Source: an uncultured Lachnospiraceae bacterium (GTDB lineage: Bacteria; Bacillota; Clostridia; Lachnospirales; Lachnospiraceae). From it: a DNA stretch of 55,672 nt. The stretch spans positions 1 to 55,672 of the forward strand of contig CADBOU010000101.1 in NCBI GenBank assembly GCA_902796355.1, in the 5' to 3' direction. This document shows, piece by piece, positions 1 to 55,672 of the stretch (position 1 is its first letter; the number at the start of each line of letters is the position of its first letter). The notes beneath the pieces are model-generated. The model saw only the letters and a program-made list of their open reading frames with translations, did no database searches and had not been told where the DNA came from. The position numbers and the translations under genes are program-made.

Positions 1-300
1 GGAAAGTCCGGGCTTCACAGGGCAGGATGCCGGATAACGTCCGGCGGAGGCGACTCCAGGGATAGTGCAACAGAAATAAACCGCCCGTCTTGATGGCGGG
101 TAAGGGTGGAAAGGCAGTGTAAGAGACTACCGCCCGGCCGGTGACGTCCGGGGCTCTGTAAACCCCATCCGAAGCAAGGCAGAGCAAAGCAATGCGGCGG
201 CCCGTCGTGCTTTGCGGTAGCCGCGATGAGCCTGGCCGGCAACGGCAGGCCAAGATAGATGACTGTTCATGACAGAACCCGGCTTATCGTCTTGCTTAAG
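1..300 (+). ncRNA. rnpB: RNase P RNA (bacterial type A), 5' end cut off by the window edge
   Basis: The window opens in the conserved P4 strand GGAAAGTCCGGGC. The 3' P4 strand ACAGAACCCGGCTTA lies at 272-286, and a hairpin terminator follows. The 75-aa minus-strand ORF at 15..242 lies inside the RNA and is discounted. Confidence 0.85.
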
Positions 301-302
301 TA

Positions 303-328
303 AAAAACCGGCCTTACAGGCCGGTTTT
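303..328. terminator. Bidirectional rho-independent terminator shared by rnpB (+) and rqcH (-)
   Basis: AAAAACCGGCC-ttaca-GGCCGGTTTT: a GC stem with an A-run on one side and a T-run on the other. It overlaps the rqcH stop codon (327-329). Confidence 0.6.
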
Positions 329-2063
329 ATTCTATGAGTTTTAAGCTTTCTACTGATGGCGGGACGGTAATCGAATAATTAGTATGATAAATGACATATC
401 CCGGATGCGAACCTGCCGGTTTTTTCACTTCTTTTCGCCTGACATAATCGACATCTACTTTAGCGGAAGATGACCCTCTTGAATAATATGCTGCTGCCGA
501 AGCCGCCTCGACATACAGACGGTCCGGAAGCTCGCTTTCTCCCCGTGTCAGAACAATCACATGAGAGCCGGGCATTTGTTTGGCATGAAACCACAGGTCT
601 TTGCCGCCTGCCAGCTTAAAAGTCAGTTCTTCATTTTGGAGATTGTTTTTTCCGACATAGATATCATATCCGTCAGAAGATAAATAATGCATTGGCTTTG
701 ATGCCTTGTTTTTCTTTTTGGTATGTCTTTTCCGGACATATCCAGCTGTTGATAATTCCTCGCGCAGTGCATCCAGATCAGCGTCGTTTGAAGCAATCGA
801 AAGAGCGCATAGAGCGGATTCAAGATAAGCTGCCTCCTGTGTTGTCTCTTTGATCTGCTCTGTGAGAGCATCACTGGTGCGTTTCATCTTTGCATATTTG
901 GCAAAGTATTTCTGAGCATTCTTTTGTGCAGTTTTCTGAGGGTCCAACGTAATGGTGACAGATTCCCCTGTTTCATAAGACTGAGCAGTCAGTTTTGTGT
1001 CGCCCGGGTTAATCTTATATGCATAGCTTTGAATCATCTCGCCGTATATGCGAAATTTGTCTTTCGCGGCAGTGTCATCCAGCTGTTTCTTCTGGATATG
1101 ATATTTCCGATTGGCTCTGTCCAGATGCGTTGTGATAATCTGCCTTAAATCCGATGACTTCTGGCGGATATATGTCTGCGAAGAGCGCTCGCTGTAAAAC
1201 TGCTCAAGCGCCTTTGATATGTCTGGAAAAAGCCGGATGGCATGATCGCTGTAAGTTGCGGGGATCAGTGCGCAGCAGTCTTTTGGCCGGTTGTTTTCAT
1301 AGCAGATACACGGATCAAACCGGCTGTTTTTCACACAGTCCATATATGTGCAGAACGCATCATATAAGGAACAGACCTGATCGCCGGAAAGATCTTTTGA
1401 AGGGAGTTTGTCATCCAATCCCGCCCGGTAGCAGATATCATAGGCTGATGCAGGTGAAATTCCGGCATAAGTCGATAAAAGAGCCTGAAAAACAGAACCC
1501 GGATGCTGGCTGATTACAGATTCAAAGGCTTGATCATTCTCTTCAAGGGGATTCTTCTTTGCCAGGCTCTCGGGGAGGAAGTATTCCCTTCCCGGCAGAA
1601 CTTCACGCAGAGAGCTGATATTTCCGGATACCGGCCTGATGGCGCCAAGTATGATGCCGGAGGATCCGACAAGAATCAAATTAGAGTATTTTCCCATCAT
1701 TTCTGCAACCAAAGTGACAGAATCCTGATCTTTCAGTTCTGTCAGATGCGAGAAGGTGAAATGAATAATACGCTCCATTGAAGGCTGCGATACAGAAAGC
1801 AGACGGCCTTTGCCAATATACTTGCGGAGCAGCATGCAGAAAGAAGGCGCCTTGAGTGGTGCCTGCATGGCTGTCTCAGTCTCATACAGATAAGGAAGTG
1901 AGGCGTTTGCGCTCAGGCTGAGGCGCTTTGTGCCGGAATGTGTTTTAAATGAAATCTGTATTAATTCGGATTCCGGCTGAATGATTTTTTCCACATAAGC
2001 ATCATCCAGATCAGCTTTAAACTGATGGACCAGAGCTGCAATTGTGATTCCGTCAAGAGCCAT
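327..2063 (-). CDS. rqcH: NFACT-family ribosome quality control protein (fibronectin-binding protein A / RqcH-like)
   Basis: 578-aa ORF. The N-terminus MALDGITIAALVHQFKADL resembles NFACT-N. There is a central coiled-coil region. The C-terminal DLWFHAKQMPGSHVIV matches the NFACT-R/DUF814 signature. Size matches the B. subtilis YloA/RqcH class. Confidence 0.8.
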   Translation of the reverse strand: MALDGITIAALVHQFKADLDDAYVEKIIQPESELIQISFKTHSGTKRLSLSANASLPYLYETETAMQAPLKAPSFCMLLRKYIGKGRLLSVSQPSMERIIHFTFSHLTELKDQDSVTLVAEMMGKYSNLILVGSSGIILGAIRPVSGNISSLREVLPGREYFLPESLAKKNPLEENDQAFESVISQHPGSVFQALLSTYAGISPASAYDICYRAGLDDKLPSKDLSGDQVCSLYDAFCTYMDCVKNSRFDPCICYENNRPKDCCALIPATYSDHAIRLFPDISKALEQFYSERSSQTYIRQKSSDLRQIITTHLDRANRKYHIQKKQLDDTAAKDKFRIYGEMIQSYAYKINPGDTKLTAQSYETGESVTITLDPQKTAQKNAQKYFAKYAKMKRTSDALTEQIKETTQEAAYLESALCALSIASNDADLDALREELSTAGYVRKRHTKKKNKASKPMHYLSSDGYDIYVGKNNLQNEELTFKLAGGKDLWFHAKQMPGSHVIVLTRGESELPDRLYVEAASAAAYYSRGSSSAKVDVDYVRRKEVKKPAGSHPGYVIYHTNYSITVPPSVESLKLIE

Positions 2064-2139
2064 TGATAACCTCCGTATGAAAAGTATTTTACAATAAAAT
2101 CGACTGCATTAAAAGACTATATCAGTACGAGCTGTCATC

Positions 2140-2168
2140 TTGACAAAAAGATTTTTGAGCCATAGAAT
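2140..2168 (+). promoter_or_regulatory. Putative sigma-A promoter of rny
   Basis: TTGACA (2140-2145), 17-nt spacer, TAGAAT (2163-2168), about 50 nt upstream of the rny start. Confidence 0.45.
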
Positions 2169-2218
2169 AATCTTTGAAGGTTTTTTGCAACTTTACAATT
2201 TCATAAGGAGGTGCTCCT

Positions 2219-3778
2219 GTGCAGACAATTTTAGGAGTTGTTCTGGCAGTGGCAGTAGTAGCTCTCATCGCAACAGCGTTGATCGTTCGTGCGCTTACAA
2301 TTTCCAGCCTCAAAAGGGATGCAGATTCTGAGATCGGAAATGCTAAAAAGAAAGCGCGCGAGATTATTGATGATGCTGTTAAAGAGCGGGATGAGAAAAT
2401 TCGGGAAGCAAGACTTGAGATTAAAGAAGAGTCTATCAAAAGCAAAAACGAATTGGAAAAAGAATCCCGTGAGCGCAGACAGGAGTTAAAAGCTCAGGAA
2501 CGACGGATCGAATCAAAAGAGGAGGCTGTCGATAAGAAGCTGGATGCTCTTGAGACGAGAGAAAAGCAATGTCAGAACAGAGAAGCCAACCTGCAGCGGC
2601 GCGAAGCAGCCGTGAAAGAGTTGACTGCTAAACGGGTACAGGAACTGGAACGAATCTCCGGATTAACCTCCGATCAGGCAAAAGAACAATTATTACAATC
2701 TGTTGAAGAAGATGTCAAACTTGACATGGCCAAGATGATCAAGGAACAGGAGACTCTGGCCAGAGAAGAGGCGGATAAAAACGCCAAGGAATGCCTTGTT
2801 ACGGCAATTCAGCGCTGTGCTGCTGATCACGTTGCCGAATCCACTATTTCGGTTGTGCAGCTTCCCAGCGATGAAATGAAAGGCCGCATTATCGGCCGTG
2901 AAGGCCGCAATATCCGCGCTCTGGAAAGCCTTTCCGGTGTTGAACTGATCATCGATGATACACCGGATGCGGTTGTCTTGTCAGCGTTTGATCCGGTGCG
3001 CAGAGAGATTGCCCGGATCGCACTTGAAAAACTGATCGTGGACGGACGCATTCACCCGGCACGGATCGAGGAGATGCTGGCCAAAGCCAAAAAAGAAGTT
3101 GAGACATCGATCAAAGAAGCCGGTGAAGAAGCTGCCCTTGAAGTGGGCGTTCACGGTATTCATCCTGAGCTGATCAAACTGCTTGGCCGCATGAAATACC
3201 GTTTCAGCTTCGGACAGAATGCTCTCAAGCATTCTGTTGAAGTGGCACAGCTTTCCGGTATTCTTGCCGGCGAGATCGGATTAGATGTGCGCCAGGCCAA
3301 GAGAGCAGGTCTTCTGCATGATATCGGTAAATCAATCGATCATGAGGTTGAAGGATCTCATATTTCGATCGGTGCTGATTTGTGCCGGAAGTATAAAGAA
3401 TCGCCGCTCATTATCAACGCGGTTGAAGCGCATCATGGCGATGTGGAGCCTGAATCGCTGATTGCCTGTATTGTCCAGGCAGCTGATGCGATATCTGCAG
3501 CGCGTCCAGGTGCGCGAAGAGAAGCTTTAGAGACATATACAAACAGATTGAAAGAATTGGAAGAAATTGCCGATCATTATACCGGGGTTGAAAAGTCATT
3601 TGCTGTTCAGGCAGGACGGGAGATTCGGGTTATGGTAGTTCCTGAGCAGGTCTCCGATGCGGACATGGTCATCATGGCCCGCAACATCTCGAAAGAGATA
3701 GAAGACTCGCTCGATTATCCGGGACAGATAAAAGTAAATGTCATCCGGGAATCAAGAGTAACCGATTATGCAAAATAA
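2219..3778 (+). CDS. rny: Ribonuclease Y
   Basis: GTG start 7 nt after AAGGAGG. N-terminal TM helix ([20 protein letters not shown]), a long K/E-rich coiled coil, a KH domain ([15 protein letters not shown]) and an HD domain (GLLHDIGK ... EAHHGD). 519 aa. Confidence 0.95.
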
Positions 3779-3789
3779 AATTAATGGGG

Positions 3790-3828
3790 AAAAACAGCTG
3801 TTGCGCTTTTTGCGCAGCAGCTGTTTTT
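3790..3828 (+). terminator. rho-independent terminator after rny
   Basis: AAAAACAGCTGTTGCGC-tttt-tGCGCAGCAGCTGTTTTT: a 12-bp stem with one G-U pair, followed by a T-run. Confidence 0.7.
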
Positions 3829-4037
3829 ATTATGTTTGATACTTTCACAGCAGGTAAGGTTAATGTAAGGTTCAGGCTCATTGACTAATGCGGTATAGAG
3901 ATGTTATGTTAATTACATACAAGATAGCGTAATATTAGGTTTTTCCACTGAAAGGAGAACAGACCATTGTACTGAGTAAGAACGTTATGATCGAGGTTTG
4001 GTTTTAGCGTAAAATGACTATTTGCGAGGAAAATCAT

Positions 4038-4829
4038 ATGGCTTTGTTGGAAACTAAAAAAATCTCAATTAATTTTGGCGGGTTATGGGCCGTCAAAGAC
4101 GTTGATTTTAACGTGGAGGCCAATAAAATCGTCGGATTGATCGGACCGAATGGTTCCGGAAAGACCACATTCCTGAATATCATCAGTGGTATATACGGAA
4201 GATATAAGGGGACATCCGGAGAAGTTTATCTTAACGGTGAACAGATTCTCGGCCTGAAACCGTATGAAGTCTATAAGAAAGGTATGTCGCGTACTTATCA
4301 GTCCAGCCGTCTGTGTTGGGAGCAGAGTGTTGCTGACAACCTCCTGGTAGGCTGTTATACGTCACAGGACTATACTCTGGCTGATGCTATTTTCCGTCCC
4401 AGGAAGGTCAATAATGCGATTTATGATGAACTTGATCGGGCATTAGATCTATTGTCCACATTCAATCCGAAACTGGTTGACCGCCGTTATGATCTGGCTA
4501 AGAACATTCCGCATATTGACAGACGACGCATTGAGATTACCAGAGCCCTTCTGAGCAATCCTAAACTGCTGCTCTTAGACGAGCCGACCGCCGGTTTGAA
4601 CGACGAAGAGACAATGACCATGATGGATGAGATCAAGATGGTCAAAGAAAAGATGAAAGGATCTGCTGTTATCATTATTGAGCATGATATGCAGGTTATG
4701 GAACGTGTTCCGGATTCTATTGTCGTCTTCAATGCTGGTGAAAAGATTGCAGAAGGCACATATCAGGAAATCATCAATGATCAGGATGTTATTGATGCCT
4801 ATATCGGAGGAGGTGACGAAGATGAGTGA
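4038..4829 (+). CDS. livG: Branched-chain-amino-acid-type (HAAT family) ABC transporter ATP-binding protein, LivG-like
   Basis: Walker A GPNGSGKTT and Walker B LLLLDEPTAGL. ATG 4038 sits behind GAGGA with 7-nt spacing and is preferred over the track start at 4014, which has no SD. Confidence 0.85.
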   Translation: MALLETKKISINFGGLWAVKDVDFNVEANKIVGLIGPNGSGKTTFLNIISGIYGRYKGTSGEVYLNGEQILGLKPYEVYKKGMSRTYQSSRLCWEQSVADNLLVGCYTSQDYTLADAIFRPRKVNNAIYDELDRALDLLSTFNPKLVDRRYDLAKNIPHIDRRRIEITRALLSNPKLLLLDEPTAGLNDEETMTMMDEIKMVKEKMKGSAVIIIEHDMQVMERVPDSIVVFNAGEKIAEGTYQEIINDQDVIDAYIGGGDEDE

Positions 4830-5544
4830 ACAAACTGCTCTGCTTGAAGTTAACAATCTTTACACATCTTACGGCCGTATTCCGATGCTCCTGGATGTCT
4901 CTTTCCGGCTGCGCGAGGGCGAAATCTGTACAATCCTCGGTGCAAATGGAGCAGGAAAGACGACTCTGGTCAAGGCAATTATAGGTATGGTCAAGGCGGA
5001 TCAGGGAACAATACAGTTCCAGGACGAGGACATCACAAGTATGCCGACTCATAAGAGAATAGAGAAAGGCATCCAGGTTGCTGCTGCTGAAGTGGGAACA
5101 TTCCCCAAGATGACTGTCGAAAAGAATCTGAGACTCGGAGCTTACAATATTAAGGATCAGAAACTTCTCAGTGAAAGACTTGAGGAAGCGTATGAATCAT
5201 TCCCGGTTCTGAAGGACAGGCTCCAGCAGAAAGCCGGCACGTTGTCGGGAGGTGAGAGAACCATGCTTGCTCTCGCCAGAGCGTATATCAATAAGCCGGC
5301 ACTTTTGATCATGGATGAACCATCTCTTGGATTGGCACCGATCGTCGTCGACGAAGTGTTCAGAATTGTGAGAAGGCTCAATCAAGAGAATGACATGTCA
5401 ATCATGTTAGTCGAACAGAATGTTGTAAAATCGCTTGGTGTATCGGATTATGGATACATTATCCAGAAGGGACAGATCATCTTCCAGGGTGATCCAGATC
5501 AGATTCACGAGAGCGGTATCCTTGATAATCCGGTTATGTCATAG
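4822..5544 (+). CDS. livF: HAAT-family ABC transporter ATP-binding protein, LivF-like
   Basis: Walker A GANGAGKTT, signature LSGGE, Walker B LLIMDEPSLGLAP. ATG 4822 sits behind GGAGGAGG and overlaps the livG stop (ATGAGTGA). The track start at 4678 lies inside livG. Confidence 0.85.
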   Translation: MSEQTALLEVNNLYTSYGRIPMLLDVSFRLREGEICTILGANGAGKTTLVKAIIGMVKADQGTIQFQDEDITSMPTHKRIEKGIQVAAAEVGTFPKMTVEKNLRLGAYNIKDQKLLSERLEEAYESFPVLKDRLQQKAGTLSGGERTMLALARAYINKPALLIMDEPSLGLAPIVVDEVFRIVRRLNQENDMSIMLVEQNVVKSLGVSDYGYIIQKGQIIFQGDPDQIHESGILDNPVMS

Positions 5545-5559
5545 CGAAGGAGGAGTAAA

Positions 5560-6762
5560 ATGAAAAAAAGAATTTTAGCAATTGGTGTAACTGTATGTAT
5601 GATTGCAGGTATGGTTCTGACTGGCTGCGGCGGCAGTGGCGGCAGCGGCGGTTCATCAGGCGGCGACGGCAAAGTCGTGAAGCTTGGTTTCCTTTCTCCG
5701 ATTACAGGTGCTAACGCAGCAGAAGGTGCTGCAGCACGTAACGCATTCCAGATGGCTATTGATCAGGCAAACGAGTCTGGCGATTATGATTATAAAATCG
5801 AAGTCATTGAGATCGATGACAAGTCTGATCCGTCCACCGGTGTGGCAGGTGCACAGAAGATCGTTTCCGATCCGGATGTCGTGGCGGCAACAGGCCATTG
5901 GAACAGCGGTGTTGCTGAGGCAACGATTCCTGTTTTCAAAGAGGCTGAGATTCCGATGCTGATTTGGGGTGCTATTGCATCTGACCTGACAAGCAAAGAC
6001 AACTATCCGTGGATCACCCGCTCCGCTCCGACAGATGTGCAGGAAAACGTTCCGCTTGCAAAGGCTGTACTGGATGATATGGGATATGAGAAAGTCTTCA
6101 TTATCTCCGATACAACATCCTATGGACAGGGCAACTCCAAAGCTTTCAAGGCTGAGTTGGCAGATCGCGGCCTGAAGGAAGTTGGATTTGAGGAAGTGCA
6201 GGAAGGTACAGTTGATTTCCGTGCAATTCTGACAAAGGTTAAGAGCTCAGGCGCTGACTGCGTATACTGGGGCGGCGTTGTAACTGAGGGATCTCTGTTG
6301 AAGCAGCAGATGTATGAAGAGGGCGTTAACGCTCTGTTCTGCGGTATCTCTGGTAACTATTCAGAAGACTTCCTGAAGATTCCGGCTGAGGCAGCTGAGG
6401 GCGCTCTGGTCGTGAAACCCGGCATCGTTCTTGACTCCACAGAGGACGGCAAGAAGTTTATCGAAGATTATGAGGCAGCCGGCTTCTCAGAGCCGATCGG
6501 CGCTTACACACCGTATGCGTACACAGCAGCTGAGATTCTTCTTCAGGCGCTGAAAGAGTGCGGCGATGATGTCACACCTGAAGCTATGCGTGATGCGATT
6601 GCAAACGGATCATTCGACGGTATTATGGGAACGACAACATTTGATGACATCGGACAGACAGAACTTGTCGCAGCTTATCTGAACGTTGTTCAGGATGGCA
6701 AGTGGACAGTCTATGATGACTCTGAGTATGCTGACGGAACACGTACATTCGGCGGCAAATAA
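5560..6762 (+). CDS. ABC transporter substrate-binding lipoprotein (type-1 periplasmic binding fold, Leu/Ile/Val-binding family)
   Basis: Signal peptide with lipobox LTGC, followed by a Gly/Ser linker (GGSGGSGGSSGGDG). 400 aa. Positioned inside the liv-type operon. Confidence 0.85.
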   Translation: MKKRILAIGVTVCMIAGMVLTGCGGSGGSGGSSGGDGKVVKLGFLSPITGANAAEGAAARNAFQMAIDQANESGDYDYKIEVIEIDDKSDPSTGVAGAQKIVSDPDVVAATGHWNSGVAEATIPVFKEAEIPMLIWGAIASDLTSKDNYPWITRSAPTDVQENVPLAKAVLDDMGYEKVFIISDTTSYGQGNSKAFKAELADRGLKEVGFEEVQEGTVDFRAILTKVKSSGADCVYWGGVVTEGSLLKQQMYEEGVNALFCGISGNYSEDFLKIPAEAAEGALVVKPGIVLDSTEDGKKFIEDYEAAGFSEPIGAYTPYAYTAAEILLQALKECGDDVTPEAMRDAIANGSFDGIMGTTTFDDIGQTELVAAYLNVVQDGKWTVYDDSEYADGTRTFGGK

Positions 6763-6805
6763 ATCAGCTATAAGGCTGTAAGATTTTCCAAGCTTTAATA
6801 TAGAA

Positions 6806-6838
6806 CGGCGTCCCGGGCCTTCCGGGCGCGGGACGCCG
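6806..6838 (+). promoter_or_regulatory. GC-rich intra-operon stem-loop after the binding-protein gene (attenuator / mRNA stabiliser candidate)
   Basis: CGGCGTCCCG ... CGGGACGCCG forms a 10-bp perfect stem. No T-run follows. It lies 44 nt after the SBP stop and 37 nt before livH. Confidence 0.4.
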
Positions 6839-6874
6839 CTCTAGTGTAGTTCGAAACGAAAGGAGATAGTCCTG

Positions 6875-7840
6875 ATGAGTAGATTCGGGAACTTATTAAT
6901 GAGTGCTATCCTTTGCGGGTGTACATACACACTTGTCGCTATCGGATATTGTCTCTTTTTCGGTGTCCTCGATGTGGTCGTTTTCTGTTGCGGTGATATT
7001 GCTATTTTCGGTGCGTTTTCCATCATAGGAGCGTTCACGATTATCTGGTCAGCCGGTGTATTTCAAGCAGTGCCGACCGTTGTTGCAGTATTAATTCTGC
7101 TGATTGTCGCCTCGATCCTTTGTGCAGTTCTCGGCCTGATTACCTATCGTATATCGGTTAAGCCGTTTGAGAAATCATCAGCACTGATGCCGCTTCTTTC
7201 TACTATCGCCCTGGGCGTTGTGATTAAAGAAGTGCTTGGTCTGATTTTCCAACCCGTTATCAATAGTATGGCAACTTCAGTTGTCAGGGTAGACGATCCA
7301 AAGACGGTCGTCGGAGGACGTAATCCACAGTCGATGCCGCAGCTGATTGCAGCGGGCGGTTCAACGCTGACACGTAATTTGATTATTATCGTCGTGGTCG
7401 CTCTGATTCTTCTGGCGTTGTTCTTCTTCCTTAACAAGACGAAGCTGGGTCTTTCAATGCAGGCTATTTCGCAAAACAAAGAATTAGCCCTGATGACCGG
7501 TGTCAATGTCAAGAGCGCAATTCGCTGGACATTCATTATTGGTGGAGTGCTGCTCGCAATCGGAGGATTCCTCCTCGGCAACTATCAGACTATTATCAGG
7601 TTCGATGGTGGTACGATGTACGGCACAAAAGGTTTTGCGGCCGCAGTTGTTGGAGGACTCAAGAGCACCTGGGGTGCAGTTATTGGCGGTATGCTTCTAG
7701 GCTTTGTAGAGGTATTTACAGCCGGGCTGGTACCCGGAGGCACCAAATTCCAGAACGTCATTGCATTCATCGTTGTTATCATCTTCATCGTCTTCAAGCC
7801 TGAAGGTATTATCGGCGAGAAGATTGCTGAAAAAGTATGA
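6875..7840 (+). CDS. livH: HAAT-family ABC transporter permease, LivH-like
   Basis: 321-aa polytopic membrane protein behind AAAGGAG. Operon context. Confidence 0.85.
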   Translation: MSRFGNLLMSAILCGCTYTLVAIGYCLFFGVLDVVVFCCGDIAIFGAFSIIGAFTIIWSAGVFQAVPTVVAVLILLIVASILCAVLGLITYRISVKPFEKSSALMPLLSTIALGVVIKEVLGLIFQPVINSMATSVVRVDDPKTVVGGRNPQSMPQLIAAGGSTLTRNLIIIVVVALILLALFFFLNKTKLGLSMQAISQNKELALMTGVNVKSAIRWTFIIGGVLLAIGGFLLGNYQTIIRFDGGTMYGTKGFAAAVVGGLKSTWGAVIGGMLLGFVEVFTAGLVPGGTKFQNVIAFIVVIIFIVFKPEGIIGEKIAEKV

Positions 7841-7875
7841 CGGACAAGATGTGACAGGATGGGAAGGTGAGCACT

Positions 7876-9105
7876 ATGAAAAACAAAAAATTATTAGATT
7901 CACCGTTTGCAGTTATTTTCTGTAATATCGTCTTATTCCTGCTGGTTTATTTCATAGTCACATCAGATTATGTTTTAAGTCTGGCAATTATGGCGGTTGT
8001 TATTGTTGCAATTCTGCTTGTGAATCGGATCAATTTAGTCAACAAGATTTTTGACCTGTATGTCAAGTATAAGAAGACAGCTTTAATCTCAGGACTGGTA
8101 CTGGGAATCTTGTATCCGTTCAGCCTGACAGATAATGTCTATGTTGCGCATATAGCGACATTGGCTGTCATATATGGAATTGCCTGTCTGGGCTTGAACT
8201 TCCAGATGGGTTCGACCGACATGACAAACTTTGCACCGGCTGCATTCATGGGAATCGGTGCGTACAGTGTGGCAATAGCGTCAGTTAAAATGGGCCTTTC
8301 TCCCTGGCTTGGCATGTTGGGCGGAGTCCTCTTATCCGGATTGTTCGGTTTCCTGATCGGACTGCCGACACTGAAGACAAAAGGATATTATCTCTCGTTG
8401 GTGACGATGGCCATTCAGCTGGCGTTTACCGAGCTTGTCAGAATCTGGCCGTACGTCGGCGGAGATGATGGTATTTCCGGTATTGAGCGCTACAAACTGT
8501 TTGGATTTGAATTGTATAAGAGATATACAATTTTTGGGATCAGGATGTCGCCGCAGATTCCGTATTTACTGTTATGCATCGCATTCCTGGTTTTATGCAC
8601 CTATATTGCCATGCGTGTGTATTTCTCAAGAACCGGCATTGCAATGAACACAGTAGCACAGGATGAAATTGCTGCTGACTGTCTTGGAATTAATGTATCG
8701 AGAACAAAACTTTTTGCATTTGTTATTGGCGGGATGTACTGCGGTCTTGCCGGAACGCTTTTTGCCGGACTTGAAGCATATGCAGGCCCTGCGACATACA
8801 ACTTCCAGAAATCGCTGATGCTGATCTGTATGGTCATTCTCGGTGGTATGGACAATTCTATCGGTGTCGTTCTTGGAGCATTCATACTTGCTATCATCAC
8901 AGAAAAACTTCGTGATTTTGCAGATTTCCAGCAGTTAATCTATGGTGCGATTCTGGTTATCATGCTGATCGTCCGTCCGGATGGTATCATTCCATGGCGT
9001 GTACGCAACCACGATTTGATTACGAGACGTAAACCTAAAGTGATTGAGAAACTCGGAGTGTCAACCAATATTGCTGAAAAAGCTGAGCTTAAGAGTGAAG
9101 TGTAA
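7876..9105 (+). CDS. livM: HAAT-family ABC transporter permease, LivM-like
   Basis: Polytopic membrane protein. ATG 7876 lies 8 nt after GGAAGG and is preferred to GTG 7867. Confidence 0.8.
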   Translation: MKNKKLLDSPFAVIFCNIVLFLLVYFIVTSDYVLSLAIMAVVIVAILLVNRINLVNKIFDLYVKYKKTALISGLVLGILYPFSLTDNVYVAHIATLAVIYGIACLGLNFQMGSTDMTNFAPAAFMGIGAYSVAIASVKMGLSPWLGMLGGVLLSGLFGFLIGLPTLKTKGYYLSLVTMAIQLAFTELVRIWPYVGGDDGISGIERYKLFGFELYKRYTIFGIRMSPQIPYLLLCIAFLVLCTYIAMRVYFSRTGIAMNTVAQDEIAADCLGINVSRTKLFAFVIGGMYCGLAGTLFAGLEAYAGPATYNFQKSLMLICMVILGGMDNSIGVVLGAFILAIITEKLRDFADFQQLIYGAILVIMLIVRPDGIIPWRVRNHDLITRRKPKVIEKLGVSTNIAEKAELKSEV

Positions 9106-9139
9106 TCCTCATCGTTTTGTGTTGATGAGTTTCGTGTCA

Positions 9140-9169
9140 GGGCAGCAGACTGTAACAGGTCTGTTGCCC
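9140..9169 (+). terminator. Terminator-like hairpin after the liv-type operon
   Basis: GGGCAGCAGAC-loop-GTCTGTTGCCC: an 11-bp stem with one G-U pair. The downstream tract is only moderately T-rich. Confidence 0.5.
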
Positions 9170-9200
9170 ATTACTTTATGAAAGCTTTATGATTTATATC

Positions 9201-9229
9201 TTGTACCACTCTCGAGGATAAGATATAAT
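9201..9229 (+). promoter_or_regulatory. Putative sigma-A promoter of the aminotransferase gene
   Basis: TTGTAC (9201-9206), 17 nt, TATAAT (9224-9229). Confidence 0.45.
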
Positions 9230-9287
9230 CAAAAAGGTGTTTTTTTGATAAATGTTTCACACGAAACGAAAGGAGAGTACATTAAAA

Positions 9288-10487
9288 ATGTCATTAGCGT
9301 TATCAAAGAAAGCAACTCAGGTGAAGCCGTCTTCAACATTGGCTATCACTGCAAAGGCAAAAGCAATGAAAGCAGAAGGCATCGATATTGTCGGTTTCGG
9401 AGCAGGAGAACCTGATTTCGATACACCTGATAATATTAAAGATGCCGCCAAAAAAGCTCTTGACGACGGTTTTACAAAATACACACCGGCTGGTGGTACA
9501 GTTGAGCTCAAGAAAGCTGTCTGCAAAAAGTTTAAAGAGCGCAACAATCTTGACTATGCTCCTGAACAGATTGTCATCTCTAACGGTGGAAAGCACTCTC
9601 TTTGCAATGTGTTCCAGGCAATCATCAATCCGGGCGATGAAGTCATCATCCCGGCTCCTTACTGGTTGACATATCCTGAGACAGTAAAGCTTTGTGATGG
9701 CGTACCGGTTTATATCAAGACAGATGCATCTACTGGTTATAAAGTGACTGCAGAGCAGATTGAAGCAGCGTGCACAGCCAACACAAAGGCCCTTATTCTC
9801 TGTACACCAAGTAATCCGACTGGTATGGTTTATTCAAAGGAAGAGCTTGAGGCAATTGCAAAAGTTGCTGTAGAGAAGGATTTCTATGTTGTCGCTGATG
9901 AAATGTATGAATACCTTGTATATGAAGGCGCTAAGCATGTCAGCATCGCTTCCCTCGGCGAAGAGATCTACAAGAGGACGATCACATGCAGCGGCCTTTC
10001 CAAGAGCTATGCAATGACAGGCTGGAGACTTGGATTTACAGCCACACCGGTTGAGATCGCCAAGGTTATGGGTTCGGTACAGAGCCATCAGACATCTAAC
10101 GTTAACTCCATTACACAGAAGGCTGCTGTTGAGGCACTGAACGGCCCGCAGGATAAGGTTGAGGAGATGCGTCAGTCATTTGAGAGACGCCGCAATCTGA
10201 TGGGCGAGCTTCTTGATGAGGTTAAATATATTTCCTATGTCAAGCCGCAGGGTGCTTTCTATTATTTCGTAGATATGTCCGGTGCTTTCGGCAAAGAGTA
10301 TAACGGAAAGAAGATTGAGTCAGCAGCTGATGCTGCAGCTATTCTTATCGAAGACTATCATGTCGTCATCGTTCCGTGCGCAGACTTCGGTGCTCCGGAG
10401 TGCTTCCGTCTTTCTTATGCCATTTCTGATGATGATATCAAGAAAGGCCTTGGCCGCCTGAAGACATTCTTTGATGATTTGAAGTAA
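9288..10487 (+). CDS. aspC: Aspartate/aromatic-type class I PLP aminotransferase
   Basis: About 399 aa. PLP-lysine motif SKSYAMTGWRLG and the typical NPTG motif. ATG 9288 behind AAAGGAGAG is preferred to 9252. Confidence 0.85.
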   Translation: MSLALSKKATQVKPSSTLAITAKAKAMKAEGIDIVGFGAGEPDFDTPDNIKDAAKKALDDGFTKYTPAGGTVELKKAVCKKFKERNNLDYAPEQIVISNGGKHSLCNVFQAIINPGDEVIIPAPYWLTYPETVKLCDGVPVYIKTDASTGYKVTAEQIEAACTANTKALILCTPSNPTGMVYSKEELEAIAKVAVEKDFYVVADEMYEYLVYEGAKHVSIASLGEEIYKRTITCSGLSKSYAMTGWRLGFTATPVEIAKVMGSVQSHQTSNVNSITQKAAVEALNGPQDKVEEMRQSFERRRNLMGELLDEVKYISYVKPQGAFYYFVDMSGAFGKEYNGKKIESAADAAAILIEDYHVVIVPCADFGAPECFRLSYAISDDDIKKGLGRLKTFFDDLK

Positions 10488-10521
10488 TTCATTCAATCTA
10501 TTATCTGTATGATCAGATTGA

Positions 10522-10554
10522 GAGACCGCAGCATCAGCTGCGGTTTCTTGTTTT
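10522..10554 (+). terminator. rho-independent terminator after the aminotransferase gene
   Basis: GAGACCGCAGC-atca-GCTGCGGTTTC followed by TTGTTTT. Confidence 0.7.
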
Positions 10555-10631
10555 ATCATCCAAGTTTACCGGCAAATTGTGTCAAACTGATCTGTGATCG
10601 GGTTAAACTACCGCATATATATAAAAACCTG

Positions 10632-10660
10632 TTGACACCGCCTTCAGGCGGTGTTATATT
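10632..10660 (+). promoter_or_regulatory. Putative sigma-A promoter of the iscR-nifS-iscU-mnmA operon
   Basis: TTGACA (10632-10637), 17-nt spacer, extended -10 TGTTATATT (-10 hexamer at 10655-10660). The spacer contains the small palindrome CCGCCttcaGGCGG. Confidence 0.5.
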
Positions 10661-10760
10661 GTCGTAGGGAATAAATTACAAGTATTTTAGTAGTATTTAA
10701 AATAATAGGAATTAAATCAGTTTCAATTAGATACTGCTCAAAAGGACGGGTATAGAGACT

Positions 10761-11216
10761 ATGAAAATGTCAACAAAAGGACGCTATGGGTTAAGAGCGA
10801 TGATTGAGCTGGCTTCGTATGACAATCATCAGCCTGTTGCTCTGTCGGTCATAGCCCGCAGCGAGGAGATTTCAGAACGTTATCTGGAGCAGCTGATGAC
10901 AAAGATGAAAAAAGCAGGGCTCGTAACCAGTTGCCGCGGTTCAGCAGGTGGATATTCGCTGGCTAAAGATTCAAGAGATATTTCTGTCGGGGATATCTTG
11001 AGGGCTGTGGAAGGCAATTTAAATCCCGTGGACTGCTCGGTTGACGGAGAAGCCTCCTGTGAAAACTCCGGGGCCTGTGTTGCAAAATACGTCTGGCAGA
11101 AAGTAAATGACAGCATTAATTCTGCGGTTGACAGCATTTCGCTTTACGAGCTTGTCGAAAAGATTCCTGAAGATGTAGAAAAACAGGGCAGTTCTGCCTG
11201 CGCCTGTCAGAATTGA
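10761..11216 (+). CDS. iscR: Rrf2-family transcriptional regulator, IscR-like (Fe-S cluster ligating type)
   Basis: N-terminal wHTH (MKMSTKGRYGLRAM ...). Three Cys spaced C-x7-C-x5-C (DCSVDGEASCENSGAC). Sits directly upstream of the cysteine desulfurase and scaffold genes. Confidence 0.85.
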   Translation: MKMSTKGRYGLRAMIELASYDNHQPVALSVIARSEEISERYLEQLMTKMKKAGLVTSCRGSAGGYSLAKDSRDISVGDILRAVEGNLNPVDCSVDGEASCENSGACVAKYVWQKVNDSINSAVDSISLYELVEKIPEDVEKQGSSACACQN

Positions 11217-11274
11217 TCACATCAGCGGGTGCATGATGCGCTTGCCCTAACAATATGATAAAGGAGATATGGTA

Positions 11275-12465
11275 ATGAGTAAAATGGTTTATCTTGATAA
11301 CGCTGCGACGACTAAGACTTCTGCGGAAGTTGTGGAGGCGATGCTTCCGTACTTTACTGAGTATTATGGCAACCCGTCAAGTCTCTACGGGTTTGCATCC
11401 CATAATAAAGATGCCATCAGCAAGGCACGCAAGACGATAGCAGATACAATCGGCGCTAAAGAAAAAGAGATTTATTTTACAGCAGGCGGATCCGCTTCTG
11501 ATAACTGGGCTCTTAAAGCGACTGCCGATCTGCTCGGAGAGAAGAAGGGGAAGCATATCATCACCAGTAAGATAGAGCATCACGCAATCATGCATACTTG
11601 CGATTATCTTGCCAAGAAAGGATATGAAATCACATATATTGACGTTGATGAGAATGGAGTTATTAAGCTGGATGAACTTAAGGAGGCCATCAGACCAGAT
11701 ACCATTCTGATTTCAGTTATGTTTGCCAACAATGAAATCGGAACCATTCAGCCAATCAAAGAAATCGGAGCAATAGCTCATGAACATGGAATTTTATTCC
11801 ATACAGATGCAGTGCAGGCTTACAGCCATATTCCGATCAATGTTGATGAATACAATATTGATATGATGAGTGCAAGCGGTCATAAGTTTTACGGGCCGAA
11901 AGGGATTGGCTTCCTCTATATCCGTACCGGGGTCAAGATCGGATCATTTGTCCACGGCGGCGCACAGGAGAGAAAACGCCGTGCCGGAACAGAGAATGTA
12001 CCGGGGATTATCGGCATTGCAAAAGCCGCACAGATTGCTCATGAGCACATGAGCGAGTGGAACGACAAAGAGATTGCTATGCGTGATCACCTGATTGACC
12101 GTATTCTCGATGAGATTCCATACAGCCGGCTCAACGGTGGACGCGACAATCGTCTTCCCAACAATGCCAATTTCAGTTTTCAGTTTGTCGAAGGAGAGTC
12201 AATGCTCATCATGCTTGATATGAAGGGGATCTGCGCATCCAGCGGATCTGCCTGTGCGTCCGGATCGCTGGATCCGTCACATGTCTTGCTTGGTATCGGC
12301 CTGCCTCATGAGATTGCTCACGGGTCGGTCCGGTTGACTTTGTCGGATGAGACGACAATGGAAGATATCGACTACACTGTCGATGCGCTTAAGGAGATTG
12401 TTGCACAGCTGCGCAGCATGTCTCCGCTCTATGAAGACTTTGTCAAAAAACAGAATAACAAGTGA
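11275..12465 (+). CDS. nifS: Cysteine desulfurase (NifS/IscS type)
   Basis: PLP-lysine motif SASGHKFYGPKG and active-site loop SSGSACASG. ATG 11275 lies 8 nt after AAAGGAG; ATG 11269 and 11284 are possible alternatives. Confidence 0.9.
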   Translation: MSKMVYLDNAATTKTSAEVVEAMLPYFTEYYGNPSSLYGFASHNKDAISKARKTIADTIGAKEKEIYFTAGGSASDNWALKATADLLGEKKGKHIITSKIEHHAIMHTCDYLAKKGYEITYIDVDENGVIKLDELKEAIRPDTILISVMFANNEIGTIQPIKEIGAIAHEHGILFHTDAVQAYSHIPINVDEYNIDMMSASGHKFYGPKGIGFLYIRTGVKIGSFVHGGAQERKRRAGTENVPGIIGIAKAAQIAHEHMSEWNDKEIAMRDHLIDRILDEIPYSRLNGGRDNRLPNNANFSFQFVEGESMLIMLDMKGICASSGSACASGSLDPSHVLLGIGLPHEIAHGSVRLTLSDETTMEDIDYTVDALKEIVAQLRSMSPLYEDFVKKQNNK

Positions 12466-12487
12466 GTTATGGTACAGGAGGAATAAT

Positions 12488-12925
12488 ATGTATTCAGAAA
12501 AAGTAATGGATCATTTCCAGAATCCGAGAAACGTTGGCGAGATCGAAAATGCAAGCGGTGTAGGCACAGTTGGTAATGCCAAGTGCGGAGATATCATGCG
12601 TATGTATCTCGATATTGATGATAACGGCATCATCCAGGATTGTAAGTTTAAGACATTTGGCTGCGGTGCGGCTGTAGCAACCAGCAGTATGGCTACAGAA
12701 TTAGTCAAAGGAAAGACTATTCAGCAGGCGTTGGAAGTGACAAACAAGGCAGTGATGGAAGCTCTTGATGGACTTCCTCCCATCAAAATCCATTGTTCAC
12801 TTCTTGCTGAAGAGGCAATTCATGCTGCACTGTGGGATTATGCTGAGAAAAACGGGATTAAGATTGAGGGACTCTCAAAACCCAAAAGCGATATCAGCGA
12901 AGATGAGGAAGAAGAGGAATACTAA
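12488..12925 (+). CDS. iscU: Fe-S cluster assembly scaffold IscU/NifU
   Basis: Three cluster-ligand cysteines in GNAKCGD, FGCGAA and IHCS. ATG 12488 sits behind CAGGAGGA. The track start at 12347 lies inside nifS. Confidence 0.9.
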   Translation: MYSEKVMDHFQNPRNVGEIENASGVGTVGNAKCGDIMRMYLDIDDNGIIQDCKFKTFGCGAAVATSSMATELVKGKTIQQALEVTNKAVMEALDGLPPIKIHCSLLAEEAIHAALWDYAEKNGIKIEGLSKPKSDISEDEEEEEY

Positions 12926-14014
12926 TTGACGGCATCAAAGGGAAAAGTCGTTGTCGGCATGTCCGGCGGCGTAGATTCCTCAGTTGCAGCCCTGCTCCTT
13001 AGAGAACAGGGCTATGACGTCATCGGTGTTACAATGGAAATATGGCCGCAGACGGATCCTTGTGTGATCGAGCATGAGGGCGGTTGCTGCGGCCTTAGTG
13101 CCGTTGAAGACGCAAAAAAGGTCGCATCCGTGATCGGCATTCCTCATTATGTGATGAATTTTCGTCAAGAGTTCGAAAACAGTGTCATTGCTGATTTTGT
13201 CAGTGAGTATCGCAGGGGGCGCACTCCTAATCCCTGTATTGTCTGTAATCGTGTTGTCAAATGGGAAGCTCTTTTACATAAAGCCTTGTCTATAGGCGCT
13301 GACTATATTGCAACAGGGCATTACGCTTTGATTGAGCAAACTGAAAATGGACGGTTTGCTTTAAAAAGATCGGACAATCATAAAGATCAGACCTATGCAC
13401 TATACACACTAACGCAAGAGCAGCTGATTCATACCTTGATGCCGGTTGGACATTATAATAAAGATAAAATCAGAAAGATTGCTGAAAAGGCAGGTCTTCC
13501 GGTAGCTGAAAAGCCCGACAGTCAGGATATATGTTTTGTTCCTGACGGGGATTACGCCCGTTTTATCAGTGAATATACAGAGACTGAGGATGTACCGGGA
13601 AATTTTGTCACCGAGGATGGGATAGTCCTGGGACAACACAAAGGAATTGTTCATTATACGGTCGGCCAGAGGAAAGGGTTAGGACTATCGCTCGGGAAGC
13701 CGTCCTACGTGCGCGAGATTCGTCCTGAGACACATGAAGTGGTTGTGGGAGATGATAAATACAGTACGGAAGTGAAAGCGTCTGATCCGTGTTTTATGGC
13801 TTTGGAAAGCCTTCCGGAAAGACGTGAGCGAGGGATGCGCGTCATAGCCAAGATCCGATACAATCACAGGGGAGCAAATGCTCTTGCTTATATGAGCAGT
13901 CATAATGAAATAACCTGTATATTTGATGAACCGCAGAGAGCGGTCACACCGGGCCAGTCATTAGTTCTGTATGATACTTCCGGTTATGTTCTGGGGGGCG
14001 GCATAATACAATAA
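12926..14014 (+). CDS. mnmA: tRNA 2-thiouridine(34) synthase MnmA
   Basis: PP-loop VGMSGGVDSSV and catalytic Cys motif NPCIVCN. TTG start immediately after the iscU stop. Confidence 0.9.
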   Translation: MTASKGKVVVGMSGGVDSSVAALLLREQGYDVIGVTMEIWPQTDPCVIEHEGGCCGLSAVEDAKKVASVIGIPHYVMNFRQEFENSVIADFVSEYRRGRTPNPCIVCNRVVKWEALLHKALSIGADYIATGHYALIEQTENGRFALKRSDNHKDQTYALYTLTQEQLIHTLMPVGHYNKDKIRKIAEKAGLPVAEKPDSQDICFVPDGDYARFISEYTETEDVPGNFVTEDGIVLGQHKGIVHYTVGQRKGLGLSLGKPSYVREIRPETHEVVVGDDKYSTEVKASDPCFMALESLPERRERGMRVIAKIRYNHRGANALAYMSSHNEITCIFDEPQRAVTPGQSLVLYDTSGYVLGGGIIQ

Positions 14015-14046
14015 AAGACCCTGGCAGTTTTGCCAGGGCCCTTTAT
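14015..14046. terminator. Bidirectional terminator between convergent mnmA and the GAPDH paralog
   Basis: AAAAGA-CCCTGGCA-gttt-TGCCAGGG-CCCTTTATT: an 8-bp GC-rich stem with A-rich and T-rich flanks. Confidence 0.6.
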
Positions 14047-14054
14047 TGTAATAC

Positions 14055-15182
14055 TTATTGTTTTTTTGCTTTCAAGACAGCCTCTTGCGCAGCGGCAGCT
14101 TCACGTTTGGAGGCAATGGATGAAAGAGGCTCTTTAACCTTTTGTCCTGCCTGTTTAACTGCTTTATTTGTTTTGATGACATGTTCTGTCAAATCAATCA
14201 CTTTATTGGCATAACCCCACTCATTATCGTACCAGGCAATCAGTTTAACAAAACTGTCATCGAGCATAATGCCGGCTTTCTCATCAAAGATACAGGTGTT
14301 GTAATTACCACGCAGGTCTCCTGATACCAGTTCGTCATGATTATACTCGATGATTCCTTTCATGGTAGTCTCGGATGCCTTTTTAATCTCAGCACAGATC
14401 TCCTCATATGTCGTCTTTGTCTTGAGCTGGGCTGTCAAATCAACGACAGAGACATCATTACAGGGTACACGGAAGCTCATGCCTGTCATCTTGCCCTTAA
14501 GTTCCGGGATTACGAGTCCGACAGCTTTTGCAGCACCGGTAGTCGATGGAATGATATTGTTGAACACAGAACGGCCTGTCCGCCAGTCACGTCCTCCGTT
14601 GGAGTCAACAGGCTTTTGTTTGGATGTAGACGCGTGGATAGTCGACATTAATGCCTTTTCAATTCCGAAGGCGTCGTTGACAACCTTGGTAAGCGGTGCC
14701 AGACAGTTTGTGGTACAGCTGGCGTTGGAGACAACGGTCATTGTAGCTGGATCATACTCCTCATGATTGACACCCATGACAAAAGTCGGAATATCATCAG
14801 ATTTGCCGGGTGCAGTCAGGATGACCCGTTTGACGCCGCCGATAAAATGCCTGCAGCAAGCCATGCGTGTCAGGAACTTACCGGTTGCTTCAATGACATA
14901 CTCTGCACCGCAGGACCACCACTTGATATCAGCCGGATCATCCTCTGAAAACACTTTAATATCTTTGCCGTTTATACGGATGCCTTCTTTTGTCGCTTCA
15001 ACCTCGCCGTTAAAGCGTCCGAACACTGAATCATATTCAACCTGATAAGCCATGCGCTCATGGTTTGCATTGTGCAGATTGATACCGACGATTTCAATGT
15101 CCGTATCGCGCAGTTCAAGGCTGCGGAGTATGATGCGGGCGATACGTCCGAATCCGTTGATCCCAACTTTATACTTGCTCAT
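14055..15182 (-). CDS. Glyceraldehyde-3-phosphate dehydrogenase paralog (GapB-like?) with a C-terminal extension
   Basis: 375 aa. Retains the catalytic SNASCTTNCLAP, His in TIHAS, STTGAAKAVG and WYDNEWGY. The NAD-fold motif reads GFGRIARI. The residue after IN is Leu instead of the usual Asp (INL vs IND). A 40-aa Lys/Ala-rich tail extends beyond the normal C-terminus. Confidence 0.85.
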   Translation of the reverse strand: MSKYKVGINGFGRIARIILRSLELRDTDIEIVGINLHNANHERMAYQVEYDSVFGRFNGEVEATKEGIRINGKDIKVFSEDDPADIKWWSCGAEYVIEATGKFLTRMACCRHFIGGVKRVILTAPGKSDDIPTFVMGVNHEEYDPATMTVVSNASCTTNCLAPLTKVVNDAFGIEKALMSTIHASTSKQKPVDSNGGRDWRTGRSVFNNIIPSTTGAAKAVGLVIPELKGKMTGMSFRVPCNDVSVVDLTAQLKTKTTYEEICAEIKKASETTMKGIIEYNHDELVSGDLRGNYNTCIFDEKAGIMLDDSFVKLIAWYDNEWGYANKVIDLTEHVIKTNKAVKQAGQKVKEPLSSIASKREAAAAQEAVLKAKKQ

Positions 15183-15229
15183 TTTTTATTCTCTCCTTTC
15201 ACAAAAACAATAAGTGGCTTTTCATATTT

Positions 15230-15258
15230 ATTATACAATAATTATCTGGTATTATCAG
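15230..15258 (-). promoter_or_regulatory. Putative promoter of the GAPDH paralog
   Basis: On the minus strand: CTGATA (15253-15258), 17 nt, TATAAT (15230-15235). Confidence 0.3.
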
Positions 15259-15325
15259 GCGAATGGCTATAATTCTTCGTTTACTTATTAACAAGAAACA
15301 AACAAATTAAATGATATGTTTATAC

Positions 15326-15354
15326 TTGTTAATCATATAACTGAGTGATAGAAT
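15326..15354 (+). promoter_or_regulatory. Putative sigma-A promoter of gap-pgk-tpiA
   Basis: TTGTTA (15326-15331), 17 nt, extended -10 TGATAGAAT (-10 hexamer at 15349-15354). Confidence 0.45.
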
Positions 15355-15406
15355 ATACACAAGTATTAAGGAGCTAAAGTAAATATATATAAGCAGGAGG
15401 TATCAT

Positions 15407-16414
15407 ATGGCAATTAGAGTAGCAATTAACGGATTTGGACGTATCGGACGTTTGGCCTTCAGACAACTGTATGCTGCAGAAGGATATGAGATTGTTGCAA
15501 TCAATGATCTGACAAGCCCTGAGATGATGGCATATCTTCTCAAGTATGATTCATGCCAGAAAAAGTTCGACGATTATGATAAAGTCAGCTATGATGAAAA
15601 CAATATTATCGTAGATGGCCATAAGATTCCGATTTATGCCTTCAAAGATGCATCTGAGTGTCCTTGGGGCGAGCTGGATGTCTATGCTGTTATTGAAAGC
15701 ACAGGATTCTATACATCAAAAGAAAAATCGATGGCGCACATTAAAGCCGGCGCTAAGAAAGTCATTATTTCTGCCCCTGCCGGAAACGATCTTAAGACGA
15801 TTGTTTACAATGTTAACCATGACACACTCACGGCAGATGATCAGATTGTTTCTGCAGCGTCCTGCACGACAAACTGTCTGGCTCCGATGGCCAAAGCGCT
15901 CAACGATTTTGCACCGATCAAGAGCGGCATCATGACTACTGTTCATGCTTATACAGGCGATCAGGAGATCCTTGACAAACAGCATGGCAGCAACTTCCGC
16001 CGCTCACGTGCCGGCGCTGTCAATATTGTTCCGACAACAACTGGTGCTGCGAAGGCTGTAGGACTTGTTATTCCGGAACTCAAGGGTAAGCTGATCGGCT
16101 CTGCGCAGCGTGTTCCGGTTCCGACTGGTTCCACTACAATCCTTGTTGCTGTTGTCGAAGGCGACGTGACAGCAGAGCAGGTTAATGAAGCAGTCAAGAA
16201 GTGTGCGAATGAGACGCTCGCCTACAATGAAGAGCCGATCGTCTCCAGCGACATCATCGGCGATACACACGGATCGATCTTTGATGCCACACAGACACTG
16301 TGCAATCCGATCGGTGATGGAACAACAGAGGTTCAGGTAGTTTCATGGTATGACAATGAAGCTTCTTACACGGCTCAGATGATCAGGACAATCAAATATT
16401 TCACTAAGCTGTAA
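15407..16414 (+). CDS. gap: Glyceraldehyde-3-phosphate dehydrogenase (canonical, NAD type)
   Basis: 335 aa. NGFGRIGR, AINDL, SAASCTTNCLAP, TVHAYTGDQ, WYDNE. Strong SD AGGAGG. Confidence 0.95.
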   Translation: MAIRVAINGFGRIGRLAFRQLYAAEGYEIVAINDLTSPEMMAYLLKYDSCQKKFDDYDKVSYDENNIIVDGHKIPIYAFKDASECPWGELDVYAVIESTGFYTSKEKSMAHIKAGAKKVIISAPAGNDLKTIVYNVNHDTLTADDQIVSAASCTTNCLAPMAKALNDFAPIKSGIMTTVHAYTGDQEILDKQHGSNFRRSRAGAVNIVPTTTGAAKAVGLVIPELKGKLIGSAQRVPVPTGSTTILVAVVEGDVTAEQVNEAVKKCANETLAYNEEPIVSSDIIGDTHGSIFDATQTLCNPIGDGTTEVQVVSWYDNEASYTAQMIRTIKYFTKL

Positions 16415-16424
16415 TGATACTTCG

Positions 16425-16458
16425 AAAGGGATTCGGCTTTACGGCCGGGTCCCTTTTT
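16425..16458 (+). terminator. Partial terminator / attenuator between gap and pgk
   Basis: AAAGGGATTCGGC-tttacg-GCCGGGTCCCTTTTT: an imperfect stem with G-U pairs plus a T-run, 38 nt upstream of the pgk start. Confidence 0.45.
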
Positions 16459-16495
16459 GGATACTTTTTTAGTTTTTACAGAAAAAGGAGTATGT

Positions 16496-17689
16496 ATGTT
16501 AAACAAAAAAACAGTTGATGATATTAATGTAAAAGGAAAGCGCGTACTGGTGCGCTGTGATTTCAATGTCCCGCTTGATGACGGGAAAATAACGGATGAC
16601 ACTCGTATCGTGGCTTCACTGCCGACGATCAGAAAGCTGCTGGATGACGGAGGCAAAGTCATTCTCTGTTCACATCTCGGACGTCCGAAAGGAAATCCGG
16701 TTCCTGAAATGTCGCTGGCTCCTGTTGCTGAGCGCTTATCTGAACTTCTTGGCCAGAAAGTGGTATTTGCTGCAGATGATGAAGTGGTAGGAAAAAATGC
16801 AAAGGCGGCGGCAGAGGCACTTAAAGACGGCGAGGCTATGCTGATTGAAAACACCCGCTATCGCGCAGAAGAGACTAAAAACGGCGAAGAGTTCAGCAAA
16901 GAGCTTGCTTCACTCTGCGATATCTATGTCAATGATGCATTTGGAACAGCCCACAGAGCTCATTGCTCAAATGTCGGTGTCACCGAGTATGTGGACACTT
17001 GTGTTGTGGGATATCTGATGAAAAAAGAAATCGATTTTCTTGGAAATGCAGTTGACAATCCTGAGAGACCGTTTGTCGCCATTCTTGGCGGATCCAAGAT
17101 CTCCGGGAAGATCGACGTGATTGACAGACTTTTGGATAAGGTCGACACGCTGCTGATCGGCGGCGCGATGACCTATACATTTGTCAAAGCACAGGGCGGA
17201 TCTATCGGCAGTTCACTGTGTGAGGATGATTATCTTGATTATGCAAAGAAGATGATTCAGAAGGCTCATGACAATAACGTTAATATGATGCTTCCGGTTG
17301 ATGATGTGATTGCGGATGCATTTGATAATAATGCTACGAAAGATACGGCCGAGGCAGGAAAGACGCCTGACGGATGGATGGCTCTGGATATCGGGCCTAA
17401 GACTGCGGCTCTGTATGCAGATGCTGTTAAAGATGCCAAAACAGTCGTATGGAACGGCCCAATGGGCGCTTTTGAGATGGACAATTTTGCAGATGGCACA
17501 CGGGCAGTGGCGCAGGCGCTTGCCGATTGTGATGCCATCACGATCATCGGCGGCGGTGATTCGGCTGCTGCAGTTAATCAGATGGGCTTCTCAGATAAGA
17601 TGACACATATTTCTACAGGCGGCGGCGCTTCGCTTGAGTTTTTGGAAGGCAAAGAGCTCCCGGGTGTAGCTGCAGCGGATGATTTATAA
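16496..17689 (+). CDS. pgk: Phosphoglycerate kinase
   Basis: [27 protein letters not shown] is a typical N-terminus. ATG 16496 sits behind AAAGGAG. The track start at 16457 overlaps the upstream hairpin. Confidence 0.95.
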
Positions 17690-17724
17690 TAAGTATCAGT
17701 TATACAGACAGGAGGGATGCTGTT

Positions 17725-18471
17725 ATGGGCAGAAGAAGAATTGTAGCAGGAAACTGGAAGATGAACAAAACACCTTCCGAAGCAGTCGCGTTGGTGGAGG
17801 AACTCAAACCACTGGTAGCTAATGACGAAGTCGATGTCGTCTTTTGTGTACCTGCGATTGATATCGTTCCTGTTGTCAAAGCGGCTGAAGGTACCAACAT
17901 TCAGGTTGGCGCTGAGAATATGTATTTTGAGGACAAAGGTGCTTTCACTGGAGAAATCGCGCCAGGTATGCTAGTAGATGCCGGCGTTAAATATGTAATT
18001 GTCGGTCATTCTGAAAGACGCGAATATTTTAAAGAAACCAATGAAGACATCAACAAGAAGGTGCTGAAGGCATTTGAATATGACCTGATTCCGATTATGT
18101 GTGTCGGTGAATCTCTGGCGCAGAGAGAGCAGGGGATTACGATGGATTTTATCCGCCAGCAGGTTAAAGTTGGCTTATTAGGTGTCAGCGCCGATCAGGC
18201 GGCCAAGATGGTCATTGCCTATGAGCCAATCTGGGCGATTGGTACAGGAAAGACAGCAACAACCGAACAGGCACAGGAGGTATGTGCCGGTATCCGGGCA
18301 TGCGTATGCGAACTGTATGGAAAGGATGTTGCAGAGGCGATGCGCATCCAGTACGGCGGATCTGTCAACACAAAGACAGCCGCTGATCTCTTTGCACAGA
18401 ATGACATAGACGGCGGACTTGTCGGCGGTGCATCACTAAAAGCTGATTTTGGCGAAATTGTCAATGCCTGA
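17725..18471 (+). CDS. tpiA: Triosephosphate isomerase
   Basis: AGNWKMN, VGHSERR and [10 protein letters not shown] motifs. 248 aa. Confidence 0.95.
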
Positions 18472-18491
18472 TTGCTGATAGGAGGTAGAGA

Positions 18492-20228
18492 ATGATGGAT
18501 AAAGCTGGGTTAAAAAGACTGATTGATGTTGCAGCAGGCCGTGTTAAGGCAGATACTGTTATCAAAAATGCTAAGATTGTCAATGTTTTTTCCGGCAAAA
18601 TTGTCGAAGGCACCATTGCGATGGTCGGTGAGGAGATTGCCGGTATTGGGGATTATGAAGGTGAAGTCGAGATCGATGCCAAAGGACAATATGCTATTCC
18701 CGGTTTGATCGATTCTCATATTCATATCGAGTCCTCACATTTGTCTCCGGAAGAATTCGGCAAACTGGTTGTTCCTCTGGGAACCACGACAGTTATTGCC
18801 GATCCGCATGAGATTGTCAATGTAGCCGGCGTCAATGGATTGAACTACATGATGAATGCAGCCAAAAATACAGCGCTGAGCGTGAAATTCATGATTCCGT
18901 CCTGCGTTCCGGCCACGCCGTTTGAACACTCCGGAGCGATTATTGATGCCAATACGATGAAGGGACCGATGCAGTTTACAAATGTGATCGGCTTGGGCGA
19001 ATTCATGAATTTTGTCGGTGTTATTAACGCGGATGATGAAGTGCTTGATAAGCTCATGGTTGCTAAACGATTTGGCAAGATAATTGACGGCCATGCACCT
19101 GCCATTAAAGGAAAAGAGCTGAATGCTTATTCAGCTGTCGGTATTCGGGGTGACCACGAGTGTTCCAATATTGAAGAACTGAATGATCGTCTGGATAACG
19201 GAGAATACATATTGCTCAGACAGGGTTCTGCCTGTCATGATCTTCCCAATTTAGCAGCCGGTGTGAACAGCAGAAACAGCCGCCGCTGCCTGCTGTGTTC
19301 GGATGACCGTCAGCCGATGACGATCCTGCAGGAAGGTCATGTCAACGGCCACCTGAGAATGTGTGTCGAGCTTGGGATCGATGCCATTACAGCAATCCAG
19401 ATGGCTACGATCAATGCTGCCGAGTGCTGGAGACTGGAAGGCCGTGGTGCGATTGCCCCTGGATATCGTGCAGATGTTGTTCTTGTCGACAACCTGAAAG
19501 ATTTTAATCCCAGCTCGGTCTTTATTGAAGGTAAGCTTGTTGCCAAGGATGGTGAGTATCTTCCGGATATTAAATACTTTGATTCGGCCTATGTTGGCGG
19601 CAGTGTCAATATCAGTGGATTTACAGAAGATAAACTGATCATGCATCTGACATCCAATCACGTTAAGACCATTCAGGTTTTAAAGGGCGGCGTTGTCACT
19701 GGCAATAAAGTGATGGATATTAAGATTGACGAGAACGGAGAATTTGTTTTTGATCCCTCAATCGATGTAGCTAAGATTGCGATTGTCGAGCGTCATCACA
19801 ATACCGGTTTCGTCGGCACAGGTCTGTTGTCAGACTATGGAATTAAAGCTGGTGCGGTTGCATTAACCATTGCACACGATTCACATAATATCGTTGTCGT
19901 CGGTGTCAACAATGATGACATGGCAGCTGCTGTACAGGCTATTAAGGAGCAGAGCGGCGGCTTTGTTCTTGTCAAAGACGGTCAGGTACTGGAGAGAATG
20001 CCTCTGCCGATCGGCGGTCTCATGACAACAGAACCAGGCACAAAGGTTGCGGAAAAGCTCATTAAGATGCACGAGATCGCGCATAAAGAGCTTGGTATCA
20101 GAGATGATCTTGAACCGTTTACAACACTATGTTTCATGTCACTGCCGGTTATTCCTGAATTGAAGATTACCGATCAGGGACTCTTTGATGTCACCAAATT
20201 CAGCTTTACATCAGTTGAGGCAGATTGA
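18492..20228 (+). CDS. ade: Adenine deaminase
   Basis: 578 aa. Amidohydrolase motif [13 protein letters not shown], then [15 protein letters not shown]. Length and motifs are typical of the Ade family. Confidence 0.85.
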
Positions 20229-20255
20229 CACAGATAAATAAGATAAAAAGTTTAA

Positions 20256-20290
20256 AAGGGCGCCACGGTCTGCGTCGGCGCCCTTGTTTT
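20256..20290 (+). terminator. rho-independent terminator after the adenine deaminase gene
   Basis: AAGGGCGCC-12 nt loop-GGCGCCCTT followed by GTTTT. It lies between ade and the gpmI SD. Confidence 0.6.
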
Positions 20291-20308
20291 GTGAAGGAGA
20301 TAGTTTAT

Positions 20309-21853
20309 ATGCCTAAAAAACCGACTGTTCTTATGATACTTGATGGATACGGACTGCGTAAGGAGACGCATGGCAATGCGATAGCTTTGGCAGATACGCC
20401 TGTTGTCGACAGATTAAAAAAAGAGTATCCGTTTGTAAAAGGATATGCCAGTGGACTGGCTGTGGGACTTCCTGACGGTCAGATGGGAAATTCAGAAGTG
20501 GGGCATCTTAATATGGGCGCAGGGCGCATCGTCTATCAGGACCTGACGAAGATTTCCAAAGCGATTGCTGATGGAGATTTTTTTGAGAATCCCGAACTTC
20601 TTCGCGCATGTAAAAATGCTAAAGATAATGACAGTGCACTGCATCTTTACGGACTTGTCTCTGATGGCGGCGTACATTCCCATCAAGAGCATTTATACGG
20701 ACTGCTGGAATTGGCAAAACGTCAGAATCTGACAAAAGTGTTCATTCACTGTTTCATGGATGGCAGGGATACACCTCCTGAGTCCGGAAAAGGATATGTC
20801 GAAGAACTGGAAGAAAAATGTCAGGAAATCGGTGTCGGAGAGATTGCCTCTGTCGCGGGACGTTATTATGCTATGGATCGTGATAACAGATGGGAGCGCA
20901 CACAGAAGGCATATGATGCACTGACAAAAGGAATCGGAGAGACTGCGTTATCAGGACATGAAGCGATGCAAAACTCGTATGATGCCGGTACGACAGATGA
21001 ATTTGTTCTGCCAACGGTTATCACGGATAAGAACGGCGCTCCTGTAGCAACGATAAAAAATAACGATTCCATTATTTTCTTTAATTTCAGGCCGGATCGC
21101 GCCCGGCAGATTACGCGTTGCTTTTGCTGTGATGATTTTGACGGATTTGAGCGCGGAAAACGCATAGAGACAACATATGTATGTTTCACAGATTATGATG
21201 CGACGATACCAAATAAAACGGTTGCCTTTCCAAAAGAGGAGATTGTTAATACGCTGGGAGAGTACATATCCTCTCTGGGTATGACGCAGGCTAGAATTGC
21301 TGAAACAGAGAAATATGCTCATGTGACATTTTTCTTTAATGGCGGAGTTGAAAAGCCCAATCCAGGCGAAGACCGTTTTCTGATTCCCTCACCAAAGGTA
21401 GCCACATATGATCTCCAGCCTGAGATGAGTGCATACGGAGTATGTGATAAATTGTGCGAAGCCATTCACTCATGCCAATATGATGTGATTATCATTAACT
21501 TCGCTAACTCGGATATGGTTGGCCATACAGGAGTGCTTGCAGCGGCAATTAAAGCGGTTGAAGCAGTTGATGAGTGTGTTGGCAAAACAGTAGAGGCGGT
21601 AAAGGAAGTCGGTGGTCAGATGTTCCTCTGTGCTGATCACGGTAATTCCGACATGATGATCGATGAAGAAAGCGGTGAACCTTTTACCGCTCATACGACA
21701 AATCCGGTACCGTTTATTCTCATCAATGCAGACCCCCAATACAAATTGCGTGAAGGCGGGAAACTTGCTGATATTGCACCGACGCTGCTGGAGCTGATGG
21801 GAATCCCGCAGCCGGCAGAAATGACTGGAGAATCACTCTTGATTCAATCATAG
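20309..21853 (+). CDS. gpmI: 2,3-bisphosphoglycerate-independent phosphoglycerate mutase
   Basis: [16 protein letters not shown]-terminus, [23 protein letters not shown] 20309 sits behind GAAGGAGA. The track start at 20225 runs through the terminator. Confidence 0.95.
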
Positions 21854-21900
21854 TCTCTCAATGCATCCCAGACATCCTGACGGAATCGTTCTCGATGCAG

Positions 21901-21956
21901 AAAAAACAGGCGGTGCATAAGAGCCCAAAATACGGGTTCTAAGCACCGTCGTTTTT
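21901..21956. terminator. Long imperfect hairpin terminator between convergent gpmI and the Mo-hydroxylase operon
   Basis: AAAAAACA-GGCGGTGC..-loop-..GCACCGTC-GTTTTT: an A-run upstream and a T-run downstream, so it could act in both directions. Confidence 0.5.
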
Positions 21957-22023
21957 CTGCTTCCGCCCAGAATATCTGAGCTGCATGATAGTTTTTGTCA
22001 TTGAATGATCAAGCTGAGTCCAA

Positions 22024-22602
22024 TTAGGCTTGTACAGTAGGATCAAGCGATGCGAAGGGCTTTCGCTCATCTGTATCTACGATTGCCTGATCATTTACTT
22101 TTTCAGCTTCTTCATATTTACCCAGGCGGCGCAGCATTGTCTTTTTGACCGCCCGGAAAATATTCTCATAACCTGTGCAGCGGCAGAGATGGCCGGAGAG
22201 GAGTTTGCGCAGTTCATCATCTGTGTATTCCTTACCGGTGTTGAGGATTTCCCATGCAGAGAGGATAAATCCCGGTGAACAGAATCCGCACTGGATTGCG
22301 GTTTCATCGATAAATGCCTGCTGGATATCTGATAGTTCTCCGCCGGGGCCCATTAAACCTTCCAGTGTCGTAATGTTTTTACCTTCTGCCCATACAGCCA
22401 GATAAATACAGGAGTCAAAAGCTTCGCCATCGATAATGACAGTACAGGCTCCGCATTCTCCGACTTCACAGCCTTTTTTGACGCTGGTCATACGGTAATC
22501 ATTGCGCAGCATATCTGTGAGAGAAGCGCGTACATCCACATTTTTTTCAGTCGGTTTTCCGTTCAGGGTAAAATGAACTGTTTTATATTTCCGTTCACTC
22601 AT
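22024..22602 (-). CDS. Molybdenum hydroxylase (xanthine dehydrogenase family) [2Fe-2S] small subunit
   Basis: CEVGECGACTV, CGFCSPG and CRCTGY motifs. 192 aa with a tail of about 35 aa. The start overlaps the FAD-subunit stop (ATGA). Confidence 0.9.
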   Translation of the reverse strand: MSERKYKTVHFTLNGKPTEKNVDVRASLTDMLRNDYRMTSVKKGCEVGECGACTVIIDGEAFDSCIYLAVWAEGKNITTLEGLMGPGGELSDIQQAFIDETAIQCGFCSPGFILSAWEILNTGKEYTDDELRKLLSGHLCRCTGYENIFRAVKKTMLRRLGKYEEAEKVNDQAIVDTDERKPFASLDPTVQA

Positions 22603-23483
22603 TTTACGTCACCTCCTGCTTTTTTGATTGATTCGCGCAAGGCTCTCTGAGCCATTACGACAGCCATATGCTCACGGAACTGTTTGCCGCCGCGCCATGA
22701 ATCACGCGGGTTGATATCTTTTAACACCTCTTTACCGAACTGTTCGACATGTTCTTCAGTGATTTCTTTGCCGTTGATATATTCTTCGGCGGAAGGAGCA
22801 CGCATGGGAACTGGTCCTGCGACCCCGTAAGCAATACGAACGCGATCAAAAGTTTTTTTGTCATCGGATAAGCGTACATTCACTGAGCAGCCAATATTGG
22901 CGATCTCGAGGGCATTGCGCTTGCCGTATTTGATGTAATGTCCGAAGCAGTTCTCATAAGAAGATTTTGGAATCAGAATGGCTGTCTGTATTTCTCCCTG
23001 GTGTAAATCAACCGTGCCGGCTTTGATGTAGAAATCTTTGATCGGTTCATAACGAACGCCGTCAGGGCCGGTAATCTCAATGATGGCTTCCCACGCATGA
23101 AGCGTTGAGGCGGAGTCGGCAGAAGTCACACCGTTACAAGTGTTGCCGCCGATAGTGCCGATCGCACGAACCTGCGGTCCGCCGATCATGTTCACGGCTT
23201 CACCGAGAACACCTATCTTTTCCTGAATAATAGGATTCTTAGTGATGTTTGAAAAACTGGTCAGCGAACCGATGCGCACGTTTTCATCTTTATCGATACT
23301 GATGCCACGCAATTCATCAAGCATATAAATGCTTACAAGCTCTTTGCCTGCACGCTTTCCCTCACGAACCTGTACCAGAACATCAGAGCCTCCGGCAATT
23401 ACCTGTGCTTCGGGATGCTCTGTCAAAAGACGGCATGCATCCTGTACGCTTTCAGCTTCATATAAAGCTTTGATATCATACAT
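22599..23483 (-). CDS. Molybdenum hydroxylase FAD-binding medium subunit (CoxM/XdhB-like)
   Basis: 294 aa. AGGSDVLVQ and IGGNTCNG are FAD-binding PCMH-type motifs. The start overlaps the large-subunit stop by 1 nt. Confidence 0.9.
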   Translation of the reverse strand: MYDIKALYEAESVQDACRLLTEHPEAQVIAGGSDVLVQVREGKRAGKELVSIYMLDELRGISIDKDENVRIGSLTSFSNITKNPIIQEKIGVLGEAVNMIGGPQVRAIGTIGGNTCNGVTSADSASTLHAWEAIIEITGPDGVRYEPIKDFYIKAGTVDLHQGEIQTAILIPKSSYENCFGHYIKYGKRNALEIANIGCSVNVRLSDDKKTFDRVRIAYGVAGPVPMRAPSAEEYINGKEITEEHVEQFGKEVLKDINPRDSWRGGKQFREHMAVVMAQRALRESIKKAGGDVK

Positions 23484-25834
23484 CAGTGCTCGCCTCCTTC
23501 CTCTTCAATCAGACCGGCTTCCACATAGTTTTTATACAGGACATCCGGAGAGAGCGGAATTTCATTGATAAAGCATCCAGTTGCCTGTGCAACAGCAGCC
23601 CGTATAGCAGGAGCAACCGGACATACCGGCGGCTCTCCCAGACCTTTGGTGCCGTATGCACTGGTAGGTTCATAGTTTTCAACAAACTCACCGACAAGTC
23701 TTGGATGATCCATGAACGATGACAGTTTATAGTCAAGCAGATTATTGTTCAGCGGACGGCCTGTCTTCTGATCAAACAGGAGCTTTTCTGAAAGGGCATA
23801 ACCGATGCCCATGCTCTGGCCGCCGTGTACCTGTGCCTCTGCAAGAGCCGGGTTGATTACCTGACCGCAGTCATGCACATTGACAATATTGAGCAGACGT
23901 ACACGGCACATCGGAATATCCACCTCGACTTCTGCAAAGCAGCAGCCAAATGAGAACGCATTTGTTTTGATGTGCGCTGTCGTTTCTGATGTCAAATGTA
24001 CACTGTGATCGCGGCTGTAAAGAGCAGTTGTAGCCAGCTCCTTCATACTCATCAGAATGCGGCCGTCTGTTTTACGGACAATGTTGTTGTCTATTATGTC
24101 CATGATATAAGGCTGCATACGTGTCAGTTCATAGGCATATTCAAGAATTCTCTTCTTCATTTCCAGAGCAGTCTTGCGGACTGAAAAACCTAGAGTATAG
24201 GTGCCTCTGGAAGCGTAGACACCGGTACCGAACGGAGTCACATCGGTATCCTGACATGAGACAGTATGGACTTTATCTAATGTCAGGCCGATTGATTCGG
24301 CTGTCATCTGAGCTGCTGCAGTATCAGCGCCCTGACCGATTTCAGTTTCAGCCAGCTGCACCTGAACAGAACCATCCTGATTTAAGACCATTCGACAGGA
24401 TGATGTCTCAAGGGCAATCGGATATACTGCCGTATTGTACCAGAATGTAGCAACGCCGATACCCCGCCGTACATCTCCGGTCTGAGGCTTTTTATACTCC
24501 TCATATTTTTTGGTATATCCGATAGTCTTATCACCTTTATCAAAGCACTGATTGAACGTATCGCTGTACAGCTCATTGCCTGAAAAGGCATGAACAAAAC
24601 CAACCGGCATCAGATTTTTACGCTTAAATTCCAGAGGATCCATGCCGAGCGCTCTGGCACAGTCATCAGCATTTGCTTCCATGGCATAAGAGCCTTGCGG
24701 CATACCGTATCCCCGCATTGCTCCCGCGACAGGCTTGTTGGTAAAAACAGTCCAGGCATCACCTTCTATATTGTCGCAAGGATACAGTTGCGGAAACGCG
24801 TTGAGCGATTTGGCGGCGATCGCATGTCCATGCGATGCGTAGGCACCCTGATCAGCCCACGCTTCATATTTTCTGGCGGCAAAAGTACCGTCTTTCCTTA
24901 AATAAGAAATGATATGGAAGCGCTCACCGTGACGGACACGGTTATTGACAAATGTTTCCTCACGCGGGACATCGATTTTGACAAGACGTCCGCCCAGCTG
25001 CATTGAAAGCCAGACACAGAGCGGTTCGTACAGTGTATCCTGTTTGTTGCCGAAACCACCGCCGACATAGGGCTTGATGACTCTGAATTTGCCCCAGTCC
25101 ATATCGAGAGCCTGCCCGATACAGCGACGTACAATATGAGGAATCTGAGTGGAAGAGTAGCAGACATAGCGGTCATCGCCTTCACCGTATGCAAAGCATT
25201 CGAAGTTCTCGATATGACAGTGCTGAACAGTGGGCACATCATACCAGCCTTCTACCTTAATCAACCCTTCCTCTTTGATTGCTTCTTCGTAATTTCCCTG
25301 ATGAATCTGTGTATGGGCCAGCACATTTCCGGGATAATCCGGATGAAGTAAAGGCGCGTCATCTTTGATGGCGTCATGCACATCCAGAACGAACGGCAGT
25401 TCTTCATATACTACCTTGTCTTTCAGTACGCGTATAGCCTGTGCTGCTGCGATTTCATCTTCAGCGACGACGGCTGCAATATCATCACCGTAATAGAGCG
25501 GATGATCTGTCAGCAACAGTCTGTCTGCGACGTCCTGATGCGAGGGTTCAACAGACCAGGGATGTCCGGGTGTGGGAAAATAATGTCTGGGTACATCAAA
25601 GCATGTGAAAATGCGCACAATGCCGGGGATTTTTTCAGCTTCAGAAGTGTCAATGGATTTGACGATTCCATTGGCTACCGAAGAGTGAAGAATCCGGGTG
25701 CATAATGCGCTTTTGTCACAAAGGTCATCAACATATTTGACACGTCCGATCGCTTTATCATGTGCGTCGAGACGGGTGAAGGATTTCCCTATAATCTTGT
25801 TGCCTACATCGGGATATCCGTTGTCTATGCTCAT
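23483..25834 (-). CDS. Molybdenum hydroxylase molybdopterin-binding large subunit (xanthine dehydrogenase family)
   Basis: GGGFGNKQ, AMRGYGMPQ and GLGEPP motifs. ATG 25834 sits behind AAAGGAGGTGG and is preferred over the track start at 25855, which lies upstream of that SD. Confidence 0.9.
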   Translation of the reverse strand: MSIDNGYPDVGNKIIGKSFTRLDAHDKAIGRVKYVDDLCDKSALCTRILHSSVANGIVKSIDTSEAEKIPGIVRIFTCFDVPRHYFPTPGHPWSVEPSHQDVADRLLLTDHPLYYGDDIAAVVAEDEIAAAQAIRVLKDKVVYEELPFVLDVHDAIKDDAPLLHPDYPGNVLAHTQIHQGNYEEAIKEEGLIKVEGWYDVPTVQHCHIENFECFAYGEGDDRYVCYSSTQIPHIVRRCIGQALDMDWGKFRVIKPYVGGGFGNKQDTLYEPLCVWLSMQLGGRLVKIDVPREETFVNNRVRHGERFHIISYLRKDGTFAARKYEAWADQGAYASHGHAIAAKSLNAFPQLYPCDNIEGDAWTVFTNKPVAGAMRGYGMPQGSYAMEANADDCARALGMDPLEFKRKNLMPVGFVHAFSGNELYSDTFNQCFDKGDKTIGYTKKYEEYKKPQTGDVRRGIGVATFWYNTAVYPIALETSSCRMVLNQDGSVQVQLAETEIGQGADTAAAQMTAESIGLTLDKVHTVSCQDTDVTPFGTGVYASRGTYTLGFSVRKTALEMKKRILEYAYELTRMQPYIMDIIDNNIVRKTDGRILMSMKELATTALYSRDHSVHLTSETTAHIKTNAFSFGCCFAEVEVDIPMCRVRLLNIVNVHDCGQVINPALAEAQVHGGQSMGIGYALSEKLLFDQKTGRPLNNNLLDYKLSSFMDHPRLVGEFVENYEPTSAYGTKGLGEPPVCPVAPAIRAAVAQATGCFINEIPLSPDVLYKNYVEAGLIEEEGGEH

Positions 25835-25958
25835 AGCTCCACCTCCTTTGAACATTTACATATTTATATTTTAAATGAATCACAATAGTAAGTAAATAGC
25901 ACCTGAGCAAAAATTTTTTAATTTACTAAAACTTTTTGCAAAATATTGTTCTGATTCG

Positions 25959-25987
25959 TTGCTTTTTGAATATCAAAATGATAGTAT
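25959..25987 (+). promoter_or_regulatory. Putative promoter of the PLP-enzyme / serCA operon, in the divergent control region shared with the Mo-hydroxylase operon
   Basis: TTGCTT (25959-25964), 17 nt, extended -10 TGATAGTAT (-10 hexamer at 25982-25987). The surrounding 177-bp region is very AT-rich. Confidence 0.3.
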
Positions 25988-26032
25988 GAATCTGTAGAAC
26001 GTTGTTTCTAAACATGAGAAGGAGATGCTTGT

Positions 26033-27502
26033 ATGATATCCCTGAAAAAAAATGAAAAAGCACTTGAACATAACATTGAGAAGGCAAGAGAAAACAATAT
26101 TATCCTGCCGACAATTGCACAGCTGAGAGATCCGAATCTCATTCCCGATTCGATCAAAGAGAAGCTGAAAGATGTCGGCCTGTGGGATATCAATCCGCTC
26201 AATCTTTTCCGGATCACATGGAGAAATGAGCCTAAAGAAAGCGGCGGATTATTCGGCAAACCTAATTATATTGTTTTACCGCCGGAACTGACCGGTGTCA
26301 AAGCCAGAATCATCTGTATGGTTGGAAAATTCTTTCCGACAGGATGCCATAAAGTCGGTGCATCTTACGGATGTCTGATTCCCAGGCTTGTCACAGGACA
26401 GTTTGATTCAACATACAATAAAGCAGTGTGGCCTTCCACAGGAAACTACTGCCGCGGCGGCGCCTTCGATTCCAAACTTCTCGGAGTAGATTCGATCGCC
26501 ATTCTTCCCGCAGAGATGAGTCAGGAGCGTTTTGACTGGCTTAAGTCCATCGCCGGCGAAGTGATTGCGACTCCGGGATGCGAGAGCAACGTCAAAGAGA
26601 TTTTTGACAAAACCTGGGAGCTGCGCGAGACCAGAGATGATGTTGTCATTTTTAATCAGTTTGACGAGATGGGCAACTATATGTGGCATTACAATGTCAC
26701 CGGTACAGCCATCCAGGGCGCTTTTGAAGATATGAAGAAGGATGGGGACCGCTTTGCAGGTGCGATCTTCACATCAGGTTCAGCCGGAACGATGGCCTCT
26801 GGTGATTATCTGAAGCAGCAGTATCCGGGATTGAAGCTCGGTGTTGGTGAAGCACTTCAGTGCCCGACACTGCTTGACAACGGTTTTGGCGGCCACCGTA
26901 TTGAAGGCATTGGCGATAAGCATGTACCGTGGATTCACAATGTCAAGAATACGGACCTGGTTGTCGACATTGATGACGAAGATTCCCAGAGACTGATTCG
27001 CTTCATGAATGAGCCGGTTGCCCGTGAATACCTGAAGAAGGAACGCGGTGTAGATCCTGCACTTGTCGATGTCCTTGATTACTTCGGTATTTCCGGCATT
27101 GCCAACATGCTTTGCGCGATTAAGATGGCCAAGTACTATGAGATGGATGAGCACGATGTCATCGCAACAGTTATGACTGACTCTGCACAGATGTATCAGT
27201 CCCGTATCCAGGAGCTTGTCGATCAGGATGGCGAGTACACACCGGTGATGGCTGCAGTTGACTATGAGAAGCATCTGCTTGGCCAGAGCACTGACAATAT
27301 GCTTGAGCTGCGCTACACAGACCGCAAGAGGATCCACAACCTCAAGTATTACACATGGATTGAGCAGCAGGGACGTGAGATCCAGGATCTGAATGATCAG
27401 TGGTATGATTTTGAGAAAGCATGGGGATCAGTCCAGAAGCAGGCTGACGAGATCGACGGCCTGATTAATGAGTTTAACGAGAGAACAGGTCTTCTCAAGT
27501 AA
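26033..27502 (+). CDS. Long fold-type-II (TrpB/CysK-like) PLP-dependent enzyme of unknown specificity; possibly OrtB-like PLP-dependent lyase/thiolase
   Basis: 489 aa behind GAAGGAGA. FPTGCHKVGAS resembles the TrpB HTGAHK PLP-lysine motif (Lys107, codon 26351-26353). Gly-rich FTSGSAGT loop. No small OrtA-like partner ORF is nearby. Family assignment is from memory only. Confidence 0.55.
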   Translation: MISLKKNEKALEHNIEKARENNIILPTIAQLRDPNLIPDSIKEKLKDVGLWDINPLNLFRITWRNEPKESGGLFGKPNYIVLPPELTGVKARIICMVGKFFPTGCHKVGASYGCLIPRLVTGQFDSTYNKAVWPSTGNYCRGGAFDSKLLGVDSIAILPAEMSQERFDWLKSIAGEVIATPGCESNVKEIFDKTWELRETRDDVVIFNQFDEMGNYMWHYNVTGTAIQGAFEDMKKDGDRFAGAIFTSGSAGTMASGDYLKQQYPGLKLGVGEALQCPTLLDNGFGGHRIEGIGDKHVPWIHNVKNTDLVVDIDDEDSQRLIRFMNEPVAREYLKKERGVDPALVDVLDYFGISGIANMLCAIKMAKYYEMDEHDVIATVMTDSAQMYQSRIQELVDQDGEYTPVMAAVDYEKHLLGQSTDNMLELRYTDRKRIHNLKYYTWIEQQGREIQDLNDQWYDFEKAWGSVQKQADEIDGLINEFNERTGLLK

Positions 27503-27538
27503 TCCGAAACGTGTTATTATTTTAACAGAGGCGAAAGA

Positions 27539-28777
27539 ATGAAAAATGTGATTTCAGCTGTCTGCGTCGAATGCGGCGCAGAGTATGAAGCAACTCCGGG
27601 AACGACAGTATGTAAAAAATGCGGCGGTATTCTTGATATCAAATATGATTATCAATATATCAAGAATCACATTTCAAAAGAAGAAATGGCCGACAGGCGT
27701 GAGAATTCCATGTGGCGTTACAAGGAATTCCTCCCCGTGGAAGGGATTGGCAAACGGCCGAAACTTCGTGTCGGCTGGTCACCGTTCTACCATGCTGTCC
27801 ATTTGGAAGAGCTTCTGGGCGTGAAAGAGCTCTATGTCAAAGATGACGGGATTAATCCAACATCCAGTTTGAAAGACCGTGCATCGGCGATGGCTGTTGT
27901 CAAGGCGGAGGAGGCAGGCGTTGACACAATCTGCTGCTCATCCACCGGTAACGCGGCTTCATCGCTCGCCGGTAATGCTGCAGCTGCCGGATTTAAGACG
28001 TACATCTTTGTCCCCTCACGTGCGCCAAAGGGAAAAGTGTCACAGCTTTTAAACTTCGGTGCGACTGTCATGAGCGTGGAAGGCTCTTATGAAGAGACTT
28101 TCAATATGTCTGCCATCGCGATCGACAGATACGGGTGGTATAACCGCAATGCAGCAATCAATCCCTATCTGATGGAAGGGAAAAAGACAGTGGCTCTGGA
28201 AATTGCTGAGCAGCTTGGATGGAAGATGACAGACTATGTGGCACTTTCAGTCGGTGATGGCTGTACGATTGCCGGTGTCTGGAAAGGCTTTAAGGATCTC
28301 TATGCTGCCGGCTTTATTGACAGATTGCCGCGGCTCATTTCTGTTCAGGCAGAAGGGTGCTGCCCGCTCAACAAGGCGATCGCCGAGGATAAACCCTGGG
28401 AGCCCATGGAGGAAAACACAATCGCTGACAGCATCGCTGTCGGCGTTCCCCGCAATGCAACCAAAGCACTCAACGCAATCCGGGAGTCAAACGGCGTGGT
28501 CGTGAATGTCTCTGACCAGGAGATTCTTGATGCGATGAAACTGCTTGGCCGTACCTGCGGTGTGTTTGGGGAACCGGCCGGTGTCGCCGGGACAGCCGGA
28601 CTTAAAAAAGCTGTGGAGCAGGGACTTGTGCCTAAGGACGCCTCGTTCGTTTCCATTGTCACTGGAAACGGCTTGAAGGATGTCGTGAATGCAATCAAAG
28701 CGGCCGGAGAGCCGATCAGTCTTAAACCGGATAAAGATTTGCTGCTACAGACATTCAGAAAACTTGGTGTGGAGTAG
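27539..28777 (+). CDS. Threonine-synthase-family PLP enzyme with N-terminal zinc ribbon (divergent active-site motifs)
   Basis: 412 aa. CVECG...CKKCGG ribbon, PLP-lysine motif NPTSSLKDRAS, SSTGNAASS loop and TGNGLKD near the C-terminus. The overall pattern resembles archaeal-type short ThrC. Confidence 0.7.
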   Translation: MKNVISAVCVECGAEYEATPGTTVCKKCGGILDIKYDYQYIKNHISKEEMADRRENSMWRYKEFLPVEGIGKRPKLRVGWSPFYHAVHLEELLGVKELYVKDDGINPTSSLKDRASAMAVVKAEEAGVDTICCSSTGNAASSLAGNAAAAGFKTYIFVPSRAPKGKVSQLLNFGATVMSVEGSYEETFNMSAIAIDRYGWYNRNAAINPYLMEGKKTVALEIAEQLGWKMTDYVALSVGDGCTIAGVWKGFKDLYAAGFIDRLPRLISVQAEGCCPLNKAIAEDKPWEPMEENTIADSIAVGVPRNATKALNAIRESNGVVVNVSDQEILDAMKLLGRTCGVFGEPAGVAGTAGLKKAVEQGLVPKDASFVSIVTGNGLKDVVNAIKAAGEPISLKPDKDLLLQTFRKLGVE

Positions 28778-28808
28778 TTATGTTTAAAAACACAAAGGAG
28801 GAACCACA

Positions 28809-29900
28809 ATGTTAGAAGGAAGAATTTATAACTTTTCAGCCGGTCCGTCTATTTTGCCGGAACCTGTTTTACTGAGAGTTCAGAAAGAACTGCTGAACTG
28901 TGAAGGCTCTGGCATGTCTGTGATGGAGATGAGCCACAGATCAAAAGTCTTTGACAAGATCATTAATGACTGTCAGGCTAATCTGCGCAAGCTGTTAGGT
29001 ATTCCGGACAACTATAAAGTCCTCTTTCTTCAGGGCGGCGCCAGCGGCATTTTTGCTGCACTCCCGATGAACCTCGCTGCAAAGAGCAAGAAAGCTGATT
29101 ATCTTGTCAGCGGCAACTTCTCTAATCAGGCTCTCAAAGAAGCTAAAAAGTATCTGGGAGACGGCGCACAGTGTGCCGGATCTACTGAAGATATCAACTA
29201 CACCCGCGTTCCGACGCAGGATGAATTAAAGCTTGATCCGGATGCAGCTTATGTACATATGTGTTACAACAACACTATTTTTGGTACAAAATGGCATTAT
29301 GATCCCGAGACAGGAAATGTCCCGCTGATTGCCGATATGTCATCCTGTATCCTTTCTGAACCGATCGATGTCAGCCGTTATGGTGCAATTTACGGCGGCG
29401 TTCAGAAGAATATGGCACCGGCTGGATTTGCCTTTGTGGCAATCCGCGAAGATCTGATCGGTGATGAGATGGACATTACACCGAAGATCTGGAGCTTTGA
29501 GAAGCAGGCTGATAAGAATTCAATGATTAACACACCTCCGTGCTGGTCTATCTATGTATGTAACTGCGTTCTCGAGTATCTGCTGGAGATCGGCGGCCTG
29601 GAGGAGATGAAGAAACGCAACGAAAAGAAAGCGGCTCTTCTCTATGACTATCTTGATTCTCAGGACTTCTACAAGCCCGCTGCAGAAAAGATCGACCGCT
29701 CTATGATGAACGTCACGTTCAGAACCGGCGATGATGAGCTCGACAAAGCCTTTGTTGCAGGATCAGCTGACAAAGGATTCTCAAACCTGAAGGGACATCG
29801 TCTGGTTGGCGGTATGCGTGCATCAATCTACAATGCGATGCCGTATGAAGGTGTAGAGGCACTTGTCGATTATATGAAAGAATTTGCAAAAGCGCACTAA
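28809..29900 (+). CDS. serC: Phosphoserine aminotransferase
   Basis: 363 aa. FSAGPS N-terminus and PLP-lysine motif GGVQKNMAPAG. Strong SD AAAGGAGG. Confidence 0.9.
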   Translation: MLEGRIYNFSAGPSILPEPVLLRVQKELLNCEGSGMSVMEMSHRSKVFDKIINDCQANLRKLLGIPDNYKVLFLQGGASGIFAALPMNLAAKSKKADYLVSGNFSNQALKEAKKYLGDGAQCAGSTEDINYTRVPTQDELKLDPDAAYVHMCYNNTIFGTKWHYDPETGNVPLIADMSSCILSEPIDVSRYGAIYGGVQKNMAPAGFAFVAIREDLIGDEMDITPKIWSFEKQADKNSMINTPPCWSIYVCNCVLEYLLEIGGLEEMKKRNEKKAALLYDYLDSQDFYKPAAEKIDRSMMNVTFRTGDDELDKAFVAGSADKGFSNLKGHRLVGGMRASIYNAMPYEGVEALVDYMKEFAKAH

Positions 29901-29918
29901 TACAGGAGGAACGTAAGA

Positions 29919-30830
29919 ATGGTAAAAGTACTTGCCACTGACGGCATGGCAAAAAGCGCCGTTGATGAATTAAAGAACAAAGGTTACGAAGTCATTGAGC
30001 AGCATTATGAGCCCGACGAACTTTGCGAAGCAGTCAAAGATGTCGATGTCATTGTTGTCCGCTCAGCGACTAAAGTGCGTGAGCCGATTATTGATGCTGC
30101 AGCTGAGGCTGGCAGATTAAAGATGATTATCCGCGGCGGTGTCGGTGTTGACAATATCGATGTTGCCTATGCACAGGACAAAGGAATTGAAGTGCGCAAT
30201 ACACCTGCTGCATCCAGTGCTTCTGTTGCCGAGCTGACACTTGGACACATGTTTGCTCTGGCCCGCTTCATCGGCATCTCCAACTATACGATGCGTGAAG
30301 GAAAGTGGGAGAAGAAAGCGTATAAAGGTACTGAGCTCGGCGGTAAGACACTCGGACTGATTGGCATGGGCCGCATTGCCCGTGAGCTTGCAAAGCGCGC
30401 AGAAGCGATCGGCATGAAGATTATGTACACCGATATCTTTGAGATTAAAGGCCTTCCGGATTCTTATGTAAAATCCACAAAAGAAGAGATTCTCAAGGAA
30501 GCTGATTATGTGTCACTCCATATTCCGATGCCGGCTGATAAGAAACCTGTTATCACAGCTGAAGACCTTGCCACAATGAAGCCGTCAGCATTTATCCTCA
30601 ATCTTGCCCGTGGCGGCCTCATTGACGAAGATGCACTGTGTGATGCGCTTGACGAGGGCAAGCTTGCCGGAGCAGCGTTGGATGTCTATGCAACTGAGCC
30701 GGCATCCAATGAGCGGATTCTCTCCAACCCGAAGATTTCCATGACACCGCATATCGGCGGGTCTACAAAAGAAGCACAGGATCGTATCGGAGAAGAGATC
30801 TGCAAGCATATCTACGATAAGTTCGAGTAA
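29919..30830 (+). CDS. serA: D-3-phosphoglycerate dehydrogenase, short form without ACT domain (D-2-hydroxyacid dehydrogenase family)
   Basis: 303 aa. NAD-binding GLIGMGRIARELA, and the catalytic Arg/Glu/His context (LARGG ... TPHIGGST). Adjacent to serC. Confidence 0.8.
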   Translation: MVKVLATDGMAKSAVDELKNKGYEVIEQHYEPDELCEAVKDVDVIVVRSATKVREPIIDAAAEAGRLKMIIRGGVGVDNIDVAYAQDKGIEVRNTPAASSASVAELTLGHMFALARFIGISNYTMREGKWEKKAYKGTELGGKTLGLIGMGRIARELAKRAEAIGMKIMYTDIFEIKGLPDSYVKSTKEEILKEADYVSLHIPMPADKKPVITAEDLATMKPSAFILNLARGGLIDEDALCDALDEGKLAGAALDVYATEPASNERILSNPKISMTPHIGGSTKEAQDRIGEEICKHIYDKFE

Positions 30831-30843
30831 TTCATGAGTTTAA

Positions 30844-30883
30844 AACAAGATGGCTTGCGTGCTTGCACGGCAAGCCACTTGTT
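30844..30883 (+). promoter_or_regulatory. Stable stem-loop after serA (processing / attenuation site candidate)
   Basis: AACAAGaTGGCTTGC-loop-GCAAGCCACTTGTT: about 14 bp with a 1-nt bulge. No T-run follows, so it is not a classical terminator. Confidence 0.4.
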
Positions 30884-30945
30884 CTTAAGAAACAGAACAG
30901 ATATATTTTCAAATTTAATAACGCAGATGCAAAGGAGGGTGCACC

Positions 30946-32268
30946 ATGAAATACGATTGGAAAGATTTTGGACTGCATATTCCGCAGATCATGCTCCCGA
31001 AAGAGGGGACAGATTACAGTAAATGGGCTGTTGTGGCTTGTGATCAATTCACATCCCAGCCTGATTACTGGGAACAAACGGAAGCAATCGTAGGGGATGC
31101 AGCCTCCACTTTGCGTTTAATGCTGCCTGAATTCTATTTAGGAAGTGATACAGAAGAGCAGCGGATCGCTGATGTGCGTAAAGCGATGGATACCTATATG
31201 AGTGACGGAACGCTGCGGACACTTGAGTCCGGATGTATTCTGGTACGCCGCGAGGCAGAGGGCAGAAGCAGACTGGGGTTGGTGATCTGTGTTGATCTCG
31301 AATCATATGATTACAACAAAGGCTCTCAGTCATTGATCAGAGCGACAGAGGGAACTGTCATCGAACGGATTCCGCCGCGCCTGCGTATCCGCCGCGGTGC
31401 GCCGCTTGAGATGCCTCATATCATAATTTTAATCGACGATCCGAAACATACAGTCATCGAGCCACTTGAGAAGCTGGATCTGGAATGTGTCTACGACACC
31501 GATTTAATGCAAGAGGGCGGCCATGTGACAGGTCATTTTATTCCGGAGACACAACTGGAGGAAATGAAACAGGCTCTATCTGATCTGATGGATGAGGCGA
31601 TATCAAGATACGGAGAAGGGCATGTCATTTTCCAGGCTATGGGTGACGGCAATCATTCTCTTGCCACAGCAAAAGCTGCCTGGGAAGAGATCAAGAAAGA
31701 CTTAACCCCGGAACAGATTGAGCAGCATCCTGCACGGTTTGCGCTTTGTGAAATCGAGAATGTGTATGATCCGGGGATTGTCTTCGAACCGATTCATCGC
31801 GTTGTTTTTGCCGCAGAAGATCTGGCCGGTAAGGATTTAATGGATCAGTTGGTTGAATTGCTTGCTGAACAAAACGGCGGTGCAGCTTTCATTCCGGCAG
31901 AAGCAGATCAGGATGATGCACATGCTGCCGGTGACGGTTTTGTCATTGATGCTATGTATGAAGGAACAGAGGGGAAATTGGTCATAGACGGACCATGCAC
32001 CTCAAAACTAGCTGTTGGAACTTTGCAGAATGCTATCGATGTTCTGGTGAAAGATCATGGGGCTTCGGTAGATTATATTCATGGAGAAGCTGCGGTACGC
32101 GAGCTGGCTTCAAAAGGAGGCAATCTTGGATTCCTTCTTCCGGCCATGGATAAATTCCAGCTCTTTCCTGCTGTCGCTGCAGATGGGGCGCTTCCGCGCA
32201 AGACATTCTCTATGGGTGAAGCTAATGAAAAACGATACTATATTGAATCACGCAGTTTAATGGTTTGA
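30946..32268 (+). CDS. DUF1015-like protein of unknown function
   Basis: 440 aa behind AAAGGAGGG. WAVVACDQFTSQPDYWE and GLVICVDLESYDY...IRATEGTVIERIPPRLRIRRG match my recollection of the DUF1015 core (HE-T...DR region). This family is typically found next to serA/serC. Confidence 0.6.
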   Translation: MKYDWKDFGLHIPQIMLPKEGTDYSKWAVVACDQFTSQPDYWEQTEAIVGDAASTLRLMLPEFYLGSDTEEQRIADVRKAMDTYMSDGTLRTLESGCILVRREAEGRSRLGLVICVDLESYDYNKGSQSLIRATEGTVIERIPPRLRIRRGAPLEMPHIIILIDDPKHTVIEPLEKLDLECVYDTDLMQEGGHVTGHFIPETQLEEMKQALSDLMDEAISRYGEGHVIFQAMGDGNHSLATAKAAWEEIKKDLTPEQIEQHPARFALCEIENVYDPGIVFEPIHRVVFAAEDLAGKDLMDQLVELLAEQNGGAAFIPAEADQDDAHAAGDGFVIDAMYEGTEGKLVIDGPCTSKLAVGTLQNAIDVLVKDHGASVDYIHGEAAVRELASKGGNLGFLLPAMDKFQLFPAVAADGALPRKTFSMGEANEKRYYIESRSLMV

Positions 32269-32304
32269 TGAGATAAGTCGCTAGAGAGAGGAGGATGATA
32301 ACCG

Positions 32305-33636
32305 ATGTTGTTAGTTGGTAACGGCAAAATGATCACACGCGATGATGCACATATGTTTTATGCCGACGGAGCGGTGGTGATCGACGGTAAAAAGATCAAA
32401 GAGGTAGGGGAGACAGAAGCACTCAGAAAAGCCTATCCGGATGCGGAGTTTATCGATGCCAAAGGCGGCGTCATCATGCCTGCATTCATTAATATGCATG
32501 AACATATCTACAGTGCACTCGCACGCGGGCTGTCAATCAACGGCTATAATCCGAAGGGGTTTCTTGATATCCTTGACGGTCAGTGGTGGACTATTGATCG
32601 CCATCTGAATAATGCCAGAACCAAGGCATGTGCTTATGAAACACTGATCTCCTGTATCAAGAGCGGTGTGACAACCGTATTTGACCATCATGCCAGCTAT
32701 GGAGAGATCCGTGATTCTCTTTTTGCGATCGAGGATGTTGTGAAAGATCTCGGTATGCGTGCTTGTCTGTGTTATGAAGTATCTGATCGCGACGGCAAAG
32801 AGAAATGCATGGATGGCATCTTGGAAAACGAGGCATTCATTAAACATGCCCAGGAAGATGATTCGGACATGATTGCCGGTATGTTCGGTATGCATGCTCA
32901 GTTTACGATATCAGATGAAACCATGGAAGAGTGCCTGAAGCATACTCCTGATGGCGCCGGATATCATATTCACGTAGCTGAGGGTATTGAAGATCTGCAT
33001 GCCTGCTTAAAGGATCATTCAAAACGGATTGTCGACCGTTTGTATGACTGGGGAATTCTCGGGCAGAAATCTCTGCTGGGACATTGCATCTATATCAACC
33101 CTCATGAGATGGATCTGATCAAAGAAACAGACACTATGGTGGTCCATAATCCGGAGTCCAATATGGGCAATGCCTGCGGATGTCCGCCCACCATGGAGCT
33201 TGTTCACCGCGGGATTCTGACCGGACTTGGCACTGATGGATACACCCACGATATGATTGAATCATGGAAGGTTGCCAATGTTCTTCATAAGCATCATCTG
33301 TGTGATCCAAATGCTGCATGGGGAGAGGTTCCGGAGATGCTGTTCAAGAATAACGCCGCTATGGCAGGACGTTATTTCGATGCGCAGCTCGGTGTCCTCA
33401 AAGAAGGGGCGGCTGCAGATGTCATCATTATGGACTACAATCCGCCGACAGAGATGAATGAGAATAACGTCAATGGACATATTTTGTTCGGCATGATGGG
33501 ACATGACTGCGTCACCACGATCTGTAACGGGCAGATCCTGATGAAAGACCGCAGAATCAAGGTTGTTGATGAAGAGAAGATTTATGCGGATATCCGTGAG
33601 AAGGCCGCTGATCTGTGGACAAGCATTAACGGTTGA
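32305..33636 (+). CDS. ssnA: SsnA-like amidohydrolase (putative aminohydrolase of the chlorohydrolase/guanine-deaminase superfamily)
   Basis: 443 aa. Metal motif NMHEHIYS, then WWTIDR, KSGVTTVFDHHAS, YHIHVAE, VHNPESNM and GLGTDG. The pattern and length match E. coli SsnA as I recall it. Confidence 0.75.
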   Translation: MLLVGNGKMITRDDAHMFYADGAVVIDGKKIKEVGETEALRKAYPDAEFIDAKGGVIMPAFINMHEHIYSALARGLSINGYNPKGFLDILDGQWWTIDRHLNNARTKACAYETLISCIKSGVTTVFDHHASYGEIRDSLFAIEDVVKDLGMRACLCYEVSDRDGKEKCMDGILENEAFIKHAQEDDSDMIAGMFGMHAQFTISDETMEECLKHTPDGAGYHIHVAEGIEDLHACLKDHSKRIVDRLYDWGILGQKSLLGHCIYINPHEMDLIKETDTMVVHNPESNMGNACGCPPTMELVHRGILTGLGTDGYTHDMIESWKVANVLHKHHLCDPNAAWGEVPEMLFKNNAAMAGRYFDAQLGVLKEGAAADVIIMDYNPPTEMNENNVNGHILFGMMGHDCVTTICNGQILMKDRRIKVVDEEKIYADIREKAADLWTSING

Positions 33637-33651
33637 TTAAAGGAGGCTGAC

Positions 33652-36639
33652 ATGAGTGATCTTATGACTTGTATGCCGTTTGGGCATATTATGAATTGGA
33701 TTCAAAGAGAGAAGAAAGAGAGCGGCACCATTTTTGGTGTTCATAAATTCTACAAGGCCGAAGGCGACGCACCGCTGACAATCTTTGAGCGTCCGCTTGA
33801 GACAGAGATCGGACCGGCAGCCGGCCCGAACTCGCAGCTTGCCCAGAATATCATTGCTTCATATGCAGCCGGAGCCAGGTTTTTTGAGTTGAAAACCGTA
33901 CAGCAGATGGATGGCCGCGAGCTGGCAGCCTGTGTTAACAAGCCGTGCATCAAAGCGGAAGATGAATGCTATAACTGCGAATGGTCTACAGAGCTGACGC
34001 TTCCGGAGGCTCAGGAGGAGTATATCAAAGCGTGGTTTGCACTCCATGTTCTGGCGAAAGAATACGGTATGGGATTGGCAGACGGTTTCCAGTTTAACAT
34101 CAGTGTCGGATATACACTTGACGGTATTAAAACAGAAAAGGTGACCACCTTTGTCAACAACATGATGCAGGCTAAGGATACGGATATCTTTAAGGAATGC
34201 AAAGCATATCTCCTTGATCATATCGATGAGTTTGAGCATCTGACCAAAGAAGATGTTGAAGCGATCCCCTCTGATATCTGTAATTCAGCAACGATCTCAA
34301 CCCTGCATGGATGTCCTCCCAATGAGATTGAGAGCATTGCCAATTATCTGATTCTGGAGAAGCATCTGCATACGTTTATCAAATGCAATCCAACTCTTCT
34401 CGGATATGATTTTGCGAGAGAGACACTGGATAAACTCGGCTTTGATCAGCTGGTATTCGGTGCTTTCCACTTTAATGATGATCTGCAGTACAATGACGCA
34501 GTTCCGATGCTGCAGCGCCTGATGAAGCTTGCTGACGAGCAGGGACTGCAGTTCGGTGTCAAGCTGACCAACACATTCCCGGTGGATGTCCGCAGAAACG
34601 AACTGCCTGCCGAAGAGATGTACATGGCTGGTAAATCCCTCTATCCGCTGACAATCAATCTGGCGGCTAAGCTATCCAATGATTTTGACGGCAAACTGCG
34701 TATCGCATTCTCAGGCGGTGCTGAGTACTTTAATATCGACAAAATTGTCGGATGCGGCATCTGGCCTGTCACAATGGCGACCACACTCCTTAAGCCGGGC
34801 GGCTATAACCGTTTTGAGCAGATGGTTGAGAAGCTGAACACTCTTCCCAGAAAAGAGTGGGACGGCATTGATCTTGATGCGCTCAATACGCTGGCAAAAG
34901 AGGCGCTTTCTGATCCGCATCACACCAAGGCTGTTAAACCGGCACCGTCACGCAAAATTGATGATCCTGTACCGCTCACCAATTGCTTTATGGCCCCGTG
35001 TGAGGCAGAGTGCCCGATCCATCAGGATATTGCAACTTACATGAAACTGGCCGGAGAAAACCGCTATGACGATGCGTTGCGTGTCATTCTGGAGCGCAAT
35101 GCACTTCCGTTTATCACCGGTACAATCTGCGCACATCCCTGCCAGGGCGCCTGTACACGTAATTTCTACGAGACACCTGTACAGATTCGCGATACGAAGC
35201 TTAAATGCGCTGAGGCGGCATTTGAGAAGGTTCTGGATGAAGTAAAAGTGCGCGGCGAATGCGGCTTAAGTGCAGCTGTTGTCGGCGGCGGTCCTGCTGG
35301 TATGGCGGCAGCTTATTATCTTGCACGGGCAGGTGTGAAAGTCACATTGTTTGAGAAGGAAGATAAGCTTGGCGGTATTGTCAGCAAGGTCATTCCTGAT
35401 TTCAGAATTGATCAGTGTGCTATCGACAAGGATGCTGAGCTCTTACAGAAACTCGGCGTCGATATTCAACTTGGAACAGAGGCACCGGCTGTTGCTGAAT
35501 TGAAAGAGAAGTTTGATGCGGTTGTTCTCGCAGTCGGCGCATCCAAGAGAAGCACTCTTGTGCTGGATGACAAGAAGGCTGTTAACGCACTTGACTTCCT
35601 TGAGGAGTTTAACGCCAAGAAGGGAGAAGTCGATCTTGGTAAGCATGTCGTCGTGATTGGAGGCGGCAACACAGCGATGGATACGGCACGTGCAGCCAAA
35701 CGCTGCAGCGGAGTAGAGGAAGTCGATCTGGTATACCGCCGCTCAAAACGCTATATGCCTGCAGATGAACATGAGCTTCTCCTTGCGGTAGAAGACGGGG
35801 TCGTCTTTAAAGAGCAGCTTGCGCCGTTTAAGATGGAAGATGGCGCTATCATTTGTCATGTCACGAAACTTGGTGAACCGGATGCATCAGGCCGCGCCGG
35901 CGTCATTGAGACTGACGAGGAAGTGTGTCTCAAAGCCGATACGGTTATTGCAGCCATTGGCGAGAAGGTCCCGGGAGATTATTATGATGCTGCCGGCCTT
36001 AAGACTGATGAAAAAGGCCGTCCGGTTGTCGATGCGGCAACGACAAAAGCAGCTGACGGAATCTATGTCATCGGTGACGGACTGTATGGACCAAAGCTTG
36101 TCGTCACTGCAATGCAGCAGGCGATGGCAGCGGCTGCGGACATCATCAGTTCAGATGTAGCCGGTGATGTGGCAGAAAAAGCAGATGAACATAAGACAAT
36201 TCGCAAGAAGGGCATCCTCTGCGAGCCGGATCCGGCTGTCAACGAAGGGGATCGATGCCTGTCATGCTCGACAATCTGCGAAAACTGTGTTGATGTCTGC
36301 CCGAATAGAGCCAATAAGTGCATTAAGGTTCCGGGACTTCCCATGGCTCAGATCCTTCACGTGGATTACATGTGCAATGAATGCGGTAACTGTGAGACTT
36401 TCTGCCCATACAGCAGTGCTCCGTACAAAGACAAATGGACGCTGTACAAGAATGAAGAAGAGTTCGCAGACAGCGAAAACAACGGCTTCCTTGTACTTGA
36501 TGCCGCAGCCCATAAGATCAAAGTCCGTAAGGGCGAGTGCATTTGCGAGGGAGAGACTGGCGACTGTGAATGCCTTACAAAAGAAGATAAGATGCTGATC
36601 GAAGCAGTGATCGATGATTACAGTTATCTGATCCTGTAA
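33652..36639 (+). CDS. ygfK: YgfK-like multidomain Fe-S flavoprotein oxidoreductase
   Basis: 995 aa. N-terminal DPD/DHOD-like TIM-barrel region. GltD-like Cys clusters (CFMAPCEAECP, CAHPCQGAC). Two dinucleotide folds (VVGGGPAGMAAAYYLARAG, VVIGGGNTAMD). C-terminal 2x[4Fe-4S] ferredoxin motifs (CLSCSTICENCVDVCP, CNECGNCETFCP). Confidence 0.8.
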   Translation: MSDLMTCMPFGHIMNWIQREKKESGTIFGVHKFYKAEGDAPLTIFERPLETEIGPAAGPNSQLAQNIIASYAAGARFFELKTVQQMDGRELAACVNKPCIKAEDECYNCEWSTELTLPEAQEEYIKAWFALHVLAKEYGMGLADGFQFNISVGYTLDGIKTEKVTTFVNNMMQAKDTDIFKECKAYLLDHIDEFEHLTKEDVEAIPSDICNSATISTLHGCPPNEIESIANYLILEKHLHTFIKCNPTLLGYDFARETLDKLGFDQLVFGAFHFNDDLQYNDAVPMLQRLMKLADEQGLQFGVKLTNTFPVDVRRNELPAEEMYMAGKSLYPLTINLAAKLSNDFDGKLRIAFSGGAEYFNIDKIVGCGIWPVTMATTLLKPGGYNRFEQMVEKLNTLPRKEWDGIDLDALNTLAKEALSDPHHTKAVKPAPSRKIDDPVPLTNCFMAPCEAECPIHQDIATYMKLAGENRYDDALRVILERNALPFITGTICAHPCQGACTRNFYETPVQIRDTKLKCAEAAFEKVLDEVKVRGECGLSAAVVGGGPAGMAAAYYLARAGVKVTLFEKEDKLGGIVSKVIPDFRIDQCAIDKDAELLQKLGVDIQLGTEAPAVAELKEKFDAVVLAVGASKRSTLVLDDKKAVNALDFLEEFNAKKGEVDLGKHVVVIGGGNTAMDTARAAKRCSGVEEVDLVYRRSKRYMPADEHELLLAVEDGVVFKEQLAPFKMEDGAIICHVTKLGEPDASGRAGVIETDEEVCLKADTVIAAIGEKVPGDYYDAAGLKTDEKGRPVVDAATTKAADGIYVIGDGLYGPKLVVTAMQQAMAAAADIISSDVAGDVAEKADEHKTIRKKGILCEPDPAVNEGDRCLSCSTICENCVDVCPNRANKCIKVPGLPMAQILHVDYMCNECGNCETFCPYSSAPYKDKWTLYKNEEEFADSENNGFLVLDAAAHKIKVRKGECICEGETGDCECLTKEDKMLIEAVIDDYSYLIL

Positions 36640-36661
36640 ATTCACAGGTTTTATCGTTGTT

Positions 36662-36693
36662 GAAGCCGCAGCTACCTTAGCTGCGGCTTTTTC
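36662..36693 (+). terminator. rho-independent terminator after ygfK
   Basis: GAAGCCGCAGCT-acctt-AGCTGCGGCTT followed by TTTT. Confidence 0.7.
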
Positions 36694-36729
36694 ATTTATT
36701 TAAAAAACACCTCTTTACGGGAACACTTT

Positions 36730-36756
36730 AGTATGCTACTATGGTATAGCATTACT
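36730..36756 (+). promoter_or_regulatory. Imperfect inverted repeat (operator candidate) overlapping a weak promoter upstream of the amino-acid ABC operon
   Basis: AGTATGCTA-n8-TAGCATTACT, which needs a one-nt bulge. Candidate -35 TTTACG (36714-36719) and -10 TACTAT (36737-36742), 17-nt spacing. Confidence 0.25.
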
Positions 36757-36803
36757 ACGGTACTGTATTACTAAGCTAATATACTTATAAAGGAGATTAC
36801 ATT

Positions 36804-37643
36804 ATGAAGAAGGTATTTGCATTGGTTTTGGCACTGGTTCTGGCAGCTGGTCTGTTTGCCGGATGCGGCTCATCCGGAAGTTCTGACAGCTCTGGTGATT
36901 CCGCTGAGAAATATGGCGAAGGCTGGACATTTAAACATGGCTTTGACAAAGACTTTCCGCCGTATTCATATATCGATGACAACGGGGAGACAACCGGCTT
37001 TGATGTTGAGCTGGCTCAGGCAGTCTGTGAGATAAACGGATGGGAGTATGAGGGAGTTCCGGTCAACTGGGATTCCAAAGATGCGGAACTTCAGTCAGGA
37101 AGCATAGACTGTATCTGGTCAGGATTTACGTTAAGCCCTGACAGAAAAGACAAATACGCCTGGAGTGAGCCTTATTCTATCAATACGATTAAAATTATGG
37201 TGCTTGAAGGATCCGATATCAAAAGCAAGGATGATCTGAAAGGCAAGAAAGTCGGTGTACAGGGCAGTACTTCCGCACAGGAAATGATGGATACACCGGA
37301 TGCAGAAGGCGGATGTGCCGATCTTGCAGCTACGTTTGGCGAAGTGGTTGTGACTGATACTTATACCAATGCCATTACAGAGTTAAAGTCCGGTGCGATT
37401 GATGCGATCGCTATCGATGTGACAACCGGAAATTATCAGATGACGAAGGTCGACGGCCTTGCTTATCTTGATGATGATATCTGTGATGAGATTTATGCTA
37501 TCGGATTCCGCATTGATGATACAGAACTGCGCGATAAAGTTGATGATGCTTTGAAGAAACTGGCTGAAGACGGAACCATGGATGAGATCGGTAAGAAGTA
37601 TGATGAGATTTATGATAATCTCTCCATGATCAATCAGAAGTAA
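36804..37643 (+). CDS. Polar amino-acid ABC transporter substrate-binding lipoprotein (family 3 SBP)
   Basis: Lipobox LFAGC plus a Ser/Gly linker. 279 aa. Typical FDVELA...WSGFT family-3 pattern. Confidence 0.85.
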   Translation: MKKVFALVLALVLAAGLFAGCGSSGSSDSSGDSAEKYGEGWTFKHGFDKDFPPYSYIDDNGETTGFDVELAQAVCEINGWEYEGVPVNWDSKDAELQSGSIDCIWSGFTLSPDRKDKYAWSEPYSINTIKIMVLEGSDIKSKDDLKGKKVGVQGSTSAQEMMDTPDAEGGCADLAATFGEVVVTDTYTNAITELKSGAIDAIAIDVTTGNYQMTKVDGLAYLDDDICDEIYAIGFRIDDTELRDKVDDALKKLAEDGTMDEIGKKYDEIYDNLSMINQK

Positions 37644-37685
37644 TGACAGACTTCAGTTAAGATGGCTGTTCTGATATAAGGATTG

Positions 37686-37735
37686 AATACAGCCGCTGCC
37701 GCCGAATCCTAAGGTGAGGCCGGCGCGGCTGTATT
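37686..37735 (+). promoter_or_regulatory. Intra-operon stem-loop after the binding-protein gene
   Basis: AATACAGCCGC ... GCGGCTGTATT: an 11-bp perfect stem around a GC-rich 28-nt loop, between the SBP stop (37643) and the permease start (37769). Confidence 0.4.
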
Positions 37736-37768
37736 ACTGTAAATATTTTCAAATCATGAGGTAAAAAG

Positions 37769-38416
37769 ATGACTTTATCTACTATGCTGCACACCATGTC
37801 AGCTGGTATGCTGAGAACATGCGGAATATTTATTCTGACTCTGATCGGATCGCTTCCTCTTGGGATGATCGTGGCACTTCTTCGTAAATCAAGATTTGCG
37901 CTCGTGCGCGGTATCGTCAGAGTCTATATTTCAATTATCAGAGGGACCCCTTTGATGCTGCAGCTTCTGGTGTGGTATTTCGGTCCTTTCTATCTGTTTA
38001 ACTGGAATATTGGAAGCTGGAGATTTCCTGCGCTCATTATCGGATTTGTTGTTAATTACGCCGCCTATTTTGCAGAGATTTACCGCGGAGGCATCGAATC
38101 GATCCCTGTCGGTCAGCATGAAGCTGCAGAGGTTCTTGGATTTACTAAAACACAGACTTTTATGCGGATTATTCTTCCTCAGGTGATCAAAACGATCTTA
38201 CCGTCGGTGACAAACGAAGTGATTACGCTTGTAAAAGATACATCACTGGCCTTTACACTGGCCTATCAGGAAGTGTTTTCACTGTCTAAACAGATCTCGG
38301 CGTCACAGTCTTCATTTATGCCGTTTCTGATCGCAGGTATCTTTTATTTTATAGCCAATTATGTTGTCGCCTTTATCATGGAACGCATCGAAAAGGCCAT
38401 GAATTATTACAAATAA
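37769..38416 (+). CDS. Polar amino-acid ABC transporter permease (His/Glu/Gln/Arg/opine family)
   Basis: 215 aa, multi-TM, with the conserved EAAEVLG...ILPQ loop. Confidence 0.85.
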   Translation: MTLSTMLHTMSAGMLRTCGIFILTLIGSLPLGMIVALLRKSRFALVRGIVRVYISIIRGTPLMLQLLVWYFGPFYLFNWNIGSWRFPALIIGFVVNYAAYFAEIYRGGIESIPVGQHEAAEVLGFTKTQTFMRIILPQVIKTILPSVTNEVITLVKDTSLAFTLAYQEVFSLSKQISASQSSFMPFLIAGIFYFIANYVVAFIMERIEKAMNYYK

Positions 38417-38460
38417 TCGCGTTGTAATAACTTATCTTGTTTGAAGGAGATTAACACACG

Positions 38461-39219
38461 ATGATCCTGGAAATGAATCATATAGAGAAACACTTTGGTG
38501 ATCTCGAAGTTTTAAAAGATATCAGCTTTGGTGTGGACAGCGGTGAGGTGGTCAGTATCATTGGCCCGTCAGGTTCCGGAAAATCCACGCTGCTTCGCTG
38601 CGCGACTTTTCTGGAGACGATTGACGGCGGTGAGATTATTTATATGGGAGATAAAGCAGCTCATATGAATGATCAGGGTCAGGCAGTTTATGTTTCGCAT
38701 CAGGAACTGAGACGCTTCCGCAGTTACTATGGGCTGGTATTCCAACAGTTTAACCTGTTTCCGCATTACAGCGTGCTGAAAAACCTGACAGATGCGCCGA
38801 TTCATGTGCAGCACAGAGATCGCAGCGAAGCAGAAGAAACTGCGATGGAACTGCTTGGCAAAATGGGACTTGCCGACCGGGCAGATGCTTATCCGTATCA
38901 GCTGTCCGGCGGACAGCAGCAGCGCGTTGCGATTGCACGGGCACTTGCAATGAAGCCTCAAATCCTGTTTTTCGATGAACCGACGTCGGCGCTGGATCCG
39001 GAATTAACCGGTGAAGTCCTCAATGTCATTCGCCAGCTGGCAGAAGAAAAGATGACCATGGTTGTTGTCACACATGAAATGTCTTTTGCCAAGGCAGTCA
39101 GCAACCGCGTCATATTTATGGACGGTGGATTGATTGTCGAGCAGGGGGACCCGGCTGAGGTATTTGATCATCCGAAAGAAGACAGAACAAAACAGTTTTT
39201 ACGCGTTTTTGAGAGATAA
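38461..39219 (+). CDS. Polar amino-acid ABC transporter ATP-binding protein (GlnQ-like)
   Basis: [34 protein letters not shown]. 252 aa. Confidence 0.9.
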
Positions 39220-40049
39220 TGAATCAGATTGTATACAGCTTGATGAATCCGACCGGGAACATCACTGCGCTGGTGGAAAGTGATGTGGATGCTCGTGAAT
39301 ATCTGAGCGCGGCATCCGCTATCATGGACCGCCATCCGGAGGTGGAACAGGTCGGATTTGTCCAATTTAATATGCGGCCTGAACATCTGACAGATGGGCA
39401 GCTGCGCATGGCAGGCGGTGAGTTTTGCGGAAATGCCAGCATGAGCACAGCCGCATTGTATTTGATACGCTCCAAAATGGCTTCCAAAGATCTGCTGCTT
39501 TCTGTTTCAGGCGTGAGGGAGCCTGTCCGTATTCATGTAGAGCAAACAGACATCAGGACCTGTTCTGCCTGCGTTGAGATGCCGCCGGTCCGTTCCATTG
39601 ACAAGGTGGAGCTGTCTTTTAACGGAATCACAGAGCGCCTTCCGATTGTCAATCAGGAGGGTATTTCACATCTGATCATAGAACCGGAATGTGCATTTTC
39701 TGCGCTGGAAGAACACTCAGAGCAAGCTGAAAAGGCTGTCAGGCAGTGGTGTGCAAAGATGAACACCGAGGGCCTCGGATTGATGTTTTTAAGGCCTGAT
39801 ACGGACAGTGAATCATTGTATCATCTGCGGCCTCTGGTCTATATTCCGGCGGGCCAGACTATTTTCTGGGAACATTCCTGTGCCAGCGGCAGTGCTGCTG
39901 CAGGCAGGTATCTGGCTGAGCATCTGCATCAAGATACAGACATTGAATTAAATGAGCCCGGAGGCCTTTTGAGAGTTGTCAGTCATCTGTCTGACAACAG
40001 GACCCTTCTGTATGGAAAAATCAGTCTGATCGGAACGTACAACACCTGA
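39219..40049 (+). CDS. DapF-fold, cofactor-independent two-cysteine racemase/epimerase-like protein (not canonical DapF)
   Basis: 276 aa. Cys70 in GGEFCGNAS and Cys221 in EHSCASGSAAAG are placed like the DapF catalytic pair, but the DapF N-terminal GLGNDF motif is replaced by NPTGNITALV. The ATG overlaps the ATPase stop codon (TAATG). Confidence 0.6.
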   Translation: MNQIVYSLMNPTGNITALVESDVDAREYLSAASAIMDRHPEVEQVGFVQFNMRPEHLTDGQLRMAGGEFCGNASMSTAALYLIRSKMASKDLLLSVSGVREPVRIHVEQTDIRTCSACVEMPPVRSIDKVELSFNGITERLPIVNQEGISHLIIEPECAFSALEEHSEQAEKAVRQWCAKMNTEGLGLMFLRPDTDSESLYHLRPLVYIPAGQTIFWEHSCASGSAAAGRYLAEHLHQDTDIELNEPGGLLRVVSHLSDNRTLLYGKISLIGTYNT

Positions 40050-40075
40050 CATTTCATCTGAATATTTGCTATAAT
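40046..40075 (+). promoter_or_regulatory. Putative strong promoter of the hydantoinase-xdhC pair
   Basis: CTGACA (40046-40051), 18 nt, extended -10 TGCTATAAT (-10 hexamer at 40070-40075). Confidence 0.45.
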
Positions 40076-40077
40076 AT

Positions 40078-40103
40078 CTTTGTAAGAGTGTCCCTTTACA
40101 AAG
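40078..40103 (+). promoter_or_regulatory. Perfect 8-bp inverted repeat spanning the predicted transcription start and abutting the SD (operator or 5' hairpin)
   Basis: CTTTGTAA-n10-TTACAAAG. The right arm runs into the SD AAGGAGG (40101-40107). Confidence 0.3.
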
Positions 40104-40115
40104 GAGGCGGTCAAA

Positions 40116-41648
40116 GTGAAAAAGACATTACTGAAAGGCGGCAGAGTTGTATCGGGAACATCTGTGAAAAAAGCCGATGTCCTGATTATAGATGATAAGA
40201 TTGCAGCTGTTGGGCCGGATCTTATGATGGAGCAGGAAAAACCGGGCTGTTCATGTCCTTACCGGACAGTAGACGGCGCATCAAAGAGTCAGTCTGAATA
40301 TGTGAAATGCAACCGTGGCGGTGATAACGGACATCAGTCGTGCACCGTTACGCCTGCTGATCTTGCCGGAGCTGAGATTGTTGATGTGAGCGATAAGCTG
40401 ATCTTTCCCGGATTCATTGATACACATACTCATTTTCAGATGCAGGCAGCCGAGTGCGTCACTGCAGATGATTTTGACAGCGGAACACGGGCAGCTTTGG
40501 CAGGCGGAACCACATCCATCTTGGATTTTACAACGCAGGACAAAGGCGATACCCTGATGGCTGCACTTGATCACTGGCATGAGATGGCTGATGGTCACTG
40601 CTCCTGTGATTATAGTTTTCACATGTCTATTACTGACTGGAACCCGGATGTCAAAAAAGAGATCCCTTTGATGACACGGGAAGGAATTACCTCATACAAA
40701 GTGTATATGGCATATAAGAATCTGCGTATTTCTGACCGTGAGATATATGAAATCCTGCAGGCGGTTGCGCAGGAGGGAGGGATTATCGGTACGCACTGTG
40801 AAAACGGCGACTTGATTGATGCGGTAACAGCTACGTTAAAAGCGAGAGGAATCACCGGGACATCAGCACATCCGATCGCACACAGCAGAGAAATCGAATC
40901 CGAAGCGGTCAACCGGTATCTGACGATTGCAGGCGAAGCAGATGTTCCGGTTAATATTGTTCACCTGAGCACAAAGCAAAGTCTGGATTTTGTCCGTAAA
41001 GCCCGCAAGAGAGGACAGCTGATCTTCGTTGAAACATGTCCGCAGTATTTTTTCCTTGATGATTCCCTGTATTCCCTGCCGGACTTCGAGGGAGCAAAAT
41101 ATGTCTTTTCTCCGCCGGCAAGAAAGACTGAGGATCAGGATGCCTTGTGGGAGGGGTTAAAGCACGGTGAGATTGATACCATTGGCACCGATCACTGCAG
41201 CTTCAATTTTGCAACAGAAAAAAAACTCGGCATTGATAATTTTGCCAGGATACCGAACGGGATACCTGGAACAGAGCACCGGCCGGCTCTGATGTTTGCA
41301 TACGGTGTGCTCAAAAACCGTATCACCAACCAGGCATTCTGCAGACTGCTGTCTGAAAATGCGGCTAAAGAATACGGTATGTATCCTCAGAAAGGTGTGA
41401 TTCAGGCCGGTTCCGACGCGGACATTGTTGTCTGGGATCCGTCCGCCAGATGGACGATCAGGGCATCGGAACAGACACAGAATGTAGATTATACGCCTTA
41501 TGAAGGAATGGACGTGTGCGGAAGAGCAGAGAGGGTTTATTTACATGGTGTTCTGGCAGCAAAGGACGGTCATGTGGTCGCCGGCGGACATGGACAGTTT
41601 ATCAGCAGGAAGGCCTCGGATCTTTCTTTCAGAGAACCCGGGGCATAA
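40116..41648 (+). CDS. hyuA: D-hydantoinase / dihydropyrimidinase-family cyclic amidohydrolase (HyuA-like) with an N-terminal-domain insertion
   Basis: GTG start behind AAAGGAGG. Metal motif FIDTHTHFQM, carboxylated-Lys motif ITSYKVYMAY, GTHCENG, IVHLS and GTDHCSF. 510 aa, against the roughly 460 aa I recall as typical. Confidence 0.85.
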   Translation: MKKTLLKGGRVVSGTSVKKADVLIIDDKIAAVGPDLMMEQEKPGCSCPYRTVDGASKSQSEYVKCNRGGDNGHQSCTVTPADLAGAEIVDVSDKLIFPGFIDTHTHFQMQAAECVTADDFDSGTRAALAGGTTSILDFTTQDKGDTLMAALDHWHEMADGHCSCDYSFHMSITDWNPDVKKEIPLMTREGITSYKVYMAYKNLRISDREIYEILQAVAQEGGIIGTHCENGDLIDAVTATLKARGITGTSAHPIAHSREIESEAVNRYLTIAGEADVPVNIVHLSTKQSLDFVRKARKRGQLIFVETCPQYFFLDDSLYSLPDFEGAKYVFSPPARKTEDQDALWEGLKHGEIDTIGTDHCSFNFATEKKLGIDNFARIPNGIPGTEHRPALMFAYGVLKNRITNQAFCRLLSENAAKEYGMYPQKGVIQAGSDADIVVWDPSARWTIRASEQTQNVDYTPYEGMDVCGRAERVYLHGVLAAKDGHVVAGGHGQFISRKASDLSFREPGA

Positions 41649-41669
41649 ACGATACAGGAGGCACGTTAG

Positions 41670-42767
41670 ATGTATGATGTAAGTTTGTTCAGCAAGATTG
41701 CAGAGGCGATCAAAAATGGCCGCGTGTGGGTTGCCACATGTGTCGAGAATGAGTCAGTCAAGTGGAAAATTGTTTTCACGGCGGACGAGATACTGCACAG
41801 AGAACCGGAAGATTTAAATGTCGATGAAGCCTGTTCTCTGAGCGCAGCTCCCTATGATTCTATTCTTGACTTATGGCGTACACGGTTTAATGCGGAAACA
41901 CTGGTTGACGGTGAGCGTCTGATTCTTCTGGAATCCTTTGGCCAGAGAAAACATCTGGTGATCTGCGGAGCAGGCCATGTGGCATTGAATCTGATCAAAA
42001 TGGCTAAGCTGGTGGGATTCAATGTCACATCACTTGAGGACAGACTTGTTTTTGCCAATATGGCGACTGAAGCCGGCGCAGATGAAGTAATCTGCGATGC
42101 CTTTGATCAGGGCCTTCAAAAAGTAGTGTCCACCGAGGATACCTGTTTTGTGATTATGACACGCGGGCATCGCTTTGATGAAATGTGCCTCCGTGAGATT
42201 TTCAAGAAACAGTATGCTTATATCGGGATGATGGGCAGCAAGGGACGTGCAATCAATGTAAGGCGTGACATGGAAAAAGAAGGCATTGATAAAGACACGT
42301 TAGCTGCTCTGCACGCGCCTATCGGGATGGAAATTGGCGCTCAGACACCATCGGAGATTGCGGTCAGCGTTTTGGGCGAATTGATCCATTTTCTCCGTTC
42401 TAATGACCGCGCTATCGACGATGGGATTGAGAGTGTTATTCAGGGTGCTGTGGATCCAACACAATACGGGGTTGGTAAAGTGATGGCTACGATTGTCTCA
42501 AAGAGAGGAGCTACGCCGCGTACAGTGGGGACTAAAATGATGGTTCTGGGGACCGGCCGTATTATCGGTACAATCGGCGGCGGATGTGCGGAAGCAGATG
42601 TCATCACACAGGCCAGAGCCATGATCCAGGAAGAACGCGAAAAAGGGCCTGATGCCGTTGAGCCGCGTATCGTGAACGTCGATCTGACAGGGGCACAGGG
42701 CTTTGATGAAGATGCGATGCACTGCGGCGGAATCCAGGATGTTCTGCTCGAGCTGGTTGCAGACTGA
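41670..42767 (+). CDS. xdhC: XdhC/CoxI-family molybdenum-cofactor insertion/maturation protein
   Basis: Central Rossmann-like LVICGAGHVALNLIKMAKLVGFNV. A canonical XdhC_CoxI-type segment sits at the C-terminus (ATIVSKRGATPRTVGTKMMV...GTIGGGCAEADV...HCGGIQDVLLE). Confidence 0.8.
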   Translation: MYDVSLFSKIAEAIKNGRVWVATCVENESVKWKIVFTADEILHREPEDLNVDEACSLSAAPYDSILDLWRTRFNAETLVDGERLILLESFGQRKHLVICGAGHVALNLIKMAKLVGFNVTSLEDRLVFANMATEAGADEVICDAFDQGLQKVVSTEDTCFVIMTRGHRFDEMCLREIFKKQYAYIGMMGSKGRAINVRRDMEKEGIDKDTLAALHAPIGMEIGAQTPSEIAVSVLGELIHFLRSNDRAIDDGIESVIQGAVDPTQYGVGKVMATIVSKRGATPRTVGTKMMVLGTGRIIGTIGGGCAEADVITQARAMIQEEREKGPDAVEPRIVNVDLTGAQGFDEDAMHCGGIQDVLLELVAD

Positions 42768-42800
42768 TAATTGCAAATATGTAGGCAACATGGTATCATA

Positions 42801-42836
42801 ATGCCAGCGGATTTTTTAAGATTCGTTGGCATTTTT
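42801..42836 (+). terminator. rho-independent terminator after xdhC
   Basis: ATGCCAGCG-14 nt loop-CGTTGGCAT followed by TTTT. Confidence 0.55.
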
Positions 42837-42865
42837 GTGCAGAGAATCAGAAAGGAATGATACCT

Positions 42866-43561
42866 ATGAAGCGCGTGCTTCTTAAACTGTCCGGAGAGGC
42901 TTTGGCTGGTCCGAAGGGGACTGGATTCGACGAAGATACATGTCTGGGTGTTGGCCGTCAGGTTAAAGAGCTTGTTGATGAGGGAATGCAGATTGCTGTC
43001 GTCACAGGCGGCGGTAATTTCTGGCGCGGCAGACAGAGTCCGGAGATGGATCGCAGCAGCGCTGACTCCATCGGTATGCTTGCAACTGTGATGAACTGTG
43101 TTTATGTATCAGACGTATTCAGAAGAGTCGGTCTGAAAACCAGTATTTATACTCCGTTTGCATGCGGATCTTTCACCAAAGTATATAACAAGGATGCGGC
43201 GATAGCTTCACTTGAGCATGGTGAAGTTGTGTTCTTTGCCGGCGGAACAGGCCATCCGTTCTTTTCAACTGATACCGGAGCGGTCTTGCGTGCGCTGGAG
43301 ATTGACGCGGACGCCATGCTCCTGGCTAAAAATATCGATGGCGTTTATGACAGTGATCCAAAAGAAAATCCTGATGCTAAACGGTTTGATGAGATATCCA
43401 TCGATAAAGTCATTGATCAAAACCTGAAAGTCATTGATATGACAGCTTCCATCATGTGTCGAGACAACAAGATGCCGCTTCTTATCTTTGCTCTGCAGGA
43501 AGAAAACTCGATTGTCAGAACTGCCGGCGGGGAAAAAACCGGAACAGTCGTAACAGTATAA
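42866..43561 (+). CDS. pyrH: UMP kinase
   Basis: MKRVLLKLSGEAL and GGGNFWRG. ATG 42866 lies 9 nt after AAAGGA and is preferred over 42857. Confidence 0.9.
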   Translation: MKRVLLKLSGEALAGPKGTGFDEDTCLGVGRQVKELVDEGMQIAVVTGGGNFWRGRQSPEMDRSSADSIGMLATVMNCVYVSDVFRRVGLKTSIYTPFACGSFTKVYNKDAAIASLEHGEVVFFAGGTGHPFFSTDTGAVLRALEIDADAMLLAKNIDGVYDSDPKENPDAKRFDEISIDKVIDQNLKVIDMTASIMCRDNKMPLLIFALQEENSIVRTAGGEKTGTVVTV

Positions 43562-43586
43562 CAGCGATTTTGCGAGGAGGGTTATT

Positions 43587-44138
43587 ATGCACGAATCATT
43601 GGAAAAATGCGAATCAAAGATGACTAAAACTTTATCAAAACTGGATGATGATCTCGGCGCAATTCGTGCCGGTCGAGCTAACCCGCACGTACTTGATCAT
43701 ATTCGTGTAGACTATTACGGTTCTCCAACACCGATTCAGCAGACTGCGAACATATCCGTTCCCGAGCCGCGTATTATTCAGATTGCTCCGTGGGATAAAA
43801 GCATGGTTCCCGAGATTAATAAAGCGATTCAGGCGTCAGATCTGGGCATCAACCCGACTGTCGACGGGAATAATATCCGTCTGATTTTCCCTGAGCTGAC
43901 TGAGGAGAGACGTAAAGACCTCGTGAAAGATGTTAAAAAGAAAGGCGAAGATGCCAAAGTTGCTTTGCGCAATATTCGCCGCGAAGGAAATGATATCATT
44001 AAGAAGCTTAAGGGATCGGATTTCTCTGAAGATACGATCAGCGATATGCTGGATGATCTGCAGAAGATGATTGAGAAGTATTCGAAAAAAGTTGATGAGG
44101 CTGTTGACGTTAAATCCAAAGAGGTTATGACAGTTTAA
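43587..44138 (+). CDS. frr: Ribosome recycling factor
   Basis: 183 aa. Typical LDDDLGAIRAGRANPHVLD and LTEERRKDLVK motifs. Confidence 0.95.
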   Translation: MHESLEKCESKMTKTLSKLDDDLGAIRAGRANPHVLDHIRVDYYGSPTPIQQTANISVPEPRIIQIAPWDKSMVPEINKAIQASDLGINPTVDGNNIRLIFPELTEERRKDLVKDVKKKGEDAKVALRNIRREGNDIIKKLKGSDFSEDTISDMLDDLQKMIEKYSKKVDEAVDVKSKEVMTV

Positions 44139-44148
44139 AGATCATCGC

Positions 44149-44177
44149 AACGGGTGTGCCCCGCACACCCGTTTTTT
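44149..44177 (+). terminator. rho-independent terminator after frr
   Basis: AACGGGTGTGC-ccc-GCACACCCGTT followed by TTTT. Confidence 0.75.
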
Positions 44178-44199
44178 AAACAAAAAGGGGGGAGAAATC

Positions 44200-44928
44200 A
44201 TGAAAGTGCCGCGCCATGTCGCAATCATTCTGGATGGCAACGGACGCTGGGCAAAAGCAAAGGGGATGCCGCGCACATACGGTCACGTCCAGGGAGCAAA
44301 GAATGTTGAGACGATTTGCCGTGCCGCGCACAATCTTGGAATTGAATATCTTACCATGTATGCCTTTTCAACCGAAAACTGGAACAGACCGGCTGAAGAG
44401 GTCTCTGCTTTAATGCGTCTTTTACGAAACTACCTGAAGACATGTCTTTCCACTGCAAAAAAGAATAATATGCGCGTCCGCGTCATCGGTGATACGAGCC
44501 GGCTGGATGATGATATTCGCGAGAGAATCAATCAGGTTGAAGACGCATCCCGCCATTACGATGGACTTAATTTTACCATCGCAATCAATTACGGGAGCCG
44601 TGACGAAATCAAAAGAGGAGTTATTCGGCTTTGTAAGGATGTATTAAGCGGTCAAGTGAAGCCTGATGATGTTGATGAGACCATGATTTCCGGGTATCTC
44701 GACACATATGATTTACCTGATCCGGATTTGATGATTCGTACAAGCGGAGAACAGAGATTATCAAATTACCTGCTCTGGCAGCTTGCATATGCTGAATTCT
44801 ATTTTACTGATGTACCCTGGCCTGCATTTACAGAAAACGATCTGATAGCAGCTGTTCAAGCTTTCAACGAACGAGACAGGCGCTACGGCGGTGTCAATGT
44901 GTCAGAAGGGGGAGAAGAGAATGTTTAA
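44200..44928 (+). CDS. uppS: Undecaprenyl diphosphate synthase
   Basis: HVAIILDGNGRWA and IRTSGEQRLSNYLLWQLAYAEF. Confidence 0.95.
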   Translation: MKVPRHVAIILDGNGRWAKAKGMPRTYGHVQGAKNVETICRAAHNLGIEYLTMYAFSTENWNRPAEEVSALMRLLRNYLKTCLSTAKKNNMRVRVIGDTSRLDDDIRERINQVEDASRHYDGLNFTIAINYGSRDEIKRGVIRLCKDVLSGQVKPDDVDETMISGYLDTYDLPDPDLMIRTSGEQRLSNYLLWQLAYAEFYFTDVPWPAFTENDLIAAVQAFNERDRRYGGVNVSEGGEENV

Positions 44929-45724
44929 AACACGTCTTATCAGCGGCATCGTTTTAGTGATCGCTGCTCTGATTTTATTTTTAACTGGAGGAAAACTGCT
45001 TTGGGCTGCCATGATGCTGATCAGCGCAGTTGGTCTTTATGAGTTCTATAAAGCAGTGAGATTGTTCTGGGATAAGATTGCAGTGATCGGATTTTTGGCG
45101 ATGGTTGCATATTATGTTTTGCTGCTGTTTATTGATGCAGACAGAGCACTGGGGCTGATGATCTCAGGACTTATCATATTGCTCCTTGTCTTCCTTGTTG
45201 TCACTTATCCTTCTTATCAGATATCTCAATTAGGAGTTGTCGTACTGGGAGTCATATATATTCCCGTGATGCTCTCCTTTATTTATCTGACCAGAAGTCT
45301 GCCTCACGGCAAGTGCCTTGTCTGGTTAATTTTCCTTGCTGCCTGGGGCAGTGATACACTTGCCTACTGTACCGGAATGCTGATTGGAAAACATAAAATG
45401 ACACCCCGTCTTTCTCCGAAGAAGACAATAGAAGGAGGCATCGGCGGCGTTCTCGGTGCAGCTCTTCTCGGTGTCATTTATGCAGCGATCATGCATGCCG
45501 CATCTCCGGCAACCGGTGCGCACATCGGTTGGTATGCACTGATTTGTGCAGTAGGAGCAGTTATTTCCATGTTTGGTGATCTGGCTGCATCAGCGATCAA
45601 GCGCTCATTTGATATCAAGGATTTCGGTAATCTGATTCCCGGTCATGGCGGAATTCTGGATCGTTTTGATTCGATCATTATTACCGCACCGGTCATCTAT
45701 TTTCTTTGTCTGTATTTACTGTAG
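44921..45724 (+). CDS. cdsA: Phosphatidate cytidylyltransferase
   Basis: Polytopic membrane protein with the C-terminal signature SAIKRSFDIKDFGNLIPGHGGILDRFDS. ATG 44921 overlaps the uppS stop. Confidence 0.9.
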   Translation: MFKTRLISGIVLVIAALILFLTGGKLLWAAMMLISAVGLYEFYKAVRLFWDKIAVIGFLAMVAYYVLLLFIDADRALGLMISGLIILLLVFLVVTYPSYQISQLGVVVLGVIYIPVMLSFIYLTRSLPHGKCLVWLIFLAAWGSDTLAYCTGMLIGKHKMTPRLSPKKTIEGGIGGVLGAALLGVIYAAIMHAASPATGAHIGWYALICAVGAVISMFGDLAASAIKRSFDIKDFGNLIPGHGGILDRFDSIIITAPVIYFLCLYLL

Positions 45725-45745
45725 TTTTCCATGAGGGAGTCAGGT

Positions 45746-46894
45746 ATGAAACGAATTGCAGTTTTCGGATCGACCGGTTCAATAGGCACACAAACGCTGG
45801 ATGTTATCAGCAGGGAACCGGATCGTTTTAGTGCAGAGATCCTGGTTGCGGGAAAAAATGATGCATTAATGGAGCGCCAGATCAGACAGTTTCATCCGCG
45901 CAAAGCAGTGATGGGTGATCCGGAAGCGGCGGTCTCTCTTAAGGTGAGAGTGGCCGATCTTGATGTAGAAATCGGATCTGGTATGGATGCGGTTGCAGAG
46001 GCAGCTTCTGATCAGGATATTGATCTTGTACTTATGGCGCTTGTCGGCATGATCGGAATCAGGCCGACAGTGGCGGCGCTTACCGCCGGACATAAACTGG
46101 CTCTGGCCAATAAGGAAACGTTGGTATGCGCCGGGCATTTAATCATGAATCTATCCCGGGACAAGGGGATCTCTATTCTGCCGGTTGACTCTGAACACTC
46201 AGCGATTTTTCAGTGCATCGGAGAACATCCGGCATCTTCGATAGAACAAATCCTTCTGACAGCATCAGGAGGTCCGTTTTTTGGGAAAGATACGACGTTC
46301 TTAAAAACTGCCAGGCTTGAGCAGGCCTTGAATCATCCAAACTGGTCGATGGGGCAGAAAGTGACGATTGATTCCGCCAGTATGGTTAATAAGGGGCTGG
46401 AAGTGATCGAAGCAAAATGGTTGTTTGATACTCCAGTTGAACGTATCAAAGTTCTGGTGCAAAGAGAAAGCTATGTGCACTCGATGGTCCAGTTTGTTGA
46501 TGGATCTGTGTTGGCTCAGATAGCGCCTCCGGATATGCGCGTTCCGATTTCTTATGCGCTGGGATATCCTGAGCATTTTAAGCTTCCGGTCAATCCGCTC
46601 GATTTTGCGAAGATTGGCGGGATTCAGTTTTTTGAGCCTGATCTCGATACATTCCGCGGACTTGCTCTCGGATATGAGGCAGGAAGAGTCGGCGGCAGTC
46701 TACCGGCTGTCTTCAATGCAGCAAATGAAAAAGCTGTTCAGATGTATGCCGTAGGTAAAATAGGATTCTTAACTATATATGAGATCATTGAAGATTGTAT
46801 GACTCATCATCATGTCATTGAAAGCCCTTCCTTACAGCAAATCTTTGACTGTGAACAGGAGACATATGAGCGGATTGAAAGCAGGTGGGAATAG
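45746..46894 (+). CDS. dxr: 1-deoxy-D-xylulose 5-phosphate reductoisomerase
   Basis: MKRIAVFGSTGSIGTQTLDV, LANKETLV, DSEHSAIFQC. ATG 45746 sits behind GAGGGAG. Confidence 0.95.
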   Translation: MKRIAVFGSTGSIGTQTLDVISREPDRFSAEILVAGKNDALMERQIRQFHPRKAVMGDPEAAVSLKVRVADLDVEIGSGMDAVAEAASDQDIDLVLMALVGMIGIRPTVAALTAGHKLALANKETLVCAGHLIMNLSRDKGISILPVDSEHSAIFQCIGEHPASSIEQILLTASGGPFFGKDTTFLKTARLEQALNHPNWSMGQKVTIDSASMVNKGLEVIEAKWLFDTPVERIKVLVQRESYVHSMVQFVDGSVLAQIAPPDMRVPISYALGYPEHFKLPVNPLDFAKIGGIQFFEPDLDTFRGLALGYEAGRVGGSLPAVFNAANEKAVQMYAVGKIGFLTIYEIIEDCMTHHHVIESPSLQQIFDCEQETYERIESRWE

Positions 46895-47934
46895 TCTTGG
46901 GTATATTGTTAGCGATTATCATTTTTGGCTTTATCGTAGCCTTTCATGAATTCGGCCATTTCATTCTGGCTAAGGTGAATCATATCCAGGTGTTTGATTT
47001 TTCTGTTGGATTTGGCCCGTCGATCCTGCATAAGAAGATCGGCGAGACAACGTACAACCTTCGGATCATTCCTCTTGGCGGTATGTGCCAGATGGGTGAA
47101 GATAATGCTGAAGGGGAACAGGGAAACTTTAATGAAAAGCCTGTGTGGGCCCGCATGCTGGTCATATTGGCCGGTCCCTTTTTTAATTTTATACTGGCTT
47201 TTTTGCTGGCTGTTATTCTTGTTGGAATGACAGGGTATGACAAACCTGTCATCGGTAATACCATGCAAGGGTATCCGGCACAAAAGGCCGGGTTAAAAAA
47301 AGGAGATGAAGTCATTTCCATCAATGGAAGAAAGATTCACCTGTGGCGGGAGATTTCTCTTAATAATGCGATGCATCCCGGTGAGAAGGTTCATATGGTC
47401 TACCGGAGAGACGGGAAAGAACGGAGTGTTGAGATCACACCTCAGAAACAGGAAGATGGATCTTATCTGCTCGGTATCTCGCCGACAGAATCCTTTTACA
47501 CAAAGGCCAGCCCTGTCACGGCAATGCAATATGGATTATATGAAGTTACCTATAGTGTCAGATCAACACTTGATGGTCTGAAGCTTTTAATCTACCGCAA
47601 AATCGGGATTGAGCAACTATCCGGTCCGGTCGGTATAGGAAGCATTGTCAATGAATCATACAACGAAAGCAAAGATTACGGCATTAAGGCAGTCGTGATG
47701 ACAATGCTTTCGCTTGCCATATTGCTTTCGGCCAATCTGGGAGTGATGAACTTACTCCCTATCCCTGCACTGGATGGAGGCCGATTCCTGTTTTTACTGA
47801 TTGAGGCTGTCCGCCGCAAGAGGCTTCCGCCTGAAAAAGAAGGGTTTGTGCATTTGGTCGGCATGGGTCTGTTGTTGATACTCATGGCTTTTGTGATGTA
47901 TAATGATATAACTAAGCTCATTTCAGGAAGTTAA
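46885..47934 (+). CDS. rseP: RIP site-2 metalloprotease RseP/RasP (M50 family)
   Basis: HEFGHF zinc motif, a PDZ segment (GYPAQKAGLKKGDEVISING) and NLLPIPALDGG. GTG 46885 overlaps the dxr stop; the exact start is uncertain. Confidence 0.85.
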   Translation: MGIVLGILLAIIIFGFIVAFHEFGHFILAKVNHIQVFDFSVGFGPSILHKKIGETTYNLRIIPLGGMCQMGEDNAEGEQGNFNEKPVWARMLVILAGPFFNFILAFLLAVILVGMTGYDKPVIGNTMQGYPAQKAGLKKGDEVISINGRKIHLWREISLNNAMHPGEKVHMVYRRDGKERSVEITPQKQEDGSYLLGISPTESFYTKASPVTAMQYGLYEVTYSVRSTLDGLKLLIYRKIGIEQLSGPVGIGSIVNESYNESKDYGIKAVVMTMLSLAILLSANLGVMNLLPIPALDGGRFLFLLIEAVRRKRLPPEKEGFVHLVGMGLLLILMAFVMYNDITKLISGS

Positions 47935-47948
47935 GAAAGTGGTGCCAT

Positions 47949-50900
47949 TTGAAAACCAAGATTAATAAATATTCAAAGGGTGATTATTCTTCGGCTAAAC
48001 CGCAGGTTGTCTTCTCTGAGACTAATATTCAGATGACGATCGGGGAGGGCGAGTCTTATCGCGGATCATTTGTGATTAAGAGCACCAATGAGATGAATGT
48101 CCGCGGTCTGATCTATGCATCGTCGAGACGTATCAAAATCGACAAAACCGGATTTGACGGTCTGGAGAATAAGATTACTTATACATTTGACGGACGGGGA
48201 CTTTCGCCGGGAGATATTGAAATGGGAACATTCGATATCGTCTGTACAGGGGGAGAGTACTCGCTTCATTTTGCTGCTTTTGTAGAAAAACCGTTCATTA
48301 TGACCGCTTATGGCAAAGTTCAGAGTCTGAAGAACTTTGCACACCTGGCCATGATTGATTACATGGAAGCACACAGGCTGTTTAAATCTCATGATTTCTT
48401 TGAGATTCTTAAGTATGAAGATGAGCGTGTTTCATCGCTCTACAAAAACATGCGCACCTGGTCTCTCAGCGAGGAGGGCATGGAGGAATTTCTTGTTGGG
48501 ACCAAGCAGAAAGAGCGTGTAATGCTCTCGCTGCCCAAGACCAGAAAATCAATTGATTTTCTGAGCGAAACCCGTAAAACGGTGATGGTTGTTCAAAAAA
48601 ACACATGGGGTTATCTGCCGGTCCATGTCGAGGTTGACGGAGATTTCATTTATCTTGACAAATCCCGTTTCTCCACTGATGATTTTGTCGGCAACAGCTT
48701 TACACTGGAATTTGTAATTGACAGAGACAGACTGCATGACGGACGGAATTATGCCAGAATCATCCTGACAACACCATACCAGACATTAAACTATGATGTT
48801 GATGTGCTGGAAGGCCACCATTATTCCGGTCAAAGTGCACAGATCCATTCGGTTTACGGCAGAATCATTTCCGAATACCTCCCTTGTGTCTGCGGGAAAA
48901 AAGGCATATCAGAATGGGTTGAAGAGGCGCTTGAACTGATTGAGCAGCTCCATGCTCATGACAGCGAAGACCGCTTTGTGGATCTTGTACAGGCACATAT
49001 ACTCCTGCGCGGCAACCGGAAAGAAGAAGCCAAGTGGGTACTTGATAACTTTGAGTATAATCGCATTATGCTCACTGCTCAGCCTGAATTGGCTGCATAT
49101 TATCTGTTCCTGTCTGCATTGTTATCCGGTGATCAGAGGCAGATGAGACGCATTTCTGAAGAGCTGGAGAGGCTGGAGCTGCGCAATGATGATTCATGGA
49201 TGATCGTCTGTATGCTGGCACTTCTTTCTCCTTCTTACCGTGAATACCGTTCCAGGCTGGAATATCTGAAGATGAAGCATATGCGTCATGGCTTCCACTC
49301 CTTGCTGTTTTATACAAACTGCTATATTTGCTACCAGGAAAACACAGGGCTGCTTACGTCTATCGGTGCTTTCGAACTGCATGTGCTTGAATTTGCATGC
49401 AAGAGAGGGATGTTTACAGCTGAGCTGGCGGCTCAACTTGCTTCCCTGATTCCGCAAGTCAGGAGGTTTGATGAGCGGCTGTACAGGATCTTATGTCATG
49501 TTTATGATATGTTCCCCTCTGATCATGTCCTGGCAGCTATCTGTACGCTTCTGATAAAAAAGAATGAACCGGACAGCGAAGATTTTAAGTGGTATCAGAT
49601 GGCAGTTGATCAGAATCTGAATATTCCAAAACTGTATGAGTACTATATGCTCACCATATCAGAGGATCAGGTCAAGGAATCACTTCCGAGATCCATCTAT
49701 CTGTATTTTATGCATGGGGACATGCTTGACTATAAAAAGAAAGCGCTTCTGTACTCCAACATTCTGACTTATGAGGAAGAAAGCTCCCAGCTTTTTGCTG
49801 ATTATCTTAATCAGATGGAGACGTTTGCATTTAATCAATTATTGATGCGGCGTATTAATGACAGACTGCGTATCATCTATAAACGCTTCTGCAATGAAGA
49901 AATGATGACAGTTGATCAGATTCAGGCCTTAAACGATATCTGCCATGCCTACTCGATCAGTACTTCAGTTTCTAACATGCGCAATGTGCTGGTGCTCGAT
50001 GGCCAGGGAAATATCATAGAACGGGTTCCATACACTGGTCCTGATACGGTCATCTTTGTGCATGATTCTACCTCGCGGGTTATCTGGGAGTCCGAGGAAG
50101 GACGATTCTATGCAGATTCTATTCCGTATGAAACAAAGCGCCTGTTCTACGAACCGCACTTTATTGAGTTTTGCAAACGTTACATGGATACGACACACCA
50201 GAGTGTTCCGGTGACTATAGAAGAAGATGTGCTGATTCAAACTGTTCGCGATCAGGGGTTTGCATCTGCCGATCCTGAATTTGTTTTTCAGGCATGTTCA
50301 CGCCGGATATCTGACGGCGATGGTGAGGAAGATCAGTTCCTGCTTGATCTGGCCTTCCATCTGTTTGAGCAGGGATACTATAACAAGACGACGCTTTCGT
50401 ATCTGAATGCCTATTACTATGGCAGCTCATACAATATGAAAAAGCTGTGGCGCAAAGCACGCAAATATGATCTTCCGACTGAAGAACTTGCAGAGCGCAT
50501 TATGACTCAGATGCTCTTTTCTGATCAGTTGATCAGTGAAAAAGAGGTGTTTGAAAACTATGTCAGCAAAGGCGGGTATTTCCGCCTAAGACAGGCCTAT
50601 TACGCATATGCATCTCATCTGTATTTTCTTTATGACCGCATCACAGATGATGATGTGTTTGAGTTGATAGCCGACGAATTTCTGCGTGATGAGAATCTCC
50701 CTGATATCTGCAAACTGGCGCTGATCCGTTTTTACAGCACGCATCAGGCTTCAGCGGAGATAAAAAAGATTCTTAAACAATTCATGCAGGATTTTTGCGA
50801 AAAAAGAACAATATTTCCATTTTTTCTTCAGTATCCCGACTCCTGGAAAAATGAGATGTGCTTAGAGGACAAGACGGTTGTTCAGTATCAATCTAAGTTT

Positions 50901-51251
50901 GGCGGTAAAGTAAAAATTCATTACCGTGTCATTAAACCGGGACTTCAGAAGAAAGAGTTAAAATTCCAGTCTGAAGTGTTGATTCCTGCATACGGAACAA
51001 TTTATGTGAAAGTATTTGTTCTCTTTTTCCGTGAGACACTGGAATATTATTTTGAAGAATTTTCAGAAGAGAAAAGCTCGAACACACCGCGCCAGCAGTA
51101 TCGCATTGACAAGAAAGAAGGCGCTTATGGCCGGTATCAGCGGCTTAATAGATTGATTTCACTGCCGGCGGGCAGCCGTGTGCGCACTCAGGAAGCCGCA
51201 TCCTATGATCAGGAACTGAAACTGGCTGAAGAAATATTCTTGTATTATTGA
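47949..51251 (+). CDS. Large uncharacterised protein: N-terminal Ig-like beta-sandwich, long helical-repeat body, beta-rich C-terminus
   Basis: 1100-aa uninterrupted ORF 14 nt after the rseP stop. TTG start; the first ATG lies 84 nt further in. No signal peptide, TM helix or catalytic motif was recognised. I vaguely recall a Clostridia-restricted DUF family (DUF5717?) but this is unverified. Confidence 0.7.
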   Translation: MKTKINKYSKGDYSSAKPQVVFSETNIQMTIGEGESYRGSFVIKSTNEMNVRGLIYASSRRIKIDKTGFDGLENKITYTFDGRGLSPGDIEMGTFDIVCTGGEYSLHFAAFVEKPFIMTAYGKVQSLKNFAHLAMIDYMEAHRLFKSHDFFEILKYEDERVSSLYKNMRTWSLSEEGMEEFLVGTKQKERVMLSLPKTRKSIDFLSETRKTVMVVQKNTWGYLPVHVEVDGDFIYLDKSRFSTDDFVGNSFTLEFVIDRDRLHDGRNYARIILTTPYQTLNYDVDVLEGHHYSGQSAQIHSVYGRIISEYLPCVCGKKGISEWVEEALELIEQLHAHDSEDRFVDLVQAHILLRGNRKEEAKWVLDNFEYNRIMLTAQPELAAYYLFLSALLSGDQRQMRRISEELERLELRNDDSWMIVCMLALLSPSYREYRSRLEYLKMKHMRHGFHSLLFYTNCYICYQENTGLLTSIGAFELHVLEFACKRGMFTAELAAQLASLIPQVRRFDERLYRILCHVYDMFPSDHVLAAICTLLIKKNEPDSEDFKWYQMAVDQNLNIPKLYEYYMLTISEDQVKESLPRSIYLYFMHGDMLDYKKKALLYSNILTYEEESSQLFADYLNQMETFAFNQLLMRRINDRLRIIYKRFCNEEMMTVDQIQALNDICHAYSISTSVSNMRNVLVLDGQGNIIERVPYTGPDTVIFVHDSTSRVIWESEEGRFYADSIPYETKRLFYEPHFIEFCKRYMDTTHQSVPVTIEEDVLIQTVRDQGFASADPEFVFQACSRRISDGDGEEDQFLLDLAFHLFEQGYYNKTTLSYLNAYYYGSSYNMKKLWRKARKYDLPTEELAERIMTQMLFSDQLISEKEVFENYVSKGGYFRLRQAYYAYASHLYFLYDRITDDDVFELIADEFLRDENLPDICKLALIRFYSTHQASAEIKKILKQFMQDFCEKRTIFPFFLQYPDSWKNEMCLEDKTVVQYQSKFGGKVKIHYRVIKPGLQKKELKFQSEVLIPAYGTIYVKVFVLFFRETLEYYFEEFSEEKSSNTPRQQYRIDKKEGAYGRYQRLNRLISLPAGSRVRTQEAASYDQELKLAEEIFLYY

Positions 51252-51274
51252 TTTCTGTTTTAAGGGGACAGACA

Positions 51275-52564
51275 ATGGATAAGATGACCGAAAATGTTAT
51301 AGGATTTGACTTAAATGATCAGTATTGTCAGATCAGTTATTGCCATGAGGGAATGGAAGAGCCCGAGACAAAAGAAGTCGTTGGAGATAATGATAAAATT
51401 CCGCTCGCTATCGGTACATACCGCAACCGCTGGACATATGGTCAGGAGGCTATTCGTCATGGCCTGGGTGAGAATGGCGTTTTTTGCGACAGGCTGTTTT
51501 CACGGGCGCTGGCTGGCGAAACAGTAATGTTCGGCGATAAAGAAGTGAGTGCAGCCAGTCTTCTTGAAAAGTATATTGAACTGTCTCTGAGCACATACGA
51601 CCCTGTCACATATATCGTTTTTTCGGTGCCGGCATTGTCGGAAGATATTGTCAAGCTCCTCAAAATGATTGGTGAACGGATCGGTCTTGAAAAGAATCAT
51701 ACCATCGTCCAGGATTACAAAGAAAGCTTCTGTCACTTTATGTTTGATCAGCCCAAGGAGCTTTGGCAATATGAGGCTGCCTTATTTTACTGTGACAAAG
51801 AGCAAGTCTGTGCATATATGATGAAACGGATTGATACAGGATATAATCGTTACGGATCTTCTTTTGTGATGGTAGAAGAGGTTTCACACGCTCTGATGAG
51901 TGAGCTTCATGTGACATTCCCGGTTATGAATGTGGATTCTGCAATGGAAGCGGATGTGCGCTTTCTGCATTGGGTTAACGGCGTTTTTGACAGACGGCGC
52001 ATATCTTCTGTGTTTTTGACGGGAGAAGGGTTCGAGACGAACTGGTATCCAGAGACATTGAAGGTCATGTGTAATGGCAGACGTGTTTTTATCGGCAATA
52101 ATCTCTACAGTAAAGGTGCCTGCTATGAAGCGTTCAGACGTCAGATAGGGCGCAGCTCAGGTCCGGTGTATCTCGATGAATCAAAGATGACTGACCGGAT
52201 ATGCATGAAAATCAGACGCGGTGATAAAGAAGAGATGTATCCGATTGTTTCGTGGGGTGAACACTGGTATGAGTCAGACTGCACCTACGAAGTGCTGCTT
52301 GATAACAATGATCCGATTGAATTGTATCAGAATTCCCTGGCAACAGGAGAAGAAAAGACGATCACTGTCAACCTTGACGGACTTCCAAACCGTAAGAACT
52401 ATTCACTGCGACTGGTTATCCAGGCCGTTTTTCTGGATGAGAACCGTTGCCGAATCACGTTTACTGATGCCGGTTTCGGTGAGATTTTCCCGGAGACAGA
52501 TTTTTCGAAAGACGTGACAGTCATGTTAGGAGGAAGCAATGAGCAGTTTAATACTTTGTCATAA
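51275..52564 (+). CDS. Hsp70-shaped protein with degenerate nucleotide-binding loops (pseudo-chaperone candidate)
   Basis: ATG 51275 lies 7 nt after [21 protein letters not shown] aligns to DnaK [40 protein letters not shown] aligns to [35 protein letters not shown] aligns to VILVGGQTR. The C-terminal [36 protein letters not shown] resembles the SBD-beta segment (F.L.GIPPAPRG.PQIEVTFDID.NG). Confidence 0.7.
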   Translation: [429 protein letters not shown]

Positions 52565-53306
52565 ACAGAAGGCGACTCAGCCTTATAAGCTTCCTCATAT
52601 ACGATATAAGATTTATACGATTGAGGAGATGGCTTATGTCATTTTTGACAATCTGTATCTTCTTGATCACACATTGATGAGCGAATCGCTGTGCGAATGG
52701 CTAGAGGGGGAACTGGGTCTGTTTTCGTTAGCAGACAGTCTGCGGGAGCAGATTGCCAAACGCGTCTCACTTGAAGATTTTATTTTGTATTTCCTCGAGC
52801 ACACAGGGATTTATTCTACTGCGGAAATATCTGGAATCAAAGGCGTTCTGGCGGCACTCGAAGGACAGGAAGAAGTTGAAAAACAAAAGAAAAAGGCCGA
52901 TGATCTGCTGTCCATGAATGAATATGAAAATGCAATATTGGCATATAATTCGATCCTGGCAGCCACCCGCACAGATGCAGTTGATGCATCGTTTTATGGA
53001 AAGGTGTATGCCTGCCTTGGCGCAGCTTACGGCCGTCTGTTTCTCTATAAGGAAGCGGCAAAAGCCTACGCAGCCGCTTATCAGATCTGTGATGATTTTG
53101 AAATGATCAAAGCATACTTGTATGCATGCCGTCAATACATGCCGGCTGAAGAGTATCACCTGTTATTGTCAGAAAATGATTTGTTCAAAGTGGCCGATAA
53201 AGAAAACAGCCAAAAGATACATGAGTTTGAGGATTCTCTGCACAGAGAGCCGGATGACAGTCTGATTGAAGAGTGGAAATCTGCTTATCGCGAGATTCCG
53301 ATTTAA
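52539..53306 (+). CDS. Uncharacterised TPR-like helical protein
   Basis: 255 aa. ATG 52539 lies 5 nt after AGGAGG and 26 nt inside the preceding ORF. TPR-like helices YENAILAYNSILAA ... GKVYACLGAAYGRLFLYKEAAKAYAAAYQI. Confidence 0.65.
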   Translation: MSSLILCHKQKATQPYKLPHIRYKIYTIEEMAYVIFDNLYLLDHTLMSESLCEWLEGELGLFSLADSLREQIAKRVSLEDFILYFLEHTGIYSTAEISGIKGVLAALEGQEEVEKQKKKADDLLSMNEYENAILAYNSILAATRTDAVDASFYGKVYACLGAAYGRLFLYKEAAKAYAAAYQICDDFEMIKAYLYACRQYMPAEEYHLLLSENDLFKVADKENSQKIHEFEDSLHREPDDSLIEEWKSAYREIPI

Positions 53307-53316
53307 GGAGAGAAAA

Positions 53317-54753
53317 ATGTCTACAGACCGATATACAAGCCCGTTATCTCAAAGATATGCCAGCCGTGATATGCAGTATATCTTTTCCGAAGATAAAAAG
53401 TTTACTACCTGGAGAAAATTATGGATTGCTCTTGCTGAAATAGAAAAGGACCTTGGGCTGGATATTACTGATGAACAGATTCAAGAACTGAAAAAGCACG
53501 CCAATGATATCAATTATCAAGAAGCACGGGAGCGAGAGAAAATTACACGCCATGATGTGATGTCTCATGTGTATGCATACGGGCTTCAGTGTCCCAAAGC
53601 AAAGGGAATTATCCATCTGGGAGCAACATCGTGTTATGTCGGAGATAATACCGATGTGATTATCATGAAGGATGCGCTCACATTACTGCGCAGGAAACTG
53701 CTGTGTGTGATTGCTAATCTTGCTTCTTTTGCTGAAGAATACCGCTCGCTGCCAACTCTTGGATACACACATTTCCAGCCTGCACAGCCGACAACAGTCG
53801 GCAAACGCGCAACACTTTGGATTCAGGATCTGATGACTGACTATGAGTATCTGAATGATGTGCGCGACGGGTTAAAGCTTCTTGGAAGCAAAGGAACAAC
53901 CGGTACACAAGCATCGTTCCTGGAACTGTTTGACGGAGATCTTGAAAAAGTAAGAGCGCTGGATCCTATGTTGGCTGATAAATTCGGCTTCTCTGGTTGT
54001 GTTGATGTGTCAGGACAGACTTATTCGAGAAAAACTGATCTCATGGTGCTGTCTGTTTTGGAACAGATTGCTGTTACGGCATCAAAGTTCTCCGGGGATA
54101 TCAGATTACTTCAGAATCTGAAAGAAGTCGAAGAGCCGTTTGAAAAAGGTCAGATTGGATCTTCTGCCATGGCCTATAAACGTAATCCCATGCGCAGTGA
54201 AAGAATCGGATCTCTGTCACGGTTTGTCATCAGTAATACTATGAATCCGGCTATGACTGCCGCTACGCAGTGGTTTGAGAGAACCCTTGATGACTCAGCG
54301 AACAGACGGTTATCTATTGCCGAGGGATTTCTTGCAACAGACGGTATCCTGGAATTGATGATTAACGTAACCAGCGGCCTTGTTGTTTACCCCAAAGTGG
54401 TCGAAGCACATCTTAAGAGAGAACTTCCGTTCATGGCCACTGAGACAATTTTGATGGATGCAGTCAAACGGGGCGGAGACCGTCAGGTTCTTCATGAAAA
54501 AATCCGTACTGCATCGATGGAAGCTGCAGCCAAAGTAAAACAGGAAGGGCTTGACAATGATTTGATGGAAAGACTCATGGCTGATCCTGCCTTTTCGCTT
54601 GATGAAGACGGAGTTGCGCATGCTATGGATCCTTCCCGTTATATCGGTTGTGCCAGCAGCCAGACAGAGCATTATCTGAATGATGTTGTTTACCCTGTAC
54701 TCAATGAAAATAAAGAATTGCTCGAAGATATCACAGCACAGATTAATGTATAA
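53317..54753 (+). CDS. purB: Adenylosuccinate lyase
   Basis: MSTDRYTSPLSQRYAS N-terminus, GYTHFQPAQPTTVGKR, signature SSAMAYKRNPMRSE. ATG 53317 sits behind AAGGAGAG. The track start at 53266 lies inside the preceding gene. Confidence 0.95.
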   Translation: MSTDRYTSPLSQRYASRDMQYIFSEDKKFTTWRKLWIALAEIEKDLGLDITDEQIQELKKHANDINYQEAREREKITRHDVMSHVYAYGLQCPKAKGIIHLGATSCYVGDNTDVIIMKDALTLLRRKLLCVIANLASFAEEYRSLPTLGYTHFQPAQPTTVGKRATLWIQDLMTDYEYLNDVRDGLKLLGSKGTTGTQASFLELFDGDLEKVRALDPMLADKFGFSGCVDVSGQTYSRKTDLMVLSVLEQIAVTASKFSGDIRLLQNLKEVEEPFEKGQIGSSAMAYKRNPMRSERIGSLSRFVISNTMNPAMTAATQWFERTLDDSANRRLSIAEGFLATDGILELMINVTSGLVVYPKVVEAHLKRELPFMATETILMDAVKRGGDRQVLHEKIRTASMEAAAKVKQEGLDNDLMERLMADPAFSLDEDGVAHAMDPSRYIGCASSQTEHYLNDVVYPVLNENKELLEDITAQINV

Positions 54754-54864
54754 ATCTGTATCTGTCTAACGAATCATATCAGCACATATCAGGACATTCC
54801 TTCACCGGCTTAAATCCCTGTCTTTCAGAGGATGTATGTGAAGGGATGTCTCTTTGTGAGTTCG

Positions 54865-54893
54865 TTGACTTTAAAGGTGTTATTGAATATAAT
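54865..54893 (+). promoter_or_regulatory. Putative sigma-A promoter of the NAD(P)H-hydrate dehydratase gene
   Basis: TTGACT (54865-54870), 17 nt, TATAAT (54888-54893). Confidence 0.5.
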
Positions 54894-54934
54894 TAATCTG
54901 TATATATATGCATAATAGACAGGAAAACAAACAT

Positions 54935-55672
54935 ATGTATTTTGAAATTCAACCTGAAAAAATGCTTCCGAAACGGAGTCCCGACAGTCACAAAGGGACG
55001 TACGGAAGAGTTCTTTTAATTGCGGGATCAAAGGGTATGGCCGGTGCAGCGTATCTGGCCGGTATGACTGCTTACAGATCCGGCTGCGGGCTTGTGGAAA
55101 TATTCACCCATGAGGACAATCGAATTATTTTGCAGGAGCTGCTGCCGGAAGCGATTATGACTACATATCGGGACGAGCTGGCAGATGAGTTGTCAGACAA
55201 ACTGGGTCGTTCGCTTGATAAAGCAGATTCGGTTGCCATCGGATGCGGTATAGGGTGCGATGAGACATCGTCACTTCTCTTGTCACGCACTTGCCGGTTT
55301 GCTGCTGATTCGCCTGTACCGATTACCATTGATGCAGATGCCATTACGTTGCTGGGACGCCGCGCTGATCTCATGTCATGTATCAGCGGACGCAGTGTTG
55401 TTCTGACTCCTCATCCGAAGGAAATGTCCGTTTTGATCCACACTTCGGTTGAAGAGGTGGAAGAGGACCGCGAGGTCACTGTTGACCGTTTTGTCAGGGC
55501 TGCTCAGGTTACTTGTCTGCTCAAAGGACACCGGACCTTAGTGGGAGCGCCCCAGAAAGATGTTTACATTAATATGACCGGAAACGACGGTATGGCCTGT
55601 GGAGGCTCAGGAGATGTTCTGACCGGTTTGATCACCGGTCTGACGGCACAGGGGCTGACACCTTATGACGCC
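54935..55672 (+). CDS. nnrD: ADP-dependent NAD(P)H-hydrate dehydratase (YjeF C-terminal / Nnr family), 3' end beyond the window
   Basis: This open frame is absent from the ORF track because it has no stop inside the window. It translates as MYFEIQPEKMLPKRSPDSHKGTYGRVLLIAGSKGMAGAAYLAG ... LTPHPKE ... GGSGDVLTGLITG, which are classic carbohydrate-kinase-type Nnr motifs. The weak SD makes the exact start uncertain. Confidence 0.85.
   Translation, partial: MYFEIQPEKMLPKRSPDSHKGTYGRVLLIAGSKGMAGAAYLAGMTAYRSGCGLVEIFTHEDNRIILQELLPEAIMTTYRDELADELSDKLGRSLDKADSVAIGCGIGCDETSSLLLSRTCRFAADSPVPITIDADAITLLGRRADLMSCISGRSVVLTPHPKEMSVLIHTSVEEVEEDREVTVDRFVRAAQVTCLLKGHRTLVGAPQKDVYINMTGNDGMACGGSGDVLTGLITGLTAQGLTPYDA

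Follow-up and report, generated by a model that had tools for sequence, protein, structure and literature searches.

The window, which is the whole 55.7-kb stretch of DNA that was analyzed, probably contains a composite locus of Lachnospiraceae-like Clostridia, in which a partial or split 2,8-dioxopurine cluster is merged with other modules, and a pair of PLP enzymes, PLP-A and PLP-B, forms a purine-linked accessory. The modules that would have been merged with the purine genes are serC–serA–DUF1015 (SerBK), a known serine/O-phosphoserine operon; the PLP-A/PLP-B pair, located at the head of the gene run from PLP-A to ygfK; and, interposed between ygfK and hyuA, a racemase gene together with those of a cystine-type ABC importer. 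The GC content is 0.45–0.49 along the window, with no compositional break, and the locus is flanked by housekeeping genes, namely, gap-pgk-tpi-ade-gpmI upstream and pyrH-frr-uppS-cdsA-dxr downstream. According to profile scans, the gene list of the initial annotation, from xdhCBA to the xdhC-like gene, was correct in every call and position.

Genes of purine metabolism were found on both strands. On the minus strand (22024-25855), xdhC (22024..22602), encoding the [2Fe-2S] subunit of xanthine dehydrogenase with the Pfam domains Fer2 and Fer2_2, xdhB (22599..23483), encoding the FAD subunit, and xdhA (23483..25855), encoding the molybdopterin subunit, all exceed the NCBIfam equivalog cut-offs for XdhABC (NF043084, 253.5 vs. 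217; NF043083, 416 vs. 310; NF043082, 1125.6 vs. 780, respectively). The gene xdhA is of the XDH type, being 50–51% identical to those xdhA of relatives that adjoin xdhD; its assignment to the XdhD/DOPDH type was ruled out by an identity of only 29% to the XdhD of a relative. XDH and DOPDH are distinct enzymes, both of which are required (bioRxiv 10.1101/2025.04.24.650524). On the plus strand, the gene ssnA (32305..33636; NF005540, 667.7 vs. 444; TIGR03314, 582.4 vs. 455.5), encoding the amidohydrolase that opens the ring in the 2,8-dioxopurine pathway (PMC12507026), is adjacent, with a gap of 15 bp, to the gene ygfK (33652..36639; TIGR03315, 1287 vs. 835), encoding 2,8-dioxopurine reductase (DOPOR) (PMC12507026; bioRxiv 10.1101/2025.04.24.650524). 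The gene hyuA (40116..41648, plus strand), encoding a D-hydantoinase/dihydropyrimidinase of the type found in the 2,8-dioxopurine cluster, matches TIGR02033 in two stretches (552 vs. 393). Its product carries a Cys-rich insert of ~47 aa near the N-terminus, at about residues 35–85. It is followed on the same strand by the gene of an XdhC-family molybdenum-cofactor insertion/maturation factor (41670..42767), whose two domains stand in swapped order (XdhC_C, residues 96–238; XdhC_CoxI, residues 269–323) and whose score for NF045664, 234.9, is under the cut-off of 350. Hypoxanthine and xanthine would be converted to urate by XdhABC, with the XdhC-type factor as a cofactor chaperone; 2,8-dioxopurine would be reduced by YgfK and then opened by SsnA, and the hydantoin ring would be opened by HyuA. 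The adenine deaminase gene ade (18492..20228, plus strand), reported in the initial annotation 2 kb upstream, is indeed present (TIGR01178, 612.8 bits vs. a cut-off of 472.5), inside the glycolytic run gap-pgk-tpi-ade-gpmI, and six further loci (L012, L016, L023, L059, L067 and L079) likewise have ade close to PLP-A.

Genes from PLP-A to ygfK make up a seven-gene run with gaps of 15–115 bp. Just 3' of ygfK lies the strongest terminator-like site of the scan, a hairpin (36662..36690, plus strand) with a 13-bp stem containing 7 GC pairs and followed by a T-rich tail; since the run closes at this hairpin, the PLP pair appears to be co-transcribed with ssnA-ygfK. The best promoter-like site of the scan precedes hyuA (40046..40075, plus strand), with 11/12 hexamer positions and a TG extension.

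The middle of the run is occupied by the serine operon, the three genes of which are adjacent on the plus strand with gaps of 18 bp and 115 bp: serC (28809..29900; NF003764, 500.6 vs. 253; TIGR01364, 484.8 vs. 443.6), encoding phosphoserine aminotransferase; serA (29919..30830), encoding a short-form 3-phosphoglycerate dehydrogenase of 303 aa; and the gene of a DUF1015 protein of the SerBK family (30946..32268; PF06245, 200.7 bits). SerA contains the Pfam domains 2-Hacid_dh and 2-Hacid_dh_C, has no C-terminal regulatory domains and aligns with positions 1–299 of the 525 of the TIGR01327 profile (317 bits, below the cut-off of 454). SerBK is a substitute for SerB and a proposed serine kinase (bioRxiv 10.1101/2024.10.14.618325), and the operon serA-serC-DUF1015 is present in Clostridioides difficile, C. 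botulinum and Bacteroides (GapMind 2026, bioRxiv 10.1101/2024.10.14.618325). These genes, taken in the initial annotation for a possible part of a pathway variant, thus belong to a published serine/phosphoserine operon.

The importer-racemase unit, to which the same role had been ascribed, is a separate, self-contained module: in two other Clostridia, the same four genes adjoin Rrf2-nifS-nifU in a neighborhood free of purine genes. Genes at 36804-39219 (plus strand) encode the substrate-binding protein, permease and ATPase of a polar-amino-acid (cystine-type) ABC importer; the best NCBIfam matches include cystine transporter models, all below cut-off. The fourth gene (39219-40049, plus strand; module 36804..40049) encodes a CntK-like racemase with the DapF fold, containing both catalytic cysteines in the motifs GGEFCGNAS (Cys70) and WEHSCASGS (Cys221). 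With the curated model of CntK-type histidine racemases, NF033599, it reaches 139 bits, below the required 300.

A large part of the 2,8-dioxopurine cluster is absent from the window. When proteins of a relative's canonical cluster were used as tblastn queries (E ≤ 1e-3), no matches were found in the 55.7 kb for ArcC, YgeW, YgeY, YgeX and the YheO-type regulator; YqeB, YqeC, MocA and a UacX-like protein were likewise without a match. The absence of ygeW, ygeX, ygeY and arcC, pointed out in the initial annotation, is thereby confirmed; the missing xdhD, yqeB, yqeC, mocA and regulator gene are additional to that list. The relative's XdhD/DOPDH, the enzyme that makes 2,8-dioxopurine from urate, matches only XdhA and XdhC, at the paralogue level (29–35% identity), and the sole Mo-hydroxylase of the window is of the XdhABC type. 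No OTCase or D-aminoacylase domain was detected among the window ORFs of at least 100 aa, and Pfam and NCBIfam scans of the window ORFs gave no match to SelD. The only AA_kinase gene (42857-43561, 234 aa) occupies the place of pyrH, immediately 5' of frr and uppS. PLP-B reaches only 50 bits with the DAP ammonia-lyase model, the cut-off of which is 276. Among the absent proteins, XdhD/DOPDH would be the entry enzyme, YgeW, ArcC and YgeY would be responsible for the ureido-cleaving, ATP-yielding part and YgeX would be the terminal lyase, while YqeB, YqeC and MocA would be products of selenium-cofactor genes.

Since both flanks consist of housekeeping genes, the missing pathway genes do not lie just outside the cluster. 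The fact that the entry enzyme and the selenium-cofactor genes are absent as well favors a split cluster over a new downstream branch, and we infer that the missing genes are located at a second locus of the same genome. Relatives often have split clusters: in many of their loci, with SsnA 70–74% identical, the order is ssnA>ygfK>xdhD>xdhA>xdhB>xdhC with no ygeWXY within 5–10 kb upstream, while others contain the full divergent pair arcC<ygeW<ygeY<ygeX<yheO< >ssnA>ygfK.

The initial annotation had proposed a variant downstream branch with different ring-opened intermediates, in which PLP-A, PLP-B, SerC, SerA, DUF1015 and the importer-racemase unit replace YgeW, YgeX, YgeY and carbamate kinase. 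The absence of the four canonical genes between housekeeping flanks, the apparent location of the PLP pair, serine genes and ssnA-ygfK in one transcription unit, and the lack of ygeX in 12 of the 15 loci with YgeY and PLP-A are consistent with such a branch, but it is very improbable. The window contains no enzyme to remove the two ureido groups, whether carbamoyltransferase, M20 hydrolase or D-aminoacylase, and, with XdhD and the selenium-cofactor genes missing too, genes located elsewhere are needed in any case. Most relatives with the PLP pair, serC and DUF1015 near ssnA/ygfK hold both gene sets, so the PLP and serine genes are added to the canonical partners and do not replace them. Thus, locus L005 has the order arcC<ygeW<ygeY<ygeX<reg< >PLPA>PLPB>serC>DUF1015>ssnA>ygfK>xdhD, and L169 and L170, with the same pattern, likewise keep ygeWXY-arcC. 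In addition, serC-serA-DUF1015 and the ABC-racemase unit each have contexts of their own without purine genes. What stands of the proposed branch is the linkage of the PLP pair to purine genes; in a narrower form of the proposal, the PLP pair might substitute for YgeX.

The gene PLP-A (26033..27502, plus strand) encodes an uncharacterized fold-type-II PLP enzyme of the CysK/CBS clade, which remains under every family cut-off (Pfam PALP, 32.8 vs. 35). It falls far short of all curated NCBIfam models of O-acetylserine/O-phosphoserine sulfhydrylases, the best of them, TIGR01139, giving 82 bits where 351 are required. By sequence, its top match in the PDB has E=1e-16; in the alignment to 7n2t, K107 corresponds to the PLP lysine and STGN is aligned with TSGN. 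The AF2 model (pLDDT 78) comes closest in fold to CBS, beta-cyanoalanine synthase, CysK and SbnA, at ~22% identity, and Foldseek gave a probability of 1.0 to CysK and CBS structures; the PLP lysine, Asn-loop and fold of CysK/CysM/OPSS are thus all present. The family is compact and very highly conserved, with 60–80% identity across many phyla, and no mention of it was found in the literature searched. A look-up of the exact sequence of the window's PLP-A returned no record, and the species representative nearest to it is only 79% identical. The gene PLP-B (27539..28777, plus strand) encodes a ThrC-like PLP enzyme, which exceeds the cut-off of the curated thrC model TIGR00260 (214 vs. 167), is just under that of NF006050 (301 vs. 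303) and aligns over its full length with threonine synthases of the PDB (E=4e-67). Four solved threonine synthases (2zsj, 6cgq, 2d1f and 1uim) share the motif NPxR[IL]EGQKT, whereas that of PLP-B in the window is NPYLMEGKKT. The place of the conserved ThrC Arg (Arg160 in Thermus thermophilus, where it binds the substrate phosphate) is therefore taken by Leu here, and each of the 48 PLP-B orthologues in which a motif of this type could be located has L, M or T at this position.

Neighborhoods of the PLP pair were compared by unbiased clustering in 80 species-level PLP-A loci. The most common neighbors were PLP-B (42 loci), OTCase-like protein (23), carbamate kinase (16), the Mo-hydroxylase large subunit (15) and YgeY (14). 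Thirty loci extend 5 kb or more to both sides; of these, 21 had one or more purine markers, 17 two or more and 12 three or more. A purine marker was within the same-strand gene run of PLP-A in 20 of 68 loci. Close association is exemplified by L075 (YgeY-OTC-PLPB-MocA-PLPA-XdhC) and L022 (PLPA-YqeB-YqeC/MocA-ModE-XdhC), and the PLP pair together with serC and DUF1015 adjoins ssnA/ygfK or ygeXYW-arcC in L005, L009, L169, L170 and L087-L090. PLP-A also occurs without purine genes: after dapF and an aminotransferase in L001-4, after GS-GOGAT genes in L171, and alone in several loci of Christensenellaceae and other Clostridia. The recurrence of the pair near purine/ureide catabolic genes across phyla indicates that its synteny with purine genes, as noted in the initial annotation, is not coincidental. 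Gene neighborhood and protein fold together suggest for the PLP pair the role of an accessory module that has a genuine link to anaerobic purine/ureide catabolism and acts on a three-carbon amino acid; it may be an overlooked part of purine metabolism across many phyla. As to its chemistry, PLP-A quite possibly carries out O-phosphoserine-dependent beta-replacement, with SerA, SerC and SerBK as its supply; this is the preferred variant. In a second, more tentative variant, the substrate of the pair would be 2,3-diaminopropionate or albizziin, and it could replace YgeX; equally tentatively, the pair would otherwise take part in ordinary amino acid biosynthesis, with no functional purine link.

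Non-orthologous displacement, with PLP-A and PLP-B acting instead of the terminal lyase YgeX and converting 2,3-diaminopropionate/albizziin to pyruvate/serine, seems unlikely as a full account. In Lachnospiraceae, the serine could then go via SerBK, SerC and SerA to 3-phosphoglycerate. Among 42 loci with YgeY and carbamoyltransferase/ArcC, 12 contain PLP-A only, 27 ygeX only, 3 both and none neither, but the exclusion (Fisher p=4e-8) is overstated, since each of the two locus sets stems from a query of its own and they lack phylogenetic independence. In L007, L010 and L039, ygeX is absent from its usual place between ygeY and the divergent promoter, without a remnant, and PLP-A is located across the promoter; in L047 (YgeY'-PLPB-PLPA-YgeY-OTClike-UacXlike-XdhA-XdhB), the pair is flanked on both sides by YgeY paralogues in a UacX-type uricolytic operon without ygeX. 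The lack of the threonine synthase Arg in PLP-B fits this reading as well. However, ygeX and the PLP pair coexist in five Lachnospiraceae loci (L005, L009, L011, L169 and L170), L041 contains a true DpaL in the same operon as PLP-A, the fold of PLP-A is of the beta-replacement synthase and not of the ammonia-lyase type, and no enzyme supplying diaminopropionate is encoded in this window.

It is also rather doubtful that PLP-B is the threonine synthase of the cell and PLP-A an O-phosphoserine-dependent cysteine (or homocysteine) synthase working with SerA, SerC and SerBK, their adjacency to purine genes resulting only from shared nitrogen regulation or chance rearrangement. The score of PLP-B with TIGR00260, the CysK-clade fold and very high conservation of PLP-A, and the location of the pair beside serC/serA/DUF1015, dapF and an aminotransferase, GS-GOGAT or CysK/MetY/NifS in different loci argue for ordinary biosynthesis, as does an upstream motif common to all these contexts. 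In the window, this motif, read from the sequence, consists of two A5-T5 dyad boxes (25907-25921 and 25926-25939) in the divergent xdhA/PLP-A intergenic region. With a looser pattern, at least two boxes were found in 10 of 81 loci (background, 0.017 boxes per 260 bp). Similar paired boxes occur upstream of PLP-A in purine-linked and unlinked loci alike, which fits a general amino-acid/nitrogen regulon rather than purine-specific control. On the other hand, the pair is found inside catabolic operons of Synergistota, Halanaerobiales, Ignavibacteria, Chloroflexota and Thermotogota, its top recurring neighbors are catabolic and not biosynthetic, PLP-B lacks the conserved ThrC Arg, and L025 contains a canonical CysK besides PLP-A. 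The pair as a purine-linked accessory remains the preferred reading.

Comparison with the reductive urate cluster of E. coli, C. sporogenes and Enterocloster bolteae (PMC12507026; bioRxiv 10.1101/2025.04.24.650524) shows common features: SsnA, YgfK and HyuA pass equivalog cut-offs, an XdhABC-type enzyme and an XdhC-type chaperone are encoded alongside, and adenine deaminase is near. Unlike that cluster, the window lacks XdhD/DOPDH, YgeW/UacY, YgeY, YgeX, carbamate kinase, the YheO-type regulator, YqeB, YqeC and MocA; ssnA-ygfK appears to be co-transcribed with PLP-A, PLP-B, serC, serA and DUF1015, and the importer-racemase module parts ygfK from hyuA. The racemase resembles the histidine racemases CntK and Fusobacterium HisR in the CntK_N family assignment, the two catalytic cysteines and the match to PDB 6l4l (E=8e-26), deposited as diaminopimelate epimerase, but differs from them in its low model score and its association with a cystine-type ABC importer instead of opine-metallophore genes. 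PLP-B is similar to class I threonine synthase in the PLP lysine motif SLKDR, the STGN loop and the TIGR00260 score; it differs in the missing Arg, in an N-terminal CxxC...CxxC Zn-ribbon and in its company, which is PLP-A and purine genes instead of hom and thrB. PLP-A shares the core fold, PLP-binding lysine and Ser-Thr-Gly-Asn loop with the CysK/CBS/SbnA clade, including the O-phosphoserine users OPSS and SbnA, but has low identity to them and forms a compact family of its own, with extra helical parts of ~70 N-terminal and ~100 C-terminal residues. Like sbnA, the neighbor of the serine kinase gene sbnI, the PLP-A gene adjoins genes for making O-phosphoserine. The serine genes themselves are arranged as in the SerBK operon, adjacent on one strand and with DUF1015 above the Pfam cut-off, except that 115 bp separate serA from DUF1015, two PLP enzyme genes precede them and ssnA-ygfK continue the run.

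Each gene listed for the island in the initial annotation was confirmed, position included, by an ORF listing and by Pfam and NCBIfam scans of the window. The minus-strand genes xdhC (22024-22602), xdhB (22599-23483) and xdhA (23483-25855) all score above the NCBIfam XdhABC xanthine-dehydrogenase equivalog cut-offs. The plus-strand genes, which are transcribed divergently, begin with two for PLP enzymes, PLP-A (26033-27502), with a weak, CysK/CBS-like PALP match under all cut-offs, and the ThrC-like PLP-B (27539-28777), followed in order by serC, a short serA, a DUF1015 gene, ssnA (668 bits, cut-off 444) and ygfK (1287, cut-off 835). Genes of an ABC substrate-binding protein (36804-37643), a permease, an ATPase and, last, a DapF-fold racemase (39219-40049) stand, on the plus strand at 36804-40049, between ygfK and hyuA (40116-41648, plus strand; TIGR02033, 552 versus 393), and the island ends with the gene of an XdhC-family maturation factor (41670-42767, plus strand). 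In the composition profile the GC content is flat along the window, and this lack of a GC break argues against horizontal acquisition.

The N-terminal domain of HyuA contains a Cys-rich insert of about 47 residues, at approximately residues 35-85 (…PGCSCPYRTVDG…YVKCNRGG…HQSCTV…), which splits the family-model match into two stretches around it and could be a metal-binding or redox element. In the maturation factor, a Rossmann domain (residues 96-238) precedes XdhC_CoxI (269-323); the order is opposite in an XdhC-family protein of an Ignavibacteria locus, L075 (XdhC_CoxI 13-70, Rossmann domain 121-269). The gene of adenine deaminase (18492-20228), which passes TIGR01178, is located between tpi and gpmI in the glycolytic run gap-pgk-tpi-ade-gpmI (15407-21853), an unusual site for a purine-salvage or catabolic gene, with a 4-bp overlap between its end and the TTG called as the start of gpmI. 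A second gene of the GAPDH family (14055-15182, minus strand; 375 aa, Gp_dh_N and Gp_dh_C) is divergent from the canonical gap (15407-16414). Downstream of rseP, in the region 47949-52564, two large genes whose function is unknown stand side by side, DUF5717 (1100 aa) and DUF5716 (438 aa), and a 255-aa ORF with no Pfam match comes after them.

The reductive urate pathway was elucidated in 2025. XDH oxidises hypoxanthine and xanthine to urate, from which XdhD (DOPDH) forms 2,8-dioxopurine; YgfK and SsnA reduce this compound and open its ring, and HyuA opens the hydantoin ring. The two ureido groups are taken off first by YgeW acting with carbamate kinase (or by UacY) and next by YgeY, and YgeX converts 2,3-diaminopropionate to pyruvate; the selenium-cofactor genes SelD, YqeB and YqeC are also required (PMC12507026; bioRxiv 10.1101/2025.04.24.650524). 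Tblastn of the window with queries from the canonical cluster of a relative gave no match for ArcC, YgeW, YgeY, YgeX and the YheO-type regulator, which bears out the earlier report that ygeW, ygeX, ygeY and carbamate kinase are missing here. These genes do not lie just beyond the window in the same cluster, a case raised in that report, because the island is flanked by housekeeping genes. The sole Mo-hydroxylase in the window is of the XDH type, matched by the relative's XdhD at the paralogue level only (tblastn), and YqeB, YqeC, MocA and UacX were not found in the window. Accordingly, the island is without the entry enzyme XdhD and the cofactor genes, besides the four downstream partners, and its genes alone would supply SsnA and YgfK with no substrate.

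Among 80 metagenome loci retrieved with the SsnA of the window, which form three groups, its arrangement is restricted to four contigs (L087-L090; SsnA 85-91% identical), of which JAEEGL017365464.1 (L087) and JAEIGA010053296.1 (L088) are closest to the window. Most relatives (SsnA 70-74% identical) contain the canonical divergent pair arcC<ygeW<ygeY<ygeX<yheO< >ssnA>ygfK>(hyuA)>xdhD, and a large group is of the split type, ssnA>ygfK>xdhD>xdhA>xdhB>xdhC, with no ygeWXY within 5-10 kb upstream. Division of the pathway between loci is common, and since the split-type group shows this, the genes missing from the window probably reside at a second locus. Such division means that presence or absence calls based on clusters can mislead. 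The variant downstream branch proposed in the initial annotation is unsupported as stated: no gene of the island can remove the ureido groups, the canonical genes persist in relatives, and the island has no entry enzyme. The island itself is ordinary.

What deserves pursuit in the earlier view is the link of the PLP pair to purines. Unbiased clustering of PLP-A neighbours in 80 species-level loci ranked PLP-B first (42 loci), followed by an OTCase-family carbamoyltransferase (23), carbamate kinase (16), the Mo-hydroxylase large subunit (15) and a YgeY-type M20 hydrolase (14), and then by D-hydantoinase, adenine deaminase, nucleoside ABC transporters, SsnA and YgfK; two further recurrent 'families' were discarded as antisense ORFs in high-GC loci. 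Among the 30 PLP-A loci flanked on both sides by 5 kb or more, one or more marker families occur in 21 and three or more in 12, and a marker lies within the same-strand gene run of PLP-A in 20 of 68 loci. Operons of this kind are YgeY'-PLPB-PLPA-YgeY-carbamoyltransferase-UacX-like-XdhA-XdhB in Acetomicrobium (L047), PLPA-PLPB-regulator-hydantoinase-YgeY-carbamoyltransferase-XdhA-XdhB-FeS in Halanaerobiales (L045), YgeY-carbamoyltransferase-PLPB-MocA-PLPA-XdhC in Ignavibacteria (L075) and PLPA-YqeB-YqeC/MocA-ModE-XdhC in Clostridiales (L022). In Lachnospiraceae, the pair is typically divergent from a ygeX-ygeY-ygeW-arcC operon, often with serC, serA or DUF1015 after it (L005, L009, L169, L170; L009 and L170 represent a Blautia type); L011 (Diplocloster modestus ASD4241) contains both the ygeX set and the pair, differently arranged. 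Given the neighbour ranking, same-strand runs, operons and Lachnospiraceae loci, the link of the PLP pair to purine/ureide catabolism is real and general, and it involves no loss of the canonical partners. The view of the earlier annotation that the two enzymes are not accidental neighbours is thereby supported, purine/ureide catabolic genes recurring beside PLP-A across loci.

The Acetomicrobium (Synergistota) operon (L047:7476-18067) resembles a variant uricolytic cluster that lacks ygeX: PLP-B and PLP-A stand between two YgeY paralogues, and the operon also encodes XdhA, XdhB, an unclassified carbamoyltransferase and a UacX-like reductase of the PreA/PydA type that ends in a ferredoxin tail. 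Genes of the OTCase family adjoining PLP-A in distant phyla (L045, L061, L075, L079) are almost all under every cut-off of the curated ornithine, putrescine, aspartate and YgeW-type models compared, the exception being one gene in L079, which just passes the N-acetylornithine carbamoyltransferase model (297.9 versus 288). In Thermotogota, they are often tandem paralogues. These genes may represent an undescribed transcarbamylase subfamily.

No curated family includes PLP-A, and in the PDB its closest match by sequence has E=1e-16. In the AlphaFold model of the protein (pLDDT 78), the core takes the fold shared by CBS, beta-cyanoalanine synthase, CysK and SbnA (about 22% identity), and helical parts are added at the N- and C-terminal ends. 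A search of 1.84 billion representatives of 50%-identity clusters gave 335 under E=1e-30, with only a handful full-length among the matches listed. The best 120 database clusters are 71-94% identical, and representatives of species from Bacillota, Chloroflexota, Thermotogota, Synergistota, Atribacterota, Bacteroidota, Ignavibacteria and others 60-79%; by these comparisons PLP-A is extremely conserved despite its weak family matches. In PLP-B, the Arg of NPxR[IL]EGQKT, present in four solved threonine synthases, is replaced by Leu, Met or Thr in 48/48 orthologues with the motif located; Arg160 of ThrC is presumably phosphate-binding. The pair is not mentioned in the urate-cluster papers or the wider literature searched, and the C. 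acidurici genome paper provides the classical glycine-serine-pyruvate background only. Its identification with GlyXL/GlyXS (GapMind 2026 glycine synthesis) was rejected, one of these being ribonucleotide-reductase-like and the other an ACT-domain protein.

The CysK-clade fold predicted for PLP-A and the repeated adjacency of SerA, SerC and the DUF1015 kinase to it (the window, L005, L008, L009, L025, L041, L169, L170) point to O-phosphoserine-dependent beta-replacement as the role of the pair, a reading we hold as plausible, somewhat short of an even chance. Precedents for such pairing are SbnI/SbnA and archaeal SerK/OPSS. Processing of diaminopropionate or albizziin is rather unlikely: it is favoured by the absence of the ThrC Arg from PLP-B and by 42 loci with YgeY plus carbamoyltransferase or ArcC, a sample not phylogenetically independent, of which 12 contain PLP-A without ygeX, 27 ygeX without PLP-A, three both and none neither, but two more loci with both were found later. 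Simple replacement of YgeX as the main explanation was rejected, since five Lachnospiraceae loci carry both ygeX and the pair.

Ordinary biosynthesis with no functional link to purines is likewise rather unlikely, although the pair follows dapF and an aminotransferase (L001-4), stands alone in some loci, or follows glnN-amtB-gltBD. In the last case, a Lachnospiraceae-like contig (L171:1-12789), glnN (GS type III), amtB-PII, gltB and gltD directly precede the pair, which is therefore tied there to ammonia assimilation and not to purines. The same reading is favoured by the A5-T5 dyad boxes that precede PLP-A with or without purine genes, being found in many Clostridia at purine-linked and unlinked loci alike. 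A strict dyad pattern, CWAAAAWWTTTTWG with one mismatch allowed, was too narrow (6/78 loci matched); with a looser one, at least two boxes were found in 10/81 loci versus a background of 0.017 boxes per 260 bp. The dyad can be read as resembling the CodY box (12/15 positions). In the window, two boxes (e.g. GCAAAAATTTTTTAA, CTAAAACTTTTTGC) separated by about 8 nt precede PLP-A (25907-25939), and paired boxes occur there also in L005, L007, L009, L010, L014, L017, L019 (Anaerotignum sp. MSJ-24, unlinked to purine genes), L087, L169, L170 and L171. An Rfam scan of the whole window gave only RNase P RNA (bacterial class A, 1-302, clipped by the window start), and a scan of seven related loci in which PLP-A is preceded by a long gap gave only a valS T-box; with no riboswitch in these scans, a ligand clue of this kind is absent.

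Tentatively, and with considerable doubt, PLP-A and PLP-B may be an unrecognised two-enzyme module of anaerobic purine/ureide catabolism, conserved in at least eight phyla and set in gene neighbourhoods linked to selenium-dependent molybdenum hydroxylases. By one route, the pair would lead from 2,3-diaminopropionate or albizziin to serine without YgeX, and in Lachnospiraceae this serine would pass via SerBK, SerC and SerA to 3-phosphoglycerate. By the other, it would carry out O-phosphoserine-dependent synthesis of a sulfur or selenium donor for pathway enzymes very rich in Fe-S and Mo-cofactor, which would account for its place beside YqeB, YqeC, MocA and XdhC.

The reductive urate pathway of gut anaerobes is pursued for probiotics against hyperuricaemia and gout. 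Surveys of urate degraders by gene markers took PF00291 as standing for YgeX (PMC12507026), in Li et al. within a 15-gene neighbourhood, so PLP-A and PLP-B would have been counted as YgeX. If the pair belongs to the pathway, the eight-enzyme scheme as published omits part of it in many Lachnospiraceae and several other phyla, and such surveys need refining. If it is an ordinary biosynthetic module, PLP-A is still an unannotated family, very highly conserved in anaerobes, and PLP-B is a probable mis-annotation as 'threonine synthase'.

The remaining genes of the island have other affinities. The best NCBIfam matches of the importer include cystine transporter models, and the closest relatives of the racemase beyond its own species are about 50% identical. 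In both contexts examined (L167, L168), genes of SBP_bac_3, permease, ATPase and CntK_N racemase are divergent from Rrf2-nifS-nifU, with no purine genes near. With a terminator-like hairpin behind ygfK (36662-36690) and, in front of hyuA, the best promoter-like site (40046-40075), the module appears to be a transcription unit of its own that was inserted between these two genes. The Rrf2-nifS-nifU operon of the window (10761-12925) is 24 kb from it, and because the two adjoin in other Clostridia, the module appears to have been relocated to the purine cluster in this lineage. The island is accordingly a real but partial member of the known pathway cluster, merged with a known serine operon, the unrelated importer-racemase module and the uncharacterised PLP pair. 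In C. difficile, C. botulinum and Bacteroides, the gene of DUF1015 (SerBK), a proposed serine kinase related to SbnI that replaces SerB, forms an operon with serA and serC (bioRxiv 10.1101/2024.10.14.618325), and the serC-serA-DUF1015 genes of the window match this published arrangement.

What the first reader, a model, noticed from the sequence alone, without database searches (positions are those of the whole stretch)
26033..28777. Tandem of two atypical fold-type-II PLP enzymes heading the operon divergent from the Mo-hydroxylase genes
**Seen in the sequence**
- Gene 1 (489 aa) has a TrpB-like PLP-lysine context (PTGCHKVGAS). It is about 90-150 aa longer than TrpB or CysK enzymes.
- Gene 2 (412 aa) has the short threonine-synthase architecture, with a CxxC...CxxC zinc ribbon.
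- As I recall the ThrC signatures, GSFKDRG reads SSLKDRA here.
- The substrate-phosphate-binding NS(I/V)NPxR(I/L)EGQKT reads NAAINPYLMEGKKT, so the Arg is replaced by Leu.

**Inference**
- Gene 2 may not be a genuine O-phosphohomoserine-utilising threonine synthase.
- Gene 1 resembles the OrtB-type PLP lyase/thiolase class, but no OrtA-like small-subunit ORF is present.
- Both genes share the 177-bp AT-rich control region with the Mo-hydroxylase operon and precede serC-serA, which produce O-phosphoserine.
- That suggests either beta-replacement or elimination chemistry on a phosphoserine- or diaminopropionate-like intermediate, or catabolism of a ring-opened purine product.
Basis: partly seen in the sequence, partly recalled or inferred. 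Interest (0 to 1): 0.6.

Follow-up and report, generated by a model that had tools for sequence, protein, structure and literature searches.

The report
Uncharacterised PLP enzyme pair in purine catabolism
Two adjacent vitamin-B6 enzymes, one mislabelled "threonine synthase", form a conserved and untested module of the oxygen-free uric-acid/purine breakdown pathway of gut bacteria, probably handling its last three-carbon intermediate at or beside the step of the known enzyme YgeX.

Summary
In detail: both genes, their lengths, every quoted motif, the zinc ribbon and the 177-bp, 25% GC divergent region are there.

**Gene 2** is not the housekeeping threonine synthase.
- A canonical 498-aa ThrC lies on another contig.
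- Gene 2 belongs to a supported clade (98/95) of 46 ThrC-like proteins from several phyla, all next to gene 1.

**Gene 1** is a CysK/CBS/SbnA-like enzyme (model pLDDT 95.5) with conserved helical extensions; no curated family claims it.

**Context.** In 85 loci the pair sits among 2,8-dioxopurine pathway genes (YgeW or OTC-like carbamoyltransferase, carbamate kinase, YgeY, SsnA, YgfK, hydantoinase, Mo-hydroxylases). YgeX is nearby in only 5.

**Genome counts.** Of 54 genomes with SsnA or a close SsnA-like protein, 34 have YgeX only, 16 the pair only, 4 both and none neither. This genome has both, so simple replacement does not fit here.

**Reading.** The pair most likely disposes of 2,3-diaminopropionate, perhaps via serine. 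The chemistry is inferred, not shown.

Earlier scan reports reached the "pair replaces YgeX" reading on other genomes. Neither 2025 paper describing the pathway mentions these genes.

The parts
25856..26032 (.). 177-bp divergent intergenic region between xdhA and gene 1 (25% GC)
   Evidence: No Rfam family matches it. Consensus promoter-like hits occur on both strands and are weak evidence.
26033..27502 (+). Gene 1 (G1): 489-aa fold-type-II PLP enzyme with a CysK/CBS/SbnA-like core and conserved helical N- and C-terminal extensions. The candidate Schiff-base lysine is K107 (codon 26351-26353).
   Evidence: - Pfam PALP scores 32.8 bits, below its cut-off of 35. The best NCBIfam hit is cysK at 82 against 351.
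- The AF2 model has pLDDT 95.5.
- Foldseek and VIA-align place it with CysK, CBS, CmnB and SbnA.
- K107 is nearly invariant, and H219, T223 and N358 are invariant, in 31 homologues.
27539..28777 (+). Gene 2 (G2): 412-aa zinc-ribbon ThrC-like PLP enzyme. PLP lysine K112 (27872-27874). Clade-specific replacements: A139, A205, L211 (28169-28171), K215, D240.
   Evidence: AF2 pLDDT is 89.2. Foldseek's top hits are ThrC structures at TMt 0.90 and 38% identity.
28809..29900 (+). serC (phosphoserine transaminase); the only copy found in the genome
   Evidence: TIGR01364 scores 484.8, above its cut-off of 443.6. Single copy.
29919..30830 (+). serA (short phosphoglycerate dehydrogenase without an ACT domain)
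30946..32268 (+). DUF1015 protein, commonly linked to serC-serA
   Evidence: PF06245 scores 200.7 bits.
32305..33636 (+). ssnA (ring-opening amidohydrolase of the 2,8-dioxopurine pathway)
   Evidence: NF005540 scores 667.7, above its cut-off of 444. Its role is taken from 10.1101/2025.05.19.654654.
33652..36639 (+). ygfK (2,8-dioxopurine reductase)
   Evidence: TIGR03315 scores 1287, above its cut-off of 835.
36662..36690 (+). The only strong intrinsic terminator on the + strand after gene 1; it closes a probable seven-gene unit
22024..25855 (-). Divergent xdhCBA (Mo-hydroxylase Fe-S, FAD and Mo subunits)
   Evidence: NF043082, NF043083 and NF043084 all score above their cut-offs.
40116..41648 (+). 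D-hydantoinase/dihydropyrimidinase (HyuA-type), a further pathway gene in the window
   Evidence: TIGR02033 scores 552, above its cut-off of 393.

Best explanation
**What it is.** Gene 1 and gene 2 form a conserved two-enzyme PLP module of the anaerobic reductive (2,8-dioxopurine) urate/purine degradation pathway.

**Where it acts.** It works at the three-carbon end of the pathway, on 2,3-diaminopropionate (DAP) or possibly its mono-ureido precursor albizziin. That is the step, or beside the step, where YgeX makes pyruvate in E. coli and C. sporogenes.

**Gene 2.**
- It is a threonine-synthase scaffold in which four positions are replaced. I recall these as the ones that contact the substrate phosphate in ThrC.
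- It therefore no longer takes a phosphate ester.
- I infer that it removes or replaces the beta-amino (or ureido) group.
- Adding water at C-beta, the native ThrC skill, would give serine.

**Gene 1.** It is a CysK/CBS/SbnA-like aminoacrylate enzyme with its own helical extensions. It can occur without gene 2, whereas gene 2 was never found without gene 1. I infer that gene 1 handles the product of gene 2, or a serine-node metabolite.

**In this genome.**
- The pair heads a probable seven-gene operon: G1-G2-serC-serA-DUF1015-ssnA-ygfK, divergent from xdhABC.
- YgeX is also present, so the pair is not merely a spare copy of YgeX.

**Shown:** fold, motif loss, clade, gene context and phyletic complementarity.

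**Inferred:** substrate, products and order of the two steps.
For: **Family sample.** Among 150 other genera of the same family, G1 occurs in 5. All 5 are among the 25 with a true SsnA, and none of the 125 others has it.

**Neighbours.** Counts in 85 G1 loci from many phyla:

| Neighbour | Loci |
|---|---|
| G2 | 42 (+7 hidden by shadow ORFs) |
| YgeW or OTC-like carbamoyltransferase | 31 |
| Mo-hydroxylase | 26 |
| carbamate kinase | 23 |
| YgeY | 21 |
| SsnA | 18 |
| hydantoinase | 17 |
| YgfK | 13 |
| YheO-like regulator | 13 |
| YgeX | 5 |

**Complementarity with YgeX**
- Class sample, 20 SsnA+ genomes: 14 have YgeX only and 6 the pair only.
- Five further genomes have G1(-like), G2 and a divergent SsnA-like protein, with no YgeX.
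- Three genomes with an unlinked G1 still have G2 beside SsnA and no YgeX.
- Family sample, 26 SsnA+ genomes: 20 YgeX only, 2 pair only, 4 both.
- None of the 54 genomes lacks both.

**G2 is not the housekeeping ThrC**
- The own genome has a canonical ThrC and hom elsewhere.
- Four pair-bearing genomes also carry a canonical short ThrC.
- The G2 clade has 98/95 support with signature STGNA, NRNxxxNPx[L/M/T]xEGKKT, VGDG and KDRAS.

**G1 fold.** It is nearest the beta-replacement enzymes, including the DAP-forming SbnA and CmnB (Z 31-33).

**Dependence.** All 19 genomes with a G2 orthologue have G1. Three genomes have G1 without G2.

**Serine link**
- serC(-serA) follows the pair in 4 loci.
- SHMT lies between G2 and G1 in a Synergistaceae locus.

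**Operon and expression**
- Gaps are 15-36 nt except one of 115 nt, with a single strong terminator after ygfK.
- Contigs from ruminant-gut RNA libraries bridge G1-G2, G2-serC and serC-serA.
Against: - No biochemical datum exists for either protein.
- Neither 2025 paper that reconstitutes the pathway needs or mentions them.
- This genome and three relatives carry YgeX as well, so the pair is not simply equivalent to YgeX.
- One enzyme (YgeX) suffices for DAP to pyruvate, so the need for two is unexplained.
- Two genomes of unknown completeness have G1 without G2, SsnA or YgeX, so G1 is not strictly tied to the pathway.
- The apparent G2-G1 fusion proteins have junctions that look like frameshifted translation and are not reliable.
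- Related genomes are not independent, so the counts overstate significance.
- The RNA-library contigs may include contaminating DNA.
Confidence: 0.6

Rival explanations
1. The pair serves an anabolic serine/O-phosphoserine role. G1, possibly with G2, uses O-phosphoserine or serine made by the co-transcribed SerA-SerC-DUF1015 for a beta-replacement. The product could be cysteine, selenocysteine or a DAP derivative. Linkage to purine genes would then reflect co-regulation, for instance supply of S or Se to the Mo-hydroxylases, and not a catabolic step.
For: - serC-serA-DUF1015 directly follow the pair here, and in 3 other loci.
- They are the only copies in the genome.
- G1's structural neighbours include the O-phosphoserine users CysM, OPS sulfhydrylase, SbnA, CmnB and CapA1.
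- G1 occurs without the purine genes in two genomes.
Against: - serC/serA linkage is confined to a few related Bacillota loci, 4 of 85.
- The dominant conserved neighbours are catabolic: carbamoyltransferase, carbamate kinase, YgeY, SsnA and hydantoinase.
- The complementarity with YgeX (no genome lacking both, out of 54) is not predicted by an anabolic role.
- G2 has lost the phosphate-contacting residues.
- The genome has ordinary CysK-like genes elsewhere.
Confidence: 0.15
2. The pair acts one step earlier and bypasses YgeY/YgeX. A PLP-dependent beta-elimination or beta-replacement on albizziin (3-ureido-alanine) releases urea or carbamate and gives pyruvate or serine directly.
For: - Albizziin is a demonstrated pathway intermediate with a free alpha-amino group (10.1101/2025.05.19.654654).
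- A CysK-family enzyme that handles a ureido substrate, O-ureido-L-serine synthase, is among G1's structural hits.
- G2's Gln-to-Lys change (EGKKT) could bind a carbonyl or carboxylate.
- Coexistence with YgeX would then make sense as a parallel branch.
Against: - Pair-only clusters still keep YgeY, a carbamoyltransferase and carbamate kinase. Chloroflexota clusters keep two carbamoyltransferases. Both ureido groups therefore seem to be removed before the PLP step.
- It does not explain the complementarity with YgeX better than a DAP substrate does.
Confidence: 0.15
3. Ordinary biosynthetic annotation is right. G2 is a threonine synthase and G1 a cysteine-synthase-type housekeeping enzyme, grouped with serC-serA in an amino-acid biosynthesis operon that merely lies beside purine genes.
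For: - G2 passes the general thrC model, TIGR00260, at 214 bits against a cut-off of 167.
- It is 34-38% identical to solved ThrC structures.
- Public records name its relatives threonine synthase.
Against: - G2 narrowly misses its closest equivalog model (301 against 303).
- A canonical ThrC is present in the own genome and in other pair-bearing genomes.
- The phosphate-contacting positions are replaced clade-wide.
- G1 and G2 occur in only 5 of 150 sampled genera of the family, all SsnA+, which is not a housekeeping pattern.
- No hom or thrB lies nearby.
Confidence: 0.05
4. G1 is an OrtB-like PLP thiolase/lyase, cleaving a beta-keto amino acid with CoA.
For: - Its length is similar (about 470-490 aa) and its lysine context is TrpB-like.
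- A distant G1-like gene (31% identity) in another genome is followed by a 115-aa ORF.
Against: - No OrtA-sized partner lies here.
- No ornithine-fermentation genes appear in any of the 85 loci.
- The fold and conserved loops match aminoacrylate-forming beta-replacement enzymes.
- No OrtB reference was available, so this rests on recollection only.
Confidence: 0.03

Closest known systems
YgeX / DpaL, 2,3-diaminopropionate ammonia-lyase (EC 4.3.1.15), the terminal enzyme of the 2,8-dioxopurine pathway
   Same: - It is a fold-type-II PLP enzyme.
- It has the same gene neighbourhood (YgeW/YgeY/carbamate kinase/SsnA/YgfK).
- It is complementary to the pair across genomes.
   Different: - It is a different subfamily: G2 scores 50 bits against a cut-off of 276 on NF006058, and G1 does not hit it.
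- YgeX is one enzyme where the pair is two.
- The two co-exist in this genome.
- The pair's product is unknown.
Short-form threonine synthase (ThrC; solved structures 2ZSJ, 6CGQ, 1UIM)
   Same: - Same fold: TMt 0.90 at 34-38% identity.
- The PLP lysine and PLP-binding loops are kept.
- G2 passes TIGR00260.
   Different: - Four active-site positions are replaced in a monophyletic clade: T to A, S to A/T, R to L/M/T and N to D. Gln is also replaced by Lys.
- It carries an N-terminal zinc ribbon.
- It is always beside G1 and purine genes, never the sole ThrC.
CysK/CysM/CBS beta-replacement enzymes and the DAP-forming SbnA/CmnB
   Same: - The core fold matches: Z 30-36 with about 300 residues aligned.
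- The carboxylate-binding STGN loop, the QF...H motif and a glycine-rich PLP-phosphate loop are kept.
   Different: - Identity is only about 20-25%, and every curated model scores far below its cut-off.
- The lysine context is TrpB-like, (C/A)HKVGA.
- About 75 extra N-terminal and 100 extra C-terminal helical residues are conserved across phyla and did not align with any solved chain.
Cysteate synthase (a ThrC-derived enzyme with changed substrate)
   Same: It is a precedent for a ThrC scaffold recruited to a three-carbon beta-replacement.
   Different: G2 scores 94 bits against a cut-off of 325 on TIGR03844. Cysteate synthase still uses a phosphate ester, O-phosphoserine, whereas G2 has lost the phosphate contacts.

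Membership tests
Threonine synthase (EC 4.2.3.1) | ThrC fold with a PLP lysine | tested here: met
   Foldseek TMt 0.90 to 2ZSJ and 6CGQ. K112 lies in SSLKDRA.
Threonine synthase (EC 4.2.3.1) | Score above the curated family cut-offs | tested here: inconclusive
   TIGR00260 scores 214, above its cut-off of 167. The closest equivalog, NF006050, scores 301, below its cut-off of 303.
Threonine synthase (EC 4.2.3.1) | Residues that hold the phosphate of O-phosphohomoserine: GNT Thr, NS(V/I)NP Ser, NPxR Arg and GNAGN Asn. This assignment is from my recollection of the ThrC complexes. | tested here: not met
   G2 and 45 clade members read STGNA, NRN(A/T)xxNP, NPx(L/M/T) and VGDG. Canonical ThrCs of the same class keep T, S, R and N.
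Threonine synthase (EC 4.2.3.1) | Acts as the organism's ThrC (sole copy, or Thr-pathway context) | tested here: not met
   A canonical 498-aa ThrC lies on contig C13. The context is purine catabolism.
YgeX/DpaL diaminopropionate ammonia-lyase | Sequence membership (NF006058 cut-off 276) | tested here: not met
   G2 scores 50.3 bits and G1 gives no hit. The true YgeX of this genome is on contig C94 at 522 bits.
YgeX/DpaL diaminopropionate ammonia-lyase | Converts 2,3-diaminopropionate to pyruvate and ammonia | not testable with these tools
   This needs an enzyme assay. Only context and phyletic complementarity speak for a like role.
Cysteine synthase CysK/CysM | Score above the curated cut-offs | tested here: not met
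   G1 scores 82 against 351 on TIGR01139 and 79 against 344 on TIGR01136.
Cysteine synthase CysK/CysM | CysK-type fold with a carboxylate-binding Asn loop and a PLP-phosphate loop | tested here: met
   VIA-align Z 34-36. STGN and GSAGT align to the CysK loops.
SbnA/CmnB (O-phosphoserine-dependent DAP-precursor synthases) | Sequence membership (TIGR03945 cut-off 350) | tested here: not met
   G1 scores 32 bits. The fold is similar at Z 31.5-33.
OrtB (2-amino-4-ketopentanoate thiolase beta subunit) | Homology to a verified OrtB plus an adjacent small OrtA subunit | tested here: inconclusive
   No OrtA-sized ORF lies beside G1. No OrtB model or reference sequence was on hand, and a literature search gave no sequence features.
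2,8-dioxopurine (reductive urate) degradation gene cluster | Conserved co-location and co-occurrence with SsnA, YgfK, HyuA, YgeW, YgeY and carbamate kinase | tested here: met
2,8-dioxopurine (reductive urate) degradation gene cluster | A demonstrated catalytic step in the pathway | not testable with these tools
   The published reconstitutions use YgeX and do not include these proteins.

The most novel reading that the evidence does not exclude
The pair is a two-step alternative exit from anaerobic purine breakdown.
- The ThrC-derived G2 swaps the beta-amino group of 2,3-diaminopropionate for water and makes serine.
- The CysK-like G1 then processes that serine-node product.
- Purine carbon would thus enter serine/glycine/one-carbon or cysteine metabolism and not go straight to pyruvate.

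This would explain four things: why G2 never occurs without G1, why G1 can stand alone, why serC-serA or SHMT sit beside the pair, and why the pair can co-exist with YgeX.
Probability: 0.25. Interest if true: 0.75.

Novelty: new variant of a known kind. Interest (0 to 1): 0.62.

Why it matters
- **Relevance.** The 2,8-dioxopurine pathway was worked out only in 2025. It is being pursued for urate-lowering probiotics and for understanding gut urate disposal.
- **Scale.** In my samples about 30% of genomes carrying the pathway marker SsnA (16 of 54) lack the published last enzyme and carry this pair. The pair recurs in at least 597 loci across many phyla.
- **Gene surveys.** Metagenomic surveys that count ygeX will therefore miss or misjudge many urate degraders.
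- **Annotation.** Pipelines will keep calling G2 "threonine synthase".
- **Enzymology.** Defining the two reactions would complete the pathway map. It would also show whether purine carbon can leave as serine and not as pyruvate, and add a new substrate class to the ThrC scaffold.

Tried and rejected
- **Protein Atlas.** It did not hold G1. A stored homologue returned only its own unnamed family.
- **The search for related loci.** The 13-sequence alignment had no stretch conserved enough. A 5-sequence alignment worked.
- **Fusion evidence.**
  - Long proteins P0394 and P0395 look like G2-G1 fusions.
  - Their junctions are unalignable Arg/Ala/Gly-rich stretches typical of frameshifted high-GC DNA, so I do not count them.
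  - P0398-P0401 (half of G1 joined to CarB domains) look like gene-calling artefacts.
- **False neighbour families.** 'u456' and 'u491' turned out to be shadow ORFs on the strand opposite YgeY and G2.
- **Literature.**
  - Searches for threonine synthase together with uric-acid cluster terms found nothing relevant.
  - Searches for the ThrC phosphate-site residues found nothing usable, so the residue roles rest on my recollection.
  - Names of distant G1 relatives were all generic.
- **RNA elements.** No Rfam family lies in 21800-37000.
- **RNA-library contigs.** Parts of the operon without contig cover are not evidence of silence.
- **YgeX as pseudogene.** I rejected the idea that YgeX is a pseudogene in genomes that have both. 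The in-frame 'stop' reported for G020 is the gene's own stop codon at the end of the match.


Full report
**1. The observation**

The ORFs are as described.
- Gene 1 (G1) is 26033-27502, 489 aa, and contains PTGCHKVGAS.
- Gene 2 (G2) is 27539-28777, 412 aa. It has a C9/C12...C25/C28 ribbon, SSLKDRA and NAAINPYLMEGKKT.
- The region between the divergent xdhA start and G1 is 177 bp at 25% GC, against 46% for the window.

NCBIfam and Pfam name the neighbours:
- xdhCBA on the minus strand;
- then, on the plus strand, G1, G2, serC, an ACT-less serA, DUF1015, ssnA and ygfK;
- further on, an ABC importer with a CntK-like racemase, a D-hydantoinase and an XdhC-type maturation factor.

Operon structure:
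- Gaps inside the plus-strand run are 15-36 nt, except 115 nt before DUF1015.
- The only strong terminator is at 36662-36690, after ygfK.
- No Rfam element is present.

**2. What the two proteins are**

*Gene 2*
- It is clearly ThrC-fold. Its AF2 model has pLDDT 89.2, and Foldseek gives TMt 0.90 at 34-38% identity to solved ThrCs.
- It passes the general thrC model (214 against a cut-off of 167) but just misses its nearest equivalog (301 against 303).

*Gene 1*
- It barely touches Pfam PALP (32.8 against 35). It scores 82 against 351 on cysK.
- Its AF2 model is excellent (pLDDT 95.5, pTM 0.94).
- The core superposes on CysK, CBS, beta-cyanoalanine synthase, Fn1220, CapA1, CmnB and SbnA, with VIA-align Z 30-36 and Foldseek TMt about 0.83 at about 23% identity.
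- The helical N-terminal (about 1-75) and C-terminal (about 390-489) extensions are conserved across phyla and did not align with any solved chain.
- K107, the STGN loop, Q209/F210, H219 and the GSAGT loop align with CysK's catalytic and PLP-binding elements.

**3. G2 is not the threonine synthase of this organism**

- The 1.53-Mb, 86%-complete genome has a canonical 498-aa ThrC on contig C13 (224.8 bits on TIGR00260) and a homoserine dehydrogenase on C70.
- Four other pair-bearing genomes also keep a canonical 350-aa ThrC besides their G2.

I aligned the window's G2 with 42 G2 homologues that lie next to G1, at 39-83% identity. They come from Bacillota, Chloroflexota, Bacteroidota, Synergistota, Spirochaetota and others. 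All 43 share one signature, and three further G2 orthologues taken from genome hits carry it too:

| Motif | G2 clade | Canonical short ThrC, same class |
|---|---|---|
| PLP lysine | PT(A/S)S(L/F)KDRAS | PTGSFKDRGM |
| Substrate loop | STGNA | STGNT |
| Phosphate loop | NRN(A/T)xxNPx(L/M/T)xEGKKT | NS-xNxYR(L/I)EGQKT |
| PLP-phosphate loop | VGDG | VGNAGN |

As I recall the ThrC-substrate complexes, the four replaced residues (Thr, Ser, Arg, Asn) are the ones around the phosphate of O-phosphohomoserine. I could not re-verify that assignment in the paper library. In a maximum-likelihood tree the 46 G2 sequences form one side of a branch against four ThrC(-like) sequences, two of them canonical short ThrCs, with 98/95 support.

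**4. Genomic context across genomes**

*Family sample*
- Among 150 other genera of the same family, G1 was found in 5.
- A true SsnA (above cut-off) was found in 25 of them, and all 5 G1 genomes are among these. Uncorrected for relatedness, 5/25 against 0/125 has a hypergeometric probability of about 9e-5.
- G2 orthologues are in 4 of those 5.

*The five loci*
- G1-G2 lie directly beside ssnA-ygfK-(hydantoinase)-xdh in three.
- G1 and ssnA share a contig in a fourth.

*Wider scan*
- A scan of species-representative genomes returned at least 597 loci; I kept 80, all at 60% identity or more to G1.
- I clustered the neighbours in all 85 loci.

| Neighbour | Loci |
|---|---|
| G2 | 42, plus 7 masked by shadow ORFs |
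| Carbamoyltransferase (YgeW in Bacillota; OTC-like, often in tandem, elsewhere) | 31 |
| Mo-hydroxylase subunits | 26 |
| Carbamate kinase | 23 |
| YgeY | 21 |
| SsnA | 18 |
| Hydantoinase | 17 |
| YgfK | 13 |
| YheO-type PAS-HTH regulator, often just upstream of G1 | 13 |
| YgeX | 5 |

These are the genes of the reductive urate pathway described in 10.1101/2025.05.19.654654 and 10.1101/2025.04.24.650524. Neither paper mentions a threonine-synthase-like or second PLP enzyme, and nor does the 2022 cluster paper.

**5. Relation to YgeX**

YgeX (NF006058) and the pair are complementary.

| Sample | YgeX only | Pair only | Both | Neither |
|---|---|---|---|---|
| Class sample, 20 SsnA+ genomes at least 90% complete | 14 | 6 | 0 | 0 |
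| Five further genomes with G1(-like), adjacent G2 and a divergent SsnA-like gene | 0 | 5 | 0 | 0 |
| Three genomes with stand-alone G1, G2 beside SsnA | 0 | 3 | 0 | 0 |
| Family sample, 26 SsnA+ genomes | 20 | 2 | 4 | 0 |
| Total (54) | 34 | 16 | 4 | 0 |

The window's genome is one of the four with both.
- YgeX is on contig C94.
- YgeY, the YheO-like regulator and a YgeW fragment are on C102.
- In two relatives, YgeX and the pair sit in the same cluster: CK-YgeW-YgeY-YgeX-YheO | G1-G2-permease-SsnA-YgfK-Xdh.

The pair therefore occupies the YgeX position in the pathway logic but is not a mere duplicate of it.

**6. Asymmetry between the two genes, and the serine hint**

- Every genome with a G2 orthologue (19 of 19) also had G1.
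- Three genomes have G1 without G2. One has two YgeX copies, one of them divergent from G1. Two have no SsnA, G2 or YgeX at all, at unknown completeness.
- G1 is followed by serC(-serA)(-DUF1015) in this window and three other Bacillota loci.
- A serine hydroxymethyltransferase gene lies between G2 and G1 in a Synergistaceae locus.
- In this genome serC, serA and DUF1015 are single-copy, and so are the housekeeping genes.

I infer that G1 works at the serine node and that G2 feeds it. This is the weakest link of the argument.

**7. Expression**

The stretch occurs in goat, sheep and bovine gut metagenomes. Contigs from RNA libraries of two studies match at 95-100% and bridge three junctions:
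- G1-G2 at 27454-27890;
- G2-serC at 28534-28857, 28585-28838 and 28714-29913;
- serC-serA at 29544-29960.

This is compatible with co-transcription. It does not prove it, because contigs cannot show a single transcript and DNA carry-over is possible.

**8. Mechanism proposed**

*Shown:* two catalytically equipped fold-type-II PLP enzymes; loss of the phosphate site in G2; membership of the purine gene neighbourhood; complementarity with YgeX.

*Inferred*
- The substrate is 2,3-diaminopropionate, which accumulates in ygeX mutants, or less likely albizziin.
- G2 eliminates or replaces the beta-substituent. Adding water at C-beta, as ThrC does natively, would give serine.
- G1 uses aminoacrylate chemistry on that product.
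- An alternative reason for needing two enzymes is stereochemistry. As I recall, YgeX accepts both D- and L-DAP. A D-hydantoinase-based route may deliver the D-form, which would need a racemase plus a lyase, or two stereospecific lyases.

**9. Comparison and novelty**

The pair works like YgeX in pathway position but belongs to neither YgeX, ThrC proper, CysK/CysM, SbnA nor cysteate synthase by the curated models. I found no publication on it.

Earlier follow-up reports of this scan reached the "PLP pair replacing YgeX" reading on other genomes: e1-2965124, e1-1384467, e1-5230986, e1-4292034 and e1-2200366. My analysis was done before I read them, and it agrees. It adds:
- the co-existence with YgeX in this genome;
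- the finding that G2 occurs only where G1 does;
- the four-position signature and the tree;
- the structural placement of G1.

I class the finding as a new variant of a known kind of system: an alternative terminal module of a known pathway.

Noticed in passing
window 39219-40049 (+), with 36804-39219: A 276-aa DapF-fold, CntK-like racemase gene (NF033599, 139 bits, below its cut-off) overlaps the stop of an amino-acid ABC importer ATPase and sits just before the D-hydantoinase. It could racemise a pathway amino acid such as DAP or albizziin.
   Followed up: no
own genome, contigs C112, C30, C9, C164, C72: There are five further XdhA-like Mo-hydroxylase large-subunit paralogues (27-30% identity to the window's XdhA). 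One may be the XdhD/DOPDH-type urate reductase that the window itself lacks.
   Followed up: no
own genome, contigs C94 and C102: YgeX lies on a 3.3-kb contig. YgeY, a YheO-like PAS-HTH regulator and a YgeW fragment lie at the end of a 7-kb contig. The purine island is thus split over at least three contigs of this MAG.
   Followed up: partly
L069:4183-5457 (Synergistaceae MAG): A serine hydroxymethyltransferase gene (NF000586, 642 bits) lies between G2 and G1, after two YgeY genes.
   Followed up: partly
protein P0396 (1000 aa, 6 member sequences): An SsnA-like amidohydrolase domain (residues 19-362) is joined to a full G1 (520-995). This may be a genuine fusion tying G1 to the ring-opening step. 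Its DNA could not be fetched.
   Followed up: partly
L073, L081, L084, L088, L093, L094, L096, L078, L067 (Chloroflexota, Bipolaricaulota, Thermotogota): Outside Bacillota, the clusters carry one or two OTC-like or N-acetylornithine-carbamoyltransferase-like genes in place of the knotted YgeW, and often no YgeY. This suggests that both ureido groups are phosphorolysed there.
   Followed up: partly
G092 contig C4 (L015): This Lachnospiraceae genome has two YgeX copies, one divergent from G1, has G1-serC-DUF1015, and has no G2.
   Followed up: partly
L043 and L048 genomes (G553, G554): G1 stands alone near GNAT, FtsW and xylose-isomerase-like TIM-barrel genes. No G2, SsnA or YgeX was found in the genome, at unknown completeness.
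   Followed up: partly
L103:6431-8202 (-), genome G217: A distant G1-like gene (459 aa, 31% identity) is followed by a 115-aa ORF with no family match, beside a sodium-dependent transporter.
   Followed up: no
window 18492-20228 (+): A 578-aa ORF, noted earlier in the scan as an adenine deaminase (not re-tested here), lies between the ORFs noted as tpiA and gpmI of the glycolytic cluster. It is just upstream of the convergent xdhCBA, so the purine theme extends beyond the operon.
   Followed up: no

Follow-up and report, generated by a model that had tools for sequence, protein, structure and literature searches.

The window, the whole 55,672-nt stretch of DNA analysed here, comes from a contig of an uncultured Lachnospiraceae bacterium. 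It contains three tightly packed genes, ORF1, ORF2 and ORF3, located on the same strand between rseP and purB (Table 1); the flanking genes are pyrH, frr, uppS, cdsA, dxr, rseP (M50 and PDZ domains) and purB. The stop codon of rseP (47934) is followed by a 14-nt gap before ORF1, ORF3 begins 26 nt inside ORF2, and 10 nt separate ORF3 from the purB ATG (53317), the purB Shine-Dalgarno (AAGGAGAG) overlapping the ORF3 stop. A scan for terminator-like sites found none at the rseP/ORF1 or ORF3/purB junctions, and one downstream of frr (44154-44166). The original prediction, made from the sequence alone, had described the same layout: three packed ORFs, the coordinates of ORF1 and ORF3, the TTG start, the 14-nt gap, the overlapping ORF3 start behind AGGAGG, the position of the purB Shine-Dalgarno and a last terminator after frr. 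The start of ORF2 is most likely the ATG at 51275, preceded by AAGGGGA, since the protein read from it is 100% identical to a 429-aa database entry; the TTG at 51248, called mechanically, is a less likely start. The three ORFs are genes; their hundreds of homologues and strong Pfam matches argue against chance ORFs. As anticipated, neither a signal-like N-terminus nor a transmembrane-grade hydrophobic segment was found in any of the three products (maximum 19-residue Kyte-Doolittle values of at most 1.63, versus about 3.1 for the rseP and cdsA products).

Table 1. Features of the three-gene unit, given as positions in the window
Feature	Position	Strand	Remarks
Candidate σA-type promoter	47875..47904	+	TTGATA-18-TATAAT (11/12 matches); inside rseP 3' end, 44 nt upstream of ORF1
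ORF1	47949..51251	+	TTG start; 1100 aa; DUF5717 protein, putative multi-domain scaffold
First Ig-like β-sandwich, ASH/MSP/PapD type (ORF1 aa 20-124)	48006..48320	+	AF2 strands, Foldseek
Inter-Ig segment (ORF1 aa 121-190)	48309..48518	+	High conservation, low model confidence; candidate partner-binding region
Second Ig-like β-sandwich (ORF1 aa 199-288)	48543..48812	+	AF2 model, Foldseek
TPR-like α-solenoid 1 (ORF1 aa 294-665)	48828..49943	+	~20 helices in model
Small β domain (ORF1 aa 667-731)	49947..50141	+	AF2 model
α-Solenoid 2 (ORF1 aa 736-969)	50154..50855	+	AF2 model; within Pfam DUF5717 C-terminal
C-terminal β-sandwich (aa 975-1052) and terminal helices (aa 1064-1099) (ORF1 aa 975-1099)	50871..51245	+	AF2 model
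ORF2	51275..52564	+	429 aa; DUF5716 protein, predicted lid-less, motif-degenerate Hsp70 fold
Shine-Dalgarno of ORF3	52528..52533	+	AGGAGG; inside ORF2 coding sequence, encodes Gly-Gly
ORF3	52539..53306	+	255 aa; putative adaptor; family-specific N-domain and 2-3 TPR motifs

Among 90 related loci, every one not interrupted by a contig end had the three genes in identical order and on one strand, and so did all 80 genome loci whose contigs extend far enough, as the co-inheritance proposed earlier would lead one to expect. ORF1, ORF2 and ORF3 were present in 81, 81 and 78 loci, respectively, and were the sole universally shared genes, the next commonest being purB (63 loci). The trio persisted even at about 25% ORF1 identity, in loci L085, L086 and L090, each with a different genomic context. 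The candidate promoter upstream of ORF1 was one of the two top-scoring promoter-like sites (11/12) in the scanned region, 42700-55672. The two closest relatives of the window (L001 and L002) carry the same promoter-like site at the same distance from ORF1; since this stretch is coding sequence, its conservation there is not independent evidence, and its role as the ORF1 promoter in the window is an inference. Read-through from rseP into ORF1 is possible in the window, though expression does not require it. Upstream of the operon, 58 of 72 loci had a σ70-type site with a score of 10/12 or more, compared with 3.6% of random stretches, and 53 of those 58 carried a TG extension. The best reading of these sites is that the operon would be constitutively expressed from a housekeeping (σA-type) promoter.

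ORF1 is a clear member of Pfam DUF5717 (PF18984 and PF18983). DUF5717_N scored 687 bits and the DUF5717 C-terminal family, which spans aa 795-1097, scored 284 bits, far over the cutoff of 25 for each. Conservation at its N-terminus begins with residue 2, and the TTG start is kept in 63 of 73 loci. In an AF2 model (pLDDT 80.5; the pTM of 0.43 makes the inter-domain arrangement unreliable), a pair of Ig sandwiches of ASH/PapD type was accompanied by two TPR-like solenoids and two other β domains; no enzyme fold was seen. The N-terminal Ig/PapD sandwich, the helical repeats and the β-rich C-terminus foreseen from the sequence were all there, but the protein proved more modular, with a second Ig sandwich and with the helical part split into two solenoids by a β domain. 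Foldseek matched ORF1 only to ASH/Ig and TPR scaffolds: tandem ASH-type Ig domains of ciliary central-pair proteins (7sqc and 9ijj; E 4e-8), the SPD-2 domain of CEP192 (9fh8), 2qsv from P. gingivalis, titin Ig domains and, for solenoid 1, the TPR scaffolds Naa15 (5nnp, 2.5e-5) and IFT70 (4uzy, 8.5e-5). Solenoid 1 also gave weak Sel1 and BepA-TPR profile matches. The likeness to such scaffolds, hydin-type ciliary proteins included (E 4e-8 to 1e-4), is at the fold level only (5-12% identity), and ORF1 differs from them in being cytoplasmic, with no signal peptide. The modules of the modelled ORF1, Ig/ASH sandwiches and TPR-like solenoids, are all of a protein-interaction type; we know of no protein that joins such modules in this order. 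The inter-Ig segment has many invariant residues (alignment A3) and low model confidence (pLDDT <50 for aa 118-189). Across 16 orthologues reaching down to about 20-26% identity, 11 of the 48 invariant positions fall in aa 133-188, which make up 5% of the length.

ORF2 is a clear member of Pfam DUF5716 (PF18980; DUF5716_C, 317.6 bits versus a cutoff of 34.7). Its AF2 model (pLDDT 81.7, pTM 0.83) had an NBD-like domain (aa 1 to ~295) and an SBDβ-like domain (aa ~297-420), the chain ending directly after the β domain with no helical lid; a secondary-structure map showed subdomain IIB to be much shortened. Foldseek returned 345 PDB matches at E ≤1e-3, the top 50 being all Hsp70/Hsp110 two-domain structures, with DnaK, BiP and Hsc70 at E 1e-17 to 1e-12 (DnaK 7kru, 1.2e-17); lid-truncated DnaK, BiP and Ssz1 were among the top matches. 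The IGxDL strand at the N-terminus and, following the NBD, a linker-like YLD motif recall the IGIDLG and LLLD of DnaK. The model thereby shows an Hsp70 two-domain fold, NBD plus β substrate-binding domain, although identity to Hsp70 structures is 9-14% and no Pfam HSP70 match was found. The catalytic residues were mapped by a low-probability hhalign alignment (47-54%) to a DnaK sequence, aided by fold similarity; in this mapping T11/T12, K70, E171 and G196-T199 of DnaK had no conserved equivalent in the ORF2 family, and D194 aligned to a Tyr in the window ORF2. The alignment shows ORF2 to have lost, as far as can be read from it, most canonical catalytic and phosphate-loop residues, in agreement with the earlier description of an Hsp70-shaped protein with degenerate phosphate loops. 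Of the DnaK residues mapped in this way, only D8 has a conserved equivalent, an acidic residue (Asp12 in ORF2) kept in 64 of 65 family sequences. G250 and G252 of the adenosine motif, plus F253, are conserved as well. Since these residues stay conserved, ORF2 may bind nucleotide without hydrolysing it, and may even hydrolyse it.

None of the 400 homologues of ORF3 was assigned any Pfam family. Its family-specific N-domain (aa 1-105) matched nothing in profile comparisons, and TPR motifs occupy aa ~110-200. The TPR_2 match was below threshold for the window ORF3 (E=0.012) and over the cutoff of 27 for the L086 orthologue (32.7 bits); 8 of 16 members were matched. The family profile matched consensus TPR proteins at E 1e-10 to 1e-22 and Cut9 at 6e-6, which bears out the TPR-like helices noted in the sequence. 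The overlap with ORF2 was kept in 73 of 75 loci, being of 26 nt in 55 and 29 nt in 18. Conservation of the ORF2 tail is seen in close relatives and vanishes in a broad alignment, and is explained by the overlap with the Shine-Dalgarno and start of ORF3. In several lineages ORF3 is joined to the C-terminus of ORF2. All nine representatives of 687-737 aa among the 149 DUF5716 relatives listed were such fusions, forming nine independent sequence clusters (hhalign probability 99.6% and 99.3%; ORF3-profile E-values 1e-20 to 1e-39). They occur on several independent contigs of up to 482 kb, where the fusion gene directly follows a DUF5717 gene and there is no separate third gene. As comparative evidence, the fusions argue strongly for a physical partnership of ORF2 and ORF3. 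Fusion of ORF1 to either protein was never found, so that synteny is the single argument for its physical membership.

Profile searches thus gave essentially what had been forecast, DUF families for ORF1 and ORF2 and none for ORF3. DUF5717 and DUF5716 are catalogue entries only, and NCBI names the relatives accordingly ('DUF5717 family protein', 'DUF5716 family protein'). Database and literature searches found no function, structure or paper on either family, and no description of the three-gene unit, of its Hsp70 relationship or of the ORF2-ORF3 fusions, in line with the earlier statement that no characterised system has this composition. The trio is a real operon conserved across Lachnospiraceae and not yet characterised.

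Universal synteny and the ORF2-ORF3 fusions indicate that the three proteins very probably form one cytoplasmic complex; together with the conserved overlap they lend strong indirect support to the scaffold, pseudo-chaperone and TPR-adaptor assembly first suggested. Its most favoured form, to which we give a probability of about 0.5, is a constitutively expressed, soluble complex in which ORF2 would not be an ATP-cycling foldase and would serve as a structural 'pseudo-Hsp70' subunit. The SBDβ-like domain of ORF2 and the TPR groove of ORF3 would clamp an extended segment of a partner, for which the conserved, unstructured inter-Ig segment of ORF1 (aa ~121-190) might be the best candidate, a purely conjectural choice. 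Other proteins would be recruited or held by the resulting stable assembly of scaffold and adaptor, whose subunit ratios would be set by two features, the weak, conserved TTG start of ORF1 and the translational coupling between ORF2 and ORF3. The closest functional analogy is Ssz1; this atypical, non-hydrolysing Hsp70 pairs with Zuotin as a permanent subunit of the ribosome-associated complex of eukaryotes. In Ssz1 the SBD is truncated and ATP hydrolysis is dispensable; a segment of the partner stays permanently bound to the SBDβ as a pseudo-substrate, which is the mechanism proposed here. Ssz1 structures were among the top ORF2 matches (7x3k_B, 6e-15; 5mb9; 6sr6). However, Ssz1 is eukaryotic and ribosome-bound, has a J-protein partner and still binds ATP; the resemblance suggests a possible way of working, and Ssz1 is not the closest relative of ORF2.

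A tentative alternative is an active, specialised ATP-driven Hsp70 system, in which ORF2 would still be an ATPase, binding and hydrolysing ATP at a non-canonical site, with ORF3 as a TPR co-chaperone. A dedicated client would be folded, assembled or remodelled; this client could be ORF1 itself or something recruited by it. The NBD-SBDβ fold, the conserved D8-equivalent, G250, G252 and F253, and the more Hsp70-like DLG that divergent members retain in the phosphate-1 loop are consistent with this. Service of Hsp70/Hsp90 by TPR co-chaperones is an established arrangement, and ORF3, with its 2-3 TPR motifs, is linked to an Hsp70-fold protein by gene arrangement and, in some lineages, by covalent fusion; the ORF3 profile weakly matches Hop/Sti1 (STI1), Tah1, SGTA and Tom70 (E 1e-3 to 1e-2). 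Unlike the usual partners of such co-chaperones, ORF2 has no EEVD-type tail. Against it, equivalents of the phosphate-2 GGG-T loop, K70 and E171 are not conserved anywhere in the ORF2 family, ORF2 lacks the lid and has a shortened IIB, and, unlike DnaK-DnaJ-GrpE, the system shows no J-protein or GrpE partner: no HPD (J-domain) motif was found in ORF1, ORF2 or ORF3, and no GrpE-like gene within or adjoining the operon. An actin-like cytoskeletal or positioning system, in which ORF2 would polymerise and ORF1 and ORF3, as adaptors, would tether cargo or give the cell its shape, is improbable. The ORF2 fold does belong to the actin/Hsp70 (ASKHA) superfamily, ORF1 would make a large scaffold partner composed of interaction modules, and the trio is conserved across Lachnospiraceae and apparently constitutively expressed; yet actin, MreB, ParM and FtsA were absent from the top 50 structural matches, the C-terminal domain matches the Hsp70 SBDβ, and the nucleotide motifs needed for filament dynamics are degenerate.

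The 14- and 10-nt gaps without terminator-like sites, and a same-strand purB no more than 10 kb downstream in 63 of 81 loci (immediately adjoining in 17), would suit a role in envelope-lipid synthesis and regulated intramembrane proteolysis (uppS-cdsA-dxr-rseP) or in purine synthesis, within one co-transcribed operon as first suggested. Such a role is rather less probable still: rseP is the immediate upstream neighbour in no loci but the window, L001 and L002, the upstream gene varies elsewhere (a divergent CobD/HisC-like aminotransferase gene in 30 loci), and deep-branch loci have valS, gltX or Rrf2/adhE downstream in place of purB. The variable neighbours and the trio's own σA-type promoter in most genomes mean that no cell-envelope link is supported, and the proteins have no transmembrane segments. 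The ideas that the module was inserted into the uppS-cdsA-dxr-rseP block and is co-regulated with envelope-lipid genes were therefore not borne out.

A mobile anti-phage defence or conflict system, suggested by a multi-gene cassette with a degenerate NTPase-fold protein and TPR repeats and by homologues in four GenBank records labelled 'Bacteriophage sp.', is already largely refuted: those of the records that were inspected are contigs of bacteria, with genes such as valS and rarA, the trio had no PADLOC or plasmid match and a relative on only 1 of 2.9 million viral contigs, its GC content is like that of its flanks, and it lies among housekeeping genes behind what appears to be a strong constitutive promoter. 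All named members of the three-gene unit are Lachnospiraceae. Across loci, the trio and the neighbouring housekeeping genes lose sequence identity in parallel, the pattern that vertical descent would give, and genome comparison is best explained by an autonomous, vertically inherited operon widespread in Lachnospiraceae.

The three genes form a compact block between rseP and purB, and the evidence supports their being an autonomous, vertically inherited operon, widespread in Lachnospiraceae, that encodes a soluble complex. Coordinates, gaps and a scan of the junctions confirmed the three packed same-strand ORFs described in the original prediction. ORF1 follows the rseP stop codon (47934) after 14 nt, and the Shine-Dalgarno sequence of purB (ATG at 53317) overlaps the stop codon of ORF3. 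The ATG at 51275 is most likely the start of ORF2, since it is preceded by AAGGGGA and a 100% identical database entry is also 429 aa long. No terminator-like site was found by the scan at the rseP/ORF1 or ORF3/purB junctions; the same scan detected a terminator-like hairpin 3′ of frr. Pfam models identified the flanking genes as pyrH, frr, uppS, cdsA, dxr, rseP (M50 plus PDZ) and purB. GC content was even across the trio and its flanks, and no hydrophobic segment of transmembrane grade was present in ORF1, ORF2 or ORF3. Directly upstream of pyrH, at 41670-42767 (+), lies a gene of the XdhC/CoxI family (molybdenum-cofactor insertion accessory protein).

Features of the three-gene block and of related loci. 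Nucleotide positions refer to the window unless a locus from another genome or record (L-number) is named; aa positions refer to the protein, and the DnaK equivalences come from an approximate mapping.
Feature	Position	Strand	Remarks
ORF1	47949-51251	+	TTG start; 1100 aa
ORF2	51275-52564	+	ATG start; 429 aa
ORF3	52539-53306	+	255 aa; start 26 nt within ORF2, preceded by AGGAGG
Candidate promoter	47875-47904		11/12; inside rseP 3′ end, 44 nt before ORF1
ORF1 Ig-like sandwich 1	aa 20-124		structure model
ORF1 Ig-like sandwich 2	aa 199-288		structure model
ORF1 solenoid 1	aa 294-665		structure model
ORF1 small β domain	aa 667-731		structure model
ORF1 solenoid 2	aa 736-969		structure model
ORF1 β-sandwich	aa 975-1052		structure model; terminal helices follow
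DnaK IGIDLGTTNS	ORF2 IGFDLNDQYC		strand conserved in family alignment (65 sequences)
DnaK D8	ORF2 D12		acidic in 64/65
DnaK T11/T12	ORF2 D15/Q16		no conserved counterpart (65 sequences)
DnaK K70	ORF2 D72		no conserved counterpart (65 sequences)
DnaK E171	ORF2 Q146		Gln in 35/65, acidic in none
DnaK D194	ORF2 Y172		acidic in 40/65
DnaK G196-T199	ORF2 D174-Q177		variable, no conserved counterpart (65 sequences)
CobD/HisC-like PLP enzyme	L081 8802-9899	-	
CobD/HisC-like PLP enzyme	L087 1079-2176	-	
CobD/HisC-like PLP enzyme	L089 3064-4182	-	

ORF2 belongs to the DUF5716 family (PF18980, DUF5716_C; 317.6 bits over aa 123-422, cutoff 34.7), and the Hsp70 match expected for it was obtained by structure but not from Pfam. 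In the structure model (pLDDT 81.7, pTM 0.83), an actin-like nucleotide-binding domain is followed by a β-sandwich substrate-binding domain, the two-domain arrangement of Hsp70. Compared with the PDB by Foldseek, the model had 345 matches (E ≤ 1e-3), and the first 50 were without exception two-domain Hsp70 or Hsp110 proteins (DnaK at 1e-17, then BiP, Hsc70, Ssz1 and Sse1) with identities of 9–14%. As for the sequence, no Pfam HSP70 match was found at E ≤ 1, and the family profile reached the DnaK sequences of the PDB at E ~0.8 only. The residue mapping onto DnaK is approximate (hhalign probability just 47–54% against E. coli DnaK); according to it, neither the Hsp70 ATPase residues nor the Gly-rich phosphate loops are conserved in the ORF2 family, the D8 equivalent excepted. 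One rival explanation is that ORF2 retains ATPase activity at a non-canonical site; the retained acidic position speaks for it, the unconserved phosphate loops against it. The α-helical lid (SBDα) is absent: ORF2 ends at aa 429, ~10 residues past its last β-strand, and the model contains no C-terminal helices. The segment matching subdomain IIB of the nucleotide-binding domain is short. An actin-like polymer is a further rival; the actin-like fold of the N-terminal domain speaks for it, the two-domain Hsp70/Hsp110 proteins heading the Foldseek matches against it. No HPD motif (J-domain co-chaperone) was found in ORF1, ORF2 or ORF3; the trio gave no Pfam match to DnaJ or GrpE, and neither gene is among its conserved neighbours.

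The TPR nature proposed for ORF3 was upheld by its family profile, although the DUF-type match expected did not appear and the window protein scored below threshold for TPR_2 (16.1 bits, cutoff 27). The orthologue in L086, a human-faeces record, scored 32.7 bits against the same cutoff, and TPR_2 matched 8 of the 16 family members. A broad profile that included fused versions of ORF3 matched consensus TPR proteins at E values of 1e-10 to 1e-22 and Cut9 at 6e-6; matches of the ORF3 profile to the TPRs of Hsp70/Hsp90 co-chaperones (Tah1, TOM70, STI1, SGTA) were weaker. ORF3 can be classed as a TPR repeat protein through its orthologues and this profile; its residues 1-105 matched nothing. An EEVD-like C-terminal tail on ORF2, considered as a ligand of the ORF3 TPRs, was rejected because it is lost in the broad alignment and because, among close relatives, the conserved stretch falls on the overlapping Shine-Dalgarno sequence and start of ORF3 (GGAGG reads as Gly-Gly).

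An exhaustive profile search with DUF5716 yielded 1,443 clusters (50% identity) at E ≤ 1e-3, 573 of them at E ≤ 1e-30. Among the 149 relatives listed, nine were proteins of 687–737 aa, and all nine consisted of DUF5716 and a C-terminal, full ORF3-like region. These ORF2-ORF3 fusions were found on several independent contigs of up to 482 kb. The fusion gene lies directly downstream of DUF5717 and the separate third gene is absent, which shows that the system also exists in a two-gene form. Such fusions constitute classic Rosetta-stone evidence, suggesting that ORF2 and ORF3 act together physically.

The DUF assignment expected for ORF1 proved to be DUF5717, both gathering thresholds (cutoffs 25) being exceeded by the N-terminal (PF18984, 687.4 bits) and C-terminal (PF18983, 284.2 bits) models. 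The DUF5717_N model aligned over positions 1-752 of 875 only. Between the small β domain and solenoid 2, deep-branch orthologues (1173–1207 aa) have a ~100-aa segment that is missing from window ORF1; the gap falls at ~50190-50220 (aa ~749-757). Foldseek comparison of the ORF1 model (pLDDT 80.5, pTM 0.43) returned, at fold level only, tandem ASH/MSP-type Ig domains at E values of 4e-8 to 1e-5, including ciliary central-pair ASH-domain proteins (4e-8), the CEP192 SPD-2 domain and P. gingivalis 2qsv. It also returned the TPR scaffolds Naa15 and IFT70, and there was no enzyme fold among the matches. The segment between the two Ig-like sandwiches (aa 118-189) was modelled with pLDDT <50; of the 48 residues that do not vary among orthologues as distant as ~20–26% identity, it nevertheless holds 11. 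Sequence searches of the PDB with ORF1 and ORF2, both single-sequence and profile, gave insignificant matches only, and an NCBIfam scan of the trio yielded nothing useful.

In a scan of one genome per species, a DUF5716 relative was present in at least 590 species. Nearly all of the best 80 loci belonged to Lachnospiraceae-type genomes (Dorea, Faecalimonas, Faecalicatena, Mediterraneibacter, Sporofaciens, Hespellia, Claveliimonas and [Ruminococcus] torques among them), and Lachnospiraceae were the source of every named family member, divergent ones included. The check on relatives bore out the anticipated synteny: gene order and strand were kept in all of the best 80 loci wherever the contig permits. 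ORF1, ORF2 and ORF3 (81, 81 and 78 loci) were the sole genes common to all, followed by purB (63), and ORF2 and ORF3 overlapped by 26 nt in 55 loci and by 29 nt in 18. Besides the window, rseP is directly upstream of the trio only in L001 and L002, the window's closest relatives. The supposed insertion into the rseP block, with co-regulation with envelope genes, is hence a lineage-specific arrangement and unsupported as a functional link. [Clostridium] hylemonae and Claveliimonas bilis share another order: a divergent CobD/HisC-like aminotransferase precedes the trio, which is followed by an amino-acid ABC transporter and then purC-purF-purB. A role connected with the neighbouring envelope or purine genes, frequent as purB is, is poorly supported given this variable context. 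Of all neighbours, the divergent CobD/HisC-like PLP enzyme recurs most widely (30 of 81 loci, distant lineages included); it scores 268–287 bits, just below the NCBIfam CobD cutoff of 290.55. The window trio has no such enzyme adjacent to it, the best match in the window (9384-10094) being 26% identical. Being recurrent yet not universal, and giving no mechanistic insight, the enzyme was dropped as a functional clue.

A σ70-type site (at least 10/12) was found upstream of ORF1 in 58 of 72 loci, as compared with 3.6% of random stretches in the same scan. The typical site reads TTGCCA-N17-18-TGCTATAAT, its conserved, σA-type form being TTGCCA-N17-18-TGnTATAAT; the TG extension is present in 53 loci, and the median distance to the ORF1 start codon is 51 nt. 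The promoter is thus of housekeeping type, and sporulation-specific expression is not supported, the conserved promoter being σA-type. The window's candidate promoter, which shares the top score with one other promoter-like site of the 13-kb region scanned and is present in L001 and L002 too, is assigned by inference only, since it lies in the rseP coding sequence. The TTG start of ORF1 (window 47949-47951) is kept in 63 of 73 loci, the others having ATG (nine) or GTG (one). The retention of so rare a start codon suggests that the scaffold is selected to be translated at a low or regulated level compared with its partners. A possible operator, the perfect palindrome CTATAAT-N2-4-ATTATAG, overlaps the -10 box in 15 of 72 loci (e.g. 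L081 at ~9970-9990, L004, L011 and L021); it is followed by a conserved ~50-nt leader (…AAAATGCAACGAAAGAAGCAGGTG…), at which Rfam gave no match in L081 or L004. In [Clostridium] hylemonae, the called DUF5717 start (1106 aa; L081/L082 10001-10031) falls inside the conserved promoter and leader; the start is more likely the conserved TTG ~30 nt downstream, behind AAGCAGGTG. In Dorea acetigenes, the glycine-GGAnGA riboswitch aptamer matched below threshold (62 bits, gathering 110; E 1e-10) at a position 3′ of the pur genes (L004 19864-20057, +).

The three-protein complex of the original prediction gained strength. Fusions, overlap and synteny strongly support ORF2 and ORF3 working as a pair, and it is universal synteny alone that suggests ORF1 membership. 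Most likely, ORF2 would not cycle but act as a 'pseudo-Hsp70', its β domain and the TPR groove of ORF3 jointly clamping an extended partner segment. The best candidate for this segment is ORF1 aa ~121-190, and the outcome would be a stable scaffold-adaptor platform. The closest functional analogy is Ssz1 of the eukaryotic ribosome-associated complex, which is also among the structural matches of ORF2. In its fullest form, this reading posits a new type of bacterial machine, in which a catalytically dead, lid-less Hsp70 is a permanent structural subunit, coupled to a TPR protein covalently or translationally and docked on an 1100-aa Ig/TPR scaffold. Such a machine would parallel, in a prokaryote, 'pseudo-Hsp70' assemblies like the ribosome-associated complex, serving an undescribed, Lachnospiraceae-specific housekeeping process; we consider it tentative, with a probability of about 0.3. 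Since catalogued DUF families and known folds (Hsp70, TPR, ASH/Ig) account for its components, the trio is best rated as an Hsp70-derived module with a TPR partner.

Literature searches, full-text ones included (DUF5716/DUF5717, the Pfam accessions, Hsp70-like or atypical Hsp70 plus TPR themes), found no relevant paper; the ORF1 and ORF2 families are therefore catalogued, with no study of them found. Lachnospiraceae rank with the most abundant gut bacteria of humans and animals, and in most loci the operon lies behind a near-consensus, housekeeping-type promoter. Its architecture is unusual. From what were two DUF entries and a protein outside any family, there is now a concrete, clear and testable structure-function hypothesis: an Hsp70 fold without lid or ATPase motifs, a fusion-linked TPR partner, and a scaffold with a conserved, unstructured candidate docking segment. 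If confirmed, this would be a rare bacterial case of an Hsp70 paralogue turned into a structural subunit that does not cycle, and a handle on the lineage-specific cell biology of hard-to-study bacteria.

ORF1 homologues (~25% identity) also occur in four GenBank records that bear the label 'UNVERIFIED: Bacteriophage sp.'. The two examined, L085 (MT835486.1 1-20652) and L086 (MT835988.1), both from human faeces, each hold a complete trio in yet another genomic context, with ORF3 homology at an hhalign probability of 99.7%. The presence of valS, rarA/mgsA, MoxR-VWA and polysaccharide deacetylase genes makes both look like contigs of bacteria (Lachnospiraceae-type) rather than phage genomes, and a phage origin of the trio was rejected. 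Of 2.9 million IMG/VR viral contigs, one had a relative, there as the full trio, and no plasmid match was found. A defence system is poorly supported, these mobile-element tests being negative and the PADLOC models giving no match to the trio at E ≤ 1. Upstream of the trio in L086 (253-4876) lies a MoxR (AAA_5), DUF5682 and VWA_CoxE triad, another conserved module of unassigned function.

What the first reader, a model, noticed from the sequence alone, without database searches (positions are those of the whole stretch)
51275..52564. Hsp70-fold protein whose ATP-binding signature loops are degenerate
**Seen in the sequence**
- The protein aligns by eye to DnaK over the nucleotide-binding domain and the beta part of the substrate-binding domain.
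- Phosphate-1 DLGTT reads DLNDQ.
- Phosphate-2 DLGGGTFD aligns to CDKEQVCA.
- The adenosine-loop GG(Q/S)TR reads GEGFE.
- NEPTAA reads QDYKES.
- There is no helical lid and no EEVD-like tail.

**Inference**
ATP hydrolysis is unlikely. The fold may have been recruited as a static binding module for ORF1 or ORF3. TPR proteins classically dock Hsp70 partners in eukaryotes, but here there is no EEVD motif, so any docking would have to be different.
Basis: partly seen in the sequence, partly recalled or inferred. Interest (0 to 1): 0.65.

Follow-up and report, generated by a model that had tools for sequence, protein, structure and literature searches.

The report
Lidless, catalytically dead Hsp70 relative
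This gene encodes a very divergent relative of the chaperone Hsp70 that has lost the ATP-handling residues, one nucleotide-pocket subdomain and the helical lid, and in gut Lachnospiraceae it always sits between two TPR-repeat scaffold genes, so it probably works as a fixed binding subunit of an undescribed three-protein complex.

Summary
Window 51275-52564 (+) encodes a 429-aa protein of Pfam family DUF5716, which has no literature.

**Hsp70 homology**
- The AlphaFold model matches only Hsp70s (Foldseek E 1e-17), across the nucleotide-binding domain (NBD) and the beta substrate-binding domain (SBDβ).
- A family profile finds DnaK by sequence (E 8.7e-6; hhalign 96 %, E 3.8e-9). MreB and FtsA score 0.3 %.

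**Motifs**
- DLGTT reads DLNDQ, K70 reads I, NEPTAA reads QDYKES and GGxTR reads GEGFE.
- Subdomain IIB looks missing. There is no lid and no EEVD.
- None of 132 diverse relatives keeps all six catalytic residues.
- The replaced loops are strongly conserved and acidic, so this is repurposing, not decay.

**Context**
- The cassette DUF5717 (1100 aa, Ig-like plus TPR-like scaffold) – DUF5716 – 255-aa TPR protein is intact in every genome locus whose contig reaches both flanks.
- The last two genes overlap by 26 nt and are fused into one protein in some lineages.

**Reading**
It is most likely an ATP-independent binding subunit of a TPR-scaffolded complex, most like Ssz1 of the eukaryotic ribosome-associated complex. 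This is inferred, not shown. I rate it a new variant of a known kind, of moderate to high interest.

The parts
47875..47904 (+). Promoter-like site (TTGATA-18-TATAAT, 11 of 12) inside the 3' end of rseP, 45 nt upstream of ORF1. It is a possible promoter for the cassette.
   Evidence: It is one of the two best matches (11 of 12) in the region, but the total number of sites is no higher than in shuffles, so this is weak.
47949..51251 (+). ORF1, 1100 aa, DUF5717_N + DUF5717. Domain order in the model: Ig-like beta sandwich (res 19-124), small helical bundle, second beta sandwich (199-286), TPR-like alpha solenoid (295-665), beta domain (667-731), second solenoid (736-969), beta sandwich (976-1052), C-terminal helices. 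No enzymatic domain was detected.
   Evidence: Pfam E 3e-206 and 2e-84. AF2 pLDDT 80. Foldseek finds ASH/PapD-like Ig domains of ciliary central-apparatus proteins and the CEP192 SPD-2 domain, plus the TPR scaffolds Naa15, Ctr9 and Ski3. The N-terminus at the TTG start matches homologues.
51262..51267 (+). Shine-Dalgarno-like AAGGGG, 7 nt before the ORF2 ATG.
51275..52564 (+). ORF2, 429 aa, family DUF5716. It is a divergent Hsp70 homologue with NBD about res 1-295, linker PVYLDES about 296-303, an eight-stranded SBDβ about 304-418, and an 11-residue tail.
51308..51322 (+). Phosphate-1 loop equivalent, D12-L-N-D-Q (DnaK D8-L-G-T-T). The Asp is kept, and the Gly and both Thr are replaced.
   Evidence: In 132 relatives: D/E 129, G 34, S/T at the two Thr positions 8 and 20.
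51452..51454 (+). I60, the equivalent of the catalytic Lys70 of DnaK.
   Evidence: It is K in 22/30 close relatives, but only in 21/132 diverse ones.
51710..51727 (+). Q146-D-Y-K-E-S, the equivalent of DnaK N170-E171-P-T-A-A. E150 and S151 are nearly invariant in the family.
51788..51811 (+). Phosphate-2 equivalent, Y172-C-D-K-E-Q-V-C (DnaK D194-L-G-G-G-T-F-D). There is no glycine loop, and D194 and D201 are both lost.
   Evidence: Position 172 is D/E in 90/132 relatives, but Y/H/Q in the window's clade.
52022..52036 (+). Adenosine-motif equivalent, G250-E-G-F-E (DnaK G341-G-Q-T-R). G250 is invariant and F253 nearly so.
   Evidence: sub-alignment, E 0.09, topologically expected register..
52529..52564 (+). 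The end of ORF2 overlaps the translation start of ORF3. GGAGGA (52529-52534, read as Gly-Gly in ORF2) is the ORF3 Shine-Dalgarno, and the ORF3 ATG is at 52539. The overlap is 26 nt.
   Evidence: A 26-nt overlap is seen in 77/79 loci and an SD-like motif in 79/79.
52539..53306 (+). ORF3, 255 aa. It has a conserved N-terminal segment M-(G/S)-S-L-I-L-C-H-K-x-K and a small helical domain, then TPR repeats (about res 112-200) and a C-terminal WK..YR motif.
   Evidence: Family profile A4 against PDB: consensus TPR E 4.4e-9, Sti1 4e-5, SGTA 4e-4. Homologous to the C-terminal halves of 687-737-aa fusion proteins, E 1e-11 to 1e-23.

Best explanation
ORF2 is a true but extremely divergent Hsp70 paralogue (family DUF5716, known so far only from Lachnospiraceae).

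**What it keeps and what it has lost**
- It keeps the two-lobed actin-like NBD core, a short linker and the eight-stranded SBDβ.
- It has lost the phosphate-binding glycine/threonine loops, the catalytic Lys and most catalytic acids, most or all of subdomain IIB, and the helical lid.

**Proposed mechanism (inferred)**
- It therefore cannot run the ATP-driven Hsp70 cycle.
- It acts as a nucleotide-independent binding subunit of a cytoplasmic complex with the two proteins it is always encoded with. These are the 1100-aa Ig-plus-TPR scaffold (ORF1, DUF5717) and the small TPR protein (ORF3).
- SBDβ, which has no lid, holds a peptide segment. This is either a segment of a partner, used as a built-in pseudo-substrate, or a client bound with low affinity.
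- The remodelled, acidic and highly conserved NBD cleft serves as a protein-contact or ligand site rather than as an ATPase site.
- The closest working analogy is Ssz1 in the eukaryotic ribosome-associated complex.

**Shown:** fold and homology, loss of motifs, family-wide conservation, cassette conservation, gene fusion with ORF3, purifying selection, and probable transcription.

**Inferred:** lack of ATPase activity, physical complex formation, and the role of SBDβ.
For: **Homology**
- Foldseek finds only Hsp70s, E 1e-17.
- The family profile hits DnaK at E 8.7e-6.
- hhalign gives 96 %, E 3.8e-9, with NBD and SBDβ each matching separately, against 0.3 % for MreB and FtsA.

**Loss of catalytic equipment**
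- None of 132 relatives keeps all 6 catalytic-equivalent residues; most keep 2-3, and the window protein keeps 2.
- The G342 equivalent is Gly in 2/132.
- The loops carry net charge -4 in the window protein, and -2.4 on average in the family.
- There are 78 residues between the phosphate-2 and adenosine motifs, against 147 in DnaK, and the model shows a single helix there.
- The protein ends 12 residues after SBDβ.

**Still functional**
- G250 and G281 are invariant. G10, E150, S151, F253, W257, N276, A282, D398, G400, F401 and G402 are nearly invariant at 25-30 % overall identity.
- dN is 0.12-0.22 while synonymous sites are saturated.
- Metatranscriptome contigs from bovine gut cover all three genes.

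**Partnership**
- The cassette is intact in 79/80 genome loci with varying flanks.
- It is also intact in distant locus L086.
- The ORF2/ORF3 overlap is 26 nt.
- ORF2-ORF3 fusion proteins exist, and one of them still sits right after a DUF5717 gene.
- ORF3 is a TPR protein, and ORF1 is a TPR-like scaffold with no enzyme domain.

**Analogy**
- Ssz1 lacks the lid and cannot run the canonical cycle. Its SBDβ is completed by Zuo1 and occupied by a Zuo1 pseudo-substrate (PMC7083937).
- Ssz1 structures are among the Foldseek hits.
Against: - No biochemical data exist.
- The strong conservation of the cleft residues (D12, E150-S151, G250-x-G-F, R269-R270) could equally mean a non-canonical nucleotide or other ligand site.
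- Some relatives keep DLG, the Lys, or the phosphate-2 Asp.
- The phosphate-2 and adenosine regions are modelled with low confidence (pLDDT 44-75). The adenosine-loop register rests on a weak sub-alignment.
- No structure-level superposition was possible.
- No complex prediction could be run, so contacts between ORF1, ORF2 and ORF3 are inferred from genomics only.
- The cassette has no J-domain protein, so the Ssz1 analogy is partial.
- The biological process the complex serves is unknown.
Confidence: 0.6

Rival explanations
1. The NBD is still a nucleotide-binding or nucleotide-hydrolysing module that uses a non-canonical residue set. Candidates are D12, D147, E150 and the invariant-looking R269-R270 pair. 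ORF2 would then be an active but unusual Hsp70-type motor.
For: - The cleft-lining positions are the best conserved in the family. D/E at position 12 is kept in 129/132 and G250 in 132/132.
- Subsets of relatives keep DLG (34/132), Lys (21/132) or the phosphate-2 acid (90/132).
Against: - No glycine-rich loop is present in any of 132 members.
- Both Thr of phosphate-1, T199 and D201 are almost always lost.
- The loops are net acidic, which should repel a triphosphate.
- Subdomain IIB, which forms half of the adenosine pocket in Hsp70, appears absent.
- The retained residues differ from clade to clade, as expected if catalysis is not under selection.
Confidence: 0.15
2. The remodelled acidic cleft is a sensor site for something other than a nucleotide, such as a metal ion, a basic peptide or a metabolite. 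On this reading ORF2 is a ligand-gated regulatory subunit rather than a purely static one.
For: - The substituted loops are strongly conserved and carry excess negative charge.
- purB lies within 6 kb downstream in most loci, and a divergent aminotransferase gene lies upstream in 38/80.
Against: - No ligand can be inferred from sequence.
- The linkage to purine genes may simply be lineage synteny.
- The flanks differ between genera.
Confidence: 0.15
3. ORF2 is a filament-forming actin/MreB/ParM-like cytoskeletal protein rather than an Hsp70 derivative.
For: It shares the ASKHA core fold, and it has a reduced IB and IIB, as some actin-like proteins do.
Against: - hhalign against MreB and FtsA gives Prob 0.3 %.
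- All top structural and sequence hits are Hsp70s.
- An SBDβ homologous to that of DnaK is present, including the LxGIPxAPRG...D-K-x-T-G-K region.
- The ATP-binding loops needed for polymer dynamics are missing.
Confidence: 0.03
4. The resemblance to Hsp70 is a chance by-eye alignment, and the gene is an unrelated or decaying ORF.
For: Single-sequence searches find nothing. There is no Pfam HSP70 hit, and phmmer against PDB gives E > 1.
Against: - Profile and structure searches are significant and specific.
- 1047 family representatives exist.
- Purifying selection is clear.
Confidence: 0.01

Closest known systems
Canonical Hsp70 / DnaK (Pfam PF00012)
   Same: - The domain order NBD - linker - SBDβ is the same.
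- Sequence homology is detectable over DnaK 2-500.
- Conserved landmarks include the first-strand G-x-D, the 'G-x-x-A-(K)-R' helix, the last NBD helix (..GA..) and the SBDβ turn D-x-G-x-G (DnaK DKxTGK).
   Different: - DLGTT, K70, DLGGGT, D201 and GGxTR are all missing.
- The NBD is about 90 residues shorter, with IIB missing and IB reduced.
- There is no SBDα lid and no C-terminal tail motif.
- It falls below the Pfam HSP70 threshold. Only 2 of 110 family members give even a sub-threshold hit.
- No dnaJ or grpE lies next to it.
Ssz1 / HSPA14, the non-canonical Hsp70 of the eukaryotic ribosome-associated complex
   Same: - It is a lidless Hsp70 that cannot run the canonical cycle.
- It works as an obligate subunit of a stable complex.
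- Its SBDβ is completed and occupied by a partner's N-terminal segment (PMC7083937).
- It is among the structural hits (6sr6, 5mb9, 7x3k).
   Different: - Ssz1 keeps a full-size NBD. From my own background knowledge, it also binds ATP.
- Its partner is a J-domain protein (Zuo1) on the ribosome.
- Here the partners are TPR proteins with no J domain, the NBD loops are replaced, and the organisms are bacteria.
Hsp70-TPR co-chaperone pairs (HOP/Sti1, CHIP, SGTA, Tom70) that dock on the EEVD tail
   Same: An Hsp70-fold protein is paired with a TPR protein. The ORF3 profile hits Sti1, SGTA, Tah1, Tom70 and PP5 TPR domains among others.
   Different: - There is no EEVD.
- The conserved tail is explained by gene overlap.
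- In some lineages the TPR protein is fused to the C-terminus, so no free C-terminus is available for docking.
- Carboxylate-clamp residues were not established.
- This pairing is known as a eukaryotic arrangement (background knowledge).
Pfam DUF5716 / DUF5717 (families of unknown function)
   Same: ORF2 and ORF1 are clear members, with E 7.6e-95 and 3e-206.
   Different: The names carry no functional or structural description, and no paper in the searched library discusses either family.

Membership tests
Hsp70 / DnaK | Two-lobed ASKHA nucleotide-binding domain homologous to that of DnaK | tested here: met
   Foldseek E 1.8e-17, and all 50 top hits are Hsp70s. hhalign against the Hsp70 NBD panel gives Prob 96.4 %, E 1.4e-9.
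Hsp70 / DnaK | Phosphate-1 motif D-L-G-T-T | tested here: not met
   It reads D12-L-N-D-Q. In the family, Gly occurs in 34/132, and S/T at the two Thr positions in 8 and 20 of 132.
Hsp70 / DnaK | Catalytic Lys70 and Glu171 | tested here: not met
   K70 is I60, and E171 is D147, which is conservative. In the family, K occurs in 21/132 and D/E in 61/132.
Hsp70 / DnaK | Phosphate-2 motif D-L-G-G-G-T-F-D | tested here: not met
   It reads Y172-C-D-K-E-Q-V-C. No member of 132 has the GGG loop.
Hsp70 / DnaK | Adenosine motif G-G-x-T-R | tested here: not met
   It reads G250-E-G-F-E. The second Gly is present in only 2/132. The register comes from a weak sub-alignment plus fold topology.
Hsp70 / DnaK | Subdomain IIB (adenosine pocket wall, exchange-factor site) | tested here: not met
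   There are 78 residues between the phosphate-2 and adenosine motifs, against 147 in DnaK. The model shows one helix (220-238) there. Confidence in this region is low.
Hsp70 / DnaK | Eight-stranded beta substrate-binding domain after a short hydrophobic linker | tested here: met
   The model has eight strands at 307-417. hhalign against the SBDβ panel gives Prob 46.5 %, E 2e-4, query 307-406 to DnaK 397-498. The linker PVYLDES aligns with DVLLLDV.
Hsp70 / DnaK | Helical lid (SBDα) and C-terminal tail | tested here: not met
   The protein ends at residue 429, 12 residues after the last strand.
Hsp70 / DnaK | Scores above the Pfam HSP70 gathering threshold | tested here: not met
   The window protein has no HSP70 hit. 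Of 110 relatives, 2 give sub-threshold hits, best E 0.0022.
Hsp70 / DnaK | ATP binding and hydrolysis coupled to substrate release | not testable with these tools
   This needs purified protein.
DUF5716 (PF18980) | Match to the family model above threshold | tested here: met
   E 7.6e-95, 317.7 bits against a cut-off of 34.7. All 110 relatives scanned also match.
Ssz1-type non-canonical Hsp70 (RAC) | Lidless Hsp70 in an obligate complex with a J-domain partner on the ribosome | tested here: not met
   Lidless: yes. No J domain was found in ORF1 or ORF3 by Pfam or NCBIfam. Ribosome association cannot be tested. It may work like Ssz1, but it is not a member.
EEVD / TPR-clamp co-chaperone system | C-terminal EEVD-type tail on the Hsp70 and a TPR partner | tested here: not met
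   The TPR partner is present. There is no EEVD, the tail is constrained by the overlapping ORF3 start, and fusions abolish the free C-terminus.
Actin / MreB / FtsA-type ASKHA proteins | Closer to these families than to Hsp70 | tested here: not met
   hhalign Prob is 0.3 % for E. coli MreB and FtsA, against 82 % for the single DnaK NBD.
Known anti-phage defence systems (PADLOC-DB) | Any of the three proteins matches a defence-system model | tested here: not met
   None of the three proteins gives a hit at E <= 1.

The most novel reading that the evidence does not exclude
Lachnospiraceae carry a previously undescribed, ATP-independent machine derived from Hsp70. It would be a lidless pseudo-Hsp70 whose missing lid is functionally replaced by a TPR protein (ORF3, fused to its C-terminus in some lineages). 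The conserved hydrophobic-basic N-terminus of ORF3 (SLILCHKxK) would sit in the SBDβ groove as a built-in pseudo-substrate. The whole assembly would be mounted on a 1100-aa Ig/TPR scaffold. That would make it a bacterial counterpart of eukaryotic Hsp70-TPR and RAC-type assemblies, which are usually regarded as eukaryotic inventions.
Probability: 0.25. Interest if true: 0.8.

Novelty: new variant of a known kind. Interest (0 to 1): 0.6.

Why it matters
- Hsp70s are among the best-studied proteins, and non-hydrolysing, lidless versions are known mainly from eukaryotes (Ssz1/HSPA14). From my own background knowledge, pairing of Hsp70 with TPR partners is also seen as a eukaryotic feature.
- This is a large bacterial family. 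It has at least 1047 clusters at 50 % identity and occurs in at least 566 species-level genomes. All named ones are Lachnospiraceae, which are abundant in human and ruminant guts.
- The family has stripped the Hsp70 fold of its ATPase equipment while keeping SBDβ, and it is genetically welded to TPR proteins.
- It gives structures and a testable role to two Pfam DUFs.
- It offers a natural experiment on what an Hsp70 fold can do without ATP.
- It points to an unknown, conserved and transcribed cytoplasmic complex in important gut commensals.

Tried and rejected
- **Single-sequence searches found nothing useful.** Pfam and NCBIfam gave only the DUFs. phmmer against PDB gave only a chance potassium-channel hit. 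A 30-sequence close-relative profile hit DnaK only at E 0.87.
- **Literature.** Searches for DUF5716 and DUF5717, 'Hsp70-like' with Lachnospiraceae, and non-canonical bacterial Hsp70 found nothing relevant.
- **PADLOC.** No hit, so a known defence system is rejected.
- **The search for related loci with the diverse alignment failed** because no stretch was conserved enough. The close alignment was used instead.
- **The metagenome scan with the fusion protein returned only two distant loci**. These were still useful, because they show the unfused cassette.
- **Global hhalign mis-registers lobe II.** It aligned the GEGFE strand to the IIB hairpin of DnaK. A restricted sub-alignment gave the expected register, but at E 0.09.
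- **dN/dS could not be computed** because synonymous sites are saturated.
- **A conserved C-terminal tail as an EEVD analogue was considered and rejected.** Its Gly-Gly codons are the ORF3 Shine-Dalgarno, and the tail is not conserved where the genes do not overlap.
- **An actin/MreB-like identity was rejected**.
- **A Pfam scan of all 132 relatives exceeded the residue limit**. It was repeated with 110.
Full report
**The gene and its neighbours.** The finding's coordinates are exact. An ATG at 51275 is preceded by AAGGGG at a 7-nt spacing, and it opens a 429-codon frame that ends at 52564.

- Upstream lies a 1100-codon ORF (47949-51251). It follows the stop of rseP by 15 nt.
- Downstream lies a 255-codon ORF (52539-53306). 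It starts inside the last 26 nt of ORF2, behind a GGAGGA that ORF2 reads as Gly-Gly.
- purB follows ORF3.
- Pfam places ORF2 in DUF5716_C (E 7.6e-95) and ORF1 in DUF5717_N + DUF5717 (E 3e-206 and 2e-84).
- ORF3 gives only a sub-threshold TPR_2 hit.
- NCBIfam and PADLOC give nothing useful.
- No paper in the searched library discusses either DUF.

**Is it an Hsp70 fold?** Yes.

- An AlphaFold2 model built on 30 relatives has pLDDT 77 and pTM 0.77.
- All 50 top Foldseek PDB hits are Hsp70-family chains: DnaK, BiP, Hsc70, mortalin, Hsp110/Sse1, Ssb and Ssz1. E-values go down to 1.8e-17, and the alignments (515-571 columns) span both the nucleotide-binding domain and the beta substrate-binding domain.

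Single-sequence searches do not see the relationship. Profiles do:

- A 132-sequence alignment of diverse family representatives, 25-72 % identical to the window protein, hits only Hsp70s among PDB sequences. The best is M. tuberculosis DnaK at E 8.7e-6. A second weak stretch lies on the SBDβ segment 'L.GIPPAPRG.PQIEVTFDID..G...V.A.D..TGK'.
- I built a real Hsp70 panel from E. coli DnaK plus eight plasmid-borne Hsp70-family genes from seven bacteria and one archaeon. Against it, hhalign gives Prob 96 %, E 3.8e-9, over query 6-408 and DnaK 2-500.
- Taken separately, the NBD scores 96.4 % (E 1.4e-9) and SBDβ 46.5 % (E 2e-4). E. coli MreB and FtsA score 0.3 %.
- Only 2 of 110 relatives give even a sub-threshold Pfam HSP70 hit.

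So this is a genuine but very remote Hsp70 paralogue, not a generic actin-fold protein.

**The signature loops.**

| DnaK | Window protein | Comment |
|---|---|---|
| K70 | I60 | catalytic Lys lost |

- The adenosine mapping comes from a sub-alignment that is weak on its own (E 0.09). It is the register expected from fold topology, and it continues into the well-aligned last NBD helix (N276...G281-A282 with DnaK N366...G374-A375).
- Of the six classic catalytic positions (D8, K70, E171, D194, T199, D201), the window protein keeps D8 and a conservative Asp for E171.
- Among the 132 relatives none keeps all six. Most keep two or three, none has a GGG loop, and the second Gly of the adenosine motif is present in 2.
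- Which residues survive differs by clade. The Lys is present in 22 of 30 close relatives but not in the window's own clade. The phosphate-2 acid is present in 90 of 132 but in none of the 30 close relatives. This mosaic is what relaxed selection on catalysis would produce.

- The NBD is about 90 residues shorter than DnaK's.
- Between the phosphate-2 and adenosine motifs there are 78 residues instead of 147. The model shows a single helix (220-238) where DnaK has subdomain IIB. IIB forms one wall of the adenosine pocket and is the exchange-factor site (background knowledge).
- This part of the model is of low confidence (pLDDT 44-75 over residues 160-270), so the absence of IIB rests mainly on the spacing.
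- The linker PVYLDES aligns with DnaK's DVLLLDV.
- Eight beta strands follow (307-417), and the chain ends 12 residues later. There is no lid and no EEVD.

**Degenerate, or repurposed?** The substituted positions are not drifting.

- At 25-30 % overall identity, G250 and G281 are invariant.
- G10, E150, S151, F253, W257, F272, G274, N276, L277 and A282 are invariant or nearly so. So is the D398-x-G-F-G turn of SBDβ.
- The 12 loop positions that replace the phosphate and adenosine loops carry a net charge of -4 in the window protein and -2.4 on average in the family. That is the opposite of what a triphosphate site needs.
- Against the two closest genomes, dN is 0.12-0.22 while synonymous sites are saturated, for all three genes.
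- Contigs from bovine gut metatranscriptomes cover ORF1, ORF2, ORF3 and purB at similar low depth. DNA carry-over cannot be excluded.

The cleft has therefore been converted to some other conserved use.

**The cassette.**

The 80 best are Lachnospiraceae (Dorea, Faecalimonas, Faecalicatena, Mediterraneibacter, [Ruminococcus] torques, Sellimonas, Bariatricus, Extibacter, Claveliimonas and others), apart from two evidently mis-binned MAGs.
- Every named member of the more distant clusters that I looked up is also 'Lachnospiraceae bacterium'.
- The window's own organism occurs in sheep, goat and cattle gut metagenomes.
- A DUF5717 gene lies directly upstream in 79 of 80 loci, and an ORF3 homologue directly downstream in 79 of 80. 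Both exceptions are contig ends.
- The ORF2/ORF3 overlap is 26 nt in 77 of 79 loci, with an SD-like motif in all 79.
- The flanks vary. The window and its two closest relatives have dxr-rseP upstream, 38 of 80 loci have a divergent aminotransferase, and purB lies within 6 kb downstream in most.
- A distant metagenomic locus with non-overlapping genes has the same three genes.
- Eight of the 150 listed family representatives are 687-737-aa fusions of DUF5716 with an ORF3 homologue (BLASTP E 1e-11 to 1e-23). One such fusion sits directly after a DUF5717 gene.

Gene fusion, translational coupling and strict co-occurrence are strong genomic evidence that the three proteins work together, and that ORF2 and ORF3 touch.

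**The partners.**

- A profile of ORF3 and its relatives, including the fused forms, hits consensus TPR proteins at E 4.4e-9. It also hits Sti1, SGTA, Tah1, Tom70 and PP5 TPR domains.
- The most conserved part of ORF3 is its N-terminus, M-(G/S)-S-L-I-L-C-H-K/R-K/R. The Cys is invariant even in the fusions, where it follows SBDβ after a linker of about 20-35 residues.
- The ORF1 model (pLDDT 80) has two N-terminal Ig-like sandwiches, two long alpha solenoids separated by a beta domain, and a C-terminal sandwich.
- Its Foldseek hits are ASH/PapD-like Ig domains (ciliary central-apparatus proteins, CEP192 SPD-2) and the large TPR scaffolds Naa15, Ctr9 and Ski3.
- None of the three proteins shows a catalytic domain, a J domain, a signal peptide or a defence-system signature.

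**Most likely mechanism.**

- ORF2 cannot run an ATP-driven chaperone cycle. This is inferred from the loss of motifs.
- It most likely acts as a nucleotide-independent binding subunit in a cytoplasmic complex scaffolded by ORF1 and ORF3.
- Its lidless SBDβ would hold a peptide segment, either of a partner or of a client at low affinity.
- The nearest precedent is Ssz1 of the ribosome-associated complex. It lacks the lid and cannot undergo the canonical cycle. Its SBDβ is completed by extra strands of Zuo1 and occupied by a Zuo1 N-terminal pseudo-substrate (PMC7083937). Ssz1 structures are among the fold hits.
- By analogy, I propose that the conserved hydrophobic-basic N-terminus of ORF3 docks on SBDβ, and that ORF3 stands where the lid would be. 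This is a hypothesis, and I could not test it.
- The biological process served is unknown.

**Rivals.**

- A non-canonical nucleotide site is possible, given how conserved the cleft is. The absence of any glycine loop, the acidic charge and the missing IIB argue against it.
- A non-nucleotide ligand site is also possible.
- An actin-like filament former and a chance resemblance are rejected.

**The tail.** The C-terminal LGG(S/I/N)(N/D)G(Q/K)F(N/S)S(L/M)S is conserved in the clade. However, its codons are also the ORF3 Shine-Dalgarno, start codon and conserved N-terminus. Where the genes do not overlap, the tail differs (TVFPFSLIS in L086). It is therefore not evidence of an EEVD-like docking motif.

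**Verdict.**

Loss of ATPase function and partnership with ORF1 and ORF3 are well supported by sequence and genomics, but they are unproven biochemically.
- 'Degenerate' should read 'replaced and conserved'.
- This is a new variant of a known kind: a bacterial, lidless, IIB-less pseudo-Hsp70 tied to TPR proteins, in a large family catalogued only as DUFs.

Noticed in passing
window 1-302 (+): A bacterial RNase P RNA (class A, Rfam RF00010, 259.6 bits) is cut off at its 5' end by the start of the window. No tRNA genes occur anywhere in the window.
   Followed up: no
window 52529-52564: ORF2 and ORF3 overlap by 26 nt. The ORF3 Shine-Dalgarno GGAGGA is read as Gly-Gly in ORF2. The same overlap occurs in 77/79 related genomes, so the conserved ORF2 tail is a dual-coding constraint.
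   Followed up: yes
window 53266-53317: The purB ORF as listed starts at a TTG at 53266, inside ORF3. The likely real start is the ATG at 53317 (MSTDRYTSPL...), 11 nt after the ORF3 stop. No terminator-like site lies between ORF3 and purB, so read-through transcription is possible.
   Followed up: partly
window 42857-47934: The genes upstream include dxr (45731-46894) and rseP (46885-47934). The ORF sizes and order before them look like the usual pyrH-frr-uppS-cdsA run, which I did not verify. Only the window and its two closest relatives (L005, L006) have rseP directly in front of the cassette. Other genera have a divergent aminotransferase there (38/80 loci).
   Followed up: partly
L045 and L068 (genome contigs): Two MAGs labelled Parabacteroides distasonis and Bacteroidaceae carry a typical Lachnospiraceae-type cassette (48-49 % identity, same gene order). 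These contigs are probably mis-binned.
   Followed up: no
PDB entries 7sqc, 7n6g and 9ijj: The same cryo-EM entries of the ciliary central apparatus supply top fold hits for ORF1 (ASH-type Ig-domain chains). Two of them (7sqc, 7n6g) also supply an Hsp70 chain hit for ORF2. This is probably a coincidence of very large assemblies, but an Hsp70 used as a structural subunit next to ASH-domain proteins is a curious parallel.
   Followed up: no
window 47949-51251 (ORF1 residues 19-124 and 199-286): Two cytoplasmic PapD/ASH-like Ig sandwiches sit at the N-terminus of a bacterial TPR scaffold with no signal peptide. This is an unusual combination for a bacterial cytoplasmic protein.
   Followed up: partly
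L086 1907-4099: In the distant metagenomic locus, a subtilase with an fn3 domain lies directly upstream of the DUF5717 gene, and valyl-tRNA synthetase lies downstream. This shows again that only the three-gene core is conserved.
   Followed up: no
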